DNA of 64,000 bases from NCBI GenBank assembly GCA_038061995.1, contig JBBTYA010000001.1, positions 10,441 through 74,440 of the forward strand. The letters run 5' to 3'. Made by a program: the position numbers and the translations under genes. The notes beneath the pieces are model-generated. The model did not search any database. It was not told the origin of the DNA and was given only the letters and a program-made list of their open reading frames with translations. Of the stretch, positions 1-64,000 are shown piece after piece (within the stretch, counting starts at the first letter, position 1; the number at the start of each line of letters is the position of its first letter). Source of the stretch: Patescibacteria group bacterium (GTDB lineage: Bacteria > Patescibacteriota > Minisyncoccia > 2-02-FULL-40-12 > GWA2-44-9).

Positions 1-55
1 TTTTTTGTATCTTGTTGCGGGCTTGCCCGCCGTAGATCCGCTTCCATGGATCGAA

Positions 56-128
56 GGCGGGGGCGCCAGGATTTGAACCTGGATACCTGGTTTTGGAGAC
101 CAGAGTCCTACCGTTGAACGACACCCCC
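56..128 (-). tRNA. tRNA-Trp (anticodon CCA); 3' end encodes CC then U, not a full CCA
   Basis: Cloverleaf read by hand on the reverse complement. Acceptor stem is GGGGGTG/CGCCCCC, T-arm is CCAGGTTCAAATCCTGG, and the anticodon loop CTCCAAA gives CCA. Confidence 0.8.
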
Positions 129-167
129 ATGACAAAGACCTGCGCACGGGTGCACAGGCTTTGTAAA

Positions 168-332
168 CTAGCCGGTCAGTTTTGCTTCTTTGTGAATCGT
201 CCGCTTTTTGCAAGAAGAGCAGAACTTTCGTAACTCAATCTTTCGCTCTACTTTCTTCTTGTTTTTCGACGTGTAGTAATTGGCCTCTTTACACACGGCG
301 CACTTCAGACGAATAAGGTTGTCTTGTGACAT
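168..332 (-). CDS. rpmG: 50S ribosomal protein L33
   Basis: The translation MSQDNLIRLKCAVCKEANYYTSKNKKK...CSSCKKRTIHKEAKL shows the L33 zinc-ribbon signature. The internal ATG at 332 was preferred over the track start at 386. Confidence 0.85.
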   Translation of the reverse strand: MSQDNLIRLKCAVCKEANYYTSKNKKKVERKIELRKFCSSCKKRTIHKEAKLTG

Positions 333-361
333 ATATGTAATTACGGTTATGACGAACCGTG

Positions 362-433
362 AGCCGACGGTGAGAATTGAACTCACGACCTACTCCTTAC
401 CATGGAGTTGCTCTACCTCTGAGCTACGTCGGC
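362..433 (-). tRNA. tRNA-Thr (anticodon GGT); no encoded CCA
   Basis: Acceptor stem GCCGACG/CGTCGGC, D-arm TAGCTCAGAGGTAGAGC, anticodon loop ATGGTAA and T-loop GTTCAATTC. Confidence 0.8.
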
Positions 434-452
434 ATGCTTCCCTTCTCCTCAC

Positions 453-595
453 TGTGGGGGCGGTAGGCTCTCCTTCGCCTCTCGACTTGCCGTCGCAAGT
501 CTCGGGCTAGGCACCGACTCGCGATCGCATAAGCTTTTGCGATACCGCTCCGTCGTTCGAATCCCACCGCTTCAGAACGACGATGATTTTTTACA
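453..595. other. Unresolved structured segment between tRNA-Thr(GGT) and tRNA-Tyr. It holds an exact 15-nt copy of the tRNA-Tyr 3' end (tgtgggggcggtagg), GC hairpins, and a + strand hairpin followed by a U-run. By E. coli-like synteny this is where a tRNA-Gly would be expected, but no cloverleaf could be folded.
   Basis: The 15-mer at 453-467 is identical to 623-637. There is a perfect 7-bp hairpin cgacttgc/gcaagtc and an 8-bp hairpin ccgtcgttc...gaacgacg followed by ATGATTTTTT. No T-arm or anticodon arm could be found on either strand. Confidence 0.25.
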
Positions 596-623
596 TGCCT
601 CAAGGCATCTAAAAAATACATTG

Positions 624-708
624 TGGGGGCGGTAGGATTCGAACCTACGTAGGCCGATCGGCCGACAGATTTACAGTCTGTTGTGATTGACCACTCCACC
701 ACACCCCC
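624..708 (-). tRNA. tRNA-Tyr (anticodon GTA), class II with a long variable arm; no encoded CCA
   Basis: Acceptor stem GGGGGTG/CGCCCCC, anticodon stem-loop ACAGA-CTGTAAA-TCTGT, long variable arm CGGCCGATCGGCC and T-arm GTAGGTTCGAATCCTAC. Confidence 0.85.
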
Positions 709-724
709 ATGTAATGAACTGCGG

Positions 725-796
725 AGCCGGCGGTCGGGATTGAACCGACGACCTACTGTTTACAAAACAGTTGCTCTACCACTGAGCTACGCCGGC
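725..796 (-). tRNA. tRNA-Thr (anticodon TGT)
   Basis: Acceptor stem GCCGGCG/CGCCGGC, anticodon stem-loop ACTGT-TTTGTAA-ACAGT and T-arm GTCGGTTCAATCCCGAC. Confidence 0.8.
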
Positions 797-841
797 GCAT
801 TCGTAGAGCACGAAGAAGTATAGCGTATCTAACCCAATTCT

Positions 842-1483
842 TCAATTCACATTCCCCTGCGAAAGCGCCTCGAGACCCGCCCGCAAACCAGCATGTGTTG
901 AATCTAATTTGAGCCCTGCTTCAAACGCTTCACGAGCATCCTGTGGCTGTTCCAGCTCTGCATAGACAGAGCCGATCTGCTCATAGAGCTCAACATTCTT
1001 TGGGGCACGTGCGATCGCAATAATGAGTTCTTGCTCACGCGCAATAAGCTCATCACGACGCGCTACTACAGGATCAACAACTGGCACATCTTCTACAGTA
1101 CTCCCTTCGCCTTCTGATTGCGCTTCTCCATCTTCAGGTGCCACAGGATCAGTGCTCAAGTGCCCTTCAGTCACGCCTGGGGCACGCATCGTGCGTAAAG
1201 TTGAAATAGTGCGCGTGCTTAGCGTATCAAGTCGCATCACCGCGACACGGAATGTGCGCATCATTTTCTCCAATTCGTGAGTTAAGATTGTACGAAATGG
1301 GATCGCCCGCACCGCTCCCACAAAGCTAATAGCTTCTGGGAACATGGCGTGAAACCATGTTTCATGCTCTTCTTCATGGAGCGCTGGATCAAGTTTTTTG
1401 AGGTACGGAATTTTGCGTGAAACCACCCACGCGATGCTTGCGCACGCGAGAAGAGCAATAGCAATGAGAATAAGAATACTCAC
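842..1483 (-). CDS. Hypothetical membrane-anchored protein with an N-terminal TM helix and a C-terminal TPR-like helical region
   Basis: 213-aa ORF. The N-terminus is hydrophobic (ILILIAIALLACASIAWVV) and there is an acidic linker. No family was recognised. Confidence 0.4.
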   Translation of the reverse strand: MSILILIAIALLACASIAWVVSRKIPYLKKLDPALHEEEHETWFHAMFPEAISFVGAVRAIPFRTILTHELEKMMRTFRVAVMRLDTLSTRTISTLRTMRAPGVTEGHLSTDPVAPEDGEAQSEGEGSTVEDVPVVDPVVARRDELIAREQELIIAIARAPKNVELYEQIGSVYAELEQPQDAREAFEAGLKLDSTHAGLRAGLEALSQGNVN

Positions 1484-1485
1484 AA

Positions 1486-1938
1486 TTACACTTCAAGCAG
1501 GGAGAACGAATCGAGCTGGATATTCTCCCCTAGTTTGCCGACTGCTTGGGTTATAGCGTCGCGCACCTTCATGCTTGGATCACGAATAAATTCCTGATCT
1601 AGCAACTCTTCTTGCGAGGAAGGCTTCATCGCCGCAACATGCATCGCAAGCTCTTTCGTCAGCGTTTGGAACTCTGGGTTTCGTGCTACGAAATCTGTTT
1701 CGCAACGCACGAGCACCATCGCGGCCACTTTGCCATTCGTATGCACGTAGGCACCAATGCCGCCTTCCGTGGTTGCGCGATCAGCTTTCTTCGCAGCTGC
1801 GGAAGCGCCAAACGCTTTGAGCGCTTCACGAGCTTTTACTACATCACCGCTCGCATCAGAGAGCGCTTTCTTGATCTCTCCAAATGAGAGTCCCGTTTCA
1901 TCACGAAGCGCTTTGATTGTCTGGATATCGTCTGCCAT
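1486..1938 (-). CDS. tsf: Elongation factor Ts (short form)
   Basis: The translation MADDIQTIKALRDETGLSFGEIKKAL...LVRCETDFVARN matches the EF-Ts UBA-like N-terminus and core. An AGGAGG Shine-Dalgarno sequence lies 5 nt upstream of the ATG at 1938. The track start at 1968 was rejected. Confidence 0.85.
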   Translation of the reverse strand: MADDIQTIKALRDETGLSFGEIKKALSDASGDVVKAREALKAFGASAAAKKADRATTEGGIGAYVHTNGKVAAMVLVRCETDFVARNPEFQTLTKELAMHVAAMKPSSQEELLDQEFIRDPSMKVRDAITQAVGKLGENIQLDSFSLLEV

Positions 1939-1968
1939 AAGCCTCCTCTTCACCTGCAGGCGAGACAA

Positions 1969-2661
1969 CTAGCGAACGAGCAATTGTTCGCGAATCGTGT
2001 TCAGCAACAGGTCAACAGAAATTTTCGAACGATCGTTTGCCGGGATCGCGACGGCGATGTCGCGAGGGTTTGAGTCAGTATTCGCAATAGCAATCACAGG
2101 AACATTCATGCGTGCTGATTCACTCACCGCAAGCTTCCCTTCTTTCAGTGATGCAACGAATACGAGATCCGGCATGCGCGTGAGGCGCTTGAGGCCGCCG
2201 AAGCGATCCTGCATTTTCGCGAGCTCGCGGCGCATGCGCACTTGCTCGTGTTTTGCATATTTCTCAAGGCCACCTTCCGCTGCCATCTTTTCTAATTCCT
2301 CAAGCTTGCGCACGCGACTGTTAATCACCTTGAAATTGGTGAGCGTGCCGCCAAGCCATCGGGTGAGTACGTACGGCATCTGCACTTCGTCGGCAATGGC
2401 ACGAATGCCCTCTTCCGCTTGCTTAGTCGCCGCAACGAAGAGCACAAGCTTCCCGCTTGTAAGTGCGGTTTTGAGCTCTTCAGCTGCTGCGATCAGCTTC
2501 TCCTGCGTTTTTAGGAGATCGATAATGCAGATACCATCTTTCACAGTAAACAAGAATTCATCCATACCTGGATGAAACACTGTGCGCTTGCGTCCGAAGT
2601 GCATGCCTGCTTTCAGCATGTCCTCGTAAGCCAAAATGGTGTTTGTTGTATCTAATGCCAT
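1969..2661 (-). CDS. rpsB: 30S ribosomal protein S2
   Basis: The translation MHFGRKRTVFHPGMDEF...VLFVAATKQA...VPVIAIANTDSNP shows S2 family motifs. The rpsB-tsf arrangement is conserved. Confidence 0.9.
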   Translation of the reverse strand: MALDTTNTILAYEDMLKAGMHFGRKRTVFHPGMDEFLFTVKDGICIIDLLKTQEKLIAAAEELKTALTSGKLVLFVAATKQAEEGIRAIADEVQMPYVLTRWLGGTLTNFKVINSRVRKLEELEKMAAEGGLEKYAKHEQVRMRRELAKMQDRFGGLKRLTRMPDLVFVASLKEGKLAVSESARMNVPVIAIANTDSNPRDIAVAIPANDRSKISVDLLLNTIREQLLVR

Positions 2662-2771
2662 AATAAATATGAAGCCCGATTAGGATAGCAGAGAAAGACC
2701 CCTAAAGTCAACGCTGGGGGCTAGACAGAGGGGCTCCCCCGTGATACCCTGAATCGCACATAAATCCATAT

Positions 2772-3011
2772 ATGAAGACTGATATTCATCCAACGTACTA
2801 CCCCGCCGCCAAGGTAACTTGCGCTTGCGGCAATACCTTTGTTACTGGCTCTACGAAAGAGTCCTTGTCTGCTTCCATCTGTGACAAGTGTCACCCGTTC
2901 TATACGGGGAAAGAAAAGATCGTAGACACTCGCGGTCGCGTTGAAAAGTTCAAAAAGCGCCTGGAGAAAACGACAGCTGCCAAGACGGGAGCAAAAACCA
3001 AGAAGAAATAA
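2772..3011 (+). CDS. rpmE: 50S ribosomal protein L31
   Basis: The translation [11 protein letters not shown]...CACGNTF...[11 protein letters not shown] shows the L31 family signature. Confidence 0.85.
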
Positions 3012-3026
3012 GCACAAAAGCTCCCT

Positions 3027-3863
3027 ATGGGAGCTTTTGCTTTTTGCAACATTCCTATGAATTACGATTGGAAACAGTATCAAACATCACAAAAGGTTCA
3101 TACGCCTAGCAACCCCACAGACGAGGCGATCGTTGAAATTCGCGCTGGTGCCGGTGGGCAGGAAGCTGCAATCTTTGCGGGCGACCTTTTCTCTATGTAT
3201 CGCAAACACGCCCAGAACAAAGGCTGGCGTTTTGAAATCCTTGATACTGCCCTCGGAGACTCTGGAGGATATAAGAACGTCTCCTTTGAAGTCCGTGGTA
3301 AGAATGCCTTTAAAGACATGCGCTATGAATCTGGCGTGCATCGCGTACAGCGAGTTCCCGACACTGAACGCAGTGGCCGCGTCCACACCTCAACCGCCAC
3401 CGTTGCGGTCCTCCCTATCGCCTCAGAGCAAGAAGTGAGTATCCGCCAAGACGAGATCGAACTCACCTTCTCGCGCGCCGGTGGTCCTGGTGGTCAGAAC
3501 GTCAACAAGGTTGAAACCGCAGTCCGCATCCTACATAAGCCAACGGGCATCGTGATCTCCTGTCGCCAAGAACGAAGCCAGCACGGCAATCGCGAGAAAG
3601 CTATGGAGATGCTTCGCACAAAGATTGCCGAGCTCAAGCGCGTTGAAGCAACGGGTAACATTACCGAGGAACGCCGCAAGCAGATCGGCACTGGAGATCG
3701 CTCCGAGAAAATTCGCACTTACAACTTCCCCCAAGACCGCATCACCGACCACCGTATTAAAAAGAACTGGGGCAACATCGAGCGTATTCTTGCTGGCAAC
3801 ATGGATGCTATCTTTGAAGCTATGCAAGAAGGTATGACAAACCCCGATCAACCTACGCAGTAA
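3027..3863 (+). CDS. prfA: Peptide chain release factor 1 homolog, N-terminally short (278 aa), with a PDT tripeptide in place of the usual PAT/PVT
   Basis: Aligns to E. coli RF1 from about residue 108 onward: [34 protein letters not shown] and [15 protein letters not shown]. It carries the GGQ motif ([12 protein letters not shown]) and [12 protein letters not shown]. An in-frame TAA at 3009-3011 excludes any longer N-terminus. Confidence 0.8.
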
Positions 3864-3888
3864 CCTTCCCTACCCTCTTATATCCTTT

Positions 3889-4347
3889 ATGAATGTTGCC
3901 GACTCCCCAGAGATTCTCAAAAGCCCCATCTTTACTCCTCGCCCCGGGTGGCGCCGCTTCTTCCCTGCGTGGGCAGTGATTGGTGCGCTCGTTTTTATTA
4001 CCGCTGCAGTCATTCTTTTTTCTCGTGCAGAAAATACTGATGTGGATAACATGGCGTCTCCAACACCAGACACAACGGACACATTCTCTATTACTATTGA
4101 ACGTGGCGATGGCCCCCTCCATGTTGCACGAAAAGCAGTAACTACCGTTACCCCGCTTCTCTCTATTTCTGTAGATCCAGCAATCCTTCTTCTTGCAGAG
4201 ATGCGTATCGCACAAGAGCTTCCCCTGCTACTCATTCCGGAAGCGCAATATACATTCACCACCTCACACGTCCTCTCCGTTATTTCAGAGACGGCTCAAA
4301 CCATTACGCCCAAACAACGTCAGTCCCTCGCCCCGTATTTGAAATAA
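3889..4347 (+). CDS. Hypothetical protein with one predicted TM helix
   Basis: 152-aa ORF with the hydrophobic segment AWAVIGALVFITAAVILF. No family was recognised. Confidence 0.35.
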   Translation: MNVADSPEILKSPIFTPRPGWRRFFPAWAVIGALVFITAAVILFSRAENTDVDNMASPTPDTTDTFSITIERGDGPLHVARKAVTTVTPLLSISVDPAILLLAEMRIAQELPLLLIPEAQYTFTTSHVLSVISETAQTITPKQRQSLAPYLK

Positions 4348-4366
4348 ATAAGAAGAGCTTGTAGGA

Positions 4367-4501
4367 GGGATGGGTGTTATTTTCACTACCCTCTCGCAGC
4401 CCGAACAGTAAAGATTGCTCTATAACATAAGGTGAGGGCGAGTAGGAGCGCGAGCATTCGCAGGATGCTCGACGCGTGGTAGGGAAAGTAACACCCATCC
4501 C
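4367..4501 (+). repeat. Structured repeat family, copy A. It has 18-bp inverted-repeat arms (gggatgggtgttattttc / gaaagtaacacccatccc) around a conserved core (cctctcgcagcccgaac ... ggtgagggcgag ... a hairpin with loop tcgcagga).
   Basis: Shares the core motifs with the copies at 5332-5484, 21560-21696 and 27891-28021. Its arms are specific to this copy but self-complementary. Confidence 0.5.
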
Positions 4502-4518
4502 GATTGATTTTATAAAAC

Positions 4519-4546
4519 AAAACACGCCCATCGGGACGTGTTTTGT
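4519..4546. terminator. Bidirectional rho-independent terminator between the convergent genes 3889-4347 (+) and rplY (-)
   Basis: Stem aaaacacg/cgtgtttt with T-runs on both strands. Confidence 0.5.
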
Positions 4547-4560
4547 AATGAGTGAGAGGG

Positions 4561-5259
4561 TTACTCCTCCTTTGGAGCTTCCTCTGCTGCGCCTTCTTCG
4601 GCAACAGCTTCCTCGCCTTCTTCCTTCTCACGCTTGATCTCTTCAACAGCGGAGACGTCAGTGGTTGGCTCGGCAAGAGATGCATCGAGCTCTTCCTGGC
4701 TGATTGGTTCTTGGACGGTCGCCAAGATCTCATTTCCTTCTGCGCGGATCTCTGCTTTTTCAAGCTTGATGTCTTTTACCAAGATTTGGTCACCAAATGC
4801 TTTGAGCAACGAAAGATCTACCGAGATTTCTTGTGGCATCTCCTCAGGGAGTGCTTCCACTTCAACTTCGTTCAAGCCACGGACGAAGACTGCCTTGAGC
4901 TCCTCTACTGCGGAAGATTCGCCGACAAAGACGATTGGCACATTTGCGCGGATCTTCTGGTCGAGGCGTACTTTATGGAAATCAACGTGCATGATCGTGT
5001 CGGTGACTGGATCACGTGAGATGTCTTTTACAACGGTTGGGATTGCAGTGCCATCGATGGAGAGGTAGACGACTGCCGTTTCACCGGCCTTCTTAAATGC
5101 GCCATCAAATGCCTTTGCGGGCATTTCAATGCTCTGCGCCTCCATGCCTTGGCCATAGACCACGGCTGGGATCATGCCTTCGGCGCGAAGATGGCGAACT
5201 GCAGCCCCTGTTCGGGTGCGTGCGCTCGCCTGTAATTCGATTTTCTGTGCTTTTGCCAT
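4561..5259 (-). CDS. rplY: 50S ribosomal protein L25 / general stress protein Ctc
   Basis: The translation MAKAQKIELQASARTRTGAAVRHLRAEGMIPAVVYG...IMHVDFHKV shows the L25/Ctc fold signature and has an acidic C-terminal tail. The ATG at 5259 was preferred over the track start at 5406. Confidence 0.85.
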   Translation of the reverse strand: MAKAQKIELQASARTRTGAAVRHLRAEGMIPAVVYGQGMEAQSIEMPAKAFDGAFKKAGETAVVYLSIDGTAIPTVVKDISRDPVTDTIMHVDFHKVRLDQKIRANVPIVFVGESSAVEELKAVFVRGLNEVEVEALPEEMPQEISVDLSLLKAFGDQILVKDIKLEKAEIRAEGNEILATVQEPISQEELDASLAEPTTDVSAVEEIKREKEEGEEAVAEEGAAEEAPKEE

Positions 5260-5331
5260 AGTAGTATAGAGAGAATACGAAGCTCGGATATCGTACCAAA
5301 GCCAAGCCAAAAAGGCAAGAAGTCTCATCGG

Positions 5332-5484
5332 CAAAGAAGCCTTCGCATCCCTCCAGACACGCGTCTCATGCTTCCTGCGAGCATGAGCGCTCCCTCTCAC
5401 CCTCACCCAAGCTTCTGTACTAGAAGCTCGACCAAGCGGTTTGGGTTCCGAGAGGTCTTACGGGATTACGAAGGCTTCTTTTGG
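5332..5484 (-). repeat. Structured repeat family, copy D (minus orientation), in the 5' leader region of rplY
   Basis: Its reverse complement reads ...agacctctcggaacccaaaccgcttgg...gggtgagggtgagagggagcgctcatgctcgcaggaagcatgagac..., which is near-identical to copy B. Compensatory changes are ctcttgc/gcaagag in B versus ctcatgc/gcatgag here. Flanking 14-bp arms are caaagaagccttcg/cgaaggcttctttg. Confidence 0.55.
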
Positions 5485-5616
5485 GCTGGTTGCGCAACAT
5501 ATAAAAACGTTGTATAATAATAGTGCTGGGATGCTACGGCATCACCGGTGTGTCCGAATCAGCGCCTAAGGGTGCAATGGTGGGATACCCTTAACAATAA
5601 AGAAAGGACGTAGGCC

Positions 5617-6582
5617 ATGCTATTCATGCTCGGCGTGATTGGTGCTGCCGTCTTCTGCCTGGGAGGGCTAATCCGGGGGTTGGCTCGTAATTGGAGAAAC
5701 CTCCCCAACTTCGTCTGCAACAAGGTTGGCGGCGTGACCGCCTACTGCTCAGTAGAAGACTTCCGTGCTGGAAAGCGCATCCCTGGCGACATGGTAGTGG
5801 CTCCCGGCACCATCTCGTTCATCGAAAAGCCATGGTCAGGCATGCCATGCGCGGCCTATCTCATGAACGCGTCACCATGGCCCTTCTTCTACGGCGACGC
5901 AAAGAACGAGCCACAGCTCTTCGTGCCGTTCGCGTCGGAGCGACACATGCCATTCAAGGCTCAAGCCAGCGTCTTCAGCTTCGCCCCGAAGACGCTGGAA
6001 GAGCTCGAAAAGATGATCAGAGACAAGCGAGAGAGAAACACTCGCAATGATGCGCGCTTCCGTCTCCTCAAATTCGAGCGCAAGTTCGATGAGGAGATCT
6101 TCACAACAAGACTGGTTGCCTTCTTCCTCGTTTTGGTGGTGATAGCTGTCGGATCACTGAGAGGGCTCGACCGATGGGAGAAGGAGCGCCTCGCAGCACC
6201 GGCAGCGTTCTACACCACGACCGCCGGCTCCTCTGAGCTCACCGAGCATCGCGGGACCGAAGGCGATCTGCGAAAGCTGATCGTCTACGGAGGTATCAAC
6301 GATACCATCGTTGCAGGGCCGGTCACGGATATCATGGCTCTCGGCGGAGGACTTTCGTACGTCTGCGTCCGCGTGGGCTCCCCCGAGCGCAGAGAGTGTG
6401 GCTTCGGAGGCCTGGAGACGGTGGCCCAGAAGATCGGGCAGACCGCCTACATTCGCAAGAGCCTTGGGAAAAACTGGTTCGTGCCCAACAGCCCCGAAGG
6501 CTACAGTGATTCCGTCTCGTGGCTCATCACCAAGCCCGAGGCAAGAGCGCTCGCCGCGAAAGGCTACGCGCTCAAGGAGTAA
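5617..6582 (+). CDS. Hypothetical membrane protein
   Basis: 321-aa ORF with hydrophobic segments at the N-terminus and mid-protein (FFLVLVVIAVGSL). No family was recognised. Confidence 0.4.
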   Translation: MLFMLGVIGAAVFCLGGLIRGLARNWRNLPNFVCNKVGGVTAYCSVEDFRAGKRIPGDMVVAPGTISFIEKPWSGMPCAAYLMNASPWPFFYGDAKNEPQLFVPFASERHMPFKAQASVFSFAPKTLEELEKMIRDKRERNTRNDARFRLLKFERKFDEEIFTTRLVAFFLVLVVIAVGSLRGLDRWEKERLAAPAAFYTTTAGSSELTEHRGTEGDLRKLIVYGGINDTIVAGPVTDIMALGGGLSYVCVRVGSPERRECGFGGLETVAQKIGQTAYIRKSLGKNWFVPNSPEGYSDSVSWLITKPEARALAAKGYALKE

Positions 6583-6587
6583 TCCCC

Positions 6588-6625
6588 ACAGCCCCAGAGA
6601 AATCTTCTGATTTCTCTGGGGCTTC
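6588..6625 (+). terminator. Rho-independent terminator after the 5617-6582 ORF
   Basis: Stem ccccagagaaatc...gatttctctgggg followed by a T-rich tail. Confidence 0.5.
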
Positions 6626-6659
6626 TTCATTTATAAAGCTGAAAGCTGGCAGGGTATAC

Positions 6660-6694
6660 AAAAAGAGAGGCGCTTAAGCGCCTCTCTTTTTTCT
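6660..6694. terminator. Bidirectional terminator hairpin
   Basis: Stem aaaagagaggcgc ttaa gcgcctctctttttt, with an A-run on the 5' side and a T-run on the 3' side. Confidence 0.5.
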
Positions 6695-6709
6695 TACACA
6701 TACCACCCT

Positions 6710-7426
6710 CTAGAACCCTGAACGATTACGGCGCGAGGCGTTCCAGCGCCATGCTGCGAGCGCTACAAGAATAACTGCCGCCAGCACTCCCCACGTGCGA
6801 GTCGTAAGGCCGAGGAAGAATGCTGCCTGTGTAAGGTCAGGCGTTTCGCCCTCTGTTTCTGTTCCTACAGTATTACCTTCAAGTGGCGTTGGGCTTACTG
6901 ATGCCCCTGCAATTGCTCCTGCATCAGGTGACGCAGTTGCCGCTGCTGGAGCTGGCGTACGCACCGTAACTGCTACCGTGCTACCGCCAGTGAAAAGGTT
7001 TGCGTTCGTGCCATCAAGCATGAGTGTAGCGCCTGCTACTGCGATAGTTGCAGTGCCTGCCTGCTTTGCGCGAAAGGTTGCCGTACCTAATGCGCGAGGC
7101 GTGTTGAAGCCACCCGCGACACCGCCTGTTTTAATGAGTGCGCCTGTGGCGTTATCAATGGCATCATAGCCAGGTTGCGCTACGGGAAGCCATCCCGAAG
7201 CAAACGTGAAACCGGTTACTTCAAGAACTGCTGGATCAAACGAGACGTTTGCACGCGCTGTCGTAATGGTTGCGCCAGTTGGATTTGCGGTCACGGTAAC
7301 GGTGAAGCGCTGCCCGGTAGATACCGCACGTGATGCTTGGCCAAGCGAGATCGTTGCCGCATGTGCGGAAGTCGCCACAGCCCCCACTAATACAACCGCG
7401 AGAACGAAAGAATAAAGATGTTTCAT
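6710..7426 (-). CDS. Secreted cohesin-like beta-sandwich domain protein with a C-terminal TM anchor and a basic tail
   Basis: Signal peptide MKHLYSFVLAVVLVGAVATSAHA. Domain pattern RFTVTVTANPTG...VSFDPAVLEV...YDAIDNATGALIKTGG...GTATFRAKQAGTATIAV is cohesin-like. The C-terminus reads TPDLTQAAFFLGL...ILVALAAWRWNASRRNRSGF. Confidence 0.5.
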   Translation of the reverse strand: MKHLYSFVLAVVLVGAVATSAHAATISLGQASRAVSTGQRFTVTVTANPTGATITTARANVSFDPAVLEVTGFTFASGWLPVAQPGYDAIDNATGALIKTGGVAGGFNTPRALGTATFRAKQAGTATIAVAGATLMLDGTNANLFTGGSTVAVTVRTPAPAAATASPDAGAIAGASVSPTPLEGNTVGTETEGETPDLTQAAFFLGLTTRTWGVLAAVILVALAAWRWNASRRNRSGF

Positions 7427-7431
7427 AAAGA

Positions 7432-8109
7432 TTATACGCTCCAGTTAGTAAGCAAGAGATTAAAGTCGAAGATGTCTACCGTGCCGTCACCGGTGATATC
7501 GGCTGCACGGTTTGCTGGGTTCGGACCCCAGTTTGCCATCAAGAGGTTAAAGTCGAAGATGTCTACGCGACCATCACCGTTAATGTCGCCGCTACGTACT
7601 GCGTTGTTCGTCTGACCCGCAGTTGGCGTTGCGGTTGGAGTCGGTAATCCGCCACCCCCGCCTCCTCCACCTCCACCGCCCCCACCACCACCACCGGAAG
7701 GCGTGGGTGTTGGTGTGCTTGGTGCCGAAGAGCTAATGGTATACGAAAATGTAACCACCGTAGATGAAGCGCCGCCGCTATAGCATGCGATTGCCTTAAG
7801 CGTTGTGTTGCCACTAATACCAACAATGCCCGACGCGCCAGTGATAAGCGTGCCCGTGCTACACGTTGGCACTGTGCCGTCATCGGTGTAGCGAATGCTC
7901 TGTGCGCCAGATGCGCTCAAGGTCACACTTTGAGTCCCTATATAGCTTCCCGTGCTTGGGCTTGCTGTTGGTTCATTCACGAGCGTGCCGCCAATAGATT
8001 GACTCGTGACTGTATTTGGTTGATTGACCGTCCCCGTTACTTCCGACGCAAGTACTCCGGCGGGAACCGCCAGGAGTACTGCGAGGATAAGAGAAGAAGT
8101 GATACGCAT
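7432..8109 (-). CDS. Secreted dockerin-containing protein with a CHB_HEX_C-like (Fn3-like) domain, a 16-residue poly-Gly linker and two dockerin repeats
   Basis: Signal peptide present. IRYTDDGTVPTCSTGTL...LKAIACY matches the chitobiase/hexosaminidase C-terminal-like motif. G16 linker. The two repeats GDINGDGRVDIFDFNLLMANWG and ADITGDGTVDIFDFNLLLTNW match the dockerin calcium-binding pattern. Confidence 0.65.
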   Translation of the reverse strand: MRITSSLILAVLLAVPAGVLASEVTGTVNQPNTVTSQSIGGTLVNEPTASPSTGSYIGTQSVTLSASGAQSIRYTDDGTVPTCSTGTLITGASGIVGISGNTTLKAIACYSGGASSTVVTFSYTISSSAPSTPTPTPSGGGGGGGGGGGGGGGGLPTPTATPTAGQTNNAVRSGDINGDGRVDIFDFNLLMANWGPNPANRAADITGDGTVDIFDFNLLLTNWSV

Positions 8110-8114
8110 AGAGG

Positions 8115-11100
8115 TTAGAGACTTTGAATACCGTAGTCCGCGGAGTAGACGCCTCCTGCGGAGCCAGTCGGGATTTTAGCTTCCACGATAATGCGAATCT
8201 GGCGACCAGCAGTGTTTGCATCCAAGTCACCCGTCATGGTCATGGCGCCAGCGTAGGTGCCTGCCGCCGATACGGTGATAGCCGCACCGCTCGTTGCCGC
8301 ATTTGATGACTCGGCGCTGTAGTAGCGGATATTACTTGCCGCGACGATCGTGTTCGTGCCACTCACGAAATTACTGAATTGCATGGAGACACTCGCCTCA
8401 AGCGTTGGCACGGTTACATCGAAGAACCATTTCCAACCACTCGCATAGGTATCGTTCGCAATAGCGAAGGCACGAGAAGGGTCAGAGCTAATATTCGTCA
8501 CCTCAAGCGCCGCTGCACCTTCTGCTTCAGTGATAATACGAGAGTTGCTGGTTCCGCTCACATTACCCGCCGCATCTGTGGCGGTGACGGTAAATGTATT
8601 CGCTACGTTCTGCGTCAGTGGGGCGATGAACGACCAACTAGTAACACCTGTGGGCAGCGTGAGCGAACCAACCACTACACCGCCACGATAGATCGTGATG
8701 ATGCGTGCGCCATCAGTTGGAAGATCTGCGCCTGCAGTGCCACTCAACGTGTACGATGTCGCGTCTACTGAAGTATCGGCGCCACTAATCATTGGCGTTG
8801 CCGGAGCTGTTGTATCTCCAACAGTTGCTGCTTCGGTGATAGTGACTGTACTCGACGCTGTGCTGGTGTTGCCGACAACGTCCGAAGCCGTGGCAGAGAA
8901 GACGTTTGTCGTCCCCTGCGTCAGCGCAGTAAGGAATGACCACGTAGTCTGTCCTGCTGGTACTACCGTGGAACCAACGAGTGTTGCTCCATTAAGAATG
9001 CGGATCGTGCGAGCACCCCCGTCATCAGTCACCGTTCCCGCAAGGGTGTAGGTGTCTGCATCTACCGTTGCGGCGCCCGTGGTAAACACCGGAACTGCTG
9101 GTGCCGTGGTGTCGGGAGCTGTCGCCGATTCAGTGATCGTGACGGAGCTTGATGCTGCGCTTTCATTGCCGCTTACATCTGTCGACGTTGCAGAGAATGC
9201 ATTCGTCGTACTCTGGAGTAATGGCGATACGAATGACCAGGCAGTCTCACCTGCAGAGAGTGATAAAGATCCTACAACCGTTCCATTGCGACGGATAGTG
9301 ATCACGCGCACGCCGTCACTTGGGAGATCAGCGCCCGATGTACCCGTAATGGTATAGGAATCCGCATCAACGGTAATCGCGCCCGTAGTAATGACCGGAG
9401 TTGCTGGATCTGTCACGTCACCAATAGTAGCTGCTTCAGTAATGGTGATTGTGCTCGATGCACCACTCGTGTTGCCAGCGACATCTGATGCGGTTGCGGA
9501 AAATACATTAGCCGTATTCTGCGTCAACGCTGTGATGAGAGACCAGCTTGTCTGTCCGGCAGGTACAACCGTAGAACCAACGAGAGTCGCTCCGTTGTAG
9601 AGCTGGACAGTTCGTGCACCGCCATCGTTAGTCACTGTGCCCGCAAGGGTGTAGGTGTCTGCGTCAGTTGTTGCTACGCCTGTAGTGAACACTGGGACTG
9701 CTGGAGCGGTAGTATCAGCAACCGCAACTGTCGTAAAGGTGTTGTCGGTTGAGGTTACAGAGTTGGTAAGCGCGTCTGCTGATGTCACGCGGAAGTGATA
9801 TTCCGTTCCTGATGCCAAGCCAGAGATGGCAACCGAGTGGCTCGTTGCATTTGCGGTTATATCTACCGCGCTGGAAGAACCATAACTAGATGTGGTGCCA
9901 TACTCCACGTTTGATGTAGCGTTTTCATCGGTCGTCCACGTAATCGTGACGCCCGTGGTTGTGATGCTCGTCGCCTGGACGTTACTAATCACTGGAGCAT
10001 CGACATCAGTGCTGGCATTGTTCGTAATAACCACCGCGGCACTTGCGGCACTTGAATTACCAGAGGCATCGGTCGATGTTGCTGTGATGCTGTTGCCCGT
10101 ATCAAGCGAGAGGCCAACTACTACTGACCAACTTGTTTGACCAATAGGAAGCGTTACCTGGCCTGCGAGCGTTGCACCGTTGTAGACGCGAATCACGCGT
10201 TCAGAATCAGAAGGTGTATCCGCTGCCGCTGTTCCTAAAATCGTATATGTGCTTGCGGTTGTTGTCGCCACACCAGTGGTAATCGCTGGCACTGGAGGAG
10301 CAACGATATCGCTGGAATCAGCAACCGTAGTGAACTCGTACGAAGCCTTCGTAGTTGCGTCGAGCGCCGTTGCAAGCGCATTGCCAACGATGTCTTGCAC
10401 TCCCGTAGAAACTGCGACGTAGTACTGTGTTGCAAAACTCAAGTTGCTCGTTGGCATAATGTGAGCAACCTTATTGCCTTCAATCAGGGAGATAGAAGCT
10501 GGGATCACAGAGTCGTCGCTGTATTTGCGAAGCTCAATGGTTGTTGAGCTAATGGTTGATTCCATCATCTCTTCGTTGAACGTTACGGCGATGGAAGTGC
10601 TAATACCAACATTGGTTGCATTATCGGCAGGAGAGATGCTCACCACTGTTGGAGCAGTAACATCTGCTGAAGATGCTTCGGTGGTGAATTCCTGACTTAC
10701 TGCGGTGGTATATGCGGTGACATCATTTCCTGCCGCATCTTTGGCACCAGAGACCCAGATATAGTAGTTCGTGCTGTAATCCAATGCGGAGCTTGGGTTC
10801 AAGGTTGCAACAAGGCGGCTATCGCTCAACGTTACCACTACACCGGTCACATCAACATCACCCGCAACCAGCTTCAACTTCACAGTGTTGGAGTTTACCG
10901 TTGATGGATCCATGACTTCCGAAAATGTCACCGTTGGAGAGACTGCTACCGAAACGCCTGTTGCGTTATCTGCTGGTGTCTGCCCTGTTACTGTCGGCAC
11001 CGTGGTGTCTGGCTGAAGCGTGGTGAAGACAATTGCTTCCCATTGGCCAGTATTTCCACCTGCGTCCTGACAGCGCACATAGTAGGTATGCTGTGCCCCC

Positions 11101-14100
11101 GCGAGAAGACCCGAAAGTGCGTGCGAGTGACTTGTACCGCCCGTTGTGCCCATAGCAAGCATGGCACTATATACCGTGTTCACATTTGAATAACGGCACG
11201 TTGCAGTCTCATCCGTCGTTGCGGTGAGTGTTGCCGCTGTCGTGGTCACACCCGTTGCGCTTGCCGCGGTAATCACTGGGCCGGCGTTATCGATAGAACG
11301 CGTGTTGTTCGTTGCAGTTGCGTTCGCGTTACCCGCGAGGTCGGTCGCGGTAATCGTAACAGTTGCTGTGCCTTCCTCATCTTGTGCACCAGGAGTCTGC
11401 CAGTTGTAGGTCCACACCGTGTTTGAGGTCTTCGTCATGTTTACGGTTGCCGTGTCACCATCACCAGCAGTCGTAATTGTAATAGTTGGCTTACCAACCA
11501 AAGGTTCGTGGATTGCTTCGCTGAAGGTTGCAGTAATCACCACACCCTCAAACCAGCCGTAGGCTGCTTTATTTGGTGAATAGGTCAGAGCAACAGTTGG
11601 AGCAACAACATCGCCCGTGTTTGCTGTAGTACCCACTACTTCAGCACTTGAAAGGTAGTTGAGCGCGGCGTCGCGGATTTTACTTGCCGCTGGCGTTACG
11701 GCGATCACGTCTCCATTGCGAAGGTAGGTTGCAGTATCAGTGGCGCTTTCAGCAAGCGTAATAGTGAGCGCGCTTCCCGAATACGAGAAGTTCGCACCCG
11801 TAAGGTTAAGTGCTGTGCCATCTGGGCTTTCGATTGCCGAAAATTCATTTGTAGACCACGTACCGTCATGTGCAATCACCGGTTCGCTAAAGGTGATCAC
11901 AATAGTATCGTTCGCGCCCTGAATAGTTGCACCGACGATATTCCCAGCTGGGAGTGTTGGGATCACCGTATCCTTCAAGGCCGTGTCCGTACCTGCGGCG
12001 CTCGTGTTGCCAGCCGCATCTGTTTGCGTGATGCTCAAGGTGAGATCGAGATCATCATCAAGCGAAGAAACGTTAATGCCAGAGATAGAGATAGCACCAA
12101 GTCCATCAACAGTTCCTACGCCCGTTACTGCCGGCGTCAACGCGTTATCGTCATTAATAGACCATGCGAGTGAGGCATTCGCTTCGCCAGTGCCCGTGAT
12201 AGTCACCGCCGTTACGTTGCCAGCATTGATTGGGTCGAGGAGTGTTGGGATTGGAGCCGCTGGCGTGTTCGCGTCCACTGCAACCGTGTTTGCGGTCACG
12301 GTGGTATACGCCACATTCACGTTCCCTGCCGCATCCACGAGCGCAACGCTCGCGGGCACCGTTCCTGAAGCGCGGTCAGTGTTGCCCTCTACAATTGTGT
12401 AGGTTGCTGTGTACGTACCAGCGCCTGCATCGTTATACGCAGTCACCGCAACACCGTTCACCGTTACTGCGCTTGCCGTATATCCCGCCGCATCTGCGGT
12501 GATTGTGATGGTAACAGCATCGCCAACGCCATGGAGGCCGTTTGGAGACAGTACAATCGCACTCACCACTGGCTCTGTGGTATCCACTATAATTGCTGCG
12601 TTTGCCGCAAGGTTGGAACCGGGCACAAAGCTTGCCATCGCATTACTGGCAAGATCTGCTGCGGTGCCCGTGATGCCGGTGGTCGTAAGGTCTGCACTGT
12701 TCTCGCCATCAGCGATCGTGTAGTTGCATGAGCCACTCGTTGCGCTCGTGACTGCAAAAGAACACGAGCCGGTCGTGTCGAGGGTCACAATGAAGTTTAC
12801 TGAAGACGTGATCGCCTCTGAGAAGTTAACCGTGATGTTAATGACATCTGGGTTGTTATATGAGCCATTCGACGTTGTTGACGTCACCGATGTGATAACA
12901 GGATCGACATTATCTGTCGGCGTTATTGTCTGCCCGAGAGGCGAAATATTCCCCACCGAATCCTGCACACCATTCCCAAGGGCACTCATCGTAATCAACA
13001 GTGTATCACCAGTGCCAAATGCAGAGGTCGTGAGCGTAATCACCCCAGCAAGTTCTGAAGTTCCAGAAACGGTTACGCCAGCAACGGTAAAGTCAGAAGC
13101 GGCATCCGTTGTTCCGTTGAGATCCTCGCTGAACGTGACGTTGACAGTTGTCGTTGACGTGGTTTCCGCAGAGATCATCACCGGGCTAGCGCCATCAGTC
13201 TCCGCTTCATCGCCATTAGCAACCGATGCGAGAAGGTTGCCTGCAAGGTCAGCACCGCTTCCTGCCGTATACGTCACCTGCTTTACGTCCGTACCTACAA
13301 TTTCCGGAGCAATCGTAACGTCAAATGTGTTGTCATCTGCCGTTCCTGTGGTAATCCCCGTTGCCGCCGAGCCGCCGATCGTGAAATTGCCAGCAGAGAA
13401 CGTTGAGCCATCAACGGCCGCATCAAATACGATCGTTGCTGTGTCTACCGAACCATTTCCGTTTGCATCTTTTGTAGTAATGCTGGAAATCGTCGGGATC
13501 GTTTCGTCATAAGTAACTGAAGAGCTGTTCGTTGTTGCAGTAACAGCTGCTGCAGCCGCATTTCCGTTCACGTCAGAGAATGTAACCGAGAAAGGCACTA
13601 CGCCTTCCGCTTCTGTGCCAGCAAACGTGTAGGTAGCTGTCCAGTTCGTTGGGCCACCGGCTACAAGCGCGGGATTGCCAGCGATGGTGACCGTCGGCGC
13701 ACCAATACTCTCACTAGAGGTAAATGTAAGCGTGGCTACCGAACCAGTCTGCGCAAACGCCGTATTTACATGGTTTGAGGCGATAGAAACGCTGGTAAGC
13801 GTTGGACGGGTTCCGTCAATCGTAACCGTAACATCGGAACCACTCTGTGCGGCACTTACATTACGCGCATCCGCATGATCCCCCATAGTCACACCAGAAA
13901 TTTGAAGTGCGGAACTTTGGTCAGCACTTCCCGAAGCGACGGTATATGTTGCCGTATATGTAACACCGGAATCTAGCGTAACCCACGGTGTAAGAGCTGT
14001 TCCGTTGTATGAACCAGTAACAAGAGCGGCAGGTTCCGTCGTCGTTGCCGAAGCAGTAAAGGTAATCGAATCGCCAATCTGTAAAACGCCAGCCGGTGCT

Positions 14101-14576
14101 CCATCCGTTACAGATGAGGTGATGGTGTTCAATACTGGAGCTGTGTTGTCGATCTCAAAAGCTCCAGAGAAGCCGATAGGAGCTGCCTGCCCTGCGCGCC
14201 GCATAATGATTGAATACCCCGTATCATCCGTTGTCGGCCCCGCAAGTGTAGTTGCGGTGTTCCAACTATACACACCATCATTTGTCTCACTAAGAGCGAT
14301 AGTGGTCTCATTGTTTAAAGAGTCTCGCAGAAAAATATCAACGGTTTCCGGATCTGCCAAGGGGAGTGTCGTCCACGTGATATTGTGTGTACCACTCCAA
14401 ATTTCACCACCAGCTGGCGAGCCAACCGTAATGCCAGCAATCACCGCTTGCGCTGGAGCCAAAGGTACAAAAAAGCCGCCAAGGAGCATGAGGGCGGCGA
14501 GAACAGCAGCGCTGCGCGATCGCAACGTGCGAGGGGTAGTGACATTCGTGCGTGACAACATAAGTTCCGAATACAA
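8115..14576 (-). CDS. Giant (2153 aa) secreted cell-surface protein made of tandem Ig-like (Big-like) and fibronectin type III-like domains
   Basis: N-terminal signal peptide (AVLAALMLLGGFFVPLAPAQA). At least six ~100-aa repeats of the type TTAPAVPVFTTG...YTLAGT...NGATLVGS...SATASDVAGN, plus Fn3-like units (TITWTTDENATSNVEYG...YHFRVTS). Rich in Thr, Ser, Ala and Val. The start codon is ambiguous. Confidence 0.7.
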   Translation of the reverse strand: MYSELMLSRTNVTTPRTLRSRSAAVLAALMLLGGFFVPLAPAQAVIAGITVGSPAGGEIWSGTHNITWTTLPLADPETVDIFLRDSLNNETTIALSETNDGVYSWNTATTLAGPTTDDTGYSIIMRRAGQAAPIGFSGAFEIDNTAPVLNTITSSVTDGAPAGVLQIGDSITFTASATTTEPAALVTGSYNGTALTPWVTLDSGVTYTATYTVASGSADQSSALQISGVTMGDHADARNVSAAQSGSDVTVTIDGTRPTLTSVSIASNHVNTAFAQTGSVATLTFTSSESIGAPTVTIAGNPALVAGGPTNWTATYTFAGTEAEGVVPFSVTFSDVNGNAAAAAVTATTNSSSVTYDETIPTISSITTKDANGNGSVDTATIVFDAAVDGSTFSAGNFTIGGSAATGITTGTADDNTFDVTIAPEIVGTDVKQVTYTAGSGADLAGNLLASVANGDEAETDGASPVMISAETTSTTTVNVTFSEDLNGTTDAASDFTVAGVTVSGTSELAGVITLTTSAFGTGDTLLITMSALGNGVQDSVGNISPLGQTITPTDNVDPVITSVTSTTSNGSYNNPDVINITVNFSEAITSSVNFIVTLDTTGSCSFAVTSATSGSCNYTIADGENSADLTTTGITGTAADLASNAMASFVPGSNLAANAAIIVDTTEPVVSAIVLSPNGLHGVGDAVTITITADAAGYTASAVTVNGVAVTAYNDAGAGTYTATYTIVEGNTDRASGTVPASVALVDAAGNVNVAYTTVTANTVAVDANTPAAPIPTLLDPINAGNVTAVTITGTGEANASLAWSINDDNALTPAVTGVGTVDGLGAISISGINVSSLDDDLDLTLSITQTDAAGNTSAAGTDTALKDTVIPTLPAGNIVGATIQGANDTIVITFSEPVIAHDGTWSTNEFSAIESPDGTALNLTGANFSYSGSALTITLAESATDTATYLRNGDVIAVTPAASKIRDAALNYLSSAEVVGTTANTGDVVAPTVALTYSPNKAAYGWFEGVVITATFSEAIHEPLVGKPTITITTAGDGDTATVNMTKTSNTVWTYNWQTPGAQDEEGTATVTITATDLAGNANATATNNTRSIDNAGPVITAASATGVTTTAATLTATTDETATCRYSNVNTVYSAMLAMGTTGGTSHSHALSGLLAGAQHTYYVRCQDAGGNTGQWEAIVFTTLQPDTTVPTVTGQTPADNATGVSVAVSPTVTFSEVMDPSTVNSNTVKLKLVAGDVDVTGVVVTLSDSRLVATLNPSSALDYSTNYYIWVSGAKDAAGNDVTAYTTAVSQEFTTEASSADVTAPTVVSISPADNATNVGISTSIAVTFNEEMMESTISSTTIELRKYSDDSVIPASISLIEGNKVAHIMPTSNLSFATQYYVAVSTGVQDIVGNALATALDATTKASYEFTTVADSSDIVAPPVPAITTGVATTTASTYTILGTAAADTPSDSERVIRVYNGATLAGQVTLPIGQTSWSVVVGLSLDTGNSITATSTDASGNSSAASAAVVITNNASTDVDAPVISNVQATSITTTGVTITWTTDENATSNVEYGTTSSYGSSSAVDITANATSHSVAISGLASGTEYHFRVTSADALTNSVTSTDNTFTTVAVADTTAPAVPVFTTGVATTDADTYTLAGTVTNDGGARTVQLYNGATLVGSTVVPAGQTSWSLITALTQNTANVFSATASDVAGNTSGASSTITITEAATIGDVTDPATPVITTGAITVDADSYTITGTSGADLPSDGVRVITIRRNGTVVGSLSLSAGETAWSFVSPLLQSTTNAFSATSTDVSGNESAASSSVTITESATAPDTTAPAVPVFTTGAATVDADTYTLAGTVTDDGGARTIRILNGATLVGSTVVPAGQTTWSFLTALTQGTTNVFSATASDVVGNTSTASSTVTITEAATVGDTTAPATPMISGADTSVDATSYTLSGTAGADLPTDGARIITIYRGGVVVGSLTLPTGVTSWSFIAPLTQNVANTFTVTATDAAGNVSGTSNSRIITEAEGAAALEVTNISSDPSRAFAIANDTYASGWKWFFDVTVPTLEASVSMQFSNFVSGTNTIVAASNIRYYSAESSNAATSGAAITVSAAGTYAGAMTMTGDLDANTAGRQIRIIVEAKIPTGSAGGVYSADYGIQSL
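8700..10000. repeat. Intragenic tandem DNA repeats with a ~300-bp unit and a ~600-bp super-unit, encoding the repeated Ig-like domains near the C-terminus of the giant protein
   Basis: Repeat pairs b/d and c/e of the protein are ~85% identical. The + strand shadow ORFs in the track repeat near-identical peptides (e.g. ...VLPTTSEAVAEKTFVVPCVSAVRNDHVVCPAGTTVEPTSVAPL versus ...VLPATSDAVAENTLAVFCVNAVMRDQLVCPAGTTVEPTRVAPL). Confidence 0.6.
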
Positions 14577-14704
14577 ACCCGTGCGATAAACGATGCGTGC
14601 AACGGAATAGCATGCACCGCCACCTCAAAGGCGTTCATTAGTATTCCATCCTGTCTACTCTTTTATGTTTTCACTGTCAATGAATAGCGCGAAAGCCCAG
14701 CAAA

Positions 14705-14738
14705 AAAGGAAAACCGGGCCTCTCTGGACCCGGTTGTC
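14705..14738 (-). terminator. Rho-independent terminator downstream of the zinc-ribbon gene, which separates it from the giant gene
   Basis: Minus-strand stem ccgggtccagagaggcccgg followed by ttttcctttttt. Confidence 0.45.
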
Positions 14739-14745
14739 AGCCTCA

Positions 14746-14949
14746 CTATGAGGCAGGTTGCGCCGCCGCGAATTCGGCGGCATGCGCCCACAGCACTCCG
14801 CAGAAGGGGCACGCGCGAGCGTCGCCCTGCAGGCAATTCTCGCACTTGCTCCCGCTACACCGCGAACAGGAATACAGAAGGACTCCATCTTCCCCGCAGT
14901 GTGTACAGTTGCCCGCGTGCGTATGGGCGACTACCTTCTCGCTGGCCAT
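14746..14949 (-). CDS. Small Cys-rich protein with four CxxC motifs (double zinc ribbon)
   Basis: The translation MASEKVVAHTHAGNCTHCGEDGVLLYSCSRCSGSKCENCLQGDARACPFCGVLWAHAAEFAAAQPAS carries CTHC, CSRC, CENC and CPFC. It has its own terminator. Confidence 0.4.
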   Translation of the reverse strand: MASEKVVAHTHAGNCTHCGEDGVLLYSCSRCSGSKCENCLQGDARACPFCGVLWAHAAEFAAAQPAS

Positions 14950-15002
14950 CAGATCACCTCCTCTTCATGTATCTCGATTGGCCCTATCACTATACCACAA
15001 AA

Positions 15003-15857
15003 CTAAGAATTCGTGAAGATTCTCGTTTTGCGCTCTACGATCTCCTCTACCGCCGCGGCGGCATCAGCAAGATATTTATACGGCGTTGTTTCGTCTGGGT
15101 TCTCCGCGAGTTCTTCTTTCAGTTCTTTCTGATATGCAACCCGCAGTTCAGTATTAAAATGTACGTTCGAAACGCCCGCCGCTATCGCCGCTTTTATCTG
15201 CTCGTCAGGCAGTCCAGAAGCTCCATGGAGCACGTAAAACGGTTGTGGTGCAGCGGCAATAATGCGGGAAAAATGCTCAATATCAAGTTTTTCTTCTTGT
15301 TTGGTTACAATCCCGTGGATATTCCCAAACACTACAGCTAGGCGATCTACACCCGTTTTCGCTATAAAATCGGCCGCTTGCGCAGGTTGTGTATAGTCTT
15401 CTGCGCTAATAGAAATCTCCTCCTGTACCTGTGAAGCACCCTTAAGATAGCCGAGTTCCCCTTCTACGGTCACGGGACGCCCACACGCACGCGCATGCGC
15501 CACGACTGCCTGCACCGCCGCAACGTTCTCTTCATAGGAAAGGCGCGAGGTATCAATGATCACTGAATCATAGCCTGCATCAATAGCCATAGTGCACCGC
15601 TCTACGCTCTTGAAGTGATCGGCGTTTAAAAAGATGGGGAATGAAAGCTCTTTCTCCAGTGCGCGCACCAGCGCAACTGCTTCGGTAATGCCAATAAAAT
15701 CAGCTTCCTTTTCTGATGTTCCTACCATCACGCACGAAGCGCCCGCTCTGCGCGCACCCACAACAATAGCGCGCAACACATCTGCGGTCGCAAAGTTAAA
15801 ATGGCCGATGGCCTGCTGGCGCCCTCGCGCCTCGCGCATGTAGTCGTTGAGATGCAT
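15003..15857 (-). CDS. fba: Class II fructose-bisphosphate aldolase family protein
   Basis: FLNADH, HGASG and AAGVSNVHFNTE motifs of class II (zinc-dependent) FBA/tagatose-bisphosphate aldolase. Confidence 0.8.
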   Translation of the reverse strand: MHLNDYMREARGRQQAIGHFNFATADVLRAIVVGARRAGASCVMVGTSEKEADFIGITEAVALVRALEKELSFPIFLNADHFKSVERCTMAIDAGYDSVIIDTSRLSYEENVAAVQAVVAHARACGRPVTVEGELGYLKGASQVQEEISISAEDYTQPAQAADFIAKTGVDRLAVVFGNIHGIVTKQEEKLDIEHFSRIIAAAPQPFYVLHGASGLPDEQIKAAIAAGVSNVHFNTELRVAYQKELKEELAENPDETTPYKYLADAAAAVEEIVERKTRIFTNS

Positions 15858-15859
15858 GC

Positions 15860-17122
15860 CTATACTTCTACAGAACCTTTAATAATATTCTCCGTAAAGA
15901 GCTCATTCATTTTCTCGCGGCCGATATATTCACTAAAGAAACGGTTCCACAACGCCTCCTGATGATGATACGAATAGCGCATCATGCCTTTCACCACCGA
16001 AGACATCACTAAATCGATGAGGTTAAAACTTACAAACTTTTCATTCCCCGCAGAATCTTTAAAGAAATCCCCCACGGCATCGAGACCAGTCCAGTATCCG
16101 AGATCAAACGCTTCCTTTCCAAGCGCTCGCCCAACCTGGCCCAAGTCCTCACCTACTTTATACCAATGCTCTGCTTCTGGGTTAATGTGTGGTTCGCCCA
16201 AGCGCGGATCTGCTTCGGAATCTTTCGCGAGATACCGCTGGATGACACGCCACACCGCCTTTTTACCTTCGCTCGGCGCTGGGAGCGGCCCTTCAGACAC
16301 ATCACCGCGGAGCAGTGACTGTAGTTTTGTAACGAAATCAGCGTCTTTCATGTAGGTACGAAAACGCTCGGTGTAAAACGGCACTTCGTGCAGATAGTGC
16401 ATGAGAAGCGTAAACAAACGCAGTGTTTCACCCTGCGTATCAATCTTGAGCGGGATCACGAAAATCACGCCATACTCCTTTAAGTGGCTTACGTTGTGGT
16501 ACTTCTTCTCTAAAAATTTATCTGCGACGCCAAGCCATTTCGGGTCTAAGATTTTTACTTCAACTTCACGCTCTTCAAAATCTTCTGGTTTTAGCTCACT
16601 GTAGGCCAGGTCAAAAAACGCGTGCATCCAGCCGGTATCCTGCGTGAAGCGAAGTGCGCTCACCACAGACGCGAACCCCTCCTTTTCAACAAGAGTCGCA
16701 ATGTCACTATAGCCAAAGTGTTTGATAAGGTTCTCTGGCTTATATTTTTCCAACAGAGACACCACGCGCTCGCGCTTGATAAACATGCCGCGGGGCGGTG
16801 TGTACACCTTTAGTGCTACTTCACACAGCTTGCCACACACCAGAGACATCTCCGCAAGGTTTGGCTTGTCCAAAAGCTCGTAAAGCTGGGAATCAAGCTG
16901 AGCAAGACGCTTAATCAACGCTCCGTAGACCGTATCTGCCGCATCCGTGCGTGACAGGCCATGCTCTGCAAGAATGCGATCTACGAGTGTTTGGTTCTGT
17001 GAAAGGATCGCATCGATTGCGCCCGTCTTTCCTGTTGCCGCACTTAATTCCGCATCTGCTTTTTCGATAACCGCCGGTGTCGTGTGTAGCAAGCGTGCAA
17101 GTTGTGTGTGAGATTCTGCCAT
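15860..17122 (-). CDS. Hypothetical protein (~420 aa) with no recognised family
   Basis: Long ORF. The probable start is MAESHTQ at 17122, because the upstream 34 codons (MVSKSYVSGNSACG...) look non-coding. Confidence 0.45.
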   Translation of the reverse strand: MAESHTQLARLLHTTPAVIEKADAELSAATGKTGAIDAILSQNQTLVDRILAEHGLSRTDAADTVYGALIKRLAQLDSQLYELLDKPNLAEMSLVCGKLCEVALKVYTPPRGMFIKRERVVSLLEKYKPENLIKHFGYSDIATLVEKEGFASVVSALRFTQDTGWMHAFFDLAYSELKPEDFEEREVEVKILDPKWLGVADKFLEKKYHNVSHLKEYGVIFVIPLKIDTQGETLRLFTLLMHYLHEVPFYTERFRTYMKDADFVTKLQSLLRGDVSEGPLPAPSEGKKAVWRVIQRYLAKDSEADPRLGEPHINPEAEHWYKVGEDLGQVGRALGKEAFDLGYWTGLDAVGDFFKDSAGNEKFVSFNLIDLVMSSVVKGMMRYSYHHQEALWNRFFSEYIGREKMNELFTENIIKGSVEV

Positions 17123-17349
17123 ATGCCCATTCTCGCTGAAACAGCTTAAAGTACAAGGCCCGTGTGTGGGTATATCAAACAATCCACACGCACTATTGCC
17201 CGATACGTAAGACTTTGATACCACGCCTCCTTAAGTAGCGATGAAGCGCTCGGCACCGCTCGAATGCGTAGGCGGACCGAGTACGGCAGTCCCGCAGCAA
17301 AGGTCCTGCACGGTGAGAGATCACCTGTAGGGCACGGAGGAACACAGTT

Positions 17350-17433
17350 ATGTTCCGGCACGGCGAAGCGCGCGAGATGAAGTTCGAAGACGTGCGGCAC
17401 TTCGTGGACAAGGCGAAGGTCCAGAAGGGCTAG
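17350..17433 (+). CDS. Candidate small ORF of 27 aa with a strong Shine-Dalgarno sequence (GGAGGAA, 9 nt upstream), inside a GC-rich intergenic region
   Basis: Sequence cacGGAGGAAcacagttATG..., encoding MFRHGEAREMKFEDVRHFVDKAKVQKG. It is followed by a 10-bp perfect hairpin at 17452-17476 and a terminator at 17538-17566. Confidence 0.25.
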   Translation: MFRHGEAREMKFEDVRHFVDKAKVQKG

Positions 17434-17537
17434 CACCGCGGCTGAAGACGAAAAGATGTGGGGGCCACAAGCCCCCACATCCCCCTCCACTACCGTTCTT
17501 TACAGAATCACAGCGCGCCACACGGCGCACAACAAGG

Positions 17538-17566
17538 GGCCTCGCGGAAACGCTCGAGGCCTTTTT
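17538..17566 (+). terminator. Rho-independent terminator (+ strand)
   Basis: Stem ggcctcg cggaaacgct cgaggcc followed by ttttt. Confidence 0.4.
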
Positions 17567-17618
17567 CATACCTAAAACTGCCTATTTTCCTTGCTTTTTT
17601 CGGCTATATTCGTGGTTG

Positions 17619-17648
17619 TTGACATATATAGTGGAAATGTGATAGTAT
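17619..17648 (+). promoter_or_regulatory. Sigma70-like promoter (TTGACA, then 17-18 nt, then TAGTAT/ATAGTA)
   Basis: Sequence TTGACAtatatagtggaaatgtgaTAGTATatata. It lies upstream of a ~550-nt terminator-delimited unit. Confidence 0.4.
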
Positions 17649-17838
17649 ATATACAGTTCCGTAAAAACCAATAGCGCGGGCCGGGCCACATTGGCCGCCC
17701 GCACACAAGAAAAACCCGTTGCGCAAAATCGCCCCGCTCGGCCGACCCCCTCGATGGGCTCGCGCGCCGACAAGGCACACGCGCAGCATGTCCGCTTGTA
17801 AGAGCGCTGGAAACGCCTTACGAGCAAGGAGAAGCGCT

Positions 17839-17940
17839 ATGCACGCTCACTCCCCGCCCGTCGCGGGAACCCTGGAGAAGAAATTCAAGTTCGACTTCGA
17901 CAAGGGCCTGGCCGGCGACAACGGCACCCTCCTGAAGTAG
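17839..17940 (+). CDS. Candidate small ORF of 33 aa with a Shine-Dalgarno sequence (AGGAGA, 6 nt upstream), inside the promoter-to-terminator unit 17619-18212
   Basis: Sequence caAGGAGAagcgctATG..., encoding MHAHSPPVAGTLEKKFKFDFDKGLAGDNGTLLK. The track shows a longer 73-aa in-frame version starting at 17719. Confidence 0.3.
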   Translation: MHAHSPPVAGTLEKKFKFDFDKGLAGDNGTLLK

Positions 17941-18179
17941 GGCGTCGGCGCCTCCGCTCGTAACCCCCCACTCCGCCATCGTTCCACGACGGGACGAAAG
18001 AGAGATCGGGGGGAACCGGCAACCACAGTCGGCGTAGAGCGTTTCCGAAGGCATTTCTGAAGGTGCCCAAGGAGAAGCCTACGCAGAGAAAGGACTAAGA
18101 ACCGCCACCCACCGCAGCCCTGGCACGGCAGGCACCGCCCCCACACGGGGAGCGCGCCCAAGAGTGGGTTGACCAACAA

Positions 18180-18212
18180 GGGGCTCCGACACATCGGAGC
18201 CCCTCTTTTATT
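18180..18212 (+). terminator. Rho-independent terminator (+ strand)
   Basis: Stem ggggctccg acacat cggagcccc followed by tcttttatt. Confidence 0.45.
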
Positions 18213-18229
18213 ACTCCAAAACGCGGGAA

Positions 18230-18258
18230 TTGACAGTTGTTATAAAAGACAGTATACT
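18230..18258 (+). promoter_or_regulatory. Sigma70-like promoter (TTGACA, 17 nt, TATACT) heading a ~300-nt ORF-less unit that ends at the 18531-18573 terminator
   Basis: Sequence TTGACAgttgttataaaagacagTATACT. Confidence 0.4.
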
Positions 18259-18530
18259 CTTTTTAGCACTTTTCATCCGTCATCCCCATCGCCCCCCCAC
18301 GCAGGTTTCAGCAATCTTCGTGGGGCCAGCCCCTTTTGACTCCTAAAGGGCCGATTCGTGTGCATAGTCTTTCTCCAGGCAAAGGTGCACACGCCATGCA
18401 GCCGTCCGAAGGTCGGCAAAGAAGGAATCGAGAGAGCCCCCTCTCTTGAACGTCTCTGCATGGTCCCGCTGATGCGCAAAGCAAACGCATCAGACCTCCT
18501 TTCGCGGCGCTTGCCGCACGTCGCCGTTCG

Positions 18531-18573
18531 CCCCTCGTGTAATCCGGGATATCACGAGGGGCTTTTTCTTTTT
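18531..18573 (+). terminator. Rho-independent terminator (+ strand)
   Basis: Stem cccctcgtg ... cacgagggg followed by ctttttcttttt. Confidence 0.45.
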
Positions 18574-19555
18574 ATAAACTCGACACCTTCACGGGCACCA
18601 ATGGCCACGGACCCCAATTCCCTTTCGTGAGGATGCCTTTCTTTGCACCGAATTCAGTAACTACCGATGATGCATTTGCAGTGCCAAACTGAATCGCTTT
18701 TGCGATATCTCCAGAGCGCGCATATTCACATACAAACCCAGAGCTGAAGGCATCACCCGCCCCCGTGCGCTCCACTACCGGCGATGCGGGCACGCTCGCT
18801 GTATATACTTTTTTCCCATCAGAGACAGAAACGCCGTTCGGCCCTTTCGTGAGTACAAAAATACCGTCGATGAGGCGATCCATAGTTTCAAAAATGTCTT
18901 TCTCGTTTTGATATGGGATGCCCAAAAAATCAGCAGCTTCTTCTTGATTCATAATCACCACGGAAAAGTGTTTCAGCAGTGGCTTAAGCTTTTCTAAACC
19001 ATGCGCAAGCTCTTTTCCGCCCGGATTGATGGCGAGCTGGATCTTATTGTCACGCGCCCAGAGCGTCGTTGTTTCGAGAACTTCCCAGCTTCCGCCTAGA
19101 CTACTTACAAATGCCCACGTAGATTGAAGGCGGTCGTAGGGAATACCCACGGTTGTGAAGTGTTGCCCCTCACCCTTGTAGGAAAGAATGGTGCGCTCTC
19201 CGTCTTCGTTTACGAGCACCACAGAATAAGCGGTCATGCCATCGTCGTGAGTCAGCACATATTTCGGATCCACGCCTTCTTTGCGCAACACATCAAGAAT
19301 ATCTCGGCCGTTCGCATCATGCCCCACCACGCCAATAAACGCCGTGTTCAAACCTTGACGCGCAAACGTAACTGCCGTGTTCGTTCCCCCACCACCAGAA
19401 GCGAGAACGATCTCGGGTACTTCAATTTTTGAGCCAAGACCAAATGCAAGCCCCCGCTTTTCGGGAAATGCGTCGTTCTGTATTATGAGCGGCGAACGAA
19501 GCTTTAGAAAAGTATCTTGTGTTGCGGATCCAAATACAATGATGTCGTACTGCAT
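18572..19555 (-). CDS. PfkB-family carbohydrate kinase (ribokinase-like)
   Basis: GAGDAF motif near the C-terminus and the ribokinase-like fold signature (DIIVFGSATQD..., GGGGTNTAVTFARQG). Confidence 0.8.
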   Translation of the reverse strand: MQYDIIVFGSATQDTFLKLRSPLIIQNDAFPEKRGLAFGLGSKIEVPEIVLASGGGGTNTAVTFARQGLNTAFIGVVGHDANGRDILDVLRKEGVDPKYVLTHDDGMTAYSVVLVNEDGERTILSYKGEGQHFTTVGIPYDRLQSTWAFVSSLGGSWEVLETTTLWARDNKIQLAINPGGKELAHGLEKLKPLLKHFSVVIMNQEEAADFLGIPYQNEKDIFETMDRLIDGIFVLTKGPNGVSVSDGKKVYTASVPASPVVERTGAGDAFSSGFVCEYARSGDIAKAIQFGTANASSVVTEFGAKKGILTKGNWGPWPLVPVKVSSL

Positions 19556-19557
19556 GA

Positions 19558-20178
19558 TTAAGAAAAGTCTGAAAGTGCTTTAAGGGGATCCTCGCTATGC
19601 ATAATATAACTACCGCATGCGGCTTCCGCGCATCCTGCTTCAGAAAGCGTTTTCACGGTTTCTGGCGTGACGCCACCATCAGCCATCAGCGGCATGTGCG
19701 TGTGCGCCTTATGGAATACGGCGATGCGCTCTACTACCTGCGGGAGAAACGGGGCTCCATATGTCCCGGGATGCACGGTCATAAACTGGACTCCCTGCGC
19801 ATGCATCACCAGTTCTTCGTGTGTAGCGGTGTCGGTGTCAGGATTGAACGCAATCCACGGCCGCTTCCCTGATTCTACCACGCGAGCGATGAGCGCAGAG
19901 GATATATCTGTTGACTCTGCGTGCATGATGATGCGGTCCGTGCGCGTTGCGAGCCATGCGGCAAGAACATCACTCACGTGAGAGACCATGAGATGCACAT
20001 CAATCGCAACGCCTTCGGGGATGCATGCGATCTCCTCAACGCCTCGCACAGTGTGCGTAGGAACCAGTGTGCCATCAGCGATATCAATGTGGATACGCTG
20101 GGTATGCCCCGCTACGTTGCCCCACAACTGCTGAAACTCTTCAGGGCTCTGCGCGAGAATGGCTGGGATAATAATCAT
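19558..20178 (-). CDS. rpe: Ribulose-phosphate 3-epimerase-like protein
   Basis: IHIDIADGTLVP, MTVHPG and MADGGV motifs of the RPE TIM-barrel family. Confidence 0.7.
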   Translation of the reverse strand: MIIIPAILAQSPEEFQQLWGNVAGHTQRIHIDIADGTLVPTHTVRGVEEIACIPEGVAIDVHLMVSHVSDVLAAWLATRTDRIIMHAESTDISSALIARVVESGKRPWIAFNPDTDTATHEELVMHAQGVQFMTVHPGTYGAPFLPQVVERIAVFHKAHTHMPLMADGGVTPETVKTLSEAGCAEAACGSYIMHSEDPLKALSDFS

Positions 20179-20593
20179 GAAAGTTTCGCGATGCGTCGCA
20201 CATGACGTGCATCGCCAGAAAATGGCGTTTCTAAAAAGGCCTGAACATACGTGATTGCCTCTTCTTGGGTCATACTATCTGCGCCAAGCGCGAGTGCGTT
20301 CACGTCGTCATCGGTGCGCATTTCTCGCACATGCTCGAGCGAGCGCGGCAAACCACAGCGGATATGTGGCGCACGGTTGAGTGCAATATCCATACCGACT
20401 CCCGTACCACAGAGGGCAATGATGCGATCATCTGTTCCCGCTTTTTCACGGGCGAGAATGGCGAAATCGGGATAATCATCATCTTTATTCAACTCTTTGG
20501 CGCCAAGATCTTCAAACGCAATATTCTGCTTGTGAAGCCACGCAGAAATCGCATCTTTCAATAAAAATCCACGATGATCTGCAATGAGATAGA
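20175..20593 (-). CDS. rpiB: Ribose-5-phosphate isomerase B (RpiB/LacAB family)
   Basis: IALCGTGVGMDIALNR motif. The ATG at 20593 (MLYLIADHRGF) was preferred over the track start at 20648. Confidence 0.8.
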
Positions 20594-20599
20594 GCATGG

Positions 20600-21523
20600 T
20601 TATGATTGCCGATTGAGATACTGAACCGCAGTAAGCGCTGCGATGCACCCCTGTCCAGCCGCAATGACAATCTGGTTAAACGGCACATTCGTCACGTCAC
20701 CTGCCGCAAAAAGACCAGAAACGTTTGTAGCACAATGCGCATCAACAACAATCTGCCCGATAGCATCCTTTTCTACTTCAGAAGGAACAACTGAAGAATT
20801 CGGGATGTTGCCAATGTGCACAAAGACTCCTTCTACGTCGAGTACGTGCTCCACGCCTTCCGCATCTTTATATGCGAGGTGCTTTACAAATTGGTCTCCC
20901 TCAATACGTGTGGTGAGCGCATTATACAGTATGGTTACGTTCTGCTTCTTTTGCAGGTTCTCAATGAGCATCTGATCCCCCTTAAAAGCGGTGTTCTTAT
21001 TGATAACGTACACATGCGATGCAATATCAGCGAGCATGAGGGCAGATTCAAGCGCGGAGTTCCCTCCACCAACAGTTGCGGTGATTTTGCCACTAAAAAT
21101 GGGGCCATCACACGTGGTGCAATAGCTTACTCCCTTATTACGAAATTCCTTTTCTCCGGGCACTCCCAGCTCGCGAGGATGGACGCCCGTAGCTACAATC
21201 ACCGCGCGAGATTGGAAAGAAAGCGCCTCGTCGCCTCGCTTGGCGCTTACGGTAAAAATACCATCGGTGCCCTTTACAATACTTTCAACCAGTACACCGT
21301 CTTCTGTAGGAGCCTTATAGAAATCAAGGTGATCCTTAAATTGCTTGGCGAGCGCAAAGCCATCGGTTTGTTGCACGCCGGGCCAGTTACCGACCTCGCC
21401 GGATGTTGCCACCTCGCCGCCAAATTCCTTTGCCACCACTACAAAGTTTAAACCGCGACGAGCCGCATAAATACCCGCAGTAATAGCCGCCGCCGAACCG
21501 CCAATAATCGTTAAATCTCGCAT
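20600..21523 (-). CDS. trxB: Thioredoxin-disulfide reductase
   Basis: FAD and NAD(P) Rossmann motifs (IIGGSAAAITAGIYAARRG, GGGNSALE), the redox motif CTTCDGP, and FAAGDV. Confidence 0.85.
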   Translation of the reverse strand: MRDLTIIGGSAAAITAGIYAARRGLNFVVVAKEFGGEVATSGEVGNWPGVQQTDGFALAKQFKDHLDFYKAPTEDGVLVESIVKGTDGIFTVSAKRGDEALSFQSRAVIVATGVHPRELGVPGEKEFRNKGVSYCTTCDGPIFSGKITATVGGGNSALESALMLADIASHVYVINKNTAFKGDQMLIENLQKKQNVTILYNALTTRIEGDQFVKHLAYKDAEGVEHVLDVEGVFVHIGNIPNSSVVPSEVEKDAIGQIVVDAHCATNVSGLFAAGDVTNVPFNQIVIAAGQGCIAALTAVQYLNRQS

Positions 21524-21559
21524 AGTAATGCCAGTATAGCATAGTGCTTAATATATCTT

Positions 21560-21696
21560 AAGAATACGAGATGTTGTTCTGGAGAGCCTCTCGGAGCCCG
21601 AACCGCTCGGACGAGCGAAGCTCGGGTGAGGGCGAGAGGGAGTGCTCTTGCTCGCAGGAAGCAAGAGACACGTGCTCGGAAGAACAATGTCTCGTA
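21560..21696 (+). repeat. Structured repeat family, copy B. It has 21-22-bp inverted arms (aagaatacgagatgttgttct / agaacaatgtctcgtattctt) plus a U-run, and sits in the 5' leader of the glutaredoxin gene.
   Basis: Core gagcctctcggagcccgaaccgctcgg...gggtgagggcgagagggag...gctcttgc tcgcaggaa gcaagagac. Confidence 0.55.
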
Positions 21697-21741
21697 TTCT
21701 TTTTTGTTGTCGCTGGCCCAGTTGTGCTATACTCGTTACCT

Positions 21742-21975
21742 ATGCCAAAGATCACTATTTATTCAACCCCCTGGTGTGGCTACTGCAAGCAAGCAAAAGA
21801 GTATTTCCAAACAAAAGGATGGGAGTTTACTGAAAAAGACGTGCAGGCAGACACTGTCGCTCGCGAAGAGATGATCAACAAAACCGGCCAACTTGGCGTT
21901 CCGGTCATTGATGTCAATGGAAAGATAATCATCGGCTTTGATCGCCCGAAAATCGATCAATACGCCGCATCGTAA
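21742..21975 (+). CDS. Glutaredoxin-like protein (NrdH/Grx family, CGYC active site)
   Basis: The translation MPKITIYSTPWCGYCKQAKEYFQTKGWEFTEKDV...GVPVIDVNGKIIIGF. The start was placed at the internal ATG. Confidence 0.75.
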   Translation: MPKITIYSTPWCGYCKQAKEYFQTKGWEFTEKDVQADTVAREEMINKTGQLGVPVIDVNGKIIIGFDRPKIDQYAAS

Positions 21976-21978
21976 CCC

Positions 21979-22587
21979 ATGTCTCAAGAACCTAAACCAC
22001 TTCCCTACACCTCTTTGGATGGAATTTCAGAAAAGACACTCGCGATCCACCACGATAAGCTGTATGCGGGATACGTTGCGAAGCTCAATGAAATTCTTCC
22101 TAAGTTTAAAGAGCTGCGTTTGGCGGGCAAGTTACAAGGAAATGCGACATATAGCGAACTTCGGGCCCTTAAGGACGCGGAAACATTTGCAACCAATGGA
22201 GTCTACCTACATGAGTGGTATTTTGATGGTCTCGGTGGTTCCGGGAACCCAGCCGAAGCACCAGAGCTCTCAAAAGCATTAACCGAAAAATGGGATTCAA
22301 TCGAGGTAGCGATAAAATCTTTTTCGGAATGCGCGATGGCCGCGCGAGGCTGGGCCGTACTGGCATGGGATACAAAAGTTGGACGCCTCAAACAGTATAA
22401 CGCTGATGCCCACAACCAGGGCGGCATCTGGGGCTGTTTGCCTATTATTGTGCTCGACGTCTACGAACACGCCTACTTCATCGACTACGGTTCAGATAAA
22501 GCAGCGTATATTGCAGCCTTCTGGAAAAACTTCAATTGGAAAGTTGCCGAGGAGCTCTACGTAAAAGCCCGCGACATCCGCCTATAA
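21979..22587 (+). CDS. sodA: Fe/Mn superoxide dismutase
   Basis: KLYAGYVAKLN, LHEWYF and DVYEHAYFIDYG motifs of the Fe/Mn-SOD family. Confidence 0.85.
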   Translation: MSQEPKPLPYTSLDGISEKTLAIHHDKLYAGYVAKLNEILPKFKELRLAGKLQGNATYSELRALKDAETFATNGVYLHEWYFDGLGGSGNPAEAPELSKALTEKWDSIEVAIKSFSECAMAARGWAVLAWDTKVGRLKQYNADAHNQGGIWGCLPIIVLDVYEHAYFIDYGSDKAAYIAAFWKNFNWKVAEELYVKARDIRL

Positions 22588-22589
22588 GC

Positions 22590-23987
22590 TTAGCGCCACG
22601 TGCTCAACCACATGCGCGCAGAGAATGTCTGCTCACTAAGGGGTAATCCATAGGTGATGGGCGCAAAATAGACAAATACGATACACGCAAGCACGCCAAG
22701 CGCCACGAGTGTGCGGCGCGATATGTTCGCCTTATCACACACATACCCCATCGCCAGAAGTGCGAAGAGTAACGCAGGGAAATAGTGGTACAAGAACATG
22801 ACGCGCGAAATTCCCACAAACGGCAACAATGAAATGCCGTAGCCAGCCACAATAAAGAGTGCGGGAAATGTGCGCTGTTGGGGATCTCGTAACGTAAAGA
22901 AAAGGAATAAGATCGCCGTACTACTTCCCCACCACACGATAGGATTACCTACCAAATAAATCTTGTGCTGCTCGCCGGGACGGTCACTCGTCTGCTGATC
23001 GCTGTTCCAATAAAAAATACTGCGTGTCATGAGTGGCCACGAGTACCACGGGCTTCCGTAGGGATGCGTGGCAGTAAGGCGCGCGTTCGCACGATACATT
23101 TCGATATTGAGCTCAACAATGCTTGCCAGCATGCCCTTCGGTGTCAGCGTTGGGTCCTCTGATGCTGCGTTTCCTTGAAGGCGTGCCTGAAATTCACGGC
23201 TCATGAACGCATCGCCCGGGCCAGTATTCGGGAGGAGTGAAAGGTGCACCCAAAAGATAGCCGCGTAGAGCGCAACCGGAACAACAGTAAAGAATGAAAG
23301 ATCCCGAAACGAAAGTGCACGTTCCTTGCTGGCAACCAGCACACCCTCCGCCTTCGCCCGCCATAGCTGGCTTCGGCGGACACAGTCCGCAAGAAGCGCG
23401 AGCAGTAAGAATGCGCCACCGGTCCATTTGATTGATGCGGCTAAGGCACCAAAGATACTCATGCCCACGATAAAGCGCCATTGTGTAGTCTGACGGAAAC
23501 GAAGATACATGCAGAGCGTCAAGATGCCAAAGAGGAGCAAGAACGCATCTAAGAGGATAAACCGAGACTGCACCACCAGCGCGCTTTCAACCGCCGCGGC
23601 CACCCCCACAAGCGCGGCGTAGGGAGTGCGTATACCTAACAGGCGTGCGAGCCAAAAAAGCGCGAGCGGAATGAGTGTGCCCGCAAGCGTGGGAAGAAAA
23701 CGAAGTGCTTTGTATGAATCGTCGGGATAGGCATCCCCAATATTGGCGAAGCCAAACTCTGGCTTAAAGCCAGCAAGCTTCCCGAATCCTGCGATGAGCA
23801 GCTTCCCCAGTGGTGGGTGAATGTCGAAGTAGTACTCACCTGTTGCATAGCCAGAGATGAATTTTCCAAAATGCACCTCATCAAATACGGTTTCATTCGG
23901 CGCCCCAAACATGAACCAATGCGTTGCAATGCTCAGGAGGGCAATGAGCGCGAGCGCGCGTTTGTCGGTTATCATGTAACGCATCAT
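22590..23987 (-). CDS. Dolichyl-phosphate-mannose-protein mannosyltransferase (PMT/GT39) family membrane glycosyltransferase
   Basis: DEVHFGKF and HPPLGKLLIAG motifs with multiple TM segments. The start was placed at MMRYM (23987). Confidence 0.7.
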   Translation of the reverse strand: MMRYMITDKRALALIALLSIATHWFMFGAPNETVFDEVHFGKFISGYATGEYYFDIHPPLGKLLIAGFGKLAGFKPEFGFANIGDAYPDDSYKALRFLPTLAGTLIPLALFWLARLLGIRTPYAALVGVAAAVESALVVQSRFILLDAFLLLFGILTLCMYLRFRQTTQWRFIVGMSIFGALAASIKWTGGAFLLLALLADCVRRSQLWRAKAEGVLVASKERALSFRDLSFFTVVPVALYAAIFWVHLSLLPNTGPGDAFMSREFQARLQGNAASEDPTLTPKGMLASIVELNIEMYRANARLTATHPYGSPWYSWPLMTRSIFYWNSDQQTSDRPGEQHKIYLVGNPIVWWGSSTAILFLFFTLRDPQQRTFPALFIVAGYGISLLPFVGISRVMFLYHYFPALLFALLAMGYVCDKANISRRTLVALGVLACIVFVYFAPITYGLPLSEQTFSARMWLSTWR

Positions 23988-24061
23988 AGCGTGGAGTGCG
24001 TTCTGTATGCAAGAAAAAGGCCCGCGCCCACACAAGGTGGACACGGGCTGGTGGTGGAGCG

Positions 24062-24769
24062 CTACGCGGCGACCGGCTTTTCTTCCGCACGCGGAAGCTC
24101 GAAGATGAGATAGCGGCCGGGCCCCCAAGACGCGTTGTATTTCAAGTCCTGGAACCAGATCTCGCCAGACATGTGGCGATACATGATCATGAACAGAGAG
24201 TTGCTCAGCGGTTCCGAGGCGATGGTGTGGGATGGCTCCTGGTAGATGGGCCCCGTGTAGTTCTTGTGCGTCATGAGCGCAAGCGCGACCTCTGGCCTAC
24301 AGGGGCGCAAGCCCAGGCGCACCGCACGCTCCAACACTTCCGCATATGAGCGCTGACTCATCCCACGACACCCCAGGCGCGTGCTGCCAACGAGCATGAG
24401 ATCGCATGGCGTCGACTCGGTCGCGATCGGGATGGACTCGAGCGCCGAAAGAGCGGTGGCCAAGATGCAATCACCACGGCCCATGGCTTTCAGGGCGGCC
24501 CGATACTCTCCGAGGCTTTGGTATTCGCCCAGAGTGACGGTCATCCAGACCTCAGGCTTGAGCGTGATCTGAGGCAGCCTGAGTGCGGTGCGAACCGCAT
24601 CCCGCGTCCAGCCATCGATCTCGTCCCAGGGCTTGTCCACTTCCATCAGATCCGTGAGGATGCCGGAGCTCTTCAGGTCCTGCAACCAGTCGCCACTCCT
24701 GTTGCGTCTCTCCAACGTCTCGAGGGCATCTCTGATCTGCTTACCGGAAACGTCTTTCGAAGGGTCCAT
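24062..24769 (-). CDS. Hypothetical protein
   Basis: 235-aa ORF with no recognised motifs. Confidence 0.35.
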   Translation of the reverse strand: MDPSKDVSGKQIRDALETLERRNRSGDWLQDLKSSGILTDLMEVDKPWDEIDGWTRDAVRTALRLPQITLKPEVWMTVTLGEYQSLGEYRAALKAMGRGDCILATALSALESIPIATESTPCDLMLVGSTRLGCRGMSQRSYAEVLERAVRLGLRPCRPEVALALMTHKNYTGPIYQEPSHTIASEPLSNSLFMIMYRHMSGEIWFQDLKYNASWGPGRYLIFELPRAEEKPVAA

Positions 24770-24830
24770 AGGGACTCCTTATATCTACTCTCTTGTGAGG
24801 TAGCACGACATGCTAGCGGACCACCGCGGT

Positions 24831-24880
24831 GATAGTCATAGCCACAAATGTTCGGAAAAGCGCTTGTGGCTATGACTATC
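24831..24880. promoter_or_regulatory. Perfect 17-bp inverted repeat with a 16-nt loop, in the divergent promoter region upstream of tgt; a candidate operator
   Basis: Arms gatagtcatagccacaa and ttgtggctatgactatc. Confidence 0.4.
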
Positions 24881-24994
24881 GCGTGGAGATATGGCAAAGA
24901 ACTAATGGGCACAGGTATACAGGAAATAGAGAAAAACGGCAAGCTGTCACCCCTTTCCTTTTCCCTTGTTTTGCAATACAATTGGAAACCATCT

Positions 24995-26323
24995 ATGTCA
25001 AGAAAGCGGCGCACCCCCACGAAAGGAACGTTCACTATTACAGCGCACGATCACCACTCCAAGGCGCGCGTTGGCATGCTCACAACGCCGCACGGCATCG
25101 TAGAAACCCCCGCGTACGTTATTGTGGGCACACGGGGCTTTGTACGCGCACTCAAGCCAACTGATATTGCAAAAACAAACACGCACCTCATCATCGCCAA
25201 TGCCTACCACTTATGGGATGCCGCCCTCACTCGCCCATCAACAAAAAACAGTACATTCCTTACACGCTCACTCAAACAATCAATCCCCACCATGACGGAC
25301 AGCGGCGGATTTCAAGTATTCTCCTTTGGGGCGGCGCGCGAACATAACGTAGGGAAAGTATTAGAGCGTCCTCGTCGAGCCGTAGGTGAAAAAAGTGCAG
25401 TGATTATTACGGAAGAGGGTGTCGCGTTTACAGATCCCACGGGTAAAGAGCGCACGTTAACACCCGAGCTCTCTATGCAGATTCAGGAAGCCATTGGTGC
25501 TGATATGATTTTTGCATTTGATGAATGCACATCGCCACTGCATAATCGCGTCCACACTCGCGACGCGATGCATCGCACCCATCGCTGGTTGCAGCGGTGT
25601 CTTACCGAAAAAATAACGCGCCCCCTCATGGAGCGTCAAATGATTTATGGCATTGTGCAGGGTGGACGTTTTCAAGATCTGCGCGCACAAAGCGCGCGAC
25701 ATGTAGGGAGCACTGCGGTTGATGGCATCGGCATTGGTGGCTCGTTTGGGAAAGAAGAAATGCGCGCGACACTCGACGCAATCATGCCACACCTCCCCGA
25801 AGAAAAGCCGCGACACCTGCTAGGTATCGGGCGCATCGAAGATATTTTTGATGCCGTTGCCGCCGGTGTTGATACATTCGATTGCGTCATCCCTACCCGC
25901 GAAGCACGTCATGGACGCATTTGGACAACGGATGGCCCTATCGATATCCGTTCTGCACGCTGGCGTGCGAGCACCGCACGCCTCTCACCTCGTTGCACCT
26001 GTCCTGCATGTGTCATAGGCACTACCCGCAGTACGCTCTGTGCACTATTCCGCCTTGATACCCACTTCCCCGCAACCGAAAGCCAGGCTCAGCGCCTGGC
26101 TACGATGCATAACATTTGGTTTTTCCAAAAGCTTGTTACGGATATGCGTACCGCAATTCGTAAAGGTACCTTTACGCAGTTTCAGAAGCGCTACCTGGCG
26201 CGCCTGCATCAGGGGCAGTCGTATCGTGCTCAGGCTTCTTCCCGCGAGCAATCCGCTCAGAGAACACGTAGTAGAACAAAATCTCTAAAATCCCGAACGT
26301 ATTCACCACCAAAAGGGCGATGA
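24995..26323 (+). CDS. tgt: Queuine tRNA-ribosyltransferase with a basic C-terminal extension
   Basis: TITAHDHHSKARVGMLTTPHGIVETPAYVIVGT, DSGGFQVFS, and the zinc site CTCPAC...H. The ATG at 24995 was chosen over the track start at 24848. Confidence 0.8.
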   Translation: MSRKRRTPTKGTFTITAHDHHSKARVGMLTTPHGIVETPAYVIVGTRGFVRALKPTDIAKTNTHLIIANAYHLWDAALTRPSTKNSTFLTRSLKQSIPTMTDSGGFQVFSFGAAREHNVGKVLERPRRAVGEKSAVIITEEGVAFTDPTGKERTLTPELSMQIQEAIGADMIFAFDECTSPLHNRVHTRDAMHRTHRWLQRCLTEKITRPLMERQMIYGIVQGGRFQDLRAQSARHVGSTAVDGIGIGGSFGKEEMRATLDAIMPHLPEEKPRHLLGIGRIEDIFDAVAAGVDTFDCVIPTREARHGRIWTTDGPIDIRSARWRASTARLSPRCTCPACVIGTTRSTLCALFRLDTHFPATESQAQRLATMHNIWFFQKLVTDMRTAIRKGTFTQFQKRYLARLHQGQSYRAQASSREQSAQRTRSRTKSLKSRTYSPPKGR

Positions 26324-26468
26324 ACCACCACTTCGCACTGAGACGGGCGGCCTTCCAAAGCGCAAGGCCTTTCCATACAAATACCCACACAAACGCCGCT
26401 AGAATGATCCAATCAAAGGAGAAAGGAAAGCTTAAGAGGCTCTCGTAGGAGAATGGGTTTTGAGTCAT
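26172..26468 (-). CDS. Small membrane protein (2 TM helices); overlaps the tgt 3' end by ~150 nt
   Basis: 98-aa ORF with two hydrophobic helices. Confidence 0.35.
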   Translation of the reverse strand: MTQNPFSYESLLSFPFSFDWIILAAFVWVFVWKGLALWKAARLSAKWWFIALLVVNTFGILEILFYYVFSERIARGKKPEHDTTAPDAGAPGSASETA

Positions 26469-26487
26469 ATTTCCTAGTATATCACAC

Positions 26488-26841
26488 TTATTCCTTTGAC
26501 AAGAGGTCTAGCTCGTGGCGAATCTCAGCAAGAATATCGGCCGGAATAGGGATCGTATCGCGCACGGGGCTGACCCCAGGATAGCGCCACGCGGTGATGA
26601 CCACCTTTCTCCCCCTCATGGAGTCTTGTCGATACATCACCCAGATCTCTGTTGGCTTTTTAGGAGTCCCCGCCTTCTGCATAACGCCTACCGCCCCCGG
26701 GACTACACTCTCTTCCATACGTGCAGGAGAACGCATCACCCGTTTCACGCGATCAGCCGAAAGCGCATAGTGCTGCATCTTGCGCACCACGTGTGCCGTC
26801 CATCGATATTTGGCATCATTTTTAGGAAGATTAAAACGCAT
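26488..26841 (-). CDS. Hypothetical protein
   Basis: 117-aa ORF. No family was recognised. Confidence 0.35.
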   Translation of the reverse strand: MRFNLPKNDAKYRWTAHVVRKMQHYALSADRVKRVMRSPARMEESVVPGAVGVMQKAGTPKKPTEIWVMYRQDSMRGRKVVITAWRYPGVSPVRDTIPIPADILAEIRHELDLLSKE

Positions 26842-26842
26842 A

Positions 26843-27361
26843 CTACCACTCTACCCCTTTTACTCCCTTTTTTCCGTCTTGATAGGGATGTTTTATTTCT
26901 TTTATCTCACTCACAATATCAGCACGATCAATTAGTGATTGCGACGCATCGCGACCTGTGAGCATAAGATCCATGCCCTTGGGGAGCGCATCGACAAGAG
27001 CTTCAACTTCTGCGAGTTCAAGGAGTCCGAGCGCGAGCGCGTTGTGTACTTCATCTAAAATAAGCATGTCCCACGCACCGCTTTCCATTTCTGTGCGCGC
27101 GAGTGCAAGACCGGCGCGAGCGGCTTCAATATGTTCTTCACGCGGTAGCGTATCTCCTAAGATACCTACAAACCCCTTCCCTGTTTTTATGATTTTAAAA
27201 TCGGGCGCAAGGCGTTGAAATGATTCGTCTTCACCCGAGCGCCATGGTCCTTTAATAAACTGCACCATGAGCACTTTGCGGCCATCGCCAACGGCGCGCA
27301 ATGCCTGCCCCAGCGAGCTTGTGGTCTTGCCCTTTCCATTCCCCGTAATGAGCAAAATCAT
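26843..27361 (-). CDS. cobO: Cob(I)yrinic acid a,c-diamide adenosyltransferase (CobO/BtuR family)
   Basis: MILLITGNGKGKTTSSLG P-loop and DEVHNALALGLL motif. Confidence 0.75.
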   Translation of the reverse strand: MILLITGNGKGKTTSSLGQALRAVGDGRKVLMVQFIKGPWRSGEDESFQRLAPDFKIIKTGKGFVGILGDTLPREEHIEAARAGLALARTEMESGAWDMLILDEVHNALALGLLELAEVEALVDALPKGMDLMLTGRDASQSLIDRADIVSEIKEIKHPYQDGKKGVKGVEW

Positions 27362-27461
27362 GTGCCGCAATCCTAGCATAGAGCCCACAAACGGTCACGA
27401 AAAAAGAAACGGCTCCGCCCACTATGAGTGGACGAGGCCTTCACGTACACCGGCGCAGGCT

Positions 27462-27809
27462 CTAGTCGTGGAACCCGCACATCAGAGCGGCGCGTTCTGC
27501 CGGAGTGAGCTTCGCGAGAGCCTTCTCTCGAAGCTTTGCCTCGGCTTCGGGGTTCTTGCTGATCTCGACGATCTGCGGAGTAAGAACGTAGCGGCCATCC
27601 GACAGCTTCAGAGCGAGCGTAGGCTTCACTTTACCGTCAGGACCCGAGTACCCGAGCCCGCTCGCGCCGAGTACCGCATCGTGATGCGTGAGGTGATACG
27701 AAGCAACGTAACTTCCTTCGTACGTTTCGGCAATCGCAGCGAAGATGGTGACAACTTCGGCAACCACTTGGTCGCCTTCAGCGAGTGGCTTCTTCTTCTC
27801 TTGGTCCAT
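27462..27809 (-). CDS. Hypothetical protein
   Basis: 115-aa ORF. Confidence 0.35.
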   Translation of the reverse strand: MDQEKKKPLAEGDQVVAEVVTIFAAIAETYEGSYVASYHLTHHDAVLGASGLGYSGPDGKVKPTLALKLSDGRYVLTPQIVEISKNPEAEAKLREKALAKLTPAERAALMCGFHD

Positions 27810-27890
27810 TTGAGCCTCCGCGCATGATGTACCACGATTTCAAAACACACGCAAGAATACATAGATGATCTAGATAATTAAAGAAATAAC

Positions 27891-28021
27891 GTGCGATATT
27901 CCCCTGAAGACCATTCGGAGCCCGAGCGGGCAGGGTGTCTCCGTAAGGAGACGAGCGAGGGCGAGTGAGACCGCGCGGTCCCGCTGGGACCGCGACGGGA
28001 GTCGGAAGGGGGATGTCGCAC
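27891..28021 (+). repeat. Structured repeat family, copy C (divergent variant). It has 13-14-bp inverted arms (gtgcgatattcccc / ggggatgtcgcac) around a core cattcggagcccgagcgg...gagcgagggcgagtgag.
   Basis: Shares the 11-mer tcggagcccga and the gacgagcga...gggcgag motifs with copy B. It lacks the tcgcagga hairpin and instead holds other GC hairpins (gtctccgtaaggagac, ggtcccgctgggacc). Confidence 0.45.
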
Positions 28022-28044
28022 GGATTTCGGGGGATTCTGCGCAA

Positions 28045-28075
28045 CATAAAACACCCCTTGCGGGGTGCTTTATGA
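28045..28075 (-). terminator. Rho-independent terminator after the RRM protein gene
   Basis: Minus-strand stem caccccgcaaggggtg followed by ttttatgtt. Confidence 0.45.
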
Positions 28076-28082
28076 CTAGTTC

Positions 28083-28394
28083 TTAGTAGGACGAGCGACG
28101 ACCTCCACCGAAGCCACCTGCTCCGCCTGCGCGGGGTGGGCGTGCTTCCATAGGGCGTGCTTCGTTGACGGTGAGTGCGCGGCCATCGAGTTCCTTACCG
28201 TGCCACATTTCGATTGCCTTTGCAGCCTCGTCATCCGAGCTCATCTCCACGAAACCGAAGCCCTTGGAGCGGCCGGACATCTTATCGATGATGACTTGAG
28301 CTGAAGCAACTGTTCCAGATTGCGCGAACGCATCACGGAGAGTGCTGTCAGTCGTATCATACGACAAGTTACCTACATATAAACGCTTTGCCAT
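28083..28394 (-). CDS. RNA-binding protein with an RRM domain and a Gly/Arg-rich tail
   Basis: RNP2 LYVGNL and RNP1 KGFGFVEM. Confidence 0.8.
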   Translation of the reverse strand: MAKRLYVGNLSYDTTDSTLRDAFAQSGTVASAQVIIDKMSGRSKGFGFVEMSSDDEAAKAIEMWHGKELDGRALTVNEARPMEARPPRAGGAGGFGGGRRSSY

Positions 28395-28557
28395 ACTGTG
28401 CGCGTTTTCCGATCGTCTTCTTCTTCAGAAGGCCTCAGAAAACACGAATTGTTTTTTATTACCGTAGGGTTGACCTTCTCGTCGAGCCCCCTACGTAATC
28501 GCAGGCTGCTACCGCGAGAGTTCCTACACAATCCCCAGTATATCACGAACGGCGACT

Positions 28558-30399
28558 TTACGCAAGCGCCTCTTTTTGGACGCGGCGGGCCTTATCGCGT
28601 TCTGTGCGAGAAAGATAGCGTTTTCGCATGCGAATACGCTCTGGGGTAAGCTCTAAAAGCTCATCATCTTCGATGAAATCAAGGGCCTGCTCCAAGCTCA
28701 TCAGCACTGGAGGCGCCAGGATAGTAACCCCATCGGAGCTCTTCGAGCGCATGTTGGTAAGCTCTTTACCCTTTGTCACATTAATCTCTAAATCTTCACG
28801 GCGACTGTTGAGACCAACAATCATGCCTTCGTATACTTTTTCACCAGGGCCCACAAAGGTACTTCCGCGACCTTGCGCGACTTCGAGTCCAAAAGCGACC
28901 GCCTGTCCCGCTTCTGATGCGATAAGCACACCATTGCGATCGCGTGCGAGCGCTTCTCCTACTGGGCGAAATTCAGAGAACATTGTGTTCATTACGATCG
29001 TCCCCTTCGTAGCGGTCATCAAAATGTTACGCAAACCAAGGAAGGCACGCGTTGGCATGAGATACACCATACGGCTATAGCCGTTGTCGTGGTTGATAAT
29101 GTTCGTCAGCTCTGCGCGACGCTTGCCGAATTCAGTAGTGATCGTGCCTACATACTCTTCAGGGACATCAACAGTAACCTCTTCTACAGGCTCCTTGAGC
29201 ACGCCGTCCATTTCTTTAAAAATAACTTCTGGCTTTGACACCTGCATTTCGAAACCTTCACGACGAAGCGTCTCCAAAAATACTGAGAGGTGTAATTCTC
29301 CACGGCCCGAGAGTACATATTCACCATTTCCCAAAGGATTCAAACGCATACCTACGTTCGTTTCGAGCTCACGCTCAAGACGCTCACTGATCTGGCGAGA
29401 TGTAACAAATTTCCCCTCCTGCCCCATGAACGGAGACGTGTTTGGGCCTAGGGTAATACGGAGGGTTGGCTCCTCAATAGCAATGCTGGGAAGTGGTTCT
29501 GGGTTGGATATGTCAGTGATAGTCCAACTGATGTGCGCTTCGGGAACACCGGTCACTGCAATGATATCTCCCGCGAAAGCTTCCGTTACCTCAGCTCGCT
29601 TGAGGCCTTGAAACACAAACACTTTTTCAATGGTGCTTACGTGCTGCTTACCTGTGGCGTCGATAATAGCGACGCGCTGGCCCGCACGGGCTGTGCCGCG
29701 AGCAAGGCGACCGATTGCATAGCGGCCTTGATACGTATCACGATCAAGTGCGGCAACCAGCATTTGCAGCGTGCCCGATACATCGGCTTTCGGAGCTGGG
29801 ATGTGCGCGACGATTGCATCAAACAGGGGCACAAGGCTCCCTTCGCTTTGGCGTTCCTCTGCGGTTGGGACGTGATCCCACGCCTTACCCTCACGACCGA
29901 TAGCATACACGATAGGAAAATCGAGGTGGGATTCGTTGTGTGCAAGCTGCAAGAACAGGTTCGTGGTTTCATCAATAGTACGAGGAATATCTGCGCCTGG
30001 TTTGTCGATTTTATTGACCACCACAATAACCTTTAAGCCAAGCTCGAGCGCTTTCTTTAATACAAACTTTGTCTGTGGCATGGGGCCTTCTTGCGCATCC
30101 ACAAGAAGGATAGCGCCGTCTGCCATGTTCAGCGTGCGCTCTACTTCGCCTCCGAAATCAGCGTGGCCTGGAGTGTCTACAATATTAATTTTGGTATCAC
30201 CGTACATGACGGCCGTGTTTTTGGCGAGAATAGTAATACCACGCTCACGCTCAAGCTCATTTGAATCCATAATGAGGTCTTGGCTCAACTCCTCTGCTTT
30301 TGCGTGGAAAGTGCCAGCCTGCTTAAGCAAAAAGTCCACGAGCGTCGTTTTGCCGTGGTCAACGTGTGCGATGATAGCGATGTTGCGAATTGGTTGCAT
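28558..30399 (-). CDS. typA: Translational GTPase TypA/BipA
   Basis: IRNIAIIAHVDHGKTT, DTPGHADF, NKID, and the EF-G-like domains II-V. The start was taken at ATG 30399 (MQPIRN), because the track's longer start is a TTG that overlaps a hairpin and T-run. Confidence 0.9.
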   Translation of the reverse strand: MQPIRNIAIIAHVDHGKTTLVDFLLKQAGTFHAKAEELSQDLIMDSNELERERGITILAKNTAVMYGDTKINIVDTPGHADFGGEVERTLNMADGAILLVDAQEGPMPQTKFVLKKALELGLKVIVVVNKIDKPGADIPRTIDETTNLFLQLAHNESHLDFPIVYAIGREGKAWDHVPTAEERQSEGSLVPLFDAIVAHIPAPKADVSGTLQMLVAALDRDTYQGRYAIGRLARGTARAGQRVAIIDATGKQHVSTIEKVFVFQGLKRAEVTEAFAGDIIAVTGVPEAHISWTITDISNPEPLPSIAIEEPTLRITLGPNTSPFMGQEGKFVTSRQISERLERELETNVGMRLNPLGNGEYVLSGRGELHLSVFLETLRREGFEMQVSKPEVIFKEMDGVLKEPVEEVTVDVPEEYVGTITTEFGKRRAELTNIINHDNGYSRMVYLMPTRAFLGLRNILMTATKGTIVMNTMFSEFRPVGEALARDRNGVLIASEAGQAVAFGLEVAQGRGSTFVGPGEKVYEGMIVGLNSRREDLEINVTKGKELTNMRSKSSDGVTILAPPVLMSLEQALDFIEDDELLELTPERIRMRKRYLSRTERDKARRVQKEALA

Positions 30400-30458
30400 T
30401 TCGAATAAAAAACCGCCGCGGGCGGGTCTTGCCAATACGAACTACAGTATACCATACT

Positions 30459-30492
30459 TCTTGAAAAAGACGAGGGGGCGTGTCCTATGCCC
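30459..30492 (-). terminator. Rho-independent terminator after the small membrane protein gene
   Basis: Stem gagggggc gtgtcctat gccccctc followed by tcttttt on the minus strand. Confidence 0.45.
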
Positions 30493-30504
30493 CCTCTCCT
30501 GAGC

Positions 30505-30669
30505 CTAACCCTTTCGGATCGCGTGCGTCAGTAGCCCAACCCCGCACACGAAACATGCAAGTGCAACCGTGTTGGAAAGTTGCAGGTCGCATGCGATGAA
30601 CATGCCAAGGCTGAAGCACACGAGACCGAAGCCAAGAACGCCACGTCGCTTGTAGAGCGCAAGCTTCAT
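30505..30669 (-). CDS. Small hydrophobic protein of 54 aa with a Shine-Dalgarno sequence
   Basis: GGAGGTG lies 5 nt upstream of the ATG. The translation is MKLALYKRRGVLGFGLVCFSLGMFIACDLQLSNTVALACFVCGVGLLTHAIRKG. It falls below the track's 60-aa cutoff. Confidence 0.35.
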   Translation of the reverse strand: MKLALYKRRGVLGFGLVCFSLGMFIACDLQLSNTVALACFVCGVGLLTHAIRKG

Positions 30670-30718
30670 ATCCCCACCTCCGCGCGTCTAGTATGCCAGA
30701 AGTCTGCTAGAGCGCAAC

Positions 30719-32341
30719 TTAGCTCTTTTTAATGTGATCCAGGGCGTACTGCCACGAGCCGCCTACCTTTTTCCCTGGGTTGAAGATATTGTGCGGGTCG
30801 AATATTTCTTTTGTGCGACGGAACAGCGCATAGACCTGCTTCCCATACATCTCTTCGACAAACGGCGTGCGGATAATGCCGTCGTTATGCTCTGCGGTAA
30901 TAGAACCGCCAAACTCGCGCACCAACGTATACACCTTTGATGAAAGCTCTTGAATGGCAATTTGTGTTTTAGGATCTTGCAGCTTCATGAGAGGAATAAT
31001 ATGAAAATTGCCGTTTCCAATATGCCCCACCATTGAGTAGGTGAGTTGATAGGGCTCAAGCATTGCAGTGAGTTGTGGCAAAAAATCTGCGAGGCGTTCT
31101 GACGGAACAATAATATCATCGATAAAAGGCACCGTTTGTCGTCCACGGATGTGGTGACGTAGTAGATTAAAGCTCTCGCGCCGAATCGTCCAATATTTCT
31201 TTGCCTCGTTCGCACTCTGTGTCATGCGCGTGCGAATACCAAGGGAGCGCAGACTCTTTTCTGCAGCCTGTGCGGGTGCGAGTGCCTCTGCGTCGGTGTC
31301 ACCAGAGAACTCAGCCAACACCACTAAGCGTGGCACGCCATGCGTAAGAAGCATCCACGCCTCCGGAATAAATTGGAGCCCCAGCGAAATAATATTGCGC
31401 GCACCTAAGAGCTGGACAAATTCCGGCATGAAGCGCAGCGCCAGCATAAACGTCTTATCATCATAGGATTCAAGGCTCTCTGGCGCATGCGCACGAAGCG
31501 CACCCACAACACCAGCCACGTCCGCGAGGTTGTCGATGAACGAAACGAGCAGTCGGCTAAACGGTTTTGGCTTTATGAGATCAAATGTTGTTTCGGTAAT
31601 GATGCCCAGCGTCCCCTGAGCACCCACCAGCACTTTTGCGGGATTAAATGTTTCACCATCCCACACGCGCCACAGTTGATACCCTGAGGAATTTTTTGAA
31701 ACCTTTGGACGTGCCTGCGCGATGAGATCTGCATTGTGCGTCACGAGCTCATACAGAGCACGGTAGAGATCGCCTTCAAAGTTTTTTTGCGTAAGCTTCT
31801 CCTGAAGCGCATCCCCCTTTATGGGACCAAGTTCATATTCGTTTCCATCAGAAAGCACAGCACGCACTGAATGCACGTAGTCTGCTGTTTGGCCATAGGT
31901 CAGACTCTTTTCTCCTCCTGCATTATTTGAAACCATACCTCCTATAGCACATAGCTCTCGCGATGCGGGATACGTTGGCATGATAAGTCCATGAGCCAAT
32001 GTTACTTTTTCAAAGTCACGATAAAAAACCCCCGGCATTGCCGTTGCTTGATTGCCGCGCACCACGGGCGTGGCACGAAACCCTGGCTTCATATCAAGGA
32101 CAATAGATGAAGAAAGGGGTCCGCCGCTCATGCACGTTCCTGCGGCTCGAGCGGTCAAAGAAACTCCTGCATGCTCCCGTGCATACTGCACCAGCTTTTG
32201 TACATCAGCGCTATCGCTCGGAGCTACAACAACCTCGGGCATCACTTGAAAAATACTCGCATCGCGACTTGCGATTTCACGAGATTCAGTATCAGTGGCA
32301 ACGGTACCGCGCACAAGTGAACGGAGGTCTTCAGCGAGCAT
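30719..32341 (-). CDS. FAD-linked oxidase (GlcD / D-lactate dehydrogenase family; FAD_binding_4 plus a C-terminal oxidase domain)
   Basis: PCMH-type FAD-binding region (VVAPSDSADVQKLVQYAREHAGVSLTARAAGTCMSGG) and C-terminal domain motifs. Confidence 0.75.
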   Translation of the reverse strand: MLAEDLRSLVRGTVATDTESREIASRDASIFQVMPEVVVAPSDSADVQKLVQYAREHAGVSLTARAAGTCMSGGPLSSSIVLDMKPGFRATPVVRGNQATAMPGVFYRDFEKVTLAHGLIMPTYPASRELCAIGGMVSNNAGGEKSLTYGQTADYVHSVRAVLSDGNEYELGPIKGDALQEKLTQKNFEGDLYRALYELVTHNADLIAQARPKVSKNSSGYQLWRVWDGETFNPAKVLVGAQGTLGIITETTFDLIKPKPFSRLLVSFIDNLADVAGVVGALRAHAPESLESYDDKTFMLALRFMPEFVQLLGARNIISLGLQFIPEAWMLLTHGVPRLVVLAEFSGDTDAEALAPAQAAEKSLRSLGIRTRMTQSANEAKKYWTIRRESFNLLRHHIRGRQTVPFIDDIIVPSERLADFLPQLTAMLEPYQLTYSMVGHIGNGNFHIIPLMKLQDPKTQIAIQELSSKVYTLVREFGGSITAEHNDGIIRTPFVEEMYGKQVYALFRRTKEIFDPHNIFNPGKKVGGSWQYALDHIKKS

Positions 32342-32819
32342 GGGAAGAATCTTGCCGCCAAGGACGGACAGTCGCTCCCGCGACTACCATACTTGCCGCA
32401 ACAAGTACAAGATTTTTTATAACAAATTCCCCTTCGACAGTCAGCGCAAAGAGTGACTCGCGCATAAACAGCGCTGGAGCAGATGCGAGGGCGATAAATG
32501 TTCCCAACATCTCTATCCAAAGCAACGCGAACACGAATCGCAACGCACGCTTGGTGAGTAAACCAATCCCCACAACAATTTCAAAGAGGCCGAGAATGAC
32601 CAAAAACTGCTCTAACGGAAGGAGTGTGTATGCGCTCTGTACCACATATCCAACAGGAGACATACCAAGAACCTTTAAGAGGCCGAACCATAGAAACACG
32701 ATACCGAGAGATATTCGCAGCAGAGACACGCCGTAGCGTTGGAGCCACTGCAGAATTTGCGCATCAATAGATTGCAGGAAGGCGTTATGCATGCGGTTGC
32801 GTAGGCGACTCTGTGTCAT
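32331..32819 (-). CDS. DoxX-family membrane protein
   Basis: Four hydrophobic helices and a LRISLGIVFLWFGLLK motif. The start is uncertain: 32819 or 32792. Confidence 0.6.
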   Translation of the reverse strand: MTQSRLRNRMHNAFLQSIDAQILQWLQRYGVSLLRISLGIVFLWFGLLKVLGMSPVGYVVQSAYTLLPLEQFLVILGLFEIVVGIGLLTKRALRFVFALLWIEMLGTFIALASAPALFMRESLFALTVEGEFVIKNLVLVAASMVVAGATVRPWRQDSSHAR

Positions 32820-33336
32820 TCTCGTCGGGCGCGTCTTTCTTCTCCTCCAGTGCATGGGGCACTGATGGAGCGCGTGGTTCGCGTTGCAATACAATAATAC
32901 CCACCACAATAAAGAGTACCGGCCAGATCACCGACCACTGAAACCATGCGAGTGAAAAGAACTCACGCAAGAAGGCAAGCGCACCCAAGGCGATGAACCC
33001 AACGCCTAAGAGCGTGCGGCGCTTGAGAATTTCCCGCTCACGCGCGCGCAAACGATCTGCAACGTCTTGAGCCCCAGAGCGCACTTCTTCAACAAAAGCG
33101 TGGACACGATCTTTCAAGGGCTCGCCCATACCGTGTTCTGCGTCTTGGAGTGGCAAGATGAACATGAGCGCAAGATAGAGCAAGACGGTAAACCCAAAAT
33201 CACCCACAACTGCGAGGATAATGAAGAGGAGGCGGATAAAAACAGGATCGAGATCAAAATACTCGCCCAACCCGCCCGCGACTCCACCGAATATTTTATT
33301 GACTCGCGACCGACGTAATGGTTGATGATTACTCAT
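32785..33336 (-). CDS. PspC-domain membrane protein
   Basis: N-terminal LRRSRVNKIFGGVAGGLGEYFDLDPVFIRLLFIILAV, matching the PspC domain. Confidence 0.7.
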   Translation of the reverse strand: MSNHQPLRRSRVNKIFGGVAGGLGEYFDLDPVFIRLLFIILAVVGDFGFTVLLYLALMFILPLQDAEHGMGEPLKDRVHAFVEEVRSGAQDVADRLRAREREILKRRTLLGVGFIALGALAFLREFFSLAWFQWSVIWPVLFIVVGIIVLQREPRAPSVPHALEEKKDAPDENDTESPTQPHA

Positions 33337-33337
33337 A

Positions 33338-34495
33338 TTAAGATGCTATTGTGCGTTTGAGCCAAATGGCGCGGTACCATACCATCGCGATACCACCGAA
33401 TACCGCGCACCGCATTGCCAATTGCGCCAGCCCGCCAAGCACTGGGATAAAGCCGATAACGCCTATAGTGAGTATACCAAGAGGAATAGTGTACCACGCG
33501 ATTGCGCCAAGAGGTTCTTTCCTTATGAGGTGCATGACAATAGTCCCCCATGCGACGGGAGCGAGTAATGACGTGACGACCCAGAAGAGCGCGTACATAA
33601 GTACCGCCATAACACTTATCGGAAGGCCGACAAGGATGATGGCGCACAAAAGGGCACCCAATGGAATGAGAACAATGGCTCCGATGCCACGCACCACAGA
33701 CCAACCCTTGCCCGCGAACGTTGCGTGCAGAATATCATGAGTGATGCGCGGAAATACATAAACAAATGCGTACGCCGCCACAAGCCACATGAGTACCTTC
33801 AGCGCTATGAGAGCGCCGAAAAGCGCGCCCGCAAGCGCGACAACTGTTTTCTCATCGGGAAGCGCGGCGGCACTGCGAGTATAGATCACCTCTTGTGCTA
33901 AGCGCGCGGACGGGTCAACCTCCGCAGGGCGAGGGCCGCGATACTCGATGCGTTGCCCAAGCACCGCACCCGCACCTATAGCAAAACGATCAGCCCTCAC
34001 AAACACCGGTCCATCAATAATGCCATTCACGGTCATATTCCCTCCTGTCATACGAAGACCGCCCATCACGCGGCCGTCGATGGTAATCGATCCTCCGGCC
34101 GCAAGCACGCTCCCAGAAATAGTTGCATCGCGTGCAATGTGTACCTGTCCACCAGCGATAGCAAGGTCACCCTTCACTACTCCCGTGATAACGGTCGTGC
34201 CCCCAAGAATGCGGATGTCATCGCCGACCGTTCCTGCGATTGTGACGGTGCCGCCAGCAGCAAGCACATCATCACGAACAGCGCCGCCAATACTTACCGT
34301 ACCGCCGACAACCGAAACATCACCGTTCACCGTCGCGCTCACGCTCACCGTACCGCCGACTCCATATACATCTTCATTCACTGGCTGAAGTGGCGCAAGA
34401 ACATATGACTCGCCAGCTCCTATTGTGGCAGCTATTGCAGAGTACGGGACGAAAAGAATCGCGAGAGCGCTTACGAAGATAAAAAATCGTTTCAT
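33338..34495 (-). CDS. Polymer-forming cytoskeletal (bactofilin/CcmA-like beta-helix) protein with a signal peptide and a C-terminal polytopic membrane domain
   Basis: Repeated GDVSVVGGTVSIGG / GGTVTIAGTVGDD beta-helical repeats, then several TM helices. Confidence 0.5.
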   Translation of the reverse strand: MKRFFIFVSALAILFVPYSAIAATIGAGESYVLAPLQPVNEDVYGVGGTVSVSATVNGDVSVVGGTVSIGGAVRDDVLAAGGTVTIAGTVGDDIRILGGTTVITGVVKGDLAIAGGQVHIARDATISGSVLAAGGSITIDGRVMGGLRMTGGNMTVNGIIDGPVFVRADRFAIGAGAVLGQRIEYRGPRPAEVDPSARLAQEVIYTRSAAALPDEKTVVALAGALFGALIALKVLMWLVAAYAFVYVFPRITHDILHATFAGKGWSVVRGIGAIVLIPLGALLCAIILVGLPISVMAVLMYALFWVVTSLLAPVAWGTIVMHLIRKEPLGAIAWYTIPLGILTIGVIGFIPVLGGLAQLAMRCAVFGGIAMVWYRAIWLKRTIAS

Positions 34496-34541
34496 ATACC
34501 ACCCATTGTACGCCACGAAACGGCGCAACTCAATACACAGC

Positions 34542-35030
34542 CTAGGCCTCAGTCCTCAGATGACGATAGTGTTGACTCCACACCGCAAGCCAAACACCAA
34601 AAAGAAGCGAGGAGGTGAGCGCTGATCCCATGCAGTAGATGCAAATAGCGTCGATGATAAAAAGCTGAAGCACAATAAGATAGAGCGTAAACACCATGCC
34701 TATAGGGGTTACAAAGAGCGCAACAGAGAGCGGCGCCGATGTTCTCTTATGGAAGCTGACGAGTGCAGAAATCACAAAAAACGCGTAGTAGAACGCACCG
34801 AGTAAGGCAACGGGGATCGGCCCGATAGCCGCGTAGGCACTCGAAGTTACCGTTTCACAGCCCTCAAGAATACTGCAGGGCGGAACTCGGTTTATAAAGT
34901 GCATCAGTGTAAGGTAGAACGCATCGAGAAAACCGAGAAAGGCGATAATGATTACGGAGCCGACAATAGCGCGCGAAACCGTTGGCGCCTTTTCTGCATA
35001 TGCGTGATAGGTACGAATGATGTTATTCAT
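34542..35030 (-). CDS. Vitamin K epoxide reductase (VKOR) family protein
   Basis: CSILEGC and CIYC redox motifs within TM helices. The start was placed at MNNIIRTY. Confidence 0.7.
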   Translation of the reverse strand: MNNIIRTYHAYAEKAPTVSRAIVGSVIIIAFLGFLDAFYLTLMHFINRVPPCSILEGCETVTSSAYAAIGPIPVALLGAFYYAFFVISALVSFHKRTSAPLSVALFVTPIGMVFTLYLIVLQLFIIDAICIYCMGSALTSSLLFGVWLAVWSQHYRHLRTEA

Positions 35031-36264
35031 AACGAAGTGCTTCCATGGGACTCTTGAGTGCAGCCTGGCGTGCGGGGAAGAGGCCGAAGATAAGACCGAT
35101 GCCAGCTGAAACAAGTACGCCCATTACCATACCTGAAACTGGCAAGATAAATGGCATAGCAATGCCTGCGAATGTCCGCGCCGCAAACGCAGCAAAATAA
35201 CTCAGTGAGAGGCCAATAGCAATGCCGAGAATGCCCCCTGCAACCGTAAGAATAACTGCTTCGGTCAAGAATTGTAAGAGAATGTCATTGTTCTTTGCGC
35301 CAAGAGCTTTGCGTAGACCAATTTCACGCGTGCGCTCCGTCACGGAGACGAGCATGATGTTCATAATCCCCACGCCACCCACCACCAGAGAGATGCCGGC
35401 AACAGATGCGAGCAATAGCGTGAGAACGCTCGTAATGGTGCTGAATGTATCTGCGATCTCCGTTGGTGTTTGCACAAAGAAATCATCTTTTTCAGGGTCA
35501 GTAATATTGTGCATGTCCCGCAACGTTGCTTCGATGTCCTTCACCACCGCATCCATTGTTTCAGGGCTCGAAGCGGTCACGGCGATGCGTTGGATGTACG
35601 AAAAACCAAGGATATATGTTTGCGCGGTTGTATAGGGCATGACAATCGCGTCATCAAAATCAACAAATGGAGATTGCCCCTTATCTCCCAGCACACCAAT
35701 CACTCGCACCGATGAATCTTTCAGTTTTATTTTTTCACCAATGGCTGTAGACGACCCAAAGAGCTCTTTGGCAACATCTTTCCCGATAACTGCAATTTGA
35801 GAACGCTCACGAACATCGTAATCATCAAACATCATGCCCGCAGAAAGATCGAGGTTATAGAGCGGCACGAGAGCATCTGTCCCGCCAAGAACAGTTGCGG
35901 TGAATGCTTCTGAGCCATACGAGGCAACTGCGGGACCAAACACAAATGGCACCACACGAGTTGCGTCAGGAACATTTGATTTCTTACGTAAGGCTTCGAG
36001 ATCACGCTCTTTCAGCGAGTCGTCGAGAATGGTAAAGCCAAATCCATTTGGCCCACTCGGCTCACGACCAGGGATCACAAACACGTTTTGAGCGCCCAAG
36101 CCCTGCACTTCACCAAGAATAAGTCCTTCGGCGCTCTGCCCGATAGAGGTAACAAGCGTTATGGATGAGATACCGATCACGATACCTAAAATAGTTAAAA
36201 AGGAGCGCGACTTGTGTGTCGAGAGCCCCCGAAGCGCCATAGATAGTGTGTCGTGAAGAAGCAT
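35023..36264 (-). CDS. ABC transporter permease (MacB-like, FtsX domain)
   Basis: N-terminal TM helix, a large periplasmic domain, and the C-terminal FtsX four-helix bundle (RKALGAKNNDILLQFLTEAVILT). Confidence 0.8.
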   Translation of the reverse strand: MLLHDTLSMALRGLSTHKSRSFLTILGIVIGISSITLVTSIGQSAEGLILGEVQGLGAQNVFVIPGREPSGPNGFGFTILDDSLKERDLEALRKKSNVPDATRVVPFVFGPAVASYGSEAFTATVLGGTDALVPLYNLDLSAGMMFDDYDVRERSQIAVIGKDVAKELFGSSTAIGEKIKLKDSSVRVIGVLGDKGQSPFVDFDDAIVMPYTTAQTYILGFSYIQRIAVTASSPETMDAVVKDIEATLRDMHNITDPEKDDFFVQTPTEIADTFSTITSVLTLLLASVAGISLVVGGVGIMNIMLVSVTERTREIGLRKALGAKNNDILLQFLTEAVILTVAGGILGIAIGLSLSYFAAFAARTFAGIAMPFILPVSGMVMGVLVSAGIGLIFGLFPARQAALKSPMEALRYE

Positions 36265-36268
36265 AAAA

Positions 36269-36994
36269 TTACTTTTCAAATCCTTGCTCGGCGATAATGC
36301 GTCGTTTATCGATAACGCGATCTTCTTCAATCATACCGTCGCGAATGGATACCATGCGTTTTGCCGCCATCGCCACATATGATTCATGTGTGACCAGCAC
36401 AATAGTGTTGCCCTGGTCATTGAGATCTTGCAAGAAGCGCATGATCACTTCACCTGAACGAGAATCTAAGCTGCCCGTTGGTTCATCGGCAAAAATAACG
36501 CGAGGAGAATTGACAAGCGCGCGTGCGATTGCAACGCGTTGCTTCTGACCTCCAGACAGTTTTGCGGCTGCAAAATCGGAACGATTCGTAAGCCCCACTA
36601 AATCCACCATCGCCTGAGCGCGCTGGGTTCGCACGGGCTCAGGAACACCAGCATAGATGAGTGGCATTTTTACATTTTCAAGAACTGACTGGCGTGGCAT
36701 GAGATTAAATGCCTGAAATACAAAGCCCAGCATTTCGTTGCGCACCTGCGCAAGCTCTCCGTCAGAAAACGAAGTGAGGTTCTTACCCGCCAAGCGGTAC
36801 GTCCCTTTGGTAGGGCGATCAAGACACCCCAGGATCTGAAGCAACGTTGACTTTCCAGAGCCAGAGGGGCCAACAATTGCCACAAACTCCCCCTCCTTAA
36901 TAGTGAGATCAACGCTTGCCAAACCGACCGTTGTTACATCTTGTTCACGGTACTCTTTTCCAAGACCACGAACTTCGATGATAGGTGTTGCCAT
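36269..36994 (-). CDS. ABC transporter ATP-binding protein (MacB/LolD-like)
   Basis: Walker A GPSGSGKST, ABC signature LSGGQKQRVAIARAL, and Walker B IFADEPTGSLD. Confidence 0.85.
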   Translation of the reverse strand: MATPIIEVRGLGKEYREQDVTTVGLASVDLTIKEGEFVAIVGPSGSGKSTLLQILGCLDRPTKGTYRLAGKNLTSFSDGELAQVRNEMLGFVFQAFNLMPRQSVLENVKMPLIYAGVPEPVRTQRAQAMVDLVGLTNRSDFAAAKLSGGQKQRVAIARALVNSPRVIFADEPTGSLDSRSGEVIMRFLQDLNDQGNTIVLVTHESYVAMAAKRMVSIRDGMIEEDRVIDKRRIIAEQGFEK

Positions 36995-36998
36995 GCCT

Positions 36999-38663
36999 TT
37001 AATCAGTCACGATCACATCACCTTCTTCAAGGCCAGAGAGAACTTCTGTGCGGCCGTCGGAGCCGCGAAGTCCTGTTTCTATAGCCACCTCAAATATGCT
37101 CGCTCCTGCTCGCTCCTCAAAGAGAGGCAGCGACGCAAAGCGCTCGGGAAGATCTCCCGTGACGCGCACACGAACCAGTTTTTTGCCTTCTTTCGTAATA
37201 ATATCGCGCGTAGGAACGAAGAGCACTCCTGTGCGCGCATCGGTTTGAATGTCTATGTCCGCCGTTAATCCAGGCAAGATATCATCATGCTGTTCGTCAA
37301 ATTGGAGTGTCACGCGATATGTTGCGACACTCTCCTGCACTTGCGCTGCGGGATCGATGTGCACGACATGCGCAGGAATTTGGCGCTCTTGGCCGTATGC
37401 GTCGAGTACCACGCGCGCAACATCTCCGATTTGTACTTTCGTAATATCAGCCTCTGAAATGGCGGCCTCTATTTCAAATCGCGCGTCACTAATCAGCGAT
37501 ACTGCAGATGTTTGTGGCTGAACAATTTGTCCACGCTCTACATCTACCGAAGTAATCGTACCTGCAAAGGGAGCGGTAAGTGTAAACTTACTCAATTGCG
37601 CTTCAACGAGCGCGAGATTCGCTTGTGCCTGCTCAAGCTGTGCTCGTGCGACTTGCACGTCAAAAGATTCTGCCGGAGCCTCTCCCTGCGCAAGGCGCGT
37701 GCGCGCATCACGCACCGTATTCTCTGCCGTCACCACTGATTGGCGTTGCGTTGTCACAAGCTTCAACTGTGCCGCAACTGTATCGAGCTCTGCAGTAACT
37801 GCAGCACGATCAGTAGCAGTGGCATCAGGTGCGCTTGAAAGCCTTCCCTGCATGAGCTGTAACGCACGTTGCGTTGCTTCAAGTGAGCGCTGGACCGACT
37901 CAAGATACATGGTGAGATCGTCGCTATTCTGTGCCGCAGTAATCTGCCCGCGAAGACCTCCGGTTAAGGAGAGGAAATACCACGCCTGCGTGCGCCCAAG
38001 GTTCCCTTCACCTATCAGCATCTGCAATGCGGTTGATTTCGCATCTGCAAGAGGGCCGGCATCAACACTTGATCCTGCGAAATAGGTATATTGAATATCG
38101 GTAAACGTTTCAAAAGAGTTCAAAGCCGACTGCACTGCAGTTGAAAGGATGCTATAGGTCCCGGAACCTTTCGTCTCTGAAAGAGTACGCTCTGCATTCG
38201 CGAGCGTTGTTTTAAGTACGTCAATATCTTCGGTACGCTTTCCTGCAAGCAATTGATCAAGCTTTGCTTGGGATGCTTTTACAGTGGCTACTTCACGTTG
38301 ACGTTGCGCAATCAGTTCGCCGCCATCTATACGTACGAGTACCTGGCCAGCGCGAACAGCGTCACCAACTCCGACGGGAATGCTTATCACCCGCCCTGAC
38401 CGCTCAAATGCGAGATCCACTGCCTCAGCAGCTTCTACGCGTCCCGTCACGCTTACCTCTTGAACAATATCACCACGCTGCACCACCAAAAGGCCAGCGT
38501 TGCTCTCTTCCTCCCCGCCGGATATAAGAGAAAGTACAATAAAAGCACCAATAATACCTGCGAGAGAACGCCACGGATGATGCTTCATCCACGGCCACAA
38601 TGCTTGGAAAAACCCACGCATACGAGAGAGAAATACAGTAAACATAGGATGCGAAATATACAA
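36999..38663 (-). CDS. HlyD/MacA-family periplasmic adaptor subunit with a long coiled-coil
   Basis: N-terminal TM helix, a biotin-lipoyl-like beta region (VTGRVEAAEAVDLAFERSGRV), and an extended coiled-coil. Confidence 0.7.
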   Translation of the reverse strand: MYISHPMFTVFLSRMRGFFQALWPWMKHHPWRSLAGIIGAFIVLSLISGGEEESNAGLLVVQRGDIVQEVSVTGRVEAAEAVDLAFERSGRVISIPVGVGDAVRAGQVLVRIDGGELIAQRQREVATVKASQAKLDQLLAGKRTEDIDVLKTTLANAERTLSETKGSGTYSILSTAVQSALNSFETFTDIQYTYFAGSSVDAGPLADAKSTALQMLIGEGNLGRTQAWYFLSLTGGLRGQITAAQNSDDLTMYLESVQRSLEATQRALQLMQGRLSSAPDATATDRAAVTAELDTVAAQLKLVTTQRQSVVTAENTVRDARTRLAQGEAPAESFDVQVARAQLEQAQANLALVEAQLSKFTLTAPFAGTITSVDVERGQIVQPQTSAVSLISDARFEIEAAISEADITKVQIGDVARVVLDAYGQERQIPAHVVHIDPAAQVQESVATYRVTLQFDEQHDDILPGLTADIDIQTDARTGVLFVPTRDIITKEGKKLVRVRVTGDLPERFASLPLFEERAGASIFEVAIETGLRGSDGRTEVLSGLEEGDVIVTD

Positions 38664-38680
38664 AAAAAAATCAGCTTACG

Positions 38681-39562
38681 TCAACGCGCCGCATGCGCCT
38701 CAAGTACAGTAGAAACCAGAGCATCTGAACCCTTCTGCCCCTTGTAAACCGCCGCAATACACTCGAGAAATGGGAGCCGTATATGTGCTTGCTGCGCAGA
38801 CGAGTGCATAGAGAGGAGCGCACGAATGCCCTCACTGCCCGCTGGGATATCTTCACCGTCAGCAAGTGCTCTTCCAATGCGTGCGTGGCCCGTATCGCCG
38901 CTAAAAGCTGTGGCGATCAGATCCGCAACACTCGCAGTGAAAAGCGCGTGATCATCGCGCGATGGTGCAAATACATCCATCTCGTGAATAGCGCACGCAC
39001 TCGCGAGTCCAGCGACATTCCATCCCGCGAGAGCGCGCACGGCACTCACGCCGATTGCGTACACATTTTTGAGCGCATTGCGACGTGCAACAACATCAAT
39101 CTGTTTCGTCCACGCAACAGTGATACCACCGGTCGCCAGAGATGCTCGCACGGCGATCGCGGTACTTTCTTCATCACTACCAACTATAAGCATGGTTGGG
39201 GCGCCCGCACGCACTTCTTCAGCAATACATGCACCACCAAGAATTCCCCAAGCACGATGCTTCACGAATATGCGTGCAGCAATTTCATCGGGGCGCCTAT
39301 CGCGATCGATACCTTTTGTAGCAATACAAATCGCCGCACTCTCCGGAGTACATGACGCCACAGTTTCTAGTGCGCCAACAAGACCACCCGACGGCACACA
39401 TACATACACAAGCTCTGCTGCTGCAAGTGCTTCTTCGCATGTTGCGTGCGTGCGGGGTTTCGTCGGCGTCGCGTCCCAGAGAGAGAGCGCATGCTCGCCA
39501 GCCCGCACAGCGTGTGCGAGAGCGCTTCCCAACTCCCCCGTACCAATAATAGTAACGCGCAT
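38681..39562 (-). CDS. gpsA: NAD(P)H-dependent glycerol-3-phosphate dehydrogenase-like protein
   Basis: N-terminal Rossmann motif VTIIGTGELGSALA and a GpsA-like core. Confidence 0.65.
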   Translation of the reverse strand: MRVTIIGTGELGSALAHAVRAGEHALSLWDATPTKPRTHATCEEALAAAELVYVCVPSGGLVGALETVASCTPESAAICIATKGIDRDRRPDEIAARIFVKHRAWGILGGACIAEEVRAGAPTMLIVGSDEESTAIAVRASLATGGITVAWTKQIDVVARRNALKNVYAIGVSAVRALAGWNVAGLASACAIHEMDVFAPSRDDHALFTASVADLIATAFSGDTGHARIGRALADGEDIPAGSEGIRALLSMHSSAQQAHIRLPFLECIAAVYKGQKGSDALVSTVLEAHAAR

Positions 39563-39610
39563 AAATAAGGAGACCTTGCTCTTCCTCCTAGTATACCACT
39601 ACACTACAGC

Positions 39611-40636
39611 ATGCCTGATGATATCCTCGCCCCATACGACTACACCCTTCCCGAAGAGCTCATCGCGAAGCGGCCAGCGTCACCACGTGACGCCGCTCGC
39701 CTTCTTGTCTATACCGCGGCACAGAAAGGTATAACCGATACCATCTTTTCTCGTATAGAATCCTTTCTGCCCCATGACGCGCTTATAGTCCTCAATGATA
39801 CGCGCGTGCTCCCCGCGCGCGTACATTTCACGAAGAGTACGGGAGGAGCCGTTGCACTTCTCTATATCTCTCATACAGACAGCGCATCTCTCTGGTGGTC
39901 ACCAAAGCCGCTACGCCCGGGCGAAAAGCTTAGTTGCGGCCCATATTCTCTCTCGGTGATCGAACGCTCTCCGGATGGCTACACCTGCTCACTCCCAACA
40001 GCTCCGGAAGAACTATTCACTTTTTTGGAAACATACGGTACCACCCCACTTCCTCCCTATATAAAAAACACGCCTCTCTCAGAAGAAGAGGCGCGTACTG
40101 AGTATCAAACAGTATTTGCACAAACGCGAGGATCAGTAGCTGCGCCGACAGCATCACTCCATTTCACGCCAGAGTTACTTCATACCATTAAAAAAACGCA
40201 TGAAGTTATTTCCGTCACTCTGCACGTGAATCGTGGCACATTCGCACCAGTAAGCGAATTGCAGCTCGCCCAAAACGCACTGCACAGCGAGTGGTATCAC
40301 GTGAGTCAGCCAGCTATCAATGCAATTCGCACTGCGCGAGATACCGGGCGACCGATCATCGCCGTGGGCACAACCGTTATCAGGGTATTAGAAACAATTG
40401 CACGCGATGAGCGATGGGAAGCACACAGCGGTACGACAGATATCTTTATTCGCCCGCCACAGCGCCTCCAGCTTGTCACCGGATGCGTGACAAATTTTCA
40501 TGTGCCACGCTCCAGTCTTTTAATGCTGATTGCGACTATGACGGGACGAGGTGAGCTCATGCGCATCTACACGCACGCAATTGCAGAACACTATCGTTTC
40601 TTCTCGTTTGGAGACGCCATGCTCATTCTCCCTTAG
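39611..40636 (+). CDS. queA: S-adenosylmethionine:tRNA ribosyltransferase-isomerase
   Basis: YDYTLPEELIAKRPASPRD start, and the VGTTVIRVLE and THAIAEHYRFFSFGDAML motifs. Confidence 0.85.
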   Translation: MPDDILAPYDYTLPEELIAKRPASPRDAARLLVYTAAQKGITDTIFSRIESFLPHDALIVLNDTRVLPARVHFTKSTGGAVALLYISHTDSASLWWSPKPLRPGEKLSCGPYSLSVIERSPDGYTCSLPTAPEELFTFLETYGTTPLPPYIKNTPLSEEEARTEYQTVFAQTRGSVAAPTASLHFTPELLHTIKKTHEVISVTLHVNRGTFAPVSELQLAQNALHSEWYHVSQPAINAIRTARDTGRPIIAVGTTVIRVLETIARDERWEAHSGTTDIFIRPPQRLQLVTGCVTNFHVPRSSLLMLIATMTGRGELMRIYTHAIAEHYRFFSFGDAMLILP

Positions 40637-42315
40637 AGAGTTGGGGCTGGAGAAAGTGTCGGGGATGGGAACAGCGCATCACGAATAGGAATCAGTTCTG
40701 GAAGCAATGCAACGCCAGCGCGCTCAAGGAAGAGAATATGCTCACGAGCCTCATCGATACGGCCTGTCTGCGCTGTTAGTAGTGCGAGACCTTGATGCGC
40801 GAATGAGTACCACGGATTGATGGCAAGCGCCTGGCGCCAAAGTTGTTCCGCCCCCGCTTCCTTTCCTTGGAACAAAAGTGTGATCGCGAGATTGTGATAC
40901 GCGGGAGGAAATCCTGGGTTTCGCTCTATCTCTTTAGCAAATGCATCTTGCGCGGCAGGAATATTATGCATAAACAGATATACAGACCCAATGTTGTTCC
41001 ACACACGCTTTGCTTCTGGGTGTAACGCGAGTGCGCGTTGGTGTAAAAAGAGTGCTTGTCCTACATTGCGCTTGCGGAAAAATTCTGTACCGAGACCGTC
41101 TTGTGCGCGAGCAAGGCCAGGAGATTGCGCAGCGGCAAGCGTCCAATACGTTTCGCTATCTTTAAACGCCGGCAAACGCTGTACCGTGTGAAAAGCGAAG
41201 AACACTGCAACGACAACCAGCGCTCCACGTGCAATCATGAGTGGCTTTCGCGGGAGAAGACGCACTAAACTAAGCGCTGCGATCATAATGCCTACCATTG
41301 GCATGTAGAGGCGATTCTCGAAAAAGACCTGGCGCGCAGTTGGCTCGTTCGTCACGAGCGACGGAAGCAGAAAGAGCACAAACCACACGAATCCAAATTG
41401 TGCGAGCTGTGTTTTCTTTCGAAAGACAATAATGGTGATAAGCGCACCGAGCGCCAACACGCCACCAATGATCATATTCGTAGGATCGCCCGTTGGCATA
41501 AGCGCTAAACGAACAGGAACCACTGCTTTCGTGATGTATTCCAAAAAGGCACCGCCTGATCGCAGTACAGAGAGGATCGCCTCACCAAAGGAAAGTGTTT
41601 GAACATGTGCCAGTGCTAATGTACGAGCGATGGCGTAGAGTATCCAACCACCAACCCAGACAATGCCTTCTGAAAGTGTGAACGCAGTGCGCCAATGCCA
41701 GCGACGCACTAGTACCACGTACGCATAGGCGACTAGTGGCAACACCACGGCGTATTCTTTCGCACCGAGCGCAATGATCCAGAATAGTGCGTGCGCAAAA
41801 AGATACCAGCGCTTCTGCGTGTGGGTATAGCGAATAAAGAACCAAAAACTCGCCAAGAGAGGAATAGCAGCGAGAATGTCATTTCGCCCAGGCACCCATG
41901 CCACTGCGGGCACCAGTGCAGGATGCGCGGCAAATGCGAGTGCGCCACCGAGCGCGGCCCATGGACCGAAACTCAACGCGCGCAACACGGCAAGTACAAG
42001 CAGGGCCCCCATAGCATGGAGCGCGATGTTCATACCGTGGTACCACAGTGGACGCTCGCCAGCGATATGCGCATCTACCATGAAGGAGAGCGTTTGCACG
42101 GGACGATAGAACACCGAGCGACCAAAAGGATACGCCGTATCAGTTGTAAACGCTTTTGGTACGTTTTCTATACTCTGTAAGAAACTTTGACGATCAATAA
42201 TCAGTTCATCTTCATCAAAATGAACAAAATTAAAACGAAGCGCCTGCGCATAGAGTGCGCAGACACATATGAGAAGCACAGCAACCTGTACCTTCCCTGA
42301 AGGCAAGTACCGCAT
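40633..42315 (-). CDS. Polytopic membrane protein with C-terminal TPR repeats (possible ArnT/PMT_2-like glycosyltransferase)
   Basis: More than 10 TM helices at the N-terminus, and C-terminal TPR motifs (ALHPEAKRVWNNIGSVY..., AYHNLAITLLFQG). Confidence 0.55.
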   Translation of the reverse strand: MRYLPSGKVQVAVLLICVCALYAQALRFNFVHFDEDELIIDRQSFLQSIENVPKAFTTDTAYPFGRSVFYRPVQTLSFMVDAHIAGERPLWYHGMNIALHAMGALLVLAVLRALSFGPWAALGGALAFAAHPALVPAVAWVPGRNDILAAIPLLASFWFFIRYTHTQKRWYLFAHALFWIIALGAKEYAVVLPLVAYAYVVLVRRWHWRTAFTLSEGIVWVGGWILYAIARTLALAHVQTLSFGEAILSVLRSGGAFLEYITKAVVPVRLALMPTGDPTNMIIGGVLALGALITIIVFRKKTQLAQFGFVWFVLFLLPSLVTNEPTARQVFFENRLYMPMVGIMIAALSLVRLLPRKPLMIARGALVVVAVFFAFHTVQRLPAFKDSETYWTLAAAQSPGLARAQDGLGTEFFRKRNVGQALFLHQRALALHPEAKRVWNNIGSVYLFMHNIPAAQDAFAKEIERNPGFPPAYHNLAITLLFQGKEAGAEQLWRQALAINPWYSFAHQGLALLTAQTGRIDEAREHILFLERAGVALLPELIPIRDALFPSPTLSPAPTL

Positions 42316-42349
42316 GGATTTTTACTCTAGCATGGCGTCCTAAAAAAGC

Positions 42350-42602
42350 AATAAAAAATGAACGCCCCCACGATCTCTCGTGGGGGCTGGGGTTGTTCTC
42401 GGCTACCGCGCTAGCGGTAGCCGGCGGGCAACCCCTTCTCGGGGCTCCAGGCACCCAGCTTCTCGCTGGGCCGGAGCCAGGGGGCCGCGGGGGCCGCCTG
42501 GTGCGTGCCCCGCGTGATGCACGCGGGGGTACGGCGCGTCGGCTTGTGAACCATAGTTCACCTCCTGTCTTTAATTATAGCACGTAATAGTATAAAAGTC
42601 AA
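42350..42602 (-). promoter_or_regulatory. Compact expression unit. It consists of a canonical promoter (TTGACT, 17 nt, TATAAT), a perfect Shine-Dalgarno sequence (AGGAGGTGA), a 47-codon GC-rich ORF (42411-42554) made of consecutive perfect hairpins, and a rho-independent terminator. It lies 35-60 nt upstream of the TPR membrane gene. It is either a candidate structured leader/ncRNA or a small protein gene.
   Basis: The -35 is at 42597-42602 and the -10 at 42574-42579. ATG is at 42554 and the stop TAG at 42411. The peptide is MVHKPTRRTPACITRGTHQAAPAAPWLRPSEKLGAWSPEKGLPAGYR. The RNA folds into 9-10-bp perfect stems (cccccgcgtg/cacgcgggg, cggctaccgc/gcggtagccg). The terminator is cccccacga...tcgtggggg plus TTTTTT. 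Confidence 0.4.
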
Positions 42603-42609
42603 CTCCTCT

Positions 42610-43212
42610 TTACGGGCGGTTTACGAGGAGAGAAAAGGGGTTTAATGCCTCTCGGCGCAGATACATCCCTAGGTGAAGGTGCGGTGGTGTTGTCACCGCA
42701 TTGCCCGTATTACCCACAAATCCAATCACTGTATCAGTGGTCACCCACTGCCCTGCCGCTATACCTTCGGCAGATCTATCGAGGTGAGCGTAGTAATAGC
42801 GAAGTCCTCCCGCACCAGCGATCCACACTGTGTTGCCGCCCAGCTCTCGATCTTCTTGAACGCGCACAACGTATCCCTTCGTTGCAGAAAAAATAGGCGT
42901 TCCACGAGATGCAAAAATATCTTGCCCTTCATGCCCGCGATCTTCACCGCGAGGCGCACCCCATGTATCGCTCACTTGGCGCACTGAAACGCCATAGACA
43001 GGCATCACCAACACTGCATCAGGTTCCTGCGCGCTTAAGCGTGCAAGCTTCAAAGGAAACGTGATACGGAATAAAAAAGAGTCTATATACTCTGCAATGC
43101 GTAACGTAGCGTCGGGATGCGTTTCAGGAAAGCGTACTATAAAAAACGCGCCCCAGATAAGCGCGACTACAGCGATACAGGTACCAGCAAAAAGAATGAA
43201 CCGTTGCTGCAT
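42610..43212 (-). CDS. M23-family metallopeptidase
   Basis: HEGQDIF, YAHLD and GNTGNAVTTPPHLHLG motifs (HxxxD ... HxH). Confidence 0.75.
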   Translation of the reverse strand: MQQRFILFAGTCIAVVALIWGAFFIVRFPETHPDATLRIAEYIDSFLFRITFPLKLARLSAQEPDAVLVMPVYGVSVRQVSDTWGAPRGEDRGHEGQDIFASRGTPIFSATKGYVVRVQEDRELGGNTVWIAGAGGLRYYYAHLDRSAEGIAAGQWVTTDTVIGFVGNTGNAVTTPPHLHLGMYLRREALNPFSLLVNRP

Positions 43213-43221
43213 GTCACAGTA

Positions 43222-43740
43222 TTATAACGTACGGCTGTCATATGCCCAATGAAGAAGCGCCTGGCGCTGTTTCGGACGGCATGTAACATCTCCCGCCTTG
43301 CAGTTTTTGCGCACTTGCGCGACGTGGCGCCGAATTGCCTTCCAGCGCTTGATCTGCCGTGCATCTTCTTCTGGCATGCGACGGCCCATATAATACCGAC
43401 AGTACCACTGAAACCACCCGCGAGGATCATCGGGGTGGATCCACCCCTTCTTCTGCCAGACAGAAAGCGGTTGGCTCGCCCGAACCTTAAAAAAGTTTAT
43501 CGAGGGATCATGCCTTTCGGGAGAAAGCTTCGCGTGCATGAACCAATCTGCAGGAAACTCATCACGACAATCGGTCATGTATTTTCCTCCAAAGACACCA
43601 AGTGCGAGCATCTCCTTTGGCGAAAGGCCTGGCGTAAAAACGGGATCAAACTGTTTGCCCATTGGCGCAACGCACCCATATGAATACCCGCGTTGCATTT
43701 TGTCATGCACAACAATCATGCGCTTGGAGACCATACTCAC
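43222..43740 (-). CDS. Hypothetical protein with a W/Y-rich conserved block (GWFQWYCRYYMGRR...IKRWK)
   Basis: 172-aa ORF. The motif was noted but the family is not recalled with confidence. Confidence 0.4.
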   Translation of the reverse strand: MSMVSKRMIVVHDKMQRGYSYGCVAPMGKQFDPVFTPGLSPKEMLALGVFGGKYMTDCRDEFPADWFMHAKLSPERHDPSINFFKVRASQPLSVWQKKGWIHPDDPRGWFQWYCRYYMGRRMPEEDARQIKRWKAIRRHVAQVRKNCKAGDVTCRPKQRQALLHWAYDSRTL

Positions 43741-44117
43741 TATTGGAAAGCGACAGAAAAACTATACATCCCCATAGCACAGACACCGCGCATAGTCGTG
43801 CCGGGAGTCTGCGCTGGAACAGGAATACGCGTTTCACCAGACATTGGCAGGTTCGCACGATACTCGAGAGCTGGAATAGTGAGGGCGCCTGAACAGTCAA
43901 AAGTCCCCTGAGTTATTACGTTAAAGACAGTTGGTAGATTCGCAGATGCCATGGTCTGACGCGGAGCATAGCCACCCTTCGCATAAATAGTAACCACCTG
44001 CACGCCATCAACGACGGCCACATTGTTCTCGTATGATTGGTTATCCCCGCGCGAGAAAAGAAGAGAACCCGCTACTAATGCTATCGCGGCCACCATGGCG
44101 CCAATAATTAATTTCAT
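43740..44117 (-). CDS. Hypothetical secreted/periplasmic protein
   Basis: N-terminal hydrophobic helix (MKLIIGAMVAAIALVAGSLLF), then a domain with Cys/Met residues. Confidence 0.35.
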   Translation of the reverse strand: MKLIIGAMVAAIALVAGSLLFSRGDNQSYENNVAVVDGVQVVTIYAKGGYAPRQTMASANLPTVFNVITQGTFDCSGALTIPALEYRANLPMSGETRIPVPAQTPGTTMRGVCAMGMYSFSVAFQ

Positions 44118-44147
44118 AACAGTGTATCGAGTGTAGCACGACAACCA

Positions 44148-45167
44148 CTAAAAGCCGAGGATCGGTGGCAGTACACCGAGGGCAACCATGCTATTGATCG
44201 CGTTTAGGATGCCGAAGAATAATACGACCAGCCCAGCGGTTTTAAAGAAAACGCTCGACTGCTTCTTTGTACGCACCCCCAGAGACCCGAAGCTCAAGAG
44301 CGCCAATACTGGCAACGTACCGAGCGCAAAGAAAAGCATAGTGAGCCCACCCGCCATAAACCCTCCCACAGATAACGTATAGATCTGCATTGACTGTGTA
44401 AAACCGCACGGCAAGAAGAACGTTGCAACACCCGCAACAAGGGGAAAGATGGAGCTGTGGAGAGCCCGCGTTTTTTGCACCGATGCACCGAAGAATGCTG
44501 GAAGTGACGGTTGTAGTTTACGCGCCCAAGGAAATACATCAAGTAAATTAAGTCCGAGGATCATGAGCACCAGCGCTACGATCATCCCCAAGAGGAACGT
44601 CCCCGTAGCTCCGAGCTGGAACGATGCGCCAACCATACCGATCACACCCCCAAGGACAAAGAAGGAAATAAGGCGCCCTACATGAAATAGAAGCTGCGGT
44701 CGCATCTTCTCACCCTCTTGAGCAAAGTGCGTTGAGAGCGAGAGCACGAGGCCACCAACGACCGCCATACATGTTGAGATAGATGCGATAGCACCAATAA
44801 GAAATGCGGTGCCATACCCTACCTCTGATGCATTTACCCAATTCACCACTCCCATACTCTGTAAAAGAATAAACACTCCAACAAAGATACCCGCGAATGG
44901 GAGCGCGAGCGCAAAATCACCCCATCGCGCCTGGTGCGCTTCCTGAACAAGCGAAACGGTGTATCCATGCGGTTGCATCACCGCAGTAAGGTCTTCGGCG
45001 ATATGCTGCGGTTGCTTGTCACCGAAATCACCGGTAACGGTAATAGTCTTTGTATCAAGCGATGCACGTATGTGTGAGACTTCAGGCAACTCCCCTATAA
45101 GCGTTTCTGACAAAGCAGCGCAAGATTTGCAACGCATGCCATTAAGGTGAAATGTGTATGTACTCAT
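44148..45167 (-). CDS. Heavy-metal-associated (HMA) domain fused to a DsbD/CcdA-like thiol-disulfide transmembrane permease
   Basis: N-terminal HMA motif GMRCKSCA, then about six TM helices with Cys residues in TM segments (STCMAVVGG, FFLPCGFTQ). Confidence 0.6.
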   Translation of the reverse strand: MSTYTFHLNGMRCKSCAALSETLIGELPEVSHIRASLDTKTITVTGDFGDKQPQHIAEDLTAVMQPHGYTVSLVQEAHQARWGDFALALPFAGIFVGVFILLQSMGVVNWVNASEVGYGTAFLIGAIASISTCMAVVGGLVLSLSTHFAQEGEKMRPQLLFHVGRLISFFVLGGVIGMVGASFQLGATGTFLLGMIVALVLMILGLNLLDVFPWARKLQPSLPAFFGASVQKTRALHSSIFPLVAGVATFFLPCGFTQSMQIYTLSVGGFMAGGLTMLFFALGTLPVLALLSFGSLGVRTKKQSSVFFKTAGLVVLFFGILNAINSMVALGVLPPILGF

Positions 45168-45168
45168 T

Positions 45169-45438
45169 TTATTTTCGCTTCAAACGATATACGGTTAATA
45201 TCTCTTCCTGCGCCTTCTGTGTCTGCCCTGCGCGGATTTGCTCTACGACACAGGTGTTTAAATGCCCCTCCAGCAATAGGTCTTCGACGCGAGAAAGCCC
45301 CTGTTTTACGGCCGATGTTTGCGCAATAACGTCGATACAATAGACGCCCTTCTCCACGAGGTCTTGCAAGCCACGCACCTGACCTTCAATAATTTTGAGG
45401 CGGCGTACTATAGAATGTATGTTTGGTATGCGTGTCAT
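45169..45438 (-). CDS. csoR: CsoR/RcnR-family metal-sensing transcriptional repressor
   Basis: 89 aa with the Cys, His, Cys pattern of the CsoR family (YCIDVIAQ...LEGHLNTCV). Confidence 0.75.
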   Translation of the reverse strand: MTRIPNIHSIVRRLKIIEGQVRGLQDLVEKGVYCIDVIAQTSAVKQGLSRVEDLLLEGHLNTCVVEQIRAGQTQKAQEEILTVYRLKRK

Positions 45439-45449
45439 AGATACGGTGT

Positions 45450-45635
45450 ATGAAAAGTGAGGGATGAGGCCGTATAAACGACCCCACCCCTCGTGTTAGG
45501 GAGCAGCTCGAACGAGAGCTACTCCCTGGTACCGCAGCCCTCTTCGCAGTGGGCCACGGCCCGAAGGAACCACTTGCAGCGCATGGTGCACCTCCTTTCA
45601 CATTCCAGTATACCCCCCTGGGGTATCTATGTCAA
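45450..45635 (-). promoter_or_regulatory. Leader unit upstream of csoR. It consists of a canonical promoter (TTGACA, 17 nt, TATACT), a Shine-Dalgarno sequence (AAGGAGGTG), a 21-codon Cys-containing ORF (45519-45584) and a terminator-like hairpin ~10 nt before the csoR start.
   Basis: The -35 is at 45630-45635 and the -10 at 45607-45612. The peptide is MRCKWFLRAVAHCEEGCGTRE. A hairpin gggagtagctc/gagctgctccc is followed by gaggg...ccctc and TTTTCAT. Confidence 0.35.
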
Positions 45636-46115
45636 TAGGCTGTTCAGTTGATAAATGCTCCAGTTTAGATATGCCGCAAAACTCACCCACGCGATGTAGG
45701 GCACAAGCAAAAGCGTCGCAGTGCGTGAAATAGGGTAAAACGCACGCATAGTTGCAAGAATCGCAATGATTAAAAAGAGAATCTCAATGAACGCGGCCCC
45801 GGGATTTCGCAGGCCAAAAAACACAATGGACCAGAGCGTATTAAGCCCGAGCTGAATAAGAAAGATGCCGAGCGCTACACGAACATCCTGCCGACGCATT
45901 CCCCTTTCCCACACCAACCATACTGCAATGCCCATGAGAAAAAAGAGGGTGACCCACACGGGGCCGAACACCCAGCTTGGCGGCGCGAACGCTGGCCTTA
46001 AGAGATACACGTACCAGCTCGAGATGGCATTCACCGTAAAGAACGATCCGAGAATTCCAGCGAGTTGAGAAGCGCTAATAGTAATAACGAGTCGGAGAAA
46101 TGAGTTACGCTTCAT
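45627..46115 (-). CDS. tspO: TspO/MBR (tryptophan-rich sensory protein) family membrane protein
   Basis: Five TM helices with PPSWVFGPVWVTLFFLMGIAVWLVW. Confidence 0.8.
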   Translation of the reverse strand: MKRNSFLRLVITISASQLAGILGSFFTVNAISSWYVYLLRPAFAPPSWVFGPVWVTLFFLMGIAVWLVWERGMRRQDVRVALGIFLIQLGLNTLWSIVFFGLRNPGAAFIEILFLIIAILATMRAFYPISRTATLLLVPYIAWVSFAAYLNWSIYQLNSLLT

Positions 46116-46162
46116 TACACACTAGTATACCACTGAATATGCTACAGCACATAAGAAAACAC

Positions 46163-46190
46163 AAAAACCGCGCAGTGCGCGGCTCTCATG
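46163..46190 (-). terminator. Rho-independent terminator after rpmH
   Basis: Minus-strand stem ccgcgca ctg tgcgcgg followed by tttttgtgtttt. Confidence 0.45.
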
Positions 46191-46203
46191 AGTGTAAAAA
46201 CGT

Positions 46204-46332
46204 TATTTCGATTTCTTTGTCTTGCGTGCGGCAAGCATTGCGTGCTTGATCGCCATGCGCTTACTCGTCTTGTGAGAGCGAGGTTTATTTTTAAGTGAAT
46301 TGTGCCCAAGGGCGCCACGTCGTTTTGCCATA
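46204..46332 (-). CDS. rpmH: 50S ribosomal protein L34 (42 aa; below the ORF-track cutoff)
   Basis: The translation MAKRRGALGHNSLKNKPRSHKTSKRMAIKHAMLAARKTKKSK aligns with the L34 consensus ...SxLKRxRSHGFRARMATKxGRxVLAARRxKGR. A TATGAT -10 element lies 8 nt upstream of the ATG. Confidence 0.6.
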
Positions 46333-46470
46333 GAAAAGCATCATACGGTATTTTCCAAAAAATTACCAGTATAAAAAGATGGGGGCCCACAGTAATGGTA
46401 TTAGTAGCACCACGGCTGCGTGGAAGTGATTCATTGACACGGGTGGCATGCGGCGCACAATGGAAGTACT

Positions 46471-47127
46471 GTGGTCATCTCAATCTCAAAACGCACAATC
46501 ACACTCTTACTCATCGGCTTTGGTATTGTTACATATTTCACCACTCAGTTCTGGCCGCTACCAGAGACTCTCTTATTAGACGTACCTTTCACTAACCAAG
46601 CTCCGACGGGCATGTGGGACCGCAACGAAGACTGTGAAGAAGCAAGTATTGCGATGGCACAAGCATATCTCTCCGGCGACACGGAAAATCTACTACCATC
46701 TGCGGGGGCAACGTCCTATATCAGTAGGTTGCGCGCATGGAAACAGGCAAATATTGGCTACAATGCCGACACTGGCGCATATGCAACCTCTCGTATGGCG
46801 GAAGGTGCGTTTGGTATTACCGTGAAGCAAATTCATAATTATACCGAAACTGATCTGAAGCGTGCGCTAGCTAAGAACCACGTTGTGCTATTACCGATTG
46901 ATGCACGCATGCTGGGGGCGCAATCGTATACGAACTCCGGTCCCACCTACCACATGGTTGTTGTGCGAGGATACACCGCCACCCACTTCATCGTGAATGA
47001 CCCCGGTACCACAGGTGGCAATGGCGTAGAGTATTCGTTTGACACCCTTTTTGCAGCAGCAGCGGACTGGAATAATGCTGCAAAAATTATGGACTCGACA
47101 ATCAAGGTCGCCCTTATCCTTTCTTGA
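46471..47127 (+). CDS. Peptidase C39-like (papain-fold, BtrH-like) domain protein with an N-terminal TM helix
   Basis: Catalytic-type Cys context NEDCEEASIAMAQAYL and a His near HMVVVRGYTA. N-terminal hydrophobic helix. Confidence 0.5.
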   Translation: MVISISKRTITLLLIGFGIVTYFTTQFWPLPETLLLDVPFTNQAPTGMWDRNEDCEEASIAMAQAYLSGDTENLLPSAGATSYISRLRAWKQANIGYNADTGAYATSRMAEGAFGITVKQIHNYTETDLKRALAKNHVVLLPIDARMLGAQSYTNSGPTYHMVVVRGYTATHFIVNDPGTTGGNGVEYSFDTLFAAAADWNNAAKIMDSTIKVALILS

Positions 47128-47206
47128 TGAAGTGAAGCTATATACAGTCCCCACATATAAGCGCACACTATAGGAGAGTAAGGAAGGTCATTAACATCTT
47201 AACTAT

Positions 47207-47569
47207 ATGGATTCATCATACAGCTCTTCGACCACGAAACCCATATACCGAGGTACTCAAATTATCTGGTATGTGTTCGGGACAGTAGAGATACTGCTCG
47301 CATTTCGGTTTGTTTTGAAGCTACTGGGGGCCAACCCCGGCGCCGGATTTACAAATGCGGTGTATAACATAACACACGTCTTCGTATCTCCGTTTCTCAA
47401 CGTCTTTCGCGTTACCCAGGCCTCGGGTAGCACGCTCGAGTGGACAACATTACTCGCAATGCTGGTGTATTGGGTGCTGGCAGTCGCCATCATCCAACTA
47501 TTCCTCATGGGGAAAACCGTATCAACACCGGAAGCTGCGGATAAATTAAACAACCAAGAAAACAAATAA
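47207..47569 (+). CDS. YggT-like small integral membrane protein
   Basis: Two hydrophobic helices with a YggT-like pattern. Low certainty. Confidence 0.35.
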
Positions 47570-47570
47570 T

Positions 47571-47819
47571 ATGAGCATTATACTTTGGATAGTATTCGGT
47601 GCGTTAGCAGGGTGGATCGCATCTATGGTCATGGGCACCAACGCACAACAGGGAGCAATCGCGAATATCGTTATCGGTATTCTCGGAGCTGTTATTGGAG
47701 GCTTTGTCGTATCGTCTTTTGGCGGTTCTGGATCTACGGGCTTCAATCTGTATAGCCTCCTTGTGGCGGTTCTCGGTGCAGTGATCCTCATCTGGCTGAT
47801 ACGATTACTCAAGCGCTAG
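47571..47819 (+). CDS. GlsB/YeaQ/YmgE-family (transglycosylase-associated) stress membrane protein
   Basis: [17 protein letters not shown]...[16 protein letters not shown] signature. Confidence 0.75.
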
Positions 47820-47845
47820 AAAGCAGCCATGCTCTCTAACATAAA

Positions 47846-47872
47846 ACGACCCACGTGGGTCGTTTTATTGCA
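47846..47872 (+). terminator. Rho-independent terminator after the yeaQ-like gene
   Basis: Stem aaacgacccac gtgggtcgttt followed by tatt. Confidence 0.5.
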
Positions 47873-47889
47873 TTCTATATAGAAAATGT

Positions 47890-48212
47890 AAAGAAAAAGG
47901 GCCCCGATGCGTTGGGGCCCAGAACGACAGCAACCCTACCAGGGCGTAACACTGAGAACTCCACAACGGTGAAGCCCTCCTTCTCGGCATTCAGCCAGTT
48001 GAGCTCTCACTGGCCTGAGGCTTGAAGTCGCCTCCGTAGCTTCGGTAGCGAGTTTTCGCATTTAGGAACCTTAGCTAACGGTCTGGGTTTACGTCTCAGC
48101 GATGTGCTGCTGAAAAAAGGTACGAACGATCCTCCCTCTCGTCTCTATACGAACCAGTCCCAAAACCTCGGCTTCTGGTATGCCCTAGCTTGGGTAGAGA
48201 CTTTCAGGCTGC
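47890..48212 (-). ncRNA. Candidate ~320-nt GC-rich structured ncRNA of unknown class, with no ORF, delimited by a promoter (TTGACG, 17 nt, TAAACT at 48220-48248) and a rho-independent terminator (47898-47921)
   Basis: No ORF of 60 aa or more on either strand. Promoter and terminator geometry are good. Internal hairpins include GCCAGUGAGAGCUCAACUGGC. The tests made for RNase P P4 (GGAAAGUCCGG), the tmRNA termini and the SRP domain IV motif were negative. Confidence 0.35.
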
Positions 48213-48247
48213 CACGACAAGTTTAGTACACTCAGAAAAATCGTCAA

Positions 48248-48273
48248 GAAAAAGCGACGGTCGAAACCGTCGC
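48248..48273 (-). terminator. Rho-independent terminator after the island gene 48391-48669
   Basis: Minus-strand stem gcgacgg tttcga ccgtcgc followed by tttttc. Confidence 0.4.
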
Positions 48274-48390
48274 CTGCAGGCCTCCTGGTTTTTACACCAT
48301 CAGCCCGCCGAAGTAGCGATGCTCACCGAGCACCGTCCCGGCAGGAACAGCCAGTCTCCCTCAATGTGTAATGTGGCTCCAAAACAAGGA

Positions 48391-48669
48391 CTACTGGATC
48401 TCCTTTCTCTTAGTAAGAACGTCTTCGGCCTTTTTAGAAAGTCCGAGGTCTCCAGTAAGATCGATTAGTTGATTATCCGATAAGAATATTAGTCCCTCGG
48501 ACAACTCCGCTTCAACTTTTATTTTTTCTTCCAAGTCTTCTGAAGACACATTTTGAACATTTATCTTATCACCGGGCATGGCTTCATAGGCTCGAATAGA
48601 AGTCTTCCTTAGAAGCTCCTTATACCTTTTAAATAGCGCTTGATATTTTTTTACAGAATTTATATCCAT
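48391..48669 (-). CDS. Hypothetical Lys/Glu-rich small protein (AT-rich island gene 4 of 4)
   Basis: 92-aa ORF in a segment whose GC is visibly lower than its flanks. Confidence 0.35.
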   Translation of the reverse strand: MDINSVKKYQALFKRYKELLRKTSIRAYEAMPGDKINVQNVSSEDLEEKIKVEAELSEGLIFLSDNQLIDLTGDLGLSKKAEDVLTKRKEIQ

Positions 48670-48672
48670 TAC

Positions 48673-49236
48673 TTATTTTCTTACCCACACCTGTTGTCGA
48701 GTATTAATTGTTGACCAATCATAGGCAGAAATATAGGTTTGGCTCCCTTTAAGTTTAGCTCCATTTTCTGTTAACTTCATTAAGAAAGCGCCTTTGCCCA
48801 TATTATTACTATCTCTAGCCTTACTATTACACATAAGTATGGTGTCAACGAAAGTACCTTCAAACTCAAACAACTTTCTACACTTTTCACCACTAGGTTG
48901 TTTTGTTAAAAGTAACTCTCCATAAATCTTATTCCCTTGTTGGTTTAAAATTACTGTTGATTCTGAGTCCGGCCCAACCACATACTCACCTCCCTCAATC
49001 GTTGCCGCATATCCAAGCCATTCCCCACGTATATTAATACCCTTGTAAATTAAATTCTGATACCAGGGAAGTACTATTTTTCTAAAAATAGAGATTGTAA
49101 ACCCAATAATAACGTAGGTTATTATACCAGCCACTACGCCCAAAAAAAGATTTACAGCTGCATAATTTATGTATGCATTCATAGAAGCCATCGGCTCCGA
49201 GTCGTAAACGACGTTAGAACTATTGCGCAACAGCAA
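48673..49236 (-). CDS. Hypothetical membrane-anchored protein (island gene 3 of 4)
   Basis: 187 aa with one N-terminal TM helix (LFLGVVAGIITYVIIGFTISIF) and then a soluble domain. Confidence 0.35.
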   Translation of the reverse strand: MLLRNSSNVVYDSEPMASMNAYINYAAVNLFLGVVAGIITYVIIGFTISIFRKIVLPWYQNLIYKGINIRGEWLGYAATIEGGEYVVGPDSESTVILNQQGNKIYGELLLTKQPSGEKCRKLFEFEGTFVDTILMCNSKARDSNNMGKGAFLMKLTENGAKLKGSQTYISAYDWSTINTRQQVWVRK

Positions 49237-49268
49237 AATCGGTATATCTACATTCCTGATTTAAGGAA

Positions 49269-49463
49269 TTATCCTACTCTCATCAGCGCTCCTAATGCAT
49301 CAGCCCAGAGTTGGTCGTAATCTTTACTTCTTGAAATAAAAATTCTTGAGCCGTCTTTCTTCATGCCCCAAATCTCCAAATCCTGTCGGATTAAAGCCAT
49401 ATCCTTTTGGAGTGCCAAAAGCACTGCTTCCTCTTTATCTTTTTGTCGCTGTTCTTCGGTCAT
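49269..49463 (-). CDS. Hypothetical small protein (island gene 2 of 4)
   Basis: 64-aa ORF. Confidence 0.3.
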   Translation of the reverse strand: MTEEQRQKDKEEAVLLALQKDMALIRQDLEIWGMKKDGSRIFISRSKDYDQLWADALGALMRVG

Positions 49464-49469
49464 TATATT

Positions 49470-50060
49470 TTACCCCACGGGGCTACTCACTATTATCTTT
49501 AATAGCTCATCAAGAATAAGTGGATATTCTTTTATGTTATCGCTTCCTCCTATATGCCCCTTGCCTTTTACCACAATCGTTTTAGCTCCTAACCTATCTT
49601 CGAATAAATCCTTGTTCTCCAATGGAACATATGGGTCATTATCTGAAAAAATAGCTGTTATGTGATTAATAGTATGTTTTACTTTTTCATTATTCATCGG
49701 AGTATCAAGCCACGGTTGAGCGGTTTGCTTATCTTTTTCATCATCAAAAGCATCGTCGGTAAGAGTGTACCAGCCAGCCACCGCCACAACGCCACCTACT
49801 TTTGTATGAGCTTTTTCTAAGTATCTTAAAATAGTTTGGACTCCTATGCTATGGCCAACAAAATAGGTGTTCTCGTCTGGAGTTTCGACTAGATTATCTA
49901 GAAAGGAAACCCATGTATCTATTTTGGGAGCTTCTGCCTCTGGCATTAATGGAACCTCTGCCTGTATCCCTCGTTTTTCTAACTCTTCTTCCAGCCATAA
50001 AAACCAGCACTCCTCTGGATAGCCAGCCCAGCCGTGGATGATATAGACTCGTTTTAACAT
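49470..50060 (-). CDS. Alpha/beta-hydrolase (YdeN/RBBP9-like serine hydrolase) (island gene 1 of 4)
   Basis: IIHGWAG and the GHSIG nucleophile elbow, with a later His. Confidence 0.6.
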   Translation of the reverse strand: MLKRVYIIHGWAGYPEECWFLWLEEELEKRGIQAEVPLMPEAEAPKIDTWVSFLDNLVETPDENTYFVGHSIGVQTILRYLEKAHTKVGGVVAVAGWYTLTDDAFDDEKDKQTAQPWLDTPMNNEKVKHTINHITAIFSDNDPYVPLENKDLFEDRLGAKTIVVKGKGHIGGSDNIKEYPLILDELLKIIVSSPVG

Positions 50061-50253
50061 AAAACCTATCTTATCATTTTTTACTCAAAAGTTCTAACGT
50101 CCACAAAGGGTCAAAGCAAAACACCGCAGAAGATGCGGTGTTTTGGAACTGCTCCGAGTCTTTGGGGGTATTAGAAAGTATTATCTCCTATCTTCAGTGC
50201 ACCATAATTGATGAACTAAAGAACGGAGTAGGTCAACAAGCGGACCTGCAACG

Positions 50254-50529
50254 CTATCCTAGTGCGGGGATTAGCACCCTCCAGAGAGTGATAGCAGCCA
50301 TAAGGAATGGCACTACCACCCCGAAGAATGCGACAAACTTCTTGAAACCGGAAGTCTCTAAAAACGCCTTGCTCCATGTCACGAACACGAAGCCGTTAAT
50401 ACAGAGCTGAAGCAAACCTGCGAGCAGATTAGCTCCCACGAACAGGTTCGTACAGTTGGCGATCAAGAAGAACGAAAGTCCAGCTAAACCAGAAGCGGCC
50501 ATGAGCCTTGAGTTCTTATCCAATTGCAC
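50254..50529 (-). CDS. Hypothetical small membrane protein
   Basis: 91-aa hydrophobic ORF between the island and the tRNA. Confidence 0.3.
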   Translation of the reverse strand: MQLDKNSRLMAASGLAGLSFFLIANCTNLFVGANLLAGLLQLCINGFVFVTWSKAFLETSGFKKFVAFFGVVVPFLMAAITLWRVLIPALG

Positions 50530-50575
50530 CCTCCAAAAAACATAATACCACTTTTGTGGTATTATGTCAATAATC

Positions 50576-50854
50576 TGGCTCCGCGGGTAGGACTCGAACC
50601 TACAACCCTCTCGTTACACGAATTCCAGTATTTTCATACCGGCGTGGACTATATCTTCACCATATCGCATATGCGACACAGGCGTTCTGGTATCTAGTCT
50701 CTACGGCGCCCCCGCCGAGGCGGGGTTCCCACGGTATTACCTCTCGTAAAAAACGAAGGGGCTTCACCGTTATCCCAGAAAGTTTCAATGCGCCTTTCGA
50801 CGCAAAGCTGCGTTTATCTCACAGCGAGACGCTCTACCATTGAGCTACCGCGGA
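50576..50854 (-). tRNA. tRNA-Asn (anticodon GTT) interrupted by a ~204-nt group I intron (50617-50820) in the anticodon loop between positions 35 and 36. It encodes the 3' CCA.
   Basis: The 5' exon TCCGCGGTAGCTCAATGGTAGAGCGTCTCGCTGT and the 3' exon TAACGAGAGGGTTGTAGGTTCGAGTCCTACCCGCGGAGCCA join to a canonical cloverleaf. The intron carries group I conserved elements: the S-like AAGATATAGTCC and the R-like GTAGAGACTAGATACC. The internal guide sequence GCAGC pairs with exon GCUGU, giving a U.G pair at the 5' splice site. The intron ends with G. Confidence 0.7.
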
Positions 50855-51177
50855 ATATTTTTTGTATAAGTGCTTGGAATCTTTCTTACCTTTGCGTGTA
50901 TCTCTCGATGACAATTTGCACACACCAGAATGCATTTATCAGCTTCCGCCTTTATCTTTTCTAGAGATCGCGTAAGCCCCCGAGCTGAAAGCCCGAACTC
51001 TTTCTGATGCGCGACTACGTGATGCAGATCAAGGGCCCAAATAGACCGCTTATATCCGCAAAACACACACGCACCACCTCTATATGCCACAACGAGAGAT
51101 CGAAGCTTGCGCCTTCGCGCTGCAACAGCCTTTTTGAGATACTCAGCTCGATCGCGATAGGTTCTCACATCTGGCAT
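50845..51177 (-). CDS. HNH endonuclease, free-standing, immediately upstream of the intron-containing tRNA
   Basis: CVFCGY...LDLHHV...CANCHREIH HNH zinc-finger motifs. The start was placed at MPDVRTY (51177), which has a TATACT element 9 nt upstream. Confidence 0.6.
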   Translation of the reverse strand: MPDVRTYRDRAEYLKKAVAARRRKLRSLVVAYRGGACVFCGYKRSIWALDLHHVVAHQKEFGLSARGLTRSLEKIKAEADKCILVCANCHREIHAKVRKIPSTYTKNIPR

Positions 51178-51259
51178 ATACACTGTAGTATACCACAAAA
51201 CCCCATGCCTGAGAACCCTATCGCAACCAAGTATATTGAGGATAGCCCCAAAAAGCAAC

Positions 51260-52486
51260 CTAATACCCCTTCAGGCGCTCGACGTTCTCATGCTGGCGGA
51301 TCTTTTCGAGTGCCTTTGCTTCAATCTGACGAATGCGTTCGCGGGTGACGTTGAACACCTTCCCCACTTCTTCTAACGTGTGGGTGACACCGTCCGTAAG
51401 GCCAAAGCGCATGTCGAGGATCTTTTGCTCACGCTGGGAAAGATCTCCGATGATTTCATCAATATACTTCTTGAGAATCTTGCGGCCGGCAGAAACGTCG
51501 GGCCCCAAAGCATTCTCATCAGGAATGAAATCCTCCAGGTGGCTATCTTCATCTTTTCCATCTCCCACTGGGGTTTCAAGTGAAATAGTATCTTGAGAGA
51601 TCTTAATAATGTGGCGCACCTTGTCTACATCCATATCCATTTCTGCGGCAACTTCTTCTGGCAGTGGATCGCGGCCCAACTCTTGCACGAGACGGCGTAC
51701 CACCTGCTGATATTTATTGATGGTTTCCACCATGTGCACGGGAATGCGGATCGTACGTGCTTGGTCTGCGAGTGCGCGAGTAATCGCCTGACGAATCCAC
51801 CACGTAGCATAGGTAGAGAACTTGAAGCCTTTGCGGAAGTCGAATTTCTCAACCGCTTTAAAGAGACCGATGTTTCCTTCCTGGATGAGATCGAGTAATG
51901 AGAGGTTCGCCGAACGCCCCACATATTTCTTTGCGACAGAAACAACGAGACGCAAGTTCGAAAGCGCAAGCTTTTGGCGCGCTGATTCATCATTGCGCTC
52001 GATGCGCTTGGCAAGCTCAATCTCCTCTTCGCCTTTCAACAGAGGGTACTTTCCAATCTCGCGGAGATACATCTGCACTGAATCTGAAGAAGAACCTTCG
52101 CTGAATTCATCTTCGATTTTCTTTTTCTGTTCGTACTCTTTTGCTGCCGTTTCTTCAAAGACGCTTACTGATTCAATAACGGTAACGTTTTCACCTTCAA
52201 GGCGCTCGTAGAGTGCTTCAAGACCCACGATATCTTGTTCGATGGTGGGGAATGCACTTAAAATTTCTGCCTGCGTGACAAAGCCGCGAGTCTTGCCGCG
52301 TTCAATGAGTGCGAGCGTAGCGCTCTCGCTCATCACCTCTGGCTTTTTACGCGGGGAGCGTGCGACGCTCTTCTTTTTCTTCACTGCTGAACGTGCAGGC
52401 ACGTGGCGCGCTGGTTTGCGTGCACGAGACTTTGTCGGCGCACGACGAGGAGTTGCAACTTTCTTTTTCTTTTTTGGAGTTGGCAT
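51260..52486 (-). CDS. rpoD: RNA polymerase sigma factor RpoD (sigma70)
   Basis: Regions 1.2 to 4 are present: [24 protein letters not shown], and the region 4 HTH. The N-terminus is Lys-rich. Confidence 0.9.
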
Positions 52487-52494
52487 ACGAAAAA

Positions 52495-54276
52495 TTAAAC
52501 GGAAAACAGAGCGAGCTGTTGCGTGAGCGTTGCCGCACGACCGGCGAGGGTTTGAATTTCCTCGGCGCTCTTGCGAGCTTCCGCATCACGAATTGCTGAT
52601 TCAAGATCACGAAGTTGAGAACGAACAAGCTCAGTGTGTGCACGAGCCAGCATTGCTCGGAAGAAAAGTGGGAGCTCTCTTTCACTCACACCATCCCACA
52701 CGTCGTGCGCACGCATGTAGAGCGCATCAAGCGAAAATCGAGATTCAGGATCAATGAGCGTAAAAGCATCTGGGGCTCGGAGAGATTCTGGGGTACTTCG
52801 CGAAATGGCAAGAAGCGCATCGCGAAGCACGGGATCCACGGTCGCTTTCATGAGCATGGGTTCTTCAGCTGCAACTATCGTTGGATAGACAAACGCGAAG
52901 GTAAGCAGCGCGTCATCAAGGGCGCTCCCTCGTAATGCCGCTGGCGCAGCTACTGGCGTTGCGGGCACTTCAGGGCGGGTGTAGGCGTCAAGATCATCGC
53001 GCACATTCGCGAGGTCTGCGCGCACCGCAGCCTCATCGCTCCGCACGAGTTGAGCCACTCGCTTTGTCCAGTGATCTTGCTCCACACGACTCGCCATGCG
53101 ACGAATCATAGGAGCGAGAAGGGCTAACGCCTCTTTCTTTCCTTCAGCGGTGGCAAGGGGCAAGGTTGCTTCTGCGCGCGCGATGTAGAAGTCCATGATA
53201 GGCTGTGCATCTTTCGCAACAGCGAGCCATGCCTCATTACCCTGCTCACGCACGTAGTCGGCCGGATCCTTCATGTGCTCACCGCTTAATCGCAATGCAC
53301 GAACAGTGAACTCTTGCGCAAGAGCGAGCCCGATGCCACGCCGGAGCGCCTGCTCACCTGCTTGGTCTGCATCGAAGCAGAAATCGATAGTCTGCGTGTA
53401 ACGATGGATTAGCTTGAGCTGTTGCGGTGTCAGTGCCGTGCCCGAAGTAGCAATAGTATTCGTTGCACCTGCTTGGTGCGACATAATCACATCCATATTC
53501 CCTTCCACCACAATGCACGAGCCAACGCTACGAATAGCGAGTCGTGCCTTATCAAGACCGAAGAGAATGGAGCCTTTTTCGTAGAGTGCCGTTTGCGGTG
53601 TGTTGATGTACTTCGCACCCACATCATCAGCGCCCGGTAAGACGCGAGCCGTAAACGCTACGATGCGGCCGTTCACATCAGCGATGGGAAACGTGATACG
53701 TCCACGGAAGCGGTCATAGGAACGACCCTCTTTAGGAACGGCGAGACCGCTCGCAATCACCTCTTGGCGCGTATAGCCACACGATGTGAGATAGGTTGAG
53801 AGCGCGTGCCAATCGTTGGGCGCATAGCCAATACGGAAGAGGCGAATTGTTTCGTCGGTCAAGCCACGATCGCGAAGGTACGCGAGCGCGCGTGCTCCCG
53901 CAGTACCATTCCAGAGCTGTGCTTCAAAGAACTTCGTGGTGCGCTCATGGATATCCAAGAGCCGCGTCTTTTCGGAATGCTGTTGGTGTTGTGTATGCTC
54001 GAGCGTGACGCCCGCCTTCTGCGCAAGCATGCGGAGCGCCTCGGGAAATTCCACTCCCTCGATATCCTGCACAAACGAAAACATGTCGCCCCCTTTTGAA
54101 CACCCAAAGCAATGCCATGATTGGCGCTCGGGAGAAATATAAAATGATGGGGTCTTCTCGTTGTGAAACGGACAACGCGCTTTGAAATTGACGCCGGAGC
54201 GCTGAATCTGGATGTATCCAGTAATCACGTCGACAATGTCGAGTCGTGACTTAATATCGGCAACATGGTCCGGCAT
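52495..54276 (-). CDS. dnaG: DNA primase
   Basis: CHC2 zinc finger [30 protein letters not shown] and the TOPRIM domain (IVVEGNMDV). The dnaG-rpoD operon order is conserved. Confidence 0.9.
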
Positions 54277-54391
54277 TGGGCATTCCCTCCCACCCCTGCC
54301 ACCTAAGACGCAGAAAAGGAGTGCGAACGGCTTCGCCTCCTTGGTGACACTGGGTTAGGTATAGTGTACCACGAAACAAGACAAGTGCAAC

Positions 54392-55189
54392 CTACTCGTT
54401 AGTAGCATCAGTGGGCACAACGTATTCGGTAATAGCTGCAAGTTTGGCAAGTGTAATCGGCTGCATTTCAACACCCAGTTGATCGCTCCGAAGAATCACC
54501 TGTACATCTTCTAGACTGCCGCCTTGCGCCTCACCTACGATGCGCGAGATACGCCAAGGAATGTTCTTGATAATCACCTCGCGACCTTCCATCTTTTCTG
54601 GAAGCGATACGAGCGACGCGCTCTCGGCGGCGATAGAGCGAATATCAGACTCAAACATTTTGGTAGTACGCCCCCCGATCACCTCTTCAAGCATAACGAC
54701 AAATTTCTTCTTCTTTTGAGAATCACTTTCTCCCGGATCTTCAGATAACACGGGGATCCCACGTGCATCGCGCTCATACCCAATCACGCGCCACTGCCCA
54801 TCATTATCACCCGTAGCAAGAATTTCTGGGTCCGTGATCTCTACGACTTCTCCATCATGAAATTTCTCAACACTAGGTACATTAATGGTTGTCTCGCCAC
54901 TTTCTTCAAAGCCACCGAGTTTATATTCCTTTGTAGTGCCGTCATCCTCTACTACTGCTTCTGGCGGTAGAGGATTCGTAAGCTCTGCTTCAGGAAGCAC
55001 GCGTTCAGTTTGCCCACCTACGTCGCTTTGTTTGATATCTAAGTCTGCCATAGTTCCCATAGTATGAATGATCCCCGCCACGCCGTCAAAGCAGCGTATC
55101 TTGCGGCACGAGAAGCTTGCGAAATACATCAGTCGCAAGGCGCGCGCCGTTGATGGCGCGGTGTACTTCGGGTTCTGGCGGGATACCAA
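54392..55189 (-). CDS. Hypothetical acidic protein
   Basis: ORF with no recognised family. The true start is probably the internal MGTMADLD. Confidence 0.35.
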   Translation of the reverse strand: MVSRQNPKYTAPSTARALRLMYFASFSCRKIRCFDGVAGIIHTMGTMADLDIKQSDVGGQTERVLPEAELTNPLPPEAVVEDDGTTKEYKLGGFEESGETTINVPSVEKFHDGEVVEITDPEILATGDNDGQWRVIGYERDARGIPVLSEDPGESDSQKKKKFVVMLEEVIGGRTTKMFESDIRSIAAESASLVSLPEKMEGREVIIKNIPWRISRIVGEAQGGSLEDVQVILRSDQLGVEMQPITLAKLAAITEYVVPTDATNE

Positions 55190-55643
55190 GCTCTTCGGCC
55201 ATACTACTTAAACGGAATTTTACACTGTTTTTGTGACGCATTTTTTCCCACGCGATGCTGGGAATATCAATAGGATGGTAGTCTAAGAAATCACGTACGC
55301 CCGTTGAGCGAAATGCCTCTTCGATAAATTTCCAGTCGAAAGTAATGTTCCATGCACAAAAAATTGCATCGCGCGTCTTGGCGCTATACTGCTTCATGGC
55401 ATCAGCGAGTGGCACAGCATTTACCCATTGCTCGGGTACATACCCATTCACCTTGAGCGCTCCCGCCTCTGCGGTTTCGATATGCGCCGGCTGTACTTTG
55501 AGATCCAGCTCGTCAATCACGCGGAATGTTTTCTGATCCACAACCACAAGGCCTATTTCGATGATCTCATGGCGGCGCACATCAAGACCCGTGGTTTCAA
55601 CATCGGTAATCGCAAACGGTTTATCAAAAAAAGAATCTGCCAT
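55086..55643 (-). CDS. DEDDh 3'-5' exonuclease (DnaQ/epsilon-like)
   Basis: Exo I FAITDVETTGLD, an Exo II region, and Exo III YHPIDIPSIAWE...HRAINGARLATDVF. Confidence 0.7.
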   Translation of the reverse strand: MADSFFDKPFAITDVETTGLDVRRHEIIEIGLVVVDQKTFRVIDELDLKVQPAHIETAEAGALKVNGYVPEQWVNAVPLADAMKQYSAKTRDAIFCAWNITFDWKFIEEAFRSTGVRDFLDYHPIDIPSIAWEKMRHKNSVKFRLSSMAEELGIPPEPEVHRAINGARLATDVFRKLLVPQDTLL

Positions 55644-55647
55644 AGTG

Positions 55648-55731
55648 CGGAGGGTGTAGGATTCGAACCTACGAGGGCTTTCGCCCACCTGTTTTCAAGA
55701 CAGGCGCCTTAAACCACTCGGCCAACCCTCC
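55648..55731 (-). tRNA. tRNA-Ser (anticodon TGA), class II with a long variable arm
   Basis: Acceptor stem GGAGGGT/ACCCTCC, D-arm GCCGAGTGGTTTAAGGC, anticodon loop CTTGAAA and T-arm GTAGGTTCGAATCCTAC. Confidence 0.8.
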
Positions 55732-55744
55732 AATAAAACTGTGA

Positions 55745-55828
55745 GCCTGCGTGGTTCCTGGGCCCTTGTTTAGGGCCCGCCCATTCCTCCACGCATTCGG
55801 AATGGGCCCACTCGGCCAACCCTCCAAT
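55745..55828. repeat. Partial duplicate of the tRNA-Ser 5' end (20 nt, cactcggccaaccctccaat) and of its upstream flank, plus two GC hairpins
   Basis: 55809-55828 duplicates 55715-55734. ccaataaaactg is also repeated at 55731-55742 and 55848-55859. Confidence 0.4.
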
Positions 55829-55879
55829 CAACAACTCTCCAATAAAACTGATGGATTCTAGCAATAAAAACGCCGTTCT

Positions 55880-56803
55880 TCAAGCAGTTTCGCGAGGGTA
55901 ATCCATGCCCCGCAATGCGCGAACACGGTCAGCAACGGGAGGATGCGTCATGAAAAGTTTCGTAAACCATGAGAGCGCGTCCTTACCCTTAAATGGGTTT
56001 GCGAGAAAGAGGTGTGCTGTTGCGTTGTGTGCGTTAGGCATAGGCGCGCTGTCAGCGCCTATTTTTTCTAGCGCGCTCGCAAGGCCCTCGGGATAGCGCG
56101 TGAGAAGTGCTCCCGATGCATCGGCGAGATACTCACGCTTGCGAGAAACAGCTAAACGAATAAGGGTTGCGGCAATAGGCGCAAGAATCGCGGCAATGAG
56201 CGCGACAACGAGCAACACAGCGCCACCCTGCTTATTATTATCCGAAGAGCGCCCGTGTAAACCAGCGCGCAATCCAATGTCAGCGAGAATAGAGATAACG
56301 CCCGCAAGTACAACCGCAACGGTTCCTACTAACATATCTCGATTTCCAATGTGTGACAGCTCATGCGCAAGCACTCCCTCAAGCTCGTTATCATCGAGCT
56401 TCTCGAGCGCACCACGCGTTACCGCAACTGCCGCCTTTTGCGGATTACGTCCCGTGGCAAAAGCGTTAATCTGTGCGCCCGGGATGATATAAAGCCGAGG
56501 CATCGGCAAACCTGCAGTGATAGAAAGATTCTCTACCATGCGATGCAGGCGTACGTTCTCTTCACGCGACACTGGGCGCGCGCCCGACATACGCAACGCA
56601 ATGCGATCTGAAAACCAGAACGCAATAATATTACTCCCCGTACTAAAGAGCACGGCAACGTAGAGAATCTCTGGCGCTTGGAACGCTTGGCTAAAGAGAA
56701 AGCCGATACCGATCACAAACACGAGGAAGCCCGACATGAGCATCCACGTCGTGCGAATGTTGCCGTCACGATGTTCGTACAGCGTTTGTGCCATAGGTAT
56801 CAC
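55880..56803 (-). CDS. htpX: Protease HtpX (M48 zinc metalloprotease)
   Basis: HELSHIGNRDM HExxH motif and N-terminal TM helices. Confidence 0.85.
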   Translation of the reverse strand: MIPMAQTLYEHRDGNIRTTWMLMSGFLVFVIGIGFLFSQAFQAPEILYVAVLFSTGSNIIAFWFSDRIALRMSGARPVSREENVRLHRMVENLSITAGLPMPRLYIIPGAQINAFATGRNPQKAAVAVTRGALEKLDDNELEGVLAHELSHIGNRDMLVGTVAVVLAGVISILADIGLRAGLHGRSSDNNKQGGAVLLVVALIAAILAPIAATLIRLAVSRKREYLADASGALLTRYPEGLASALEKIGADSAPMPNAHNATAHLFLANPFKGKDALSWFTKLFMTHPPVADRVRALRGMDYPRETA

Positions 56804-57348
56804 TAGAATGCTACCTTCACGTTCTCACGCTGAGCTGCGTCTTCGATTTCGAAGAATTCTTCCTTCTTGAAGCTAAACAGGTTCGCAATGATGTTCGAGG
56901 GGAATTGCTCCACTTTTGTGTTGAGCGACATCACTGTTGAGTTGTAGAAACGACGTGCGGCCTGGATCTTATCTTCTGTATCAGTGAGTTCGTCCTGCAA
57001 TTTCGTGAATGACTCAACTGCGCGAAGCTGCGGATATGCTTCGGAGAGTGCAAAGAGTGATTTCAATGCTCCAGAGAGTTGGTTCTCAGCCGCACCATGC
57101 TCAGCAACACTTTTTGCCTGCATTGCCTGCGAGCGCGCTTGAATAACGCGGTCTAGCGTTCCTTGCTCATGCGCTGCGTATCCCTTCACCGTTTCTACAA
57201 GGTTAGGAATGAGGTCGTAGCGACGCTTGAGTTGTACATCAATATCAGACCACGCCTCTTTCACGCGATTACGAAGCGTGACAAAACCGTTATAGGAGAG
57301 GGCAAACCATACTGCGATGACTACGAGAATAATAATAGGCCACATCAT
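56803..57348 (-). CDS. lemA: LemA-family protein
   Basis: N-terminal TM helix and the LemA signature NGFVTLRNRVKEAWSDIDVQLKRRYDLIPNLV. Confidence 0.8.
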   Translation of the reverse strand: MMWPIIILVVIAVWFALSYNGFVTLRNRVKEAWSDIDVQLKRRYDLIPNLVETVKGYAAHEQGTLDRVIQARSQAMQAKSVAEHGAAENQLSGALKSLFALSEAYPQLRAVESFTKLQDELTDTEDKIQAARRFYNSTVMSLNTKVEQFPSNIIANLFSFKKEEFFEIEDAAQRENVKVAF

Positions 57349-57419
57349 TGCTCAAATGCGCTCTGTCACAAAGCGTGTTATGCGCTCACAGTATAGCAAC
57401 CACGTGCTACAACGCAAGC

Positions 57420-57456
57420 AATCAAAAGGGAGCCATGTGGCTCCCTTTTGATTGCT
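57420..57456 (-). terminator. Rho-independent terminator after groEL
   Basis: Stem caatcaaaagggagcc atg tggctcccttttgattg. Confidence 0.5.
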
Positions 57457-57469
57457 TCACCTAACGTTC

Positions 57470-59402
<1,933 letters not shown>

Positions 59403-59469
59403 AGTCGCAGAAACGACGGCGGGCGGTACGGTGCGCGGCTCTCCCCGCACAATGCCGCCAGCCATTGAA

Positions 59470-59496
59470 TTAGCAGTTGCACTACGAGAGTGCTAA
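59470..59496. promoter_or_regulatory. CIRCE operator (HrcA binding site) upstream of groES
   Basis: TTAGCAgTt-N9-GAGTGCTAA against the consensus TTAGCACTC-N9-GAGTGCTAA. It sits directly downstream of a TTGACA, 17 nt, TAGAAT promoter at 59504-59532 (minus strand). Confidence 0.7.
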
Positions 59497-59528
59497 CGAG
59501 AGCATTCTAGGCAAGACGCGAGAGAGTG

Positions 59529-60479
59529 TCAAGCGATCTCGCATGCGTCTGACCCAAGACCAGAATCTGGAGCGCGCACTACTATCCCCGCCGAATCACA
59601 AAACGCTTCGTAGCGCTTGAGAATGGCGCCTTCTTGTGAGCGCGGGTGGAATTCTAATACACGATGAGTCGCCTGGATTCTTCCCCGCCCTACCGTTGCT
59701 ACGCCGCGAGCAATGCGGCCCACTTGAATGCGTTGCGCAAAAGGTTCTGCAAAGAAAAGAGCAAGCTCGAAGAAACGCTTTACCCACACCGAAAGGCGAG
59801 ATACGCGCACGACTCGCTGTGGTGAATGGGGCGCACGATACGCTAGATACTTCCCCATCCATGCCTGATGGTGTATCCATTGCTGTGCATAGGCAGCACC
59901 ATACACGGGCACCATGTGCGCGTAGACCCACGCAGTGTAGATACTCTGATGGCGCAGCGCGCTCCCATCATCAACAATCCAGTGGTTCATGCATAGCTTG
60001 TCTGGCGCGCGCACATCGTGCGCCGCTCGCCGAACGCCCGATAGCGATGTAAGCACTAGCGCACAGAAGCGCGCAGAAAATATGTGTCCGGGCATTACTA
60101 AGCACACCACATCAACGTCGCCATCTGCGTCACTTGCGTCATAAGCGAGCGAACCACTCACCCACACTACACGGATCCACGGCACCCACGCCAGCACTTG
60201 CAGGGCGCGCAATGCATGCAACCACTTTACCCGAGTAAGCGCCGCGCGTGATTCGTACTCTTCGATAAGCGCCCGAGTTTCAGGTCTGATACCAAAGCGC
60301 CCATGCCATGAGGAGATCACACCGCGGGCAGCAAGGTTCTCAACTCCAAGCACCACAGCATCAAGAGAGCGGGGACACTGTACGCGTTCTGCAATGCCAC
60401 TAAGAGTAAGTGGAAAACCCACACTCTGCCCATAGGCAATAGCGCGAAGAATATCCTCTTCGAGGGACGGAAATGCCAT
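59529..60479 (-). CDS. Nucleotidyltransferase-fold (Pol-beta superfamily) domain protein
   Basis: GSLAYDASDADGDVDVVCLV, a GS...D.D motif. The start is uncertain: the track gives 60521. Confidence 0.4.
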   Translation of the reverse strand: MAFPSLEEDILRAIAYGQSVGFPLTLSGIAERVQCPRSLDAVVLGVENLAARGVISSWHGRFGIRPETRALIEEYESRAALTRVKWLHALRALQVLAWVPWIRVVWVSGSLAYDASDADGDVDVVCLVMPGHIFSARFCALVLTSLSGVRRAAHDVRAPDKLCMNHWIVDDGSALRHQSIYTAWVYAHMVPVYGAAYAQQWIHHQAWMGKYLAYRAPHSPQRVVRVSRLSVWVKRFFELALFFAEPFAQRIQVGRIARGVATVGRGRIQATHRVLEFHPRSQEGAILKRYEAFCDSAGIVVRAPDSGLGSDACEIA

Positions 60480-60564
60480 GCCTCCAGCATACCGTACCCA
60501 TTCATTTTCGCCATGCCCCAAGGATTGATTTTCTTAAAAAAGACGGTATAATAATCACCTTCGT

Positions 60565-61842
60565 ATGACACCGGCCCAGCTCACGACACTCATTCGCACC
60601 GCACCTCGCACCCCGGGTGTCTATCGCTTTTTGCACGGGAAAAAACCGCTCTATATAGGAAAGGCCACGCAACTACGCTCACGTCTTGCGTCATATGCCC
60701 GCGCCGGCGACCCACGCATTGCGTATATGGTCTCACAAGCAACAAAAGTAACATGGGAAGAACTCCAATCACCCATTGAAGCGCTCATTGAGGAAGCGCG
60801 ACTCATTAAAAAACTGAAGCCCCACTACAACATCGTTATGCGCGATGATAAGCAGTACCTTTTTGTTGAAATAACTGAGGAGGCATTCCCGCGCATCATC
60901 GTTACTCATCAGCCATCTCGCGCAGATGCCCTTGGACCGTTCACTGATTCTGGCGCGCTGAAACAGACACTCCGTATCTTGCGCACTCTTTTCCCGTACT
61001 GCACCTGCACACAAAAACACTACGTGCGCTGTCTCAACGCGCATATTGGCAAATGCCTTGGTGTTTGTTGCTTGAGAGAAACGGACGGAGTCGATACAAA
61101 GCCATACCGACGCAACATCCAGTCGATCGTAGGCATCTTGAGCGGTAAACGCACATCAGTACTCGCTACGCTCACCCGCACCATGAAACGCGCTGCGAAA
61201 GCAGGCGCGCTTGAAGACGCCCTCGCACTACAGAAAACGATTGATCACATGGAGCGCATCTTTGCGCATGCCCAGATTCATGCGCGCCTTCAACCCGTAG
61301 CACACAGCGACGCCCTCGCCGCACTACAGAAAACGCTCAGACTCCCCAAGCCACCAGTACGCATTGAGGGCTACGACATCGCACACATGCAGGGGGCCTA
61401 TGCGACTGGCTCATTGGTCGTATTTAAAGAAGGCGCACCGTGTAAGAACGCCTACCGTAAATTCCGCATCCATGCGAGCGGAAAGCCCGACGATACCGCG
61501 ATGCTCACCGAAGTACTCACCCGGCGCCTCGCCCATCGCCCCGGCGTGGCGCGCGGAGCAAACGCGTGGGAACTTCCGGATTGCATCGTTGTTGACGGAG
61601 GCAAGGCGCAGTATAACGCCGTGCGCGCAGTGCTTGAAAAGCAAGGGCTTACGATCCCCGTTATCGCTTTCACAAAAGATGAGCGGCATGTGGGTAGCCA
61701 CCTCACCACATCGCGAGGCGTCCTCCCTCTCCCCACACTCCCTCGCGACGTACAAACGCTGGTAAGCCACATAGATAATGAAGCCCACCGGTTCGCTATT
61801 CAGTATTATCGGAGCCTTCACCTCAAGGGGCAGCGTGGTTGA
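60565..61842 (+). CDS. uvrC: UvrC-like excinuclease (GIY-YIG N-terminal domain), shorter than canonical UvrC
   Basis: GIY-YIG GVYRFLHGKKPLYIGKATQLRSRLASY, the UvrC Cys-rich region, and a central domain. No obvious C-terminal HhH was found in 425 aa. Confidence 0.55.
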   Translation: MTPAQLTTLIRTAPRTPGVYRFLHGKKPLYIGKATQLRSRLASYARAGDPRIAYMVSQATKVTWEELQSPIEALIEEARLIKKLKPHYNIVMRDDKQYLFVEITEEAFPRIIVTHQPSRADALGPFTDSGALKQTLRILRTLFPYCTCTQKHYVRCLNAHIGKCLGVCCLRETDGVDTKPYRRNIQSIVGILSGKRTSVLATLTRTMKRAAKAGALEDALALQKTIDHMERIFAHAQIHARLQPVAHSDALAALQKTLRLPKPPVRIEGYDIAHMQGAYATGSLVVFKEGAPCKNAYRKFRIHASGKPDDTAMLTEVLTRRLAHRPGVARGANAWELPDCIVVDGGKAQYNAVRAVLEKQGLTIPVIAFTKDERHVGSHLTTSRGVLPLPTLPRDVQTLVSHIDNEAHRFAIQYYRSLHLKGQRG

Positions 61843-61878
61843 AGCACGACAGGGAATGTGCTAGGATAGCCACTGCTT

Positions 61879-62229
61879 ATGATCATTCGCTTTGCAACGC
61901 GAACGGTAGTAAATGCGCTCGGCCTCTACGTGGCAGCCCTCTTTATTCCGGGCTTTTCCATCTCGGCAAGCGCGTCGATCTACCTCCTTGCAGGCGCAGT
62001 GCTTACCATCCTCCACGGAGTGATTAGGCCGATCATGACGTTCATTTCATTTCCCCTCATCATTGTCACGTTTGGGCTTTTTAGTATCATTATCAACGCC
62101 CTTCTCCTTGGCATTGTCGATTGGAAGTTCGCCGCTATCGAAAGCACAAGCGCGTGGTCACTCATTGGCGCGACTCTCATCGTCTCGCTCGTAAATCTCG
62201 CACTTGCACGTATGGAACGCACCGTCTAA
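61879..62229 (+). CDS. Small membrane protein (DUF360 / phage-holin-4-like, 4 TM helices)
   Basis: Four hydrophobic helices with a GVIRPIM...IIINALLLGIVDW pattern. Confidence 0.45.
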   Translation: MIIRFATRTVVNALGLYVAALFIPGFSISASASIYLLAGAVLTILHGVIRPIMTFISFPLIIVTFGLFSIIINALLLGIVDWKFAAIESTSAWSLIGATLIVSLVNLALARMERTV

Positions 62230-62242
62230 TATCTCACTACCT

Positions 62243-62461
62243 ATGGAAACCATTCTCTCCTACGCACATATTGCAGTATCAGTCCTCCTGGTCATTGGCA
62301 TCCTCATGCAGCAACGCGGAGGCGGCCTTTCTTCCGTCATGGGGGCTGGCGCTATGGAATACGCTACAAAGCGTGGCGCAGAGCACACTATCTATATCGC
62401 CACCATTGTGTTTGCCGTTCTCTTCGTCGGAATCTCGATCGCACGCATTGCGCTGAGCTAA
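62243..62461 (+). CDS. secG: Preprotein translocase subunit SecG
   Basis: METILSYAHIAVSVLLVIGILMQQRGGGLSSVMG signature. The internal ATG at 62243 was used. Confidence 0.75.
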   Translation: METILSYAHIAVSVLLVIGILMQQRGGGLSSVMGAGAMEYATKRGAEHTIYIATIVFAVLFVGISIARIALS

Positions 62462-62479
62462 GCGCGACGTGCTTTTCGC

Positions 62480-63990
62480 ATGCCACATAACGAACACCAG
62501 TTAGACGACTTCTTTTCCGCGCCTGCACCACAGACGGCGGGAGCTCCCTCTGAGCGCGAAGGCGATCCTGTCGCGGCACGCATTTTCTGGCGCCAACGAT
62601 TCCGTCTTCTTCCAAAAGTCCTCTCATTCCGCGAACGCTACAGCATCGCAGCTCTCGCACTTGTTGTTATCGCAAGTATCGCACTCATTCCCGTCGCACT
62701 GTGGCGATCTTCTACAGTTGTTGGCGCCGACACCGGCGGTTCATTTACTGAAGGCATTCTCGGCGAGCCTCGTTTTATTAACCCCGTACTTTCGTATGCG
62801 AATGAAGTAGATCGCGATCTTGAAACGCTTCTCTTTTCGGGGCTTCTCTCTTTTGATACCCAAGGAAACCTCATCCCCGATCTCGCGAAAACATTCCCAG
62901 AGATTTCAAGTGACGGGCTGAACTATACCGTCTACTTAAAAGAACACGCGCTCTGGCACGACGGTAAACCCGTTACCGCAGATGACGTCTTATTCACTAT
63001 TGAAACGATCCAAAACCCTGATTTTGGAAGCCCGTTACGCATCGCGTGGCAGGGAGTTACCGTTGAAAAAGTAAATGAATTCGCGGTGATGTTTAAGCTG
63101 AAAACAGCATACGCACAATTCCCCAACACGCTTACTGTTGGTCTTATCCCAAAGCACATCTGGCAAGACATTCGGCCCGCATCATTTGCGCTTCATGATC
63201 TCAATACACGCCCTGTCGGCGCTGGGCCCTATCGCTTTGAGAAACTTGAGAAAGATAGCGTGGGGCGCATCTCGTCATACACGGTACGTGCATTTGAAGA
63301 CTTTCATGCGGGTCGCCCTTATATCGATCGCGTGACAATACAATTCTTCCAAAGTGAAGATGCGCTCATCGACGCATTCAAACGTCGCCAGATCGATAGC
63401 ATCGCCGGAATTTCTCCAAAAGCCCAGAAGGAGATCGGGTCACCACGACGCATCACCTATGCCGACACAAGCATCCCTCGTTACTTTGCAGTTTTCTTTA
63501 ACCAGAGCCGTAGCGCGCTCATTGCCGACAGAAATGTGCGCCTTGCGCTTTCACATGCAACCGATCGCGATGCGCTTATCACCGATGTCCTGCATGGCAA
63601 AGGCGTATCCGTTGATCGCCCGTTTGTTGAAAGTGTTCTTTCTATTCCAGACGACGTTGCCGCTCCAGCATTTGATCCAGAAAAAGCGAAAGCAGTACTC
63701 ACCGCCGATGGATGGGCGCTCGGAAATGATGGCATCTTTGCAAAGCGCGGCACGCGGCTATCTCTTACGCTCACCACCAGCACGCAGCCGGAGCTTGCTG
63801 ACGTAGCGCAACGCATCGCGACACAGTGGCGCACTGCGGGGGTAGAACTTACCGTTTCTTCGCTCTCGTTTGTTCAGTTGCAACAAGCTATTAAGGATCG
63901 TTCCTATGACATGCTTCTCTTTGGAGTGGTAATGAGTTTGGATCCCGATCCATTCCCAGTCTGGCACTCATCGCAAAAGCGTGAGCCGGG
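62480..63990 (+). CDS. ABC transporter substrate-binding protein, family 5 (peptide/nickel, OppA/DppA-like); C-terminally truncated by the window end
   Basis: N-terminal TM/signal anchor and SBP_bac_5 motifs (GGSFTEGILGEPRFINP, YTVYLKEHALWHDGKPVTADDVLFT). The ORF is open to position 63990 and is absent from the track because it runs off the end. Confidence 0.7.
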
Positions 63991-64000
63991 CGCAAATATC

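What the first reader, a model, noticed from the sequence alone, without database searches (positions are those of the whole stretch)
4367..28021. Four-copy family of ~135-150-bp intergenic elements with a conserved core but copy-specific, self-complementary arms and compensatory stem changes
Copies sit at 4367-4501 (+), 5332-5484 (-), 21560-21696 (+) and 27891-28021 (+). They share the motifs cctctcgSagcccRaac(cg), ggtgagggYgag(a/t)gggag and a hairpin with the conserved loop tcgcagga. The copies at 21560 and 5332 are ~85% identical through the core, and the stem of the tcgcagga hairpin changes in a compensatory way: ctcttgc/gcaagag versus ctcatgc/gcatgag versus gagcat/atgctc. Every copy is closed by a long inverted repeat of 13-22 bp. 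These closing repeats are unrelated in sequence between copies yet perfectly complementary within each copy. The conservation of pairing rather than sequence suggests selection on an RNA or ssDNA secondary structure. The copies fall in a 3' UTR (4367), the rplY leader (5332), the glutaredoxin leader with a U-run (21560) and an antisense intergenic position (27891). This pattern fits a REP/BIME- or MITE-like structured mobile repeat, or a multicopy small RNA. I do not recognise it as a known riboswitch, and an integron attC origin was tested and rejected.
Basis: seen in the sequence. Interest (0 to 1): 0.75.

Follow-up and report, generated by a model that had tools for sequence, protein, structure and literature searches.

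The report
Structured hairpin repeat family in Patescibacteria
The four sites are real copies of an undescribed, multi-copy, Y-shaped hairpin element of ultra-small groundwater bacteria; its conserved core sits on a closing stem that differs at every site, and copies are gained, flipped and swapped between sister strains.

Summary
The window holds exactly four copies (4367-4501 +, 5333-5482 -, 21559-21701 +, 27889-28023 +; covariance-model E about 1e-22 to 1e-28) and no others.

Each copy is a three-way-junction core of about 90-100 nt on a locus-specific closing helix of 15-24 bp. Pairing is strongly supported: 93% of cells pair against 66% in shuffles, and 35 of 42 pairs show double changes. 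It is strand-specific: arm wobbles are G·U 31 against A·C 4.

No Rfam 15 family matches, and there is no BLAST match in phages or plasmids. Relatives occur only in Patescibacteria-type contigs, including a low-GC subgroup.

Two readings fail. It is not a leader or riboswitch: orientation and neighbouring genes are unrelated, and two copies lie upstream of promoters between divergent genes. It is not an attC site.

Same-genome copies share nearly identical cores with unrelated arms. A sister strain shows one copy inverted, one replaced by another subtype, one extra copy, a half-copy remnant and a chimera.

Best reading, at confidence about 0.5: a non-autonomous, recombining repeat that depends on its structure, REP/MITE-like in behaviour but with a new architecture. 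The main rival is a multi-copy small-RNA gene family. How it spreads is unknown.

The parts
4367..4501 (+). Copy 1, whole element. It starts 19 nt after the stop codon of ORF 3889-4347 and ends before the bidirectional terminator at 4520-4546. The same element with the same arms is present in the sister strain (L175:4268-4401).
4367..4390 (+). Copy 1, 5' closing arm. It pairs with 4478-4501 and is specific to this locus.
   Evidence: 24 nt, 92% complementary
4390..4406 (+). Copy 1, core 5' strand CCTCTCGCAGCCCGAAC: P2 strand, 3-nt bulge, GCCC, then GA.
4432..4448 (+). Copy 1, core 3' strand GTGAGGGCGAGTAGGAG.
4458..4465 (+). Copy 1, P4 hairpin loop TCGCAGGA.
4478..4501 (+). Copy 1, 3' closing arm.
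5333..5482 (-). Copy 2, whole element. It lies between the divergent promoters of ORF 5617-6582 (+) and rplY (-). At this place the sister strain carries a different subtype with unrelated arms (L175:3276-3432).
5439..5455 (-). Copy 2, core 5' strand CCTCTCGGAACCCAAAC. Its A pairs with the T of GGGT, a compensatory change relative to G-C in the other copies.
5390..5406 (-). Copy 2, core 3' strand GTGAGGGTGAGAGGGAG.
5373..5380 (-). Copy 2, P4 loop TCGCAGGA.
21559..21701 (+). Copy 3, whole element, followed by TTTTTG. It lies between the divergent extended -10 promoters of the trxB-like gene (-) and grx (+). In the sister strain the element at this site is inverted (L160:2724-2867).
21560..21587 (+). 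Copy 3, 5' arm (P1, GGA internal loop, P1b). It pairs with 21674-21701.
   Evidence: 28 nt, 82% including the loop
21587..21603 (+). Copy 3, core 5' strand CCTCTCGGAGCCCGAAC.
21626..21642 (+). Copy 3, core 3' strand GTGAGGGCGAGAGGGAG.
21652..21659 (+). Copy 3, P4 loop TCGCAGGA.
27889..28023 (+). Copy 4 ('type B'), whole element. It is antisense to both flanking minus-strand genes: the RRM protein gene 28083-28394 and ORF 27462-27809. The sister strain has the same element with the same arms (L163:1903-2036).
27911..27927 (+). Copy 4, core 5' strand CCATTCGGAGCCCGAGC.
27955..27971 (+). Copy 4, core 3' strand GCGAGGGCGAGTGAGAC.
27981..27988 (+). Copy 4, P4 loop CCGCTGGG.
24831..24880 (+). Possible core-less relative: a perfect 17-bp hairpin with the 16-nt loop ATGTTCGGAAAAGCGC, between divergent genes. 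Membership is uncertain.
   Evidence: 17.7 bits, E 0.04

Best explanation
**What it is.** The four loci belong to an undescribed family of structured intergenic repeats, 135-180 nt long, found in Patescibacteria (CPR) genomes.

**Anatomy (shown).** The conserved core is about 90-100 nt and forms a three-way junction.
- P2 is CUCUC/GAGAG with a GGA bulge. It continues into GCCC/GGGC, a tandem GA/GA, 2 bp and a variable hairpin, P3.
- P4 is a hairpin with loop YCGCWGG.
- P1b is a short inner stem next to a GRA/GGA internal loop.
- The whole core is closed by a 13-30-bp helix whose outer part is different at every locus.
- The fold is maintained on one defined strand of a single-stranded nucleic acid.

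**Behaviour (shown).** The family acts as a non-autonomous, recombining dispersed repeat.
- There are several copies per genome, in unrelated intergenic sites and in either orientation.
- Cores are almost identical between same-genome copies whose arms are unrelated.
- Between two sister strains, copies are inverted, replaced, added, truncated or chimeric.

**Mechanism (inferred).** Cores are kept alike by ectopic recombination or gene conversion between copies. New copies arise by one of two routes:
- copying of the core into the centre of the long perfect palindromes this genome uses as terminators; or
- a templated fold-back step that makes an inverted copy of the flank.

Templated correction or selection then keeps the arms paired. 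When a copy is co-transcribed it adds a very stable hairpin at a gene boundary, which could act as a terminator, a 3'-end protector or an RNase III site. The enzyme that moves the element is unknown and is not encoded nearby.
For: **Structure**
- RNAalifold on a structure-blind MAFFT alignment of the four copies gives 42 pairs, 28 of them with compensatory changes.
- On 29 family members, 93.4% of cells pair against 66.5% in shuffles. 35 of 42 pairs change on both sides, and slid controls pair at 43-54%.

**Strand**
- The given strand folds 4-25 kcal/mol better than its complement, except in one low-GC copy that carries an insertion.
- Arm transitions are G·U 31 against A·C 4.

**Not a known family**
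- Rfam 15 gives nothing at gathering score, and no convincing match in local scans with E up to 10 (best E 0.16, at the adjacent terminator).
- Copy 3 has no BLAST match in phages or plasmids. The core pattern finds nothing in viral contigs.

**Dispersed family**
- There are about 20 true members among the metagenome hits, plus a Patescibacteria MAG.

**Identical cores, unrelated arms**
- Within strain H41, L160A and L163A are identical from P1b to the 3' GGA apart from one mismatch. The type B copies behave the same way.
- L131 and L137 share the inner 12 nt of their arms. Their outer 18 bp are unrelated and perfectly paired.

**Turnover between sister strains**
- One copy is inverted and sits next to a half-copy remnant.
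- A different subtype occupies the rplY site.
- H41 has an extra copy where the window strain has a 115-aa gene.
- One copy is a chimera with broken arms.

**No gene association and no mobility gene**
- Flanking genes are varied housekeeping genes.

**Palindromes as possible targets**
- The genome has core-less perfect palindromic terminators of 14-20 bp, the same size class as the arms.
Against: - No transposase, RAYT, reverse transcriptase or integrase was found. Only about 0.5 Mb of related sequence could be examined, not whole genomes.
- No empty site with the same arms was recovered, so insertion was never seen directly.
- There are no direct target duplications.
- A selfish DNA element would not obviously need a conserved three-way junction with a GGA bulge and tandem G·A. 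Nor would it be expected to keep that core in lineages with 33% and 52% GC. That degree of conservation fits a functional RNA better.
- Two of the four window copies are stable in place, with the same arms, in the sister strain.
- Gene conversion alone could explain identical cores without any mobility.
Confidence: 0.5

Rival explanations
1. A family of paralogous, independently transcribed small RNA genes. The conserved core would be the working part, for example a protein-binding scaffold or sponge that presents several unpaired GGA motifs. The long closing helix would only protect the ends or double as the terminator.
For: - Covariation is strong and the fold is strand-specific regardless of flanking transcription.
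- Core sequence is conserved between low-GC and 52%-GC CPR lineages.
- Unpaired GGA recurs in the bulge, the internal loop and the P4 loop.
- A -10-like TAATAT or GATAAT lies 7-10 nt before copies 3 and 4, and a U-run follows copy 3 (read from the sequence).
Against: - No promoter motif is shared upstream of the copies.
- Most copies lack a U-run.
- The inverted sister-strain copy has no promoter-like sequence upstream.
- Half copies and chimeras exist.
- One site holds different subtypes in two strains.
- No CsrA or Hfq homologue was found in 540 kb of held sequence. This is weak evidence, because whole genomes were not available.
Confidence: 0.27
2. Host intrinsic terminators or insulators whose hairpin loop has grown into a structured domain. 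On this reading the elements are ordinary gene-boundary hairpins kept for transcription termination.
For: - This genome uses unusually long perfect hairpins of 14-20 bp as terminators.
- Several copies start 2-20 nt after a stop codon.
- Low-GC relatives are bracketed by an A-run and a T-run, like bidirectional terminators.
- Copy 3 ends in TTTTTT.
Against: - Copies 2 and 3 lie between divergent promoters, where nothing needs terminating.
- Copy 1 is followed by a separate canonical terminator, and so is the RRM gene next to copy 4.
- The wobble bias follows the core's strand, not the direction of the flanking genes.
- A 95-nt loop is a poor fit to intrinsic termination (established knowledge).
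Confidence: 0.13
3. A cis-regulatory leader (riboswitch or ribosomal-protein leader) that controls the downstream gene.
For: Some copies are sense and upstream of rplY, rpsP, rpsS or grx.
Against: - Downstream genes are unrelated.
- Many copies are antisense to both neighbours.
- Copies 2 and 3 lie upstream of the -10 elements, which are conserved between strains and sit 8-30 nt before the ATG.
- The orientation flips between strains at the grx site.
Confidence: 0.03
4. Members of an already known DNA repeat system: integron attC sites, or REP/REPIN elements moved by a RAYT.
For: Pairing is conserved without sequence conservation in the stem, the single-strand fold is strand-specific, and the location is intergenic.
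Against: - The pattern is the reverse of attC, which has conserved ends and a variable centre.
- The stem ends carry no RYYYAAC/GTTRRRY boxes.
- No integrase, cassette array or Y1 transposase was found.
- REPs are 20-40 nt long with conserved arms.
Confidence: 0.04

Closest known systems
Bacterial MITE-like structured repeats (Neisseria Correia/CREE, enterobacterial ERIC/IRU, pneumococcal RUP/BOX)
   Same: They are 100-200 bp, non-coding, intergenic and multi-copy, and occur in either orientation. They fold into long hairpins when transcribed and differ between strains.
   Different: In those families the terminal inverted repeats are the conserved part, and direct target duplications flank them. 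Here the centre is conserved as a covarying three-way junction, the outer inverted repeats are unique to each locus, and no target duplication is seen.
REP/BIME and REPIN elements with RAYT (TnpA-REP)
   Same: They are intergenic palindromes that act as a strand-specific single-strand hairpin. They are dispersed and non-autonomous.
   Different: REPs are 20-40 nt with conserved arms and a conserved 5' tetranucleotide, and REPINs are doublets of them. No RAYT was found in the held sequence. This element has a 95-nt structured core.
Integron attC recombination sites
   Same: Structure is conserved rather than sequence, the folded single strand has a defined polarity, and lengths are about 60-140 nt.
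   Different: attC sites have conserved R/L boxes at the base and a variable centre. They flank gene cassettes and need IntI. None of this applies here.
Insertion sequences that target palindromes (IS1397/ISKpn1 and IS110-family ISPpu9 in REP sequences, PMC12288879; class C group II introns at terminators)
   Same: Insertion into or next to pre-existing hairpins would leave an element flanked by locus-specific inverted repeats, which is what is seen here.
   Different: Those elements encode their own enzyme and are kilobases long. Here no coding capacity exists, and insertion into a palindrome is only inferred.
Structured small RNAs with long closing helices (6S RNA, Y RNA/YrlA, CsrB-type sponges)
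   Same: They have a long terminal helix closing conserved internal modules. CsrB-type RNAs carry repeated unpaired GGA.
   Different: Those are single or few-copy genes with promoters and fixed loci. Rfam models for them do not match. This family shows remnants, chimeras and orientation flips.

Membership tests
Any Rfam 15 RNA family | Covariance-model score at or above the family's gathering threshold | tested here: not met
   A whole-window scan finds only tRNAs. Local scans with E up to 10 over three of the four copies give only chance-level hits.
MITE | Short, non-coding, multi-copy, dispersed | tested here: met
   There are four copies in the window and several per related genome. They are 135-180 nt long with no conserved ORF.
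MITE | Terminal inverted repeats conserved between copies and shared with a parent IS | tested here: not met
   In this lineage the outer arms are unrelated between copies that share identical cores. In the low-GC subgroup the arms are conserved, but no parent IS was found.
MITE | Direct target-site duplications | tested here: not met
   Flanks listed show no direct repeats. Instead, the flanks continue the inverted complementarity.
REP/REPIN-RAYT | A 20-40-nt palindrome with conserved sequence, and a RAYT gene in the genome | tested here: not met
   The element is a 95-nt core with variable arms. There is no IS608 TnpA-like tblastn hit in 540 kb of held sequence. The whole genome could not be searched.
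Integron attC | Conserved R''/R' boxes (RYYYAAC...GTTRRRY) at the base of the stem, a cassette context and IntI | tested here: not met
   The stem ends differ in every copy. Neighbours are housekeeping genes and no integrase was found.
Riboswitch / r-protein leader | Constant position in the 5' UTR, in sense, of one gene family | tested here: not met
   Orientations and neighbours are mixed. Two copies lie upstream of promoters, and the orientation flips between strains.
Intrinsic terminator | A hairpin followed at once by a U-run, at the 3' end of a transcription unit | tested here: inconclusive
   Copy 3 and the low-GC relatives have a U-run. Two copies lie between divergent genes, and copy 1 is followed by a separate terminator.
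Independent sRNA gene | Its own promoter and a defined 3' end | tested here: inconclusive
   No shared promoter was found. Isolated -10-like hexamers precede copies 3 and 4. No expression data were available.
CsrB/RsmZ-type protein sponge | Many GGA motifs in loops, and a CsrA/RsmA protein in the genome | not testable with these tools
   Three to five unpaired GGA motifs per copy were read from the alignments. No CsrA hit was found in the held sequence, but complete genomes were not available.

The most novel reading that the evidence does not exclude
This would be a new kind of non-autonomous mobile element: a core of about 100 nt that folds on its own and is copied into the apex of long perfect palindromes, or that creates an inverted copy of its flank by fold-back synthesis. 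Every insertion would then be born with its own perfect, locus-specific closing helix. Recognition would be purely structural, on one strand of single-stranded DNA or RNA, by a trans-acting enzyme of CPR bacteria that has not yet been identified.
Probability: 0.17. Interest if true: 0.85.

Novelty: new variant of a known kind. Interest (0 to 1): 0.62.

Why it matters
CPR/Patescibacteria genomes are tiny and tightly packed, so a structured non-coding element carried at several copies per 30 kb is unexpected baggage.

- If the element is an RNA, it is a new covariation-supported RNA class from a phylum with almost no characterised non-coding RNAs.
- If it is mobile, its layout is the reverse of every described bacterial MITE, REP or attC: conserved centre, and arms unique to each locus that are often perfectly paired. 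That points to a way of spreading that reads structure rather than sequence.
- Either way it marks hot spots of strain-level rearrangement (inversion, replacement, gene gain and loss) in these genomes.
- It also gives a ready covariance model for annotating them.

Tried and rejected
**Searches for a known identity**
1. Rfam at gathering score and in permissive local scans found nothing.
2. BLAST against phage and plasmid collections found no match.
3. A literature search for CPR repeats or RNA motifs found nothing that describes this element.

**Arms as guides**
4. The arms have no other match in 164 kb of same-lineage sequence.
5. Three viral-contig scans with arm sequences gave zero hits or chance-level hits that do not extend.

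**Associated genes**
6. Pfam on 30 window proteins and 30 neighbours in related loci gave only housekeeping genes and one HNH ORF.
7. tblastn with CsrA, Hfq and IS608 TnpA found nothing.

**Other ideas dropped**
8. A 5S rRNA or L25-binding mimic was suggested by short shared words in copy 1. It was dropped because no 5S hit appeared in Rfam and the words are not shared by other copies.
9. The K-turn reading fails: the GGA bulge is separated from the tandem G·A by 4 bp.
10. The TGTTGCGCA motif next to two copies is not significant: 4 found against 1.4 expected.

**Limits of the searches**
11. My first genome-collection scan used too loose a pattern.
12. No empty site with matching arms was found in the sister strain. 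The loci that differ are complex replacements.

Full report

Yes. The two core motifs each occur exactly four times in the window, at the reported places. Shuffles predict 0.33 and 0.67 occurrences.

A covariance model built from the four copies (A2, model R1) was run without filters over all 64 kb. It recovers them at 124-137 bits (E about 1e-25), and the next hit is at noise level. A broader model, R2, gives the same answer.

Each copy folds far better than shuffled sequence, with z = -6.9 to -7.9.

Refined coordinates are 4367-4501 (+), 5333-5482 (-), 21559-21701 (+) and 27889-28023 (+).

**2. Anatomy**

RNAalifold on a structure-blind MAFFT alignment of the four copies predicts 42 pairs. 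Of these, 28 keep pairing through changes on both sides. Reading from the base to the tip:

- **P1** is a closing helix of 15-24 bp, different in every copy.
- A 3x3 internal loop follows, GRA opposite GGA.
- **P1b** is a short stem of 3-5 bp.
- The core is a three-way junction.
  - **P2** is CUCUC/GAGAG, or CAUUC/GAGUG in copy 4.
  - P2 carries a 3-nt GGA bulge. It continues into GCCC/GGGC (ACCC/GGGU in copy 2), a tandem GA/GA and 2 bp.
  - **P3** is a variable hairpin at the end of this arm.
  - The junction strand is GGAG.
  - **P4** is 3 bp plus a 6-8-bp hairpin with loop YCGCWGG.

On 29 family members, 93.4% of cells form standard pairs against 66.5% in shuffles. 35 of 42 pairs change on both sides. 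Sliding the 3' partner by 1-3 columns drops pairing to 43-54%. That alignment was fitted to the model, so I weigh it together, which was not.

**3. Which strand?**

In all but one copy the given strand folds 4-25 kcal/mol better than its complement. The exception is L121:2909, a low-GC copy with an extra insertion.

I aligned each 5' arm to the reverse complement of its 3' arm. Transitions that leave a G·U pair on the core's strand outnumber those that leave an A·C mismatch by 31 to 4. Orthologous copies inflate these counts somewhat. The bias follows the core's orientation, not the direction of the flanking genes.

So a single-stranded form of one defined strand is under selection. Sequence alone cannot tell RNA from single-stranded DNA.

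**4. Known families**

- Rfam 15 gives only tRNAs at gathering score. Local scans with E up to 10 over three of the four copies give nothing convincing.
- BLAST with copy 3 against phages and plasmids finds nothing.
- The core pattern is absent from viral contigs.
- Full-text searches found no description of such an element in CPR bacteria.

**5. Where else does it occur?**

The window is 100% identical to a Hainich groundwater contig from well H51, and the same S2-rplY locus (identical S2 protein, same gene order) lies on a contig of assembly GCA_964361305.1. L25 homologues from named genomes are Patescibacteria, Yanofskybacteria or Paceibacterota, at no more than 60% identity.

A two-motif pattern scan of metagenomes returned 39 loci, and about 20 are true members. 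They fall into three groups:

- (a) Other contigs of the same species or its sister strain H41, including the MAG 'Patescibacteria group bacterium H41-bin004_1' (L006).
- (b) Other groundwater CPR contigs (L131/L123, L137, L155, L125). These include a 'mini' variant that lacks the GCCC/GGGC module.
- (c) A low-GC subgroup (33-37% GC; L121, L129, L133, L140, L148, L149, L152, L158). It has the same P2 module, a different P4 and, unlike this lineage, conserved arms. It reaches three copies per 11-15 kb.

**6. Context**

Copy positions:

- Copy 1 starts 19 nt after a stop codon, in sense, and a separate canonical terminator follows it.
- Copy 4 is antisense to both neighbours.
- Copies 2 and 3 lie between divergent genes.

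The promoters that are conserved between strains are extended -10 elements.

- TGcTATACT sits 8-9 nt before the ATG of grx and of the trxB-like gene.
- TGgTAcGAT sits about 35 nt before rplY.

Both lie downstream of the elements, so the elements are not in leaders.

Across the family, orientation relative to neighbours is mixed. Neighbours are unrelated housekeeping genes: FolD, NusB, GrpE, an aminoacyl-tRNA synthetase, GreA, NusA, L31, Dus, EF-G, dUTPase and others. No transposase, integrase or reverse transcriptase was seen. No promoter motif is shared upstream of the copies.

**7. Dynamics**

A sister strain, H41, was fetched at three loci. Its Grx is 100% and its L25 92% identical to the window's.

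- **Stable copies.** Copies 1 and 4 are in place with the same arms.
- **grx site.** The element is inverted. Its arms match at 16 of 21 positions, with five double compensatory changes. A 3' half of a type B copy lies beside it, including that copy's own arm and 12 nt of its flank.
- **rplY site.** H41 has a type B core with a long P3 and unrelated arms.
- **Extra copy.** H41 has one more type A copy where the window has a 115-aa gene.
- **Chimera.** At rpsP-rnc, the H41 copy is a chimera of two type B copies, and its arms no longer pair.

Within one genome, cores are identical from P1b to the 3' GGA while the outer arms are unrelated. L131 and L137 share the inner 12 nt of their arms, but their outer 18 bp are unrelated and perfectly paired. 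Even in the low-GC subgroup, the 4-6 bp beyond the conserved arms are copy-specific and complementary.

**8. Interpretation**

Shown: this is a covarying, strand-specific fold, and a dispersed family that recombines and turns over.

Inferred: ectopic recombination or gene conversion keeps the cores alike. The chimera and the remnant that carries a foreign arm are direct traces of this.

The origin of the arms is open. This genome terminates genes with unusually long perfect palindromes of 14-20 bp that lack any core. Copying a core into such a palindrome's centre would therefore give exactly this architecture. A fold-back step that copies the flank in inverted orientation would as well. No empty site was recovered to decide between them.

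I put 0.5 on 'non-autonomous recombining structured repeat'. The rest is shared out as follows:

| Reading | Confidence |
|---|---|
| Family of small RNA genes | 0.27 |
| Expanded terminators | 0.13 |
| Leader, attC or REP membership | under 0.05 each |

**9. What argues for a functional RNA instead?**

The conserved three-way junction, the GGA bulge and the tandem G·A are kept across lineages of very different GC content. Unpaired GGA motifs recur. These features are more than a selfish DNA element obviously needs. Expression data would settle this.

**10. Verdict**

This is a real, previously undescribed structured element. It behaves like REP/MITE repeats but fails their defining features, and its conserved-centre, unique-arms design is unusual. 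It is worth follow-up.

Noticed in passing
window 24831-24880: A perfect 17-bp hairpin with the 16-nt loop AUGUUCGGAAAAGCGC lies between divergent genes (a 234-aa ORF and tgt). It is 100% identical in the sister strain, while its flanks differ. The covariance model scores it weakly as an element without a core (17.7 bits, E 0.04). The loop contains UUCGGAA, the junction expected if a core were deleted between its two UCGGA repeats.
   Followed up: partly
window 57416-57457, 6660-6691, 6590-6623, 47841-47868, 18530-18562: Intergenic terminators in this genome are unusually long perfect palindromes, 14-20 bp per arm with 0-4 nt between the arms. That is the same size class as the elements' closing arms.
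   Followed up: partly
window 21725-21744 and 21521-21541: Extended -10 promoters (TGcTATACT) end only 8-9 nt before the ATG of grx and of the divergent trxB-like gene. This suggests leaderless mRNAs. The sequence is identical in both strains.
   Followed up: partly
window 17225-18570: A GC-rich stretch of about 1.3 kb has no sizeable ORF. It contains two good TTGACA...TATA(c/t)T promoters, hairpin terminators and tiny ORFs. Rfam gives nothing convincing: twister-P3 scores 21.9 bits against a cut-off of 39.9 at 18394-18463, probably by chance.
   Followed up: partly
L127 8768-9067; L163 1903-2182; L160 2724-2948: Three times, one type A and one type B element sit head to head, 0-16 nt apart. 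In L160 the type B partner is only a 3' half. This may be a composite unit, or a preference for inserting beside an existing copy.
   Followed up: no
window 5617-6582 and 27462-27809: A 321-aa ORF and a 115-aa ORF, neither with a Pfam match, are present in this strain but absent from the same positions in the sister strain (L175, L163). Both differences lie directly beside elements.
   Followed up: partly
window 5491-5499 and 28038-28046: The near-palindromic motif TGTTGCGCA lies a few nt outside copies 2 and 4, and a similar TTGCGCAAC lies next to L129:12591. It occurs 4 times in the window against 1.4 expected, which is not significant.
   Followed up: yes
L155 9224-9983: A small HNH endonuclease ORF (146 aa) and a tRNA gene lie immediately beside one element in a related CPR contig. 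The same contig holds a 'mini' element (13350-13467) that lacks the GCCC/GGGC module.
   Followed up: no
L121 2895-3156, 4500-4750, 10785-10913: A subfamily in a low-GC genome carries an extra hairpin domain of about 85 nt between P4 and the 3' arm. It is present in at least three dispersed copies, which shows that the family is modular.
   Followed up: no
window 58-796: A cluster of four tRNA genes lies on the minus strand at the left end of the window, and a fifth tRNA is at 55648-55731.
   Followed up: no

What the first reader, a model, noticed from the sequence alone, without database searches (positions are those of the whole stretch)
6710..14949. Surface-display cluster: cohesin-like anchor, dockerin protein, 2153-aa Ig/Fn3 giant protein and a double zinc-ribbon micro-protein
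Four co-directional minus-strand genes make up the cluster. The first is a 67-aa protein with four CxxC motifs that has its own terminator. The second is a 2153-aa secreted protein with six or more near-identical ~100-aa Ig-like repeats plus Fn3 units. The third is a secreted protein with a CHB_HEX_C-like domain, a G16 linker and two canonical dockerin repeats. The fourth is a cohesin-like domain protein tethered by a C-terminal TM helix and a basic tail (a sorting-signal-like end, but with no LPXTG). A cohesin-dockerin pair beside a giant adhesin-like protein suggests a cellulosome-style modular surface assembly used for attachment. This would be important for a small-genome organism if it is an episymbiont. 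The near-identical intragenic repeats of ~300/600 bp and the poly-G tract (7657-7704) are recombination and slippage substrates that could vary the length of the protein.
Basis: partly seen in the sequence, partly recalled or inferred. Interest (0 to 1): 0.6.

Follow-up and report, generated by a model that had tools for sequence, protein, structure and literature searches.

The report
Cohesin-dockerin surface tether in Patescibacteria
An ultra-small groundwater bacterium (Patescibacteria) carries a three-gene cassette (a 2148-aa fibre of Ig-like domains, a small dockerin adaptor and a membrane-anchored cohesin) that is conserved across the phylum and most likely fastens adhesin-like fibres to the cell surface with the plug-and-socket pair known from cellulosomes.

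Summary
The four minus-strand ORFs exist. The cohesin (Pfam 29 bits against a cut-off of 24.1; the AlphaFold model matches solved cohesins almost exclusively) and the dockerin (32.3 against 22.9; two canonical Ca2+ loops) are real. The window comes from a Hainich groundwater Patescibacteria MAG.

- The giant has five ~100-aa repeats, 41-83% identical and at most 71.5% at DNA level. They are not six or more near-identical copies.
- The Gly16 tract lies at 7648-7695, uses mixed GGN codons, and is a linker found in most of the family.
- The 67-aa CxxC ORF sits behind its own terminator, is frameshifted in the sister strain and is absent from other cassettes. It is not part of the module.

Across 80 species-representative loci, 68 of 84 dockerin genes are followed at once by a cohesin gene with a C-terminal transmembrane helix. 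All 17 CHB_HEX_C-dockerin adaptors are preceded by a gene carrying the giant's unannotated 135-aa terminal domain ("CTD"; 654 cluster representatives, no Pfam match, no close solved fold). A conserved adaptor N-terminal peptide tracks the CTD, even in minimal adaptors that lack the CHB domain.

The sister strain lacks exactly one 201-aa double repeat.

Best reading: a membrane cohesin, dockerin adaptor and CTD-cargo tether for adhesin-like fibres. All binding steps are inferred. It is a new variant of a known kind.

The parts
6710..7426 (-). Anchor gene, 238 aa. Parts: Sec signal peptide (aa 1-24), cohesin domain (aa 25-160, nt 6947-7354), Ala/Thr/Pro/Glu-rich linker (aa 161-207), C-terminal transmembrane helix (about aa 208-231, nt 6734-6805) and basic tail RRNRSGF.
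   Evidence: Pfam Cohesin 29 bits against a cut-off of 24.1. AF2 pLDDT above 90 for the domain and helix 209-233. The top ~48 Foldseek PDB hits are almost all cohesins, best E 1.5e-9. In relatives the same architecture appears in 64/68 cohesin proteins (C-terminal TM), 63/68 (TM plus basic tail) and 0/68 (LPXTG).
7432..8109 (-). Adaptor gene, 225 aa. Parts: signal peptide (aa 1-21), conserved N-terminal extension SEVTGTV... (aa 22-46, nt 7972-8046), CHB_HEX_C_1/Fn3_assoc beta-sandwich with two invariant Cys (aa 51-123, nt 7741-7959), Ser/Thr/Pro stretch, Gly16, and a C-terminal dockerin (aa 175-224, nt 7438-7587).
   Evidence: Pfam CHB_HEX_C_1 38.2 bits, Fn3_assoc 34.1, Dockerin_1 32.3 (cut-off 22.9). 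NCBIfam dockerin_GC 29.4 against 29. 164 homologues of the same architecture. Family alignment A3.
7648..7695 (-). Gly16 linker (aa 139-154) encoded by mixed GGN codons.
   Evidence: A G-run of at least 5 occurs in 46/50 family members. G148-G151 are at least 90% conserved.
7438..7587 (-). Dockerin module. Two 22-residue segments, DINGDGRVDIFDFNLLMANWG and DITGDGTVDIFDFNLLLTNWS, start 29 aa (87 nt) apart. Each has a D-x-N/T-x-D-G-x-x-D-x-x-D Ca2+ loop.
   Evidence: Regex hits at 7552-7587 and 7465-7500, the only two in the 64-kb window. An 83-nt direct repeat at 72% identity, spacing 87 nt. Weak PDB sequence hits to dockerins 2jnk, 5lxv_B and 2y3n_B.
8115..14561 (-). Cargo gene, 2148 aa (2153 from the TTG at 14576). 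Parts: cleavable-looking signal peptide (...LLGGFFVPLAPAQA|VIAG), conserved N-terminal domain (~aa 45-150), about 20 Ig-like/Big_5/Big_12/Big_13/fn3 modules, and a terminal CTD.
   Evidence: NCBI names it 'Ig-like domain-containing protein'. The N-terminal ~150 aa and C-terminal ~165 aa are the parts conserved in two or all three of the distant cassette giants compared, while the middle varies more.
8520..9719 (-). Four tandem ~100-aa Ig-like (Big_13/Big_6) repeats R1-R4 (aa 1620-2019, A-B-A'-B'). A fifth copy, R0, lies at aa 1420-1521 (nt 10014-10319), before the fn3 at aa 1528-1616.
   Evidence: 41-83% pairwise aa identity. DNA 71.5% over 428 nt. A 23-nt exact repeat at 9662 and 9059, spaced 603 nt. 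The sister strain L007 lacks aa 1638-1838, exactly 201 aa.
8118..8522 (-). 'CTD': the unannotated 135-aa terminal beta-sandwich of the giant, proposed here as the handle recognised by the adaptor.
10977..11909 (-). Strain-variable cassette inside the giant (aa ~890-1200). It is ~50% identical to the sister strain, whereas aa 1-900 are 93-100% identical.
   Evidence: There is no nucleotide-level match between window 11710 and 11029.
6665..6686 (-). Terminator-like hairpin (GAGAGGCGC-TTAA-GCGCCTCTC followed by TTTTTGT) that closes the three-gene operon.
   Evidence: Read directly from the sequence.
14746..14949 (-). 67-aa four-CxxC ORF with a strong Shine-Dalgarno sequence (AGGAGGTGAT) and its own terminator at 14712-14735. 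It is a neighbour, not a member of the module.
   Evidence: It carries a 94-nt frameshifting deletion in L007. It is a singleton in the protein collection. It is not called in the NCBI or ENA assemblies. A CxxC-rich small ORF lies upstream in only 1/24 other cassettes.

Best explanation
The locus is a three-gene operon (14561 to 6710, minus strand) that builds a non-covalent surface tether in a Patescibacteria cell.

Step 1, shown by sequence and fold: the 238-aa protein is exported. It stays in the membrane through its C-terminal helix and basic tail, and holds one cohesin outside the cell on a ~50-aa flexible linker.

Step 2, inferred from family biochemistry and from conserved gene adjacency: the 225-aa adaptor is secreted and plugs its C-terminal, internally symmetric, Ca2+-type dockerin into that cohesin.

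Step 3, inferred from co-occurrence only: the adaptor's conserved N-terminal peptide (consensus ASEVTGTLSTGVSTGVEGTV), possibly helped by the CHB_HEX_C beta-sandwich, captures the 135-aa terminal CTD of the 2148-aa cargo. The cargo has no anchor of its own.

Result: the cargo is a string of about 20 Ig-like modules. Assuming ~4 nm per module, it would be roughly 70-90 nm long. It projects from the cell with its conserved N-terminal domain at the far end, acting as an attachment or surface-coat fibre.

Strain variation: the fibre varies between strains by gain or loss of a 201-aa double repeat and by replacement of an internal ~300-aa cassette. The anchor and adaptor stay 94-97% identical.
For: Domain identities:
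- Cohesin, dockerin, CHB_HEX_C_1, Big_5 and fn3 all score above Pfam's curated cut-offs.
- The cohesin fold is confirmed by AF2 plus Foldseek.

Operon structure:
- The intergenic gaps are 5 nt each.
- A terminator lies downstream at 6665-6686, and another lies upstream at 14735-14712, separating the operon from the preceding genes.

Conservation:
- The same giant, adaptor and cohesin order occurs in Minisyncoccota and other Patescibacteria with unrelated flanking genes.
- In 80 species-representative loci, 85/87 dockerins are C-terminal. Of 84 dockerin genes with room downstream, 68 are followed immediately by a cohesin gene.
- 64/68 cohesin proteins end in a transmembrane helix, 63 with a basic tail, and none has LPXTG.

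Link between cargo and adaptor:
- 17/17 CHB-dockerin adaptors have a strong-CTD gene immediately upstream. The figure is 0/8 for PxFPHxFYG-type adaptors and 0/25 for large dockerin proteins.
- The CTD sits at either terminus of otherwise unrelated secreted proteins.
- Minimal adaptors made only of signal peptide, N-terminal peptide, poly-Gly and dockerin (L037, 115 aa; also L041 and L072) still follow a CTD gene. None of the 49 dockerin proteins without a CTD neighbour matches the N-terminal peptide profile.
- The cargo proteins I read (window giant, L016, L018) have no TM helix, LPXTG or other recognisable anchor after the signal peptide.

Cargo type: the cargo domains are adhesin-like (Ig, HYR, cadherin-like, MBG, YDG).

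Strain variation.

External context: a dockerin-domain protein is essential in the cultivated epibiont Southlakia epibionticum (PMC10633639).
Against: - No binding step was tested. Complex prediction was not possible.
- 16 of 84 dockerin genes have no adjacent cohesin, so dockerins can work without a cis-encoded partner, or with one encoded elsewhere.
- The N-terminal peptide profile is short. Four of the seven non-CHB, CTD-linked adaptors score only E 0.02-1.6.
- The CTD model is confidently folded on its own (pLDDT 95), so it gives no sign of needing a partner strand.
- Signal-peptide cleavage of the giant is read by eye only. If the peptide is not cleaved, the giant would be anchored at its N-terminus and would not need the adaptor.
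- There are no expression or localisation data.
Confidence: 0.6

Rival explanations
1. The cohesin anchors only the small adaptor. The adaptor's CHB_HEX_C domain is itself the functional head, for example a lectin-like glycan binder. The giant is an independently acting secreted or N-terminally anchored adhesin that is merely co-transcribed.
For: CHB_HEX_C_1 and Fn3_assoc domains occur in carbohydrate-active surface proteins (family descriptions). Many cohesin-linked small dockerin proteins have other small beta-rich heads and no CTD gene upstream (PxFPHxFYG type 0/8; sequences). They therefore look like self-sufficient displayed modules.
Against: The association between CHB adaptors and CTD genes is perfect (17/17). 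Minimal adaptors with no head domain at all (L037, L041, L072) still pair with CTD genes, and a headless adaptor has nothing to display. The CTD is one of the few parts shared by otherwise unrelated cargo proteins, and it is always terminal.
Confidence: 0.2
2. The giant is a surface-layer or coat protein rather than a host adhesin. The cohesin, adaptor and CTD chain would then be the coat's membrane attachment system, replacing SLH domains or sortase.
For: The cargo is large, built of Ig-like domains, has no anchor of its own and varies between strains, as S-layer proteins often do. S-layer plus dockerin proteins have been noted in ANME archaea (PMC9012536). The mechanism is the same as in the best explanation, and only the biological role differs.
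Against: Cargo sizes range from 358 aa to about 2000 aa with very different domain sets, including cadherin-like, YDG/MBG and HYR. That fits a family of adhesins better than a single lattice-forming protein. Some genomes carry several dockerin-cohesin pairs (L036, L087, and L046/L052 in one genome). There are no abundance data.
Confidence: 0.15
3. The cohesin-like and dockerin-like modules do not bind each other. The dockerin repeats act as generic Ca2+-binding or structural EF-hand-like elements, and the gene adjacency reflects shared regulation or export only.
For: Dockerin repeats also score on EF-hand and FG-GAP models. The cohesin score is only 5 bits above the cut-off. Non-cellulosomal cohesins and dockerins are common, and few have been tested (PMC9012536, citing Peer et al. 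2009).
Against: 81% immediate adjacency across about 75 species, with highly variable cargo, is hard to explain without a pairwise function. The cohesin fold is unambiguous. Archaeal non-cellulosomal pairs that were tested do bind, as reported in PMC9012536 (refs 167, 168).
Confidence: 0.05

Closest known systems
Ruminococcus flavefaciens CttA-ScaE and other single-cohesin anchoring proteins (C. thermocellum OlpA, OlpC, SdbA). Named from my own knowledge of the cellulosome literature. Solved complexes of this class appear among the fold hits (4dh2, 3ul4, 4iu3).
   Same: A cell-bound protein with one cohesin holds a dockerin-bearing, non-enzymatic adhesion protein at the surface. In R. flavefaciens the anchor gene sits next to the adhesin gene. 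The dockerin is C-terminal with duplicated Ca2+ loops.
   Different: The anchor here is a C-terminal transmembrane helix, not SLH domains or a sortase/LPXTG link (0/68). There is no scaffoldin, CBM or glycoside hydrolase. The host is a Patescibacterium. In this cassette the dockerin is on a separate small adaptor rather than on the cargo. A Gly-run linker, found in most of the family, precedes the dockerin.
Non-cellulosomal cohesin-dockerin proteins of archaea and other bacteria (Archaeoglobus fulgidus cohesin 2xdh; ANME archaea; Peer et al. 2009 as cited in PMC9012536)
   Same: Cohesin and dockerin modules occur outside any cellulose-degrading context and are thought to attach functional proteins to the cell exterior. 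2xdh is among the structural matches (TM 0.75).
   Different: Here the two modules lie on adjacent genes in a strict 1:1 arrangement that is conserved phylum-wide. They come with a defined third component (CTD cargo) and a membrane-helix anchor. None of the papers found describes this arrangement.
Clostridium perfringens toxin-complex cohesin (X82) and dockerin modules (2jnk/2ozn, 2jh2, 2vo8, 2w1n)
   Same: These are non-cellulosomal pairs that join large secreted proteins. The 2jnk dockerin is the best true-dockerin sequence hit (E 0.0022), and 2vo8 is the best TM-score cohesin match (0.81).
   Different: Those modules sit inside glycoside hydrolases and link enzymes to each other. Here they link adhesin-like, non-enzymatic proteins to the membrane.
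Gram-positive fibrillar adhesins (adhesive tip, repeat stalk, C-terminal wall anchor) and donor-strand-complemented pilins (chaperone-usher pili)
   Different: There is no LPXTG or sortase signal, and attachment would be non-covalent through two protein-protein joints. No usher or chaperone is encoded nearby. The pilin similarity is too weak for membership (Foldseek E>1e-3).

Membership tests
Cohesin (Pfam PF00963) | Sequence score at or above the curated gathering threshold | tested here: met
   29.0 bits against 24.1, aa 26-141, E 1.4e-6. Precomputed Cohesin hits for the orthologous genes in L011-L013.
Cohesin (Pfam PF00963) | Cohesin beta-sandwich fold | tested here: met
   AF2 pLDDT above 90 for about aa 24-160. 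The top ~48 Foldseek PDB hits are almost all cohesins, E down to 1.5e-9, target TM 0.7-0.8.
Cohesin (Pfam PF00963) | Binds a dockerin with high affinity | not testable with these tools
Only indirect support is available: 68/84 dockerin genes have an adjacent cohesin gene.
Dockerin type I (Pfam PF00404) | Score at or above the gathering threshold, and two duplicated ~22-residue segments, each with a Ca2+ loop (D-x-[ND/T]-x-D-G-x-x-D-x-x-D) followed by a helix | tested here: met
   32.3 bits against 22.9. NCBIfam dockerin_GC 29.4 against 29. Both loops found at 7552-7587 and 7465-7500.
Dockerin type I (Pfam PF00404) | Ca2+-dependent folding and cohesin binding | not testable with these tools
   This needs biochemistry or multimer modelling.
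Cellulosome | Scaffoldin with multiple cohesins that integrates dockerin-bearing glycoside hydrolases, usually with a CBM | tested here: not met
   The cluster has a single cohesin and no CBM or glycoside hydrolase domain. The window holds one cohesin and one dockerin only. Of the 14 cargo or large dockerin proteins among the 17 scanned, only one has an enzyme-like domain (Polysacc_deac_1 in L090).
Wall-anchored single-cohesin anchoring proteins (SLH or sortase type) | SLH repeats or an LPXTG sorting signal after the cohesin | tested here: not met
   No SLH match in the Pfam scan. LPXTG-like motif in 0/68 family members, whereas 64/68 have a C-terminal TM helix.
CHB_HEX_C_1 (PF13290) / Fn3_assoc (PF13287) | Score at or above the gathering threshold | tested here: met
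   38.2 against 22 and 34.1 against 23, aa 51-123.
Bacterial Ig-like Big_5 (PF13205) and fn3 (PF00041) in the giant | Score at or above the gathering threshold | tested here: met
   Big_5 120.7 bits in 5 stretches. fn3 26.3 against 25 on the whole protein and 31.5 on the fragment. Big_13 31.7 and Big_6 28.9 on the repeat region.
Chaperone-usher / donor-strand pilins (considered for the CTD) | Incomplete Ig fold completed by a neighbour's N-terminal strand, with significant structural similarity to pilin subunits | tested here: inconclusive
Zinc-ribbon / zinc-finger small protein (67-aa ORF) | Two pairs of CxxC plus a match to a curated family | tested here: inconclusive
   Four CxxC motifs are present. 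The best Pfam hit, zf-MYND, scores 16.9, below the cut-off of 22.7. The best PDB hit has E 0.17. The ORF is a singleton cluster.

The most novel reading that the evidence does not exclude
Patescibacteria use a phylum-wide, previously undescribed three-part display system. A membrane-helix cohesin holds a dockerin adaptor. The adaptor's conserved N-terminal peptide then captures a new ~135-aa terminal 'handle' domain (CTD), perhaps by beta-strand addition in the manner of pilins. The CTD has 654 cluster representatives, no Pfam family and no close solved fold. If this is right, the system would be a main way these wall-poor episymbionts mount interchangeable, fast-evolving adhesin fibres, and would be a direct handle on host attachment.
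Probability: 0.3. Interest if true: 0.8.

Novelty: new variant of a known kind. Interest (0 to 1): 0.62.

Why it matters
Patescibacteria (CPR) make up a large share of bacterial diversity. Their few cultivated members, mostly Saccharibacteria, grow attached to host cells (PMC10633639). How they build and anchor attachment structures is largely unknown.

This locus gives a concrete and testable answer. It uses the strongest known modular protein-protein joint, cohesin-dockerin, outside any polysaccharide-degrading context. The joint is fixed to the membrane by a simple helix and is encoded as a cognate gene pair next to its cargo.

The comparative data turn one window's curiosity into a family:
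- about 70 dockerin-cohesin gene pairs in 80 species-representative loci;
- a defined sub-type with an adaptor and a new terminal domain.

A dockerin-domain protein was found to be essential in the cultivated epibiont Southlakia (PMC10633639), and no partner was reported for it. The adjacent-cohesin rule suggests where to look.

The modules are small, soluble and easy to express, so the predicted interactions can be tested directly. Orthogonal cohesin-dockerin pairs are also useful tools for protein engineering.

Tried and rejected
2. A word-index homology search with the giant's last 134 aa found nothing. The exhaustive HMMER search then found 654 relatives.
3. A profile of the CTD against PDB sequences gave no significant hit. 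Foldseek against afdb50 was unavailable.
4. I considered whether the CTD is a second cohesin and rejected it. The CTD model's best hits are GH123 N-domains and pilins, not cohesins.
5. I considered the 67-aa zinc-ribbon ORF as part of the cassette and rejected it.
6. I considered the poly-G tract as a homopolymer contingency locus and rejected it. It uses mixed codons, has no G run longer than 5, and is present in most of the family. Gly counts among the three close strains are 16, 15 and 16, so at most one codon varies.
7. I considered a sortase, PEP-CTERM or other processed sorting signal on the cohesin tail. No conserved motif precedes the helix in the six aligned sequences or in the 68 tails.
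8. A context look-up of an N-terminal-CTD protein (P0153) was uninformative because the contig ends just after the gene.
9. Literature searches for cohesin or dockerin together with Patescibacteria, CPR, Parcubacteria or Saccharibacteria found no description of this arrangement.

Full report
SOURCE AND OBSERVATION

All four minus-strand ORFs are present at the stated coordinates. An exact-sequence look-up places the window in Hainich aquifer assemblies (well H51, 0.1 um fraction; NCBI MAG GCA_964361305.1). The nearest relatives are labelled 'Patescibacteria group bacterium'. Public gene calls start the giant at the ATG at 14561 (2148 aa) rather than the TTG at 14576. The NCBI and ENA assemblies do not call the 67-aa ORF at all.

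Pfam places each protein above the curated thresholds:
- Cohesin: 29 bits against 24.1.
- CHB_HEX_C_1: 38.2 against 22.
- Fn3_assoc: 34.1 against 23.
- Dockerin_1: 32.3 against 22.9.
- Big_5: 120.7 bits in five stretches.
- fn3: 26.3 against 25.

NCBIfam adds dockerin_GC at 29.4 against 29.

The giant/adaptor and adaptor/cohesin gaps are 5 nt each. A clean hairpin plus T-run follows the cohesin gene at 6665-6686. A terminator-like site at 14735-14712 separates the 67-aa ORF from the giant. The transcription unit is therefore three genes, not four.

The repeats. Tiling the giant against itself gives five ~100-aa units: R0 at 1420-1521, before the fn3, and R1-R4 at 1620-2019 in an A-B-A'-B' pattern. 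Pairwise identity is 41-83%. At DNA level there is one 428-nt pair at 71.5% identity. The repeat finder reports no repeat inside the gene. The longest exact repeat is 23 nt.

The poly-G tract. A Gly run of at least 5 is present in 46/50 family members. A run of at least 4 lies just upstream of the dockerin in 54/87 dockerin proteins from other species. It is a selected flexible linker.

The 67-aa ORF. It has a strong Shine-Dalgarno sequence and four CxxC motifs, so it may well be expressed. Several points argue against membership of the cluster:
- In the sister strain, whose flanking intergenic DNA is otherwise identical, a 94-nt deletion between two TTCGCGG copies frameshifts it.
- It is a singleton in the 15-billion-protein collection.
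- Only 1 of 24 other cassettes has any CxxC-rich small ORF upstream.

The cohesin. With only six sequences in the alignment, AlphaFold2 still models residues ~24-160 at pLDDT above 90, with a C-terminal helix at 209-233. The top ~48 Foldseek hits in the PDB are almost all cohesins (6kgf_C, E 1.5e-9). They include the non-cellulosomal ones from Archaeoglobus (2xdh) and C. perfringens (2vo8, target TM 0.81).

The dockerin. It has two nearly identical 22-residue segments, DINGDGRVDIFDFNLLMANWG and DITGDGTVDIFDFNLLLTNWS, with complete Ca2+ loops. These are the only two such loops in the 64-kb window. The near-identity of the two helices suggests the symmetric 'dual binding mode' described for type I dockerins (for example 2vn5, among the hits). 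That point is inference.

Repeat number. The close relative from well H41 (locus L007; cohesin 94% identical) carries the same three genes. Its giant is 1958 aa, and the alignment shows one clean 201-aa gap (aa 1638-1838), which is exactly one A-B double repeat. The 23-nt exact repeat lies 603 nt apart, the same length as that gap. Copy number therefore does differ between strains, even though the repeats are diverged.

The same comparison shows a mosaic. Aa 1-900 are 93-100% identical. Aa ~900-1200 drop to ~50%, with no nucleotide-level match between 11710 and 11029. The rest is 77-98% identical.

GOING BEYOND THE WINDOW

The adaptor has 164 detectable homologues, mostly ~200-aa proteins with the same CHB_HEX_C plus dockerin architecture. 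The sources name them Minisyncoccota or Staskawiczbacteria. Three of them on long contigs (40-48% identical) each sit between a 1581-1682-aa Ig-repeat protein and a ~250-aa cohesin protein, with completely different flanking genes.

I then used the adaptor alignment to pull 80 loci from species-representative genomes. Most are labelled Patescibacteria or lineages within it (Paceibacterota, Kaiser-, Nealson-, Jorgensen-, Yanofsky-, Vogel-, Magasanik-, Taylor- and Liptonbacteria). The rest carry generic or automatic labels, including six 'uncultured Gammaproteobacteria'.

I scanned their ORFs with HMMs built here for the cohesin protein, the CHB domain, the dockerin and the giant's terminal domain. 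Results:
- 87 dockerin genes, 85 of them with the dockerin at the very C-terminus.
- Of the 84 with at least 500 nt downstream, 68 (81%) are followed within -100 to +150 nt by a cohesin gene on the same strand.
- Of the 68 cohesin proteins with a complete C-terminus, 64 end in a hydrophobic 19-mer, 63 of these followed by at least 2 Arg/Lys, and none has LPXTG. Two of the four exceptions are masked by N runs.

The dockerin-bearing protein ranges from 110 to ~2000 aa. In some species the dockerin is on the large protein itself (L034, L057, L090).

Cargo domains are Ig-like, HYR, cadherin-like, MBG/YDG, SpaA-like and lamin-tail. Only one enzyme-like domain was seen, a polysaccharide deacetylase in L090. 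The general rule is a C-terminal-dockerin surface protein followed by a cognate membrane-anchored single cohesin, used to display adhesin-like proteins rather than enzymes.

THE THIRD COMPONENT

The window's giant has no dockerin, no C-terminal helix and no sorting motif. Its N-terminus looks like a cleavable signal peptide (AQA|V). What it shares with all three distant cassette giants is its last ~165 aa (43-48% identity). Its first ~150 aa also match two of the three (L011 and L012). The middle varies more.

The last 135 aa have no Pfam match and no PDB sequence match, even with a 33-sequence profile. The exhaustive search finds 654 cluster representatives at E<=1e-3 and 568 at <=1e-10. The domain lies at the extreme C-terminus in 102 of the top 150, and directly after the signal peptide in 43.

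Its AF2 model is very confident (pLDDT 95.3). It is a beta-sandwich whose best solved neighbours are only moderately similar:
- Foldseek finds nothing at E<=1e-3.

In the species set, every CHB-dockerin adaptor with enough upstream sequence (17/17) is preceded by a gene carrying this domain at E<1e-30. The domain can be at either end of a 358- to ~2000-aa protein. In contrast, 0/8 adaptors of the PxFPHxFYG type and 0/25 large dockerin proteins have such a neighbour.

Seven further small adaptors without a CHB domain also follow a CTD gene. They include three minimal ones that consist of little more than a signal peptide, a ~20-aa peptide, a Gly-rich linker and the dockerin (L037, 115 aa; L041; L072).

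What all CTD-linked adaptors share is the mature N-terminal peptide, consensus ASEVTGTLSTGVSTGVEGTVIVA. In the window it reads SEVTGTVNQPNTVTSQSIGGTLVNE. A profile of this peptide hits 17/20 CHB adaptors. Among the non-CHB adaptors it hits 3 of the 7 CTD-linked ones at E<0.01, and the other four score E 0.02-1.6. It hits none of the 49 dockerin proteins without a CTD neighbour.

This co-variation is the basis for proposing that the adaptor, through this peptide and perhaps with the CHB domain, holds the CTD.

MECHANISM, WITH STATUS OF EACH STEP

Shown by sequence or fold:
- The three proteins carry signal-peptide-like N-termini.
- The cohesin protein carries a C-terminal membrane helix and a cytoplasmic basic tail.
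- The adaptor carries a canonical dockerin behind a Gly16 linker.
- The giant is a chain of ~20 beta-sandwich modules ending in the CTD.

Inferred from family biochemistry plus 81% adjacency: the dockerin binds the neighbouring cohesin.

Inferred from co-occurrence only: the adaptor binds the CTD, so the giant is tethered by its C-terminus and projects its conserved N-terminal domain outward.

The length estimate of 70-90 nm assumes ~4 nm per Ig-like module, from general knowledge.

The biological role (host attachment as opposed to surface coat) is not decided by my data. The adhesin-type domain repertoire, the multiple pairs per genome and the strain-level variability favour attachment.

COMPARISON WITH KNOWN SYSTEMS

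The module works like the anchoring end of a cellulosome, where a single-cohesin cell-bound protein holds a dockerin protein. R. flavefaciens ScaE with the adhesin CttA is the closest analogy I know. It is not a cellulosome:
- It has no multi-cohesin scaffoldin, CBM or glycoside hydrolases.
- Anchoring is by a transmembrane helix rather than SLH or sortase.
- The host is not a polysaccharide degrader of that kind.

Non-cellulosomal cohesins and dockerins are known in all domains (Peer et al. 2009, cited in PMC9012536). Automated annotation already names these genes 'cohesin domain-containing' and 'chitobiase/beta-hexosaminidase C-terminal domain-containing'.

In the searchable literature I could not find any of the following:
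- the conserved dockerin-cohesin gene pair of Patescibacteria;
- the adaptor sub-type;
- the CTD;
- the N-terminal peptide.

The only nearby statement is that a dockerin-domain protein is essential in Southlakia epibionticum (PMC10633639).

VERDICT

The fourth gene and the 'near-identical repeat / poly-G slippage' details are wrong. I file the locus as a new variant of a known kind, namely cohesin-dockerin surface anchoring. It may include a genuinely new coupling element (CTD plus adaptor peptide) that still needs a binding test. Confidence in the three-part tether as a whole is 0.6. It is higher for the cohesin-dockerin joint and lower for the CTD-adaptor joint.

Noticed in passing
window 5320-6710 (ORF 5617-6582 on the + strand; hairpin 6590-6623): About 1.2 kb between the cohesin gene and the L25 gene is absent from the sister strain L007, where the corresponding stretch is 169 nt. 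It holds a 321-aa + strand ORF with no Pfam match, ending 8 nt before a 15-bp-stem terminator. Public gene calls instead annotate a 158-aa ORF on the opposite strand. This is probably a strain-specific insertion with a mis-called gene.
   Followed up: partly
window 14746-14949 compared with L007 3065-3470: The 67-aa four-CxxC ORF is hit by a 94-nt deletion in the sister strain. The deletion is bounded by a 7-nt direct repeat (TTCGCGG) and lies within intergenic DNA that is otherwise 100% identical. It looks like a microhomology deletion.
   Followed up: yes
window 10977-11909 (giant aa ~890-1200): An internal ~300-aa cassette of the giant is only ~50% identical to the sister strain, while the preceding 900 aa are 93-100% identical. 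This looks like cassette replacement by recombination or strong diversifying selection.
   Followed up: partly
L010 3654-4259 (Logan contig SRR31091725_35052): In a third close strain the adaptor is 201 aa and keeps only one of the two dockerin segments (29 aa missing). That matches recombination between the 83-nt, 72%-identical direct repeats at window 7441-7523 and 7528-7610. It could also be an assembly collapse.
   Followed up: partly
N-termini of CTD-bearing proteins (window 14450-14561; P0126-P0275; L015-L066): Many signal peptides of CTD-bearing proteins contain an (S/G/A)GFF motif in the hydrophobic core (33/137 representatives and 10/21 species loci; the window has LLGGFFVPLAPAQA). 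It may be a family-specific export or processing signature. The adaptor and cohesin signal peptides in the window lack it.
   Followed up: partly
window 48001-50000: G+C drops to 0.41, against ~0.52 elsewhere in the window, with strongly negative GC skew. This may be foreign or otherwise atypical DNA.
   Followed up: no
window 56-796 and 55647-55731: A cluster of four tRNA genes (Trp-CCA, Thr-GGT, Tyr-GTA, Thr-TGT) lies at the window start, and a tRNA-Ser(TGA) lies at 55.6 kb. All are on the minus strand.
   Followed up: no
L007 16769-20714 and L008 11658-15603: The sister strain has a second, larger surface-protein gene (over 2768 and over 2897 aa, running off the locus) about 6 kb downstream of the cassette, after S2, EF-Ts and a MerR-like gene. 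I did not check whether the window's genome has the equivalent.
   Followed up: no
L031, L042, L043, L048, L054, L063, L069, L081: A second class of small dockerin adaptors has a conserved mature N-terminus, PxFPHxFYG. The one scanned (L043) has no Pfam match outside the dockerin. Each is also followed by a cohesin gene and preceded by a 600-940-aa gene without the CTD. They may form a parallel adaptor/cargo system with its own recognition element.
   Followed up: partly

What the first reader, a model, noticed from the sequence alone, without database searches (positions are those of the whole stretch)
17225..18571. A 1.35-kb GC-rich gene-free region organised as three promoter-to-terminator mini-units with strong-SD micro-ORFs
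No ORF of 60 aa or more is credible in this region, yet it shows clear transcription signals. Unit 1 has an SD (GGAGGAA) plus a 27-aa ORF at 17350-17433, a 10-bp perfect hairpin at 17452-17476 and a terminator at 17538-17566. Unit 2 has a TTGACA, 17-18 nt, TAGTAT promoter at 17619, a ~190-nt GC-rich leader, an SD (AGGAGA) plus a 33-aa ORF at 17839-17940, a ~240-nt GC-rich tail and a strong terminator at 18180-18212. Unit 3 has a TTGACA, 17 nt, TATACT promoter at 18230 and a ~300-nt ORF-less transcript ending at the terminator 18531-18573. The two peptides share a K-F-x-(F/E)-D...DK motif, and the second ends in KGLAGDNG. That ending resembles KGLPAGY, the end of the small ORF at 42411-42554. 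These units could be sRNA genes, dual-function RNAs or a family of secreted or regulatory micropeptides. I could not match the region to RNase P, tmRNA, SRP or 6S RNA by motif.
Basis: seen in the sequence. Interest (0 to 1): 0.6.

Follow-up and report, generated by a model that had tools for sequence, protein, structure and literature searches.

The report
Lineage-specific small RNA genes, not micropeptides
A 1.45-kb gap inside a sugar-metabolism operon of an uncultivated groundwater bacterium (Patescibacteria) holds two, possibly three, small structured RNA genes of unknown function that match no catalogued RNA family, and their tiny reading frames do not evolve like protein-coding sequence.

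Summary
Most of the sequence features are real. Two near-consensus sigma-70 promoters (17619, 18230), three hairpin-plus-T-run terminators and the two SD-led micro-ORFs are there. "Unit 1" has no promoter.

The region is the gap between pfkB and a conserved 420-aa unknown gene ("P420") in a Paceibacteria-type genome. Both genes lie on the opposite strand.

**Unit 3 (about 18265-18573)** is a conserved, structured, strand-specific RNA. It differs by 14% from the sister species, against 54% at neutral 4-fold sites. Almost all stem substitutions keep pairing. The MFE z-score is -5.3 on + and -1.9 on -.

**Unit 2 (about 17655-18212)** has a conserved promoter and a structured leader. One 11-bp helix carries 6 compensatory pairs.

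**The unit 2 ORF** is 37% aa-identical to its counterpart. None of its 12 conserved codons shows a synonymous change (46% in neighbouring genes, P about 0.001).

**The peptides** resemble neither each other nor anything among 5.8 billion proteins.

**Unit 1** is a strain-variable insertion, absent from the sister species.

Rfam, Pfam and pseudogene tests are all negative.

In about a quarter of related genomes the same junction carries other unknown GC-rich RNA genes, always transcribed against the operon.

Verdict: new, narrowly distributed sRNA genes. The micropeptide reading is not supported.

The parts
17125..18571 (.). Whole gap between P420 (15860-17122, minus strand) and pfkB (18572-19555, minus strand). 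It is an insert in an otherwise compact rpe-pfkB-P420-fba operon.
   Evidence: In 64 of 101 related loci that carry both genes, pfkB and P420 are less than 200 nt apart.
17174..17608 (+). 'Unit 1', a 435-nt indel absent from the sister species. It holds a 27-aa micro-ORF (17350-17433), an 11-bp hairpin (17455-17481) and a terminator-like hairpin plus T-run (17536-17566). No promoter was found. Which strand is used is uncertain.
17280..17458 (.). Hypervariable core of unit 1. A strain of about 97% overall identity has unalignable sequence here, while both flanks are about 100% identical.
17619..17648 (+). Unit 2 promoter (TTGACA, TG-extended -10). The hexamers are conserved in the sister species.
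17655..17825 (+). Unit 2 structured leader. It includes the hairpin at 17674-17700 and the helix at 17794-17825 that ends 1 nt before the SD. The segment 17631-17825 is cleanly deleted in strain L003.
   Evidence: Helix 7 has 11 pairs, 6 of them changed on both sides.
17826..17940 (+). SD (AAGGAG, 17826-17831) and 33-aa ORF (17839-17940). Two blocks are conserved at nucleotide level (CACTCCCCGCCC and GCCGGCGACAA.GGC). There is no peptide-level conservation.
17941..18212 (+). Unit 2 GC-rich 3' part and intrinsic terminator (18179-18204 plus T-run). The part before the terminator is close to neutral divergence.
18230..18258 (+). Unit 3 promoter, TTGACA-17-TATACT (11/12). The hexamers are invariant and the spacer has diverged in the sister species.
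18265..18573 (+). Unit 3, an sRNA of about 309 nt. It has six helical elements, including a three-way central domain (18393-18464), and a terminator hairpin at 18530-18562.
18495..18503 (+). CCUCCUUUC motif. It is unpaired in the consensus structure, invariant in all three sequences, and identical to the anti-SD core of the 16S rRNA 3' tail. It is the candidate seed.
   Evidence: The comparison with 16S rests on my own knowledge.

Best explanation
The gap holds independently transcribed non-coding RNA genes on the strand opposite the surrounding sugar-phosphate operon.

**Unit 3** is an RNA of about 309 nt. It runs from a near-perfect sigma-70 promoter to an intrinsic terminator that abuts the pfkB stop codon. 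It is a conserved, highly structured small RNA.

**Unit 2** is an RNA of about 560 nt with its own promoter and terminator. Its 5' 180 nt fold into conserved helices. Its micro-ORF region is constrained as RNA sequence, not as peptide.

**Unit 1** is a strain-variable accessory insertion whose function, if any, is doubtful.

Shown here: the signals, the constraint, the structure, the strand, and the absence of coding-type evolution.

Inferred: the RNAs act as regulators. My preferred mechanism for unit 3 is trans-acting base pairing. It would use its invariant, unpaired CCUCCUUUC (anti-Shine-Dalgarno-like) stretch to reach ribosome-binding sites of target mRNAs, as C-rich-seed sRNAs of Gram-positive bacteria do. 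I put that mechanism at about 0.3.

The position may also matter. The RNAs are always convergent with pfkB and divergent from P420, at a junction that in relatives carries other unrelated RNA genes. This suggests a possible link to the control or insulation of this operon.
For: **Signals.** Both promoters and all terminators are present. Their hexamers and the terminator hairpins are conserved in the sister species (L041-L044, P420 93% aa identity) while the spacers diverge.

**Constraint.** Differences between the window and L041:

| Region | Differences |
|---|---|
| Unit 3 | 14% |
| Unit 2 leader | 32% |
| Flanking CDS | 18-24% |
| 4-fold degenerate sites | 54% |

**Structure of unit 3.**
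- RNAalifold predicts 82 pairs. Two show double compensatory changes, 6 show one-sided changes that keep pairing, and 2 are broken at helix ends.
- Nine pairs contain G-U in at least one sequence.
- The MFE z-score is -5.29 on the + strand and -1.94 on the - strand.

**Structure of unit 2.** Ten of 62 pairs are changed on both sides. Six of these lie in the single 11-bp helix at 17794-17825. Slid-partner controls give 0-1.

**Not coding.**
- 0 of 12 conserved codons in the unit 2 ORF differ synonymously, against 46% in the flanking genes (P = 6e-4).
- The peptide has no homologue.
- The minus-strand 60-aa ORF in unit 3 is frameshifted in L041.
- No stop-free segment has a Pfam hit.

**Context.** Inserts at this junction in about 27 distinct loci carry 26 strong promoters on the anti-operon strand and none on the operon strand.
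Against: - Homologues of units 2 and 3 were found in only two species, the window species (three assemblies) and L041-44. The covariation evidence therefore rests on essentially one pairwise comparison.
- There are no expression data.
- No target can be singled out. Duplex predictions with the seed simply pick out strong SD sequences.
- Unit 2's tail is near neutral, so much of that transcript may be unconstrained.
- Unit 2's SD and ATG, and the in-frame indels of its ORF, leave room for translation.
- Strain L003 lacks unit 2's -10 box and leader, so unit 2 is dispensable in at least one strain.
Confidence: 0.62

Rival explanations
1. Units 1 and 2 are small-protein (micropeptide) genes or dual-function RNAs. 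The SD-led 27- and 33-aa ORFs are translated and the peptides are the functional products.
For: - Each ORF has a strong SD at good spacing from an ATG.
- The unit 2 ORF stays open in L041, with an aligned ATG and in-frame 3-nt indels.
- The unit 1 ORF in L003 keeps its start, EMKF and the ...QKG stop after an apparent 27-nt in-frame deletion.
- Two more SD-plus-micro-ORF units exist in the window, at 42353-42602 and 45453-45635.
Against: - aa identity is 37%, against 75-96% for the neighbouring proteins.
- 0 of 12 conserved codons carry synonymous changes (P about 0.001).
- The SD is degenerate in L041.
- There is no relative among 5.8 billion proteins.
- The peptides show no similarity to each other.
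- At 63% GC a 30-codon open frame is expected by chance about 40% of the time (my own calculation).
Confidence: 0.15
2. The units work in cis, as antisense or convergent transcription modules. Strong transcription against the operon, ending at a hairpin shared with the pfkB 3' end, would insulate or tune read-through from pfkB into P420-fba. The RNA sequence itself would be secondary.
For: - The operon is contiguous in most relatives.
- Every insert carries its strong promoter on the anti-operon strand, 26 against 0.
- The unit 3 terminator overlaps the pfkB stop codon and has no U-tract for the minus strand.
- Unrelated sequences occupy the same place in different lineages.
Against: - Unit 3 is constrained along its whole length and in its stems. 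Pure transcriptional interference would not require that.
- Helix 17794-17825 shows compensatory evolution.
- This reading is compatible with the best explanation and does not exclude it.
Confidence: 0.2
3. The region is decaying or neutral DNA, either a pseudogene remnant or a foreign insert, and the signals are fortuitous.
For: - Unit 1 is absent from the sister species, hypervariable between strains, and lacks a promoter.
- Unit 2's tail diverges at a near-neutral rate.
- Strain L003 carries a 195-nt deletion.
- Other relatives have protein genes at this site (L021, L128).
Against: - No Pfam hit for any stop-free segment.
- No similarity to the genes inserted at this site in L021 or L128.
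- Unit 3 evolves about 4 times slower than 4-fold sites.
- The promoter hexamers are conserved while the spacers diverge.

This reading is plausible only for unit 1 and for the tail of unit 2.
Confidence: 0.07
4. One of the units is a strongly diverged housekeeping RNA (6S, RNase P, SRP or tmRNA) or a known ribozyme or riboswitch that Rfam models miss.
For: - There is a weak twister-P3 match at 18394-18463 (21.9 bits, E = 0.18 for a 1.6-kb search).
- CPR RNAs are often atypical (my own knowledge).
Against: - No Rfam family reaches its gathering score in the window or in 20 related loci.
- The twister score is far below the 39.9-bit cut-off.
- ARAGORN finds no tmRNA.
- Unit 3's fold is not a 6S-type long hairpin with a central bubble.
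- Models R1 and R2 found no homologues in about 1 Mb of related loci. These loci cover only the syntenic region, however.
Confidence: 0.04

Closest known systems
Trans-encoded base-pairing sRNAs with C-rich, anti-SD-like seeds (for example RsaE/RoxS and the 3' domain of RNAIII in Firmicutes)
   Same: Stand-alone gene with its own sigma-70 promoter and intrinsic terminator, several hairpins, and an invariant unpaired C/U-rich stretch (CCUCCUUUC) able to pair with Shine-Dalgarno sequences.
   Different: No sequence or Rfam relationship. About 309 nt, longer than most such sRNAs. No target, chaperone or expression data. Known only in two Patescibacteria species.
Dual-function sRNAs (SgrS/SgrT, RNAIII/delta-haemolysin, SR1/SR1P)
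   Same: A structured regulatory RNA carrying a short SD-led ORF. Like SgrS, it sits next to sugar-phosphate metabolism genes.
   Different: The ORF shows no amino-acid-level conservation and no synonymous substitutions, whereas SgrT, Hld and SR1P are conserved as peptides (my own knowledge). There is no homology.
Orphan structured ncRNAs found as GC-rich intergenic regions (Breaker/Weinberg-type candidates such as raiA, ROOL, GOLLD and OLE)
   Same: A GC-enriched, ORF-poor intergenic region in a lower-GC genome, with compensatory substitutions, its own promoter and terminator, and unknown function.
   Different: None of these families matches. The distribution is much narrower. Covariation support comes from only two species.
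Antisense or 'excludon'-type convergent transcription units
   Same: Strong promoters directed against an operon at a gene junction, and a terminator shared with the 3' end of the convergent gene.
   Different: The transcripts do not overlap either coding sequence, and the RNA bodies are themselves under selection.
Type-P3 twister ribozyme (RF03154)
   Same: The 18394-18463 domain has an outer 8-bp stem enclosing two hairpins, and it shares some consensus nucleotides.
   Different: It scores 21.9 bits against a 39.9-bit gathering score. Several conserved core nucleotides differ. The domain is embedded in a larger conserved RNA.

Membership tests
Any Rfam 15 family (including RNase P, tmRNA, SRP, 6S, riboswitches, raiA, ROOL, GOLLD, OLE, HEARO) | Covariance-model score at or above the family's gathering threshold | tested here: not met
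   Only 5 tRNAs are found in the window. The best hits in 17100-18700 are 12-23 bits, all far below their thresholds. There are no matches at gathering score in 20 related loci either.
tmRNA | tRNA-like domain plus a tag reading frame | tested here: not met
   ARAGORN finds no tmRNA in the window.
Twister-P3 ribozyme | Score of at least 39.9 bits with a conserved catalytic core | tested here: not met
   21.9 bits, E = 0.18 for a 1.6-kb search. Self-cleavage cannot be tested here.
Stand-alone bacterial sRNA gene | Own promoter and intrinsic terminator, conserved in relatives | tested here: met
   Met for units 2 and 3. Not met for unit 1, which has no promoter.
Stand-alone bacterial sRNA gene | Sequence and structure under purifying selection, with compensatory changes | tested here: met
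   Unit 3 differs by 14%, against 54% at 4-fold sites. In the unit 3 consensus 80 of 82 pairs are kept. In unit 2, 10 pairs are changed on both sides. Only two species are available.
Stand-alone bacterial sRNA gene | A discrete transcript is detected | not testable with these tools
   No transcriptome data are available.
Base-pairing sRNA with an anti-SD seed | A conserved unpaired seed and a conserved complementary target | tested here: inconclusive
   The seed CCUCCUUUC is invariant and unpaired. The best predicted partners are simply strong SD sequences, and no specific target emerges.
Small-protein gene or dual-function sRNA | Amino-acid-level conservation, with an excess of synonymous over non-synonymous change | tested here: not met
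   11-12 of 30 aa are identical. 0 of 12 conserved codons differ synonymously, against a 46% baseline (P about 0.001).
Small-protein gene or dual-function sRNA | Homologous peptides in other genomes, or paralogy among the units | tested here: not met
   The search finds only the peptide itself among 5.8e9 proteins. BLASTP finds no alignment between the peptides. The units show no nucleotide similarity.
Pseudogene of a protein-coding gene | Residual similarity to a protein family, or to the genes at this site in relatives | tested here: not met
   Pfam finds nothing relevant at E <= 1. tblastn with the genes inserted at this site in L128 and L021 gives only noise.
Mobile element (MITE or IS fragment) | Terminal inverted repeats, a target-site duplication, and multiple copies | tested here: not met
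   No second copy in the 64-kb window or in 1 Mb of loci. No terminal inverted repeats at the unit 1 boundaries, only a 3-4-nt microhomology.

The most novel reading that the evidence does not exclude
The pfkB-P420 junction of Paceibacteria would be a conserved landing site for RNA genes. Different lineages have installed unrelated, selectively maintained structured RNAs there. Examples are units 2 and 3 here, a junction motif of about 115 nt ('B-core'), and a 330-520-nt RNA ('family C'). All are transcribed against the central sugar-phosphate operon. Together they would form an RNA-based regulatory layer for carbon metabolism in bacteria that have very few protein regulators. All of these RNA families are uncatalogued.
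Probability: 0.22. Interest if true: 0.7.

Novelty: new member of a known kind. Interest (0 to 1): 0.45.

Why it matters
To my knowledge almost nothing is known about regulatory RNAs in the Candidate Phyla Radiation. These bacteria are uncultivated, have tiny genomes and carry few transcription factors.

This locus gives concrete sRNA candidates with conserved promoters, terminators and stems. They can be looked for directly in existing groundwater metatranscriptomes.

The locus also shows that SD-led micro-ORFs in GC-rich intergenic regions of these genomes should not be annotated as small proteins without substitution-pattern evidence.

The recurring use of one operon junction by unrelated RNA genes, including two well-supported uncatalogued structured RNAs in relatives, is a lead for RNA-family discovery.

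Tried and rejected
1. **Known RNA family.** Rfam was run at gathering score on the window and 20 loci, and at E <= 10 on the region. Nothing was found. ARAGORN found no tmRNA.
2. **Twister ribozyme.** The match is below threshold.
3. **Wider homologues of units 1-3.**
   - blastn, nhmmer and covariance model R1 were run over 128 related loci (about 1 Mb). They find only the window species and L041-44.
   - Two viral-contig pattern scans were empty.
   - Short similarities to L046, L069, L036 and L089 are not significant.
4. **Peptide family.** The protein-database search finds only the peptide itself, and the peptides do not align. A recurring GUAACC near the stop does not define a common alternative frame.
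5. **Paralogy of the three units.** Rejected, z <= 0.5.
6. **Pseudogene.** Rejected.
7. **Minus-strand ORFs.**
   - The 60-aa ORF inside unit 3 is frameshifted in L041, and its substitutions are all non-synonymous.
   - The 114-aa ORF under unit 1 is truncated to 82 aa in L003 and absent in L041.
   - The GTG-extended P420 start at 17224 is interrupted by a stop in L003.
8. **Unit 3 loop pairing with the unit 2 start region.** The 17-nt complementarity is specific to the window strain, and other segments of the region pair equally well.
9. **Relation of the window units to the B-core and family C RNAs of relatives.** No match was found.
10. **Closest P420 relatives (64% identity).** Four of these loci were fetched, but pfkB and P420 are adjacent in three of them and no locus has an RNA insert.
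Full report
**Where the region lies**

The window comes from an uncultivated Patescibacteria (Paceibacteria/Yanofskybacteria-like) genome from Hainich groundwater. The same locus is found in MAG JBBTTB01 (H41-bin004_1) and in Hainich H41/H51 assemblies.

The flagged stretch is the gap between two minus-strand genes. One is a 420-aa conserved protein of unknown function, called P420 here (15860-17122). Its true start is the ATG at 17122, as in its more than 2000 homologues. The other is a PfkB-family sugar kinase (18572-19555). Both belong to a conserved rpiB-rpe-pfkB-P420-fba cluster.

**Check of the observation**

- Promoter-like sites of 10/12 (with TG) at 17619 and 11/12 at 18230, and the terminator at 18179-18204, are found by the scan.
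- The other two terminators are visible in the sequence, the folds and the inverted-repeat list.
- The two SD-led ORFs are at the stated coordinates.
- The gap has 57% GC against 52% for the window, and locally 62-64%.

Several corrections are needed.
- Unit 1 has no sigma-70-like promoter.
- Its perfect hairpin is at 17456-17480.
- Mechanical ORFs of 60 aa or more exist, but none is credible.

**Comparative material**

Two scans with P420 as anchor, plus look-ups of encoding contigs, gave 128 loci. Three kinds are informative.
- L003/L045 is a strain about 97% identical overall.
- L041-L044 is a sister species. Its P420 is 93% and its PfkB 96% aa-identical. Flanking genes are 76-82% nt-identical. 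54% of 4-fold degenerate sites differ.
- About 100 more distant Paceibacteria have P420 at 41-64% identity.

**Unit 3 (about 18265-18573, + strand)**

Unit 3 differs from the sister species at 14% of aligned positions. This is less than the neighbouring coding sequences and a quarter of the neutral rate. The -35 and -10 hexamers are identical while the 17-nt spacer has diverged. The terminator hairpin is identical.

RNAalifold predicts 82 pairs on the three sequences.
- Two pairs changed on both sides (U-A to C-G, G-C to A-U).
- Six changed on one side while staying paired.
- Only two, at helix ends, are broken.
- Nine pairs contain G-U, which would be C-A on the other strand.

The MFE z-score is -5.29 on the + strand and -1.94 on the - strand.

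The 60-aa minus-strand ORF that starts from the complement of CCUCCUUUC...CAU is frameshifted by a 2-nt indel in the sister species. It shows only non-synonymous changes before that point.

The stretch CCUCCUUUC (18495-18503) is invariant and unpaired in the consensus. It is identical to the anti-Shine-Dalgarno core of 16S rRNA (my own knowledge).

A covariance model of the core finds no further homologue in about 1 Mb of related loci.

**Unit 2 (about 17655-18212, + strand)**

The promoter, the first 10 nt of the transcript and the terminator position are conserved. The leader differs at 32% of positions, the ORF at 33%, and the tail at about 40% with many indels, which is close to neutral.

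On the two-species alignment, 10 of 62 predicted pairs changed on both sides. Six of those lie in one 11-bp helix (17794-17825) that ends one base before the SD. Sliding the 3' partners by 1-3 columns gives 0-1. The structure was derived from these same two sequences, so the whole-structure figures are optimistic. Six double changes in one helix are still hard to attribute to chance.

Strain L003 has a clean 195-nt deletion (17631-17825). It removes the -10 box and the whole leader.

**Are the micro-ORFs coding?**

The 33-aa ORF is retained in the sister species as a 30-aa ORF with in-frame indels. However, only 11-12 of 30 residues are identical, and the SD is degraded.

All conserved residues sit in two blocks that are identical at every codon position. 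None of the 12 conserved codons differs synonymously. In the four flanking genes 46% of conserved codons do, so P = 6e-4. This is the signature of nucleotide-level (RNA) constraint, not peptide constraint.

Further points against a peptide family:
- A search of 5.8 billion proteins returns only the peptide itself.
- The 27-aa, 33-aa and 47-aa (42411-42554) peptides give no BLASTP alignment even at E <= 100.
- The three units share no nucleotide similarity.

Translation is not excluded, but a micropeptide family is not supported.

**Unit 1**

A 435-nt segment (17174-17608) is absent from the sister species. Within it, 17280-17458 is replaced by unalignable sequence in the 97%-identical strain, while both flanks are virtually identical.

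It has a + strand terminator-like hairpin with a T-run but no + strand promoter. A weak minus-strand promoter at 17671 could make its complement part of a long P420 leader. The folding z-scores do not discriminate between strands (-2.9 and -2.3).

I regard it as an accessory insertion of uncertain strand and function.

**Exclusions**

- No Rfam family reaches threshold in the window or in 20 related loci.
- The twister-P3 match scores 21.9 bits against a 39.9-bit cut-off.
- There is no tmRNA.
- No Pfam hit for any stop-free segment, and no similarity to the genes that occupy this site in L021 or L128.
- No repeats or extra copies suggest a mobile element.

**The wider pattern**

In 64 of 101 loci with both genes, pfkB and P420 are less than 200 nt apart. 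In 37 loci (about 27 distinct sequences) the junction holds a 200-1450-nt insert, GC-enriched in most of them.

These inserts carry 26 strong sigma-70-like promoters on the strand opposite the operon and none on the operon strand. Terminators number 25 against 11.

The inserts are not one family. At least two other well-supported RNAs occur there.
- 'B-core' is a multi-stem motif of about 115 nt found in seven loci. It has 22 pairs, 6 of them compensatory, and model hits down to E = 4.5e-7.
- 'Family C' is a 330-520-nt RNA found in four loci. It has 78 pairs, 19 of them compensatory.

None of these loci gives an Rfam match. Neither RNA is related to the window's units.

**How it most likely works**

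Shown: units 2 and 3 are independent, + strand, selectively maintained structured RNA genes.

Inferred: they are regulatory. For unit 3 I favour trans-acting pairing through the exposed anti-SD-like motif (about 0.3). The best predicted partners in the window are merely strong ribosome-binding sites, so no specific target emerges.

A cis role remains a live and compatible alternative (about 0.2). In it, convergent transcription would insulate the two halves of the operon.

**Verdict**

The finding is real and partly correctly interpreted. It adds new, narrowly distributed members to the known class of bacterial sRNA genes, and it points to an RNA-gene hot spot in Paceibacteria. The micropeptide idea should be dropped unless proteomic evidence appears.

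Noticed in passing
[not shown]
   Followed up: partly
L028:5419-5528, L013:5414-5529, L012:5718-5829, L068:1558-1672, L009:592-705, L010:369-481 (all minus strand of the locus): 'B-core' is an RNA motif of about 115 nt (CGAACC ... ACUCAAGUAAGU ... AAAAAGGUUCG) just upstream of P420 and antisense to it, behind a conserved promoter. It has 22 predicted pairs, 6 of them compensatory. These loci gave no Rfam match.
   Followed up: partly
L026:5397-5734, L086:3357-3769, L092:3349-3691, L110:3313-3638 (minus strand of the locus): 'Family C' is a 330-520-nt GC-rich RNA with variable inserted domains, behind the promoter TTGACAATGCCTAG..TTTGCTATACT. It has 78 predicted pairs, 19 of them compensatory. 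These loci gave no Rfam match.
   Followed up: partly
window 42353-42602 (minus strand) and 45453-45635 (minus strand): Two more short GC-rich units. Each has a near-consensus promoter (11/12), a strong SD, a micro-ORF (47 aa and 21 aa), hairpins and a terminator. They resemble units 1 and 2 in layout but not in sequence.
   Followed up: partly
window 14750-14968 (minus strand): An SD-led ORF of about 72 aa, rich in cysteine and containing several CxxC pairs, lies just downstream of fba. It looks like an unannotated zinc-ribbon small protein.
   Followed up: no
window 21560-21680: A segment of about 124 nt between the divergent genes at 20600-21523 (minus strand) and 21571-21975 (plus strand) is inverted in strain L003 relative to the window, at 90% identity. 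It could be an invertible promoter region or an assembly difference.
   Followed up: no
L028:5880-5960 (minus strand of the locus): A tRNA-like sequence (GCGGUGGGAGUGGCUCAG ... CCACCGCC) lies next to P420. A nearby segment is complementary to its anticodon-arm region. Rfam does not call it at gathering score.
   Followed up: no
window 17826-17841 and 18070-18087: The 11-nt string CAAGGAGAAGC occurs twice in unit 2, at the SD of the ORF and again in the 3' part. The second copy resembles AGGTGCCCAGGGGGAAGCGTACGC in L046, a locus with 63% P420 identity.
   Followed up: no
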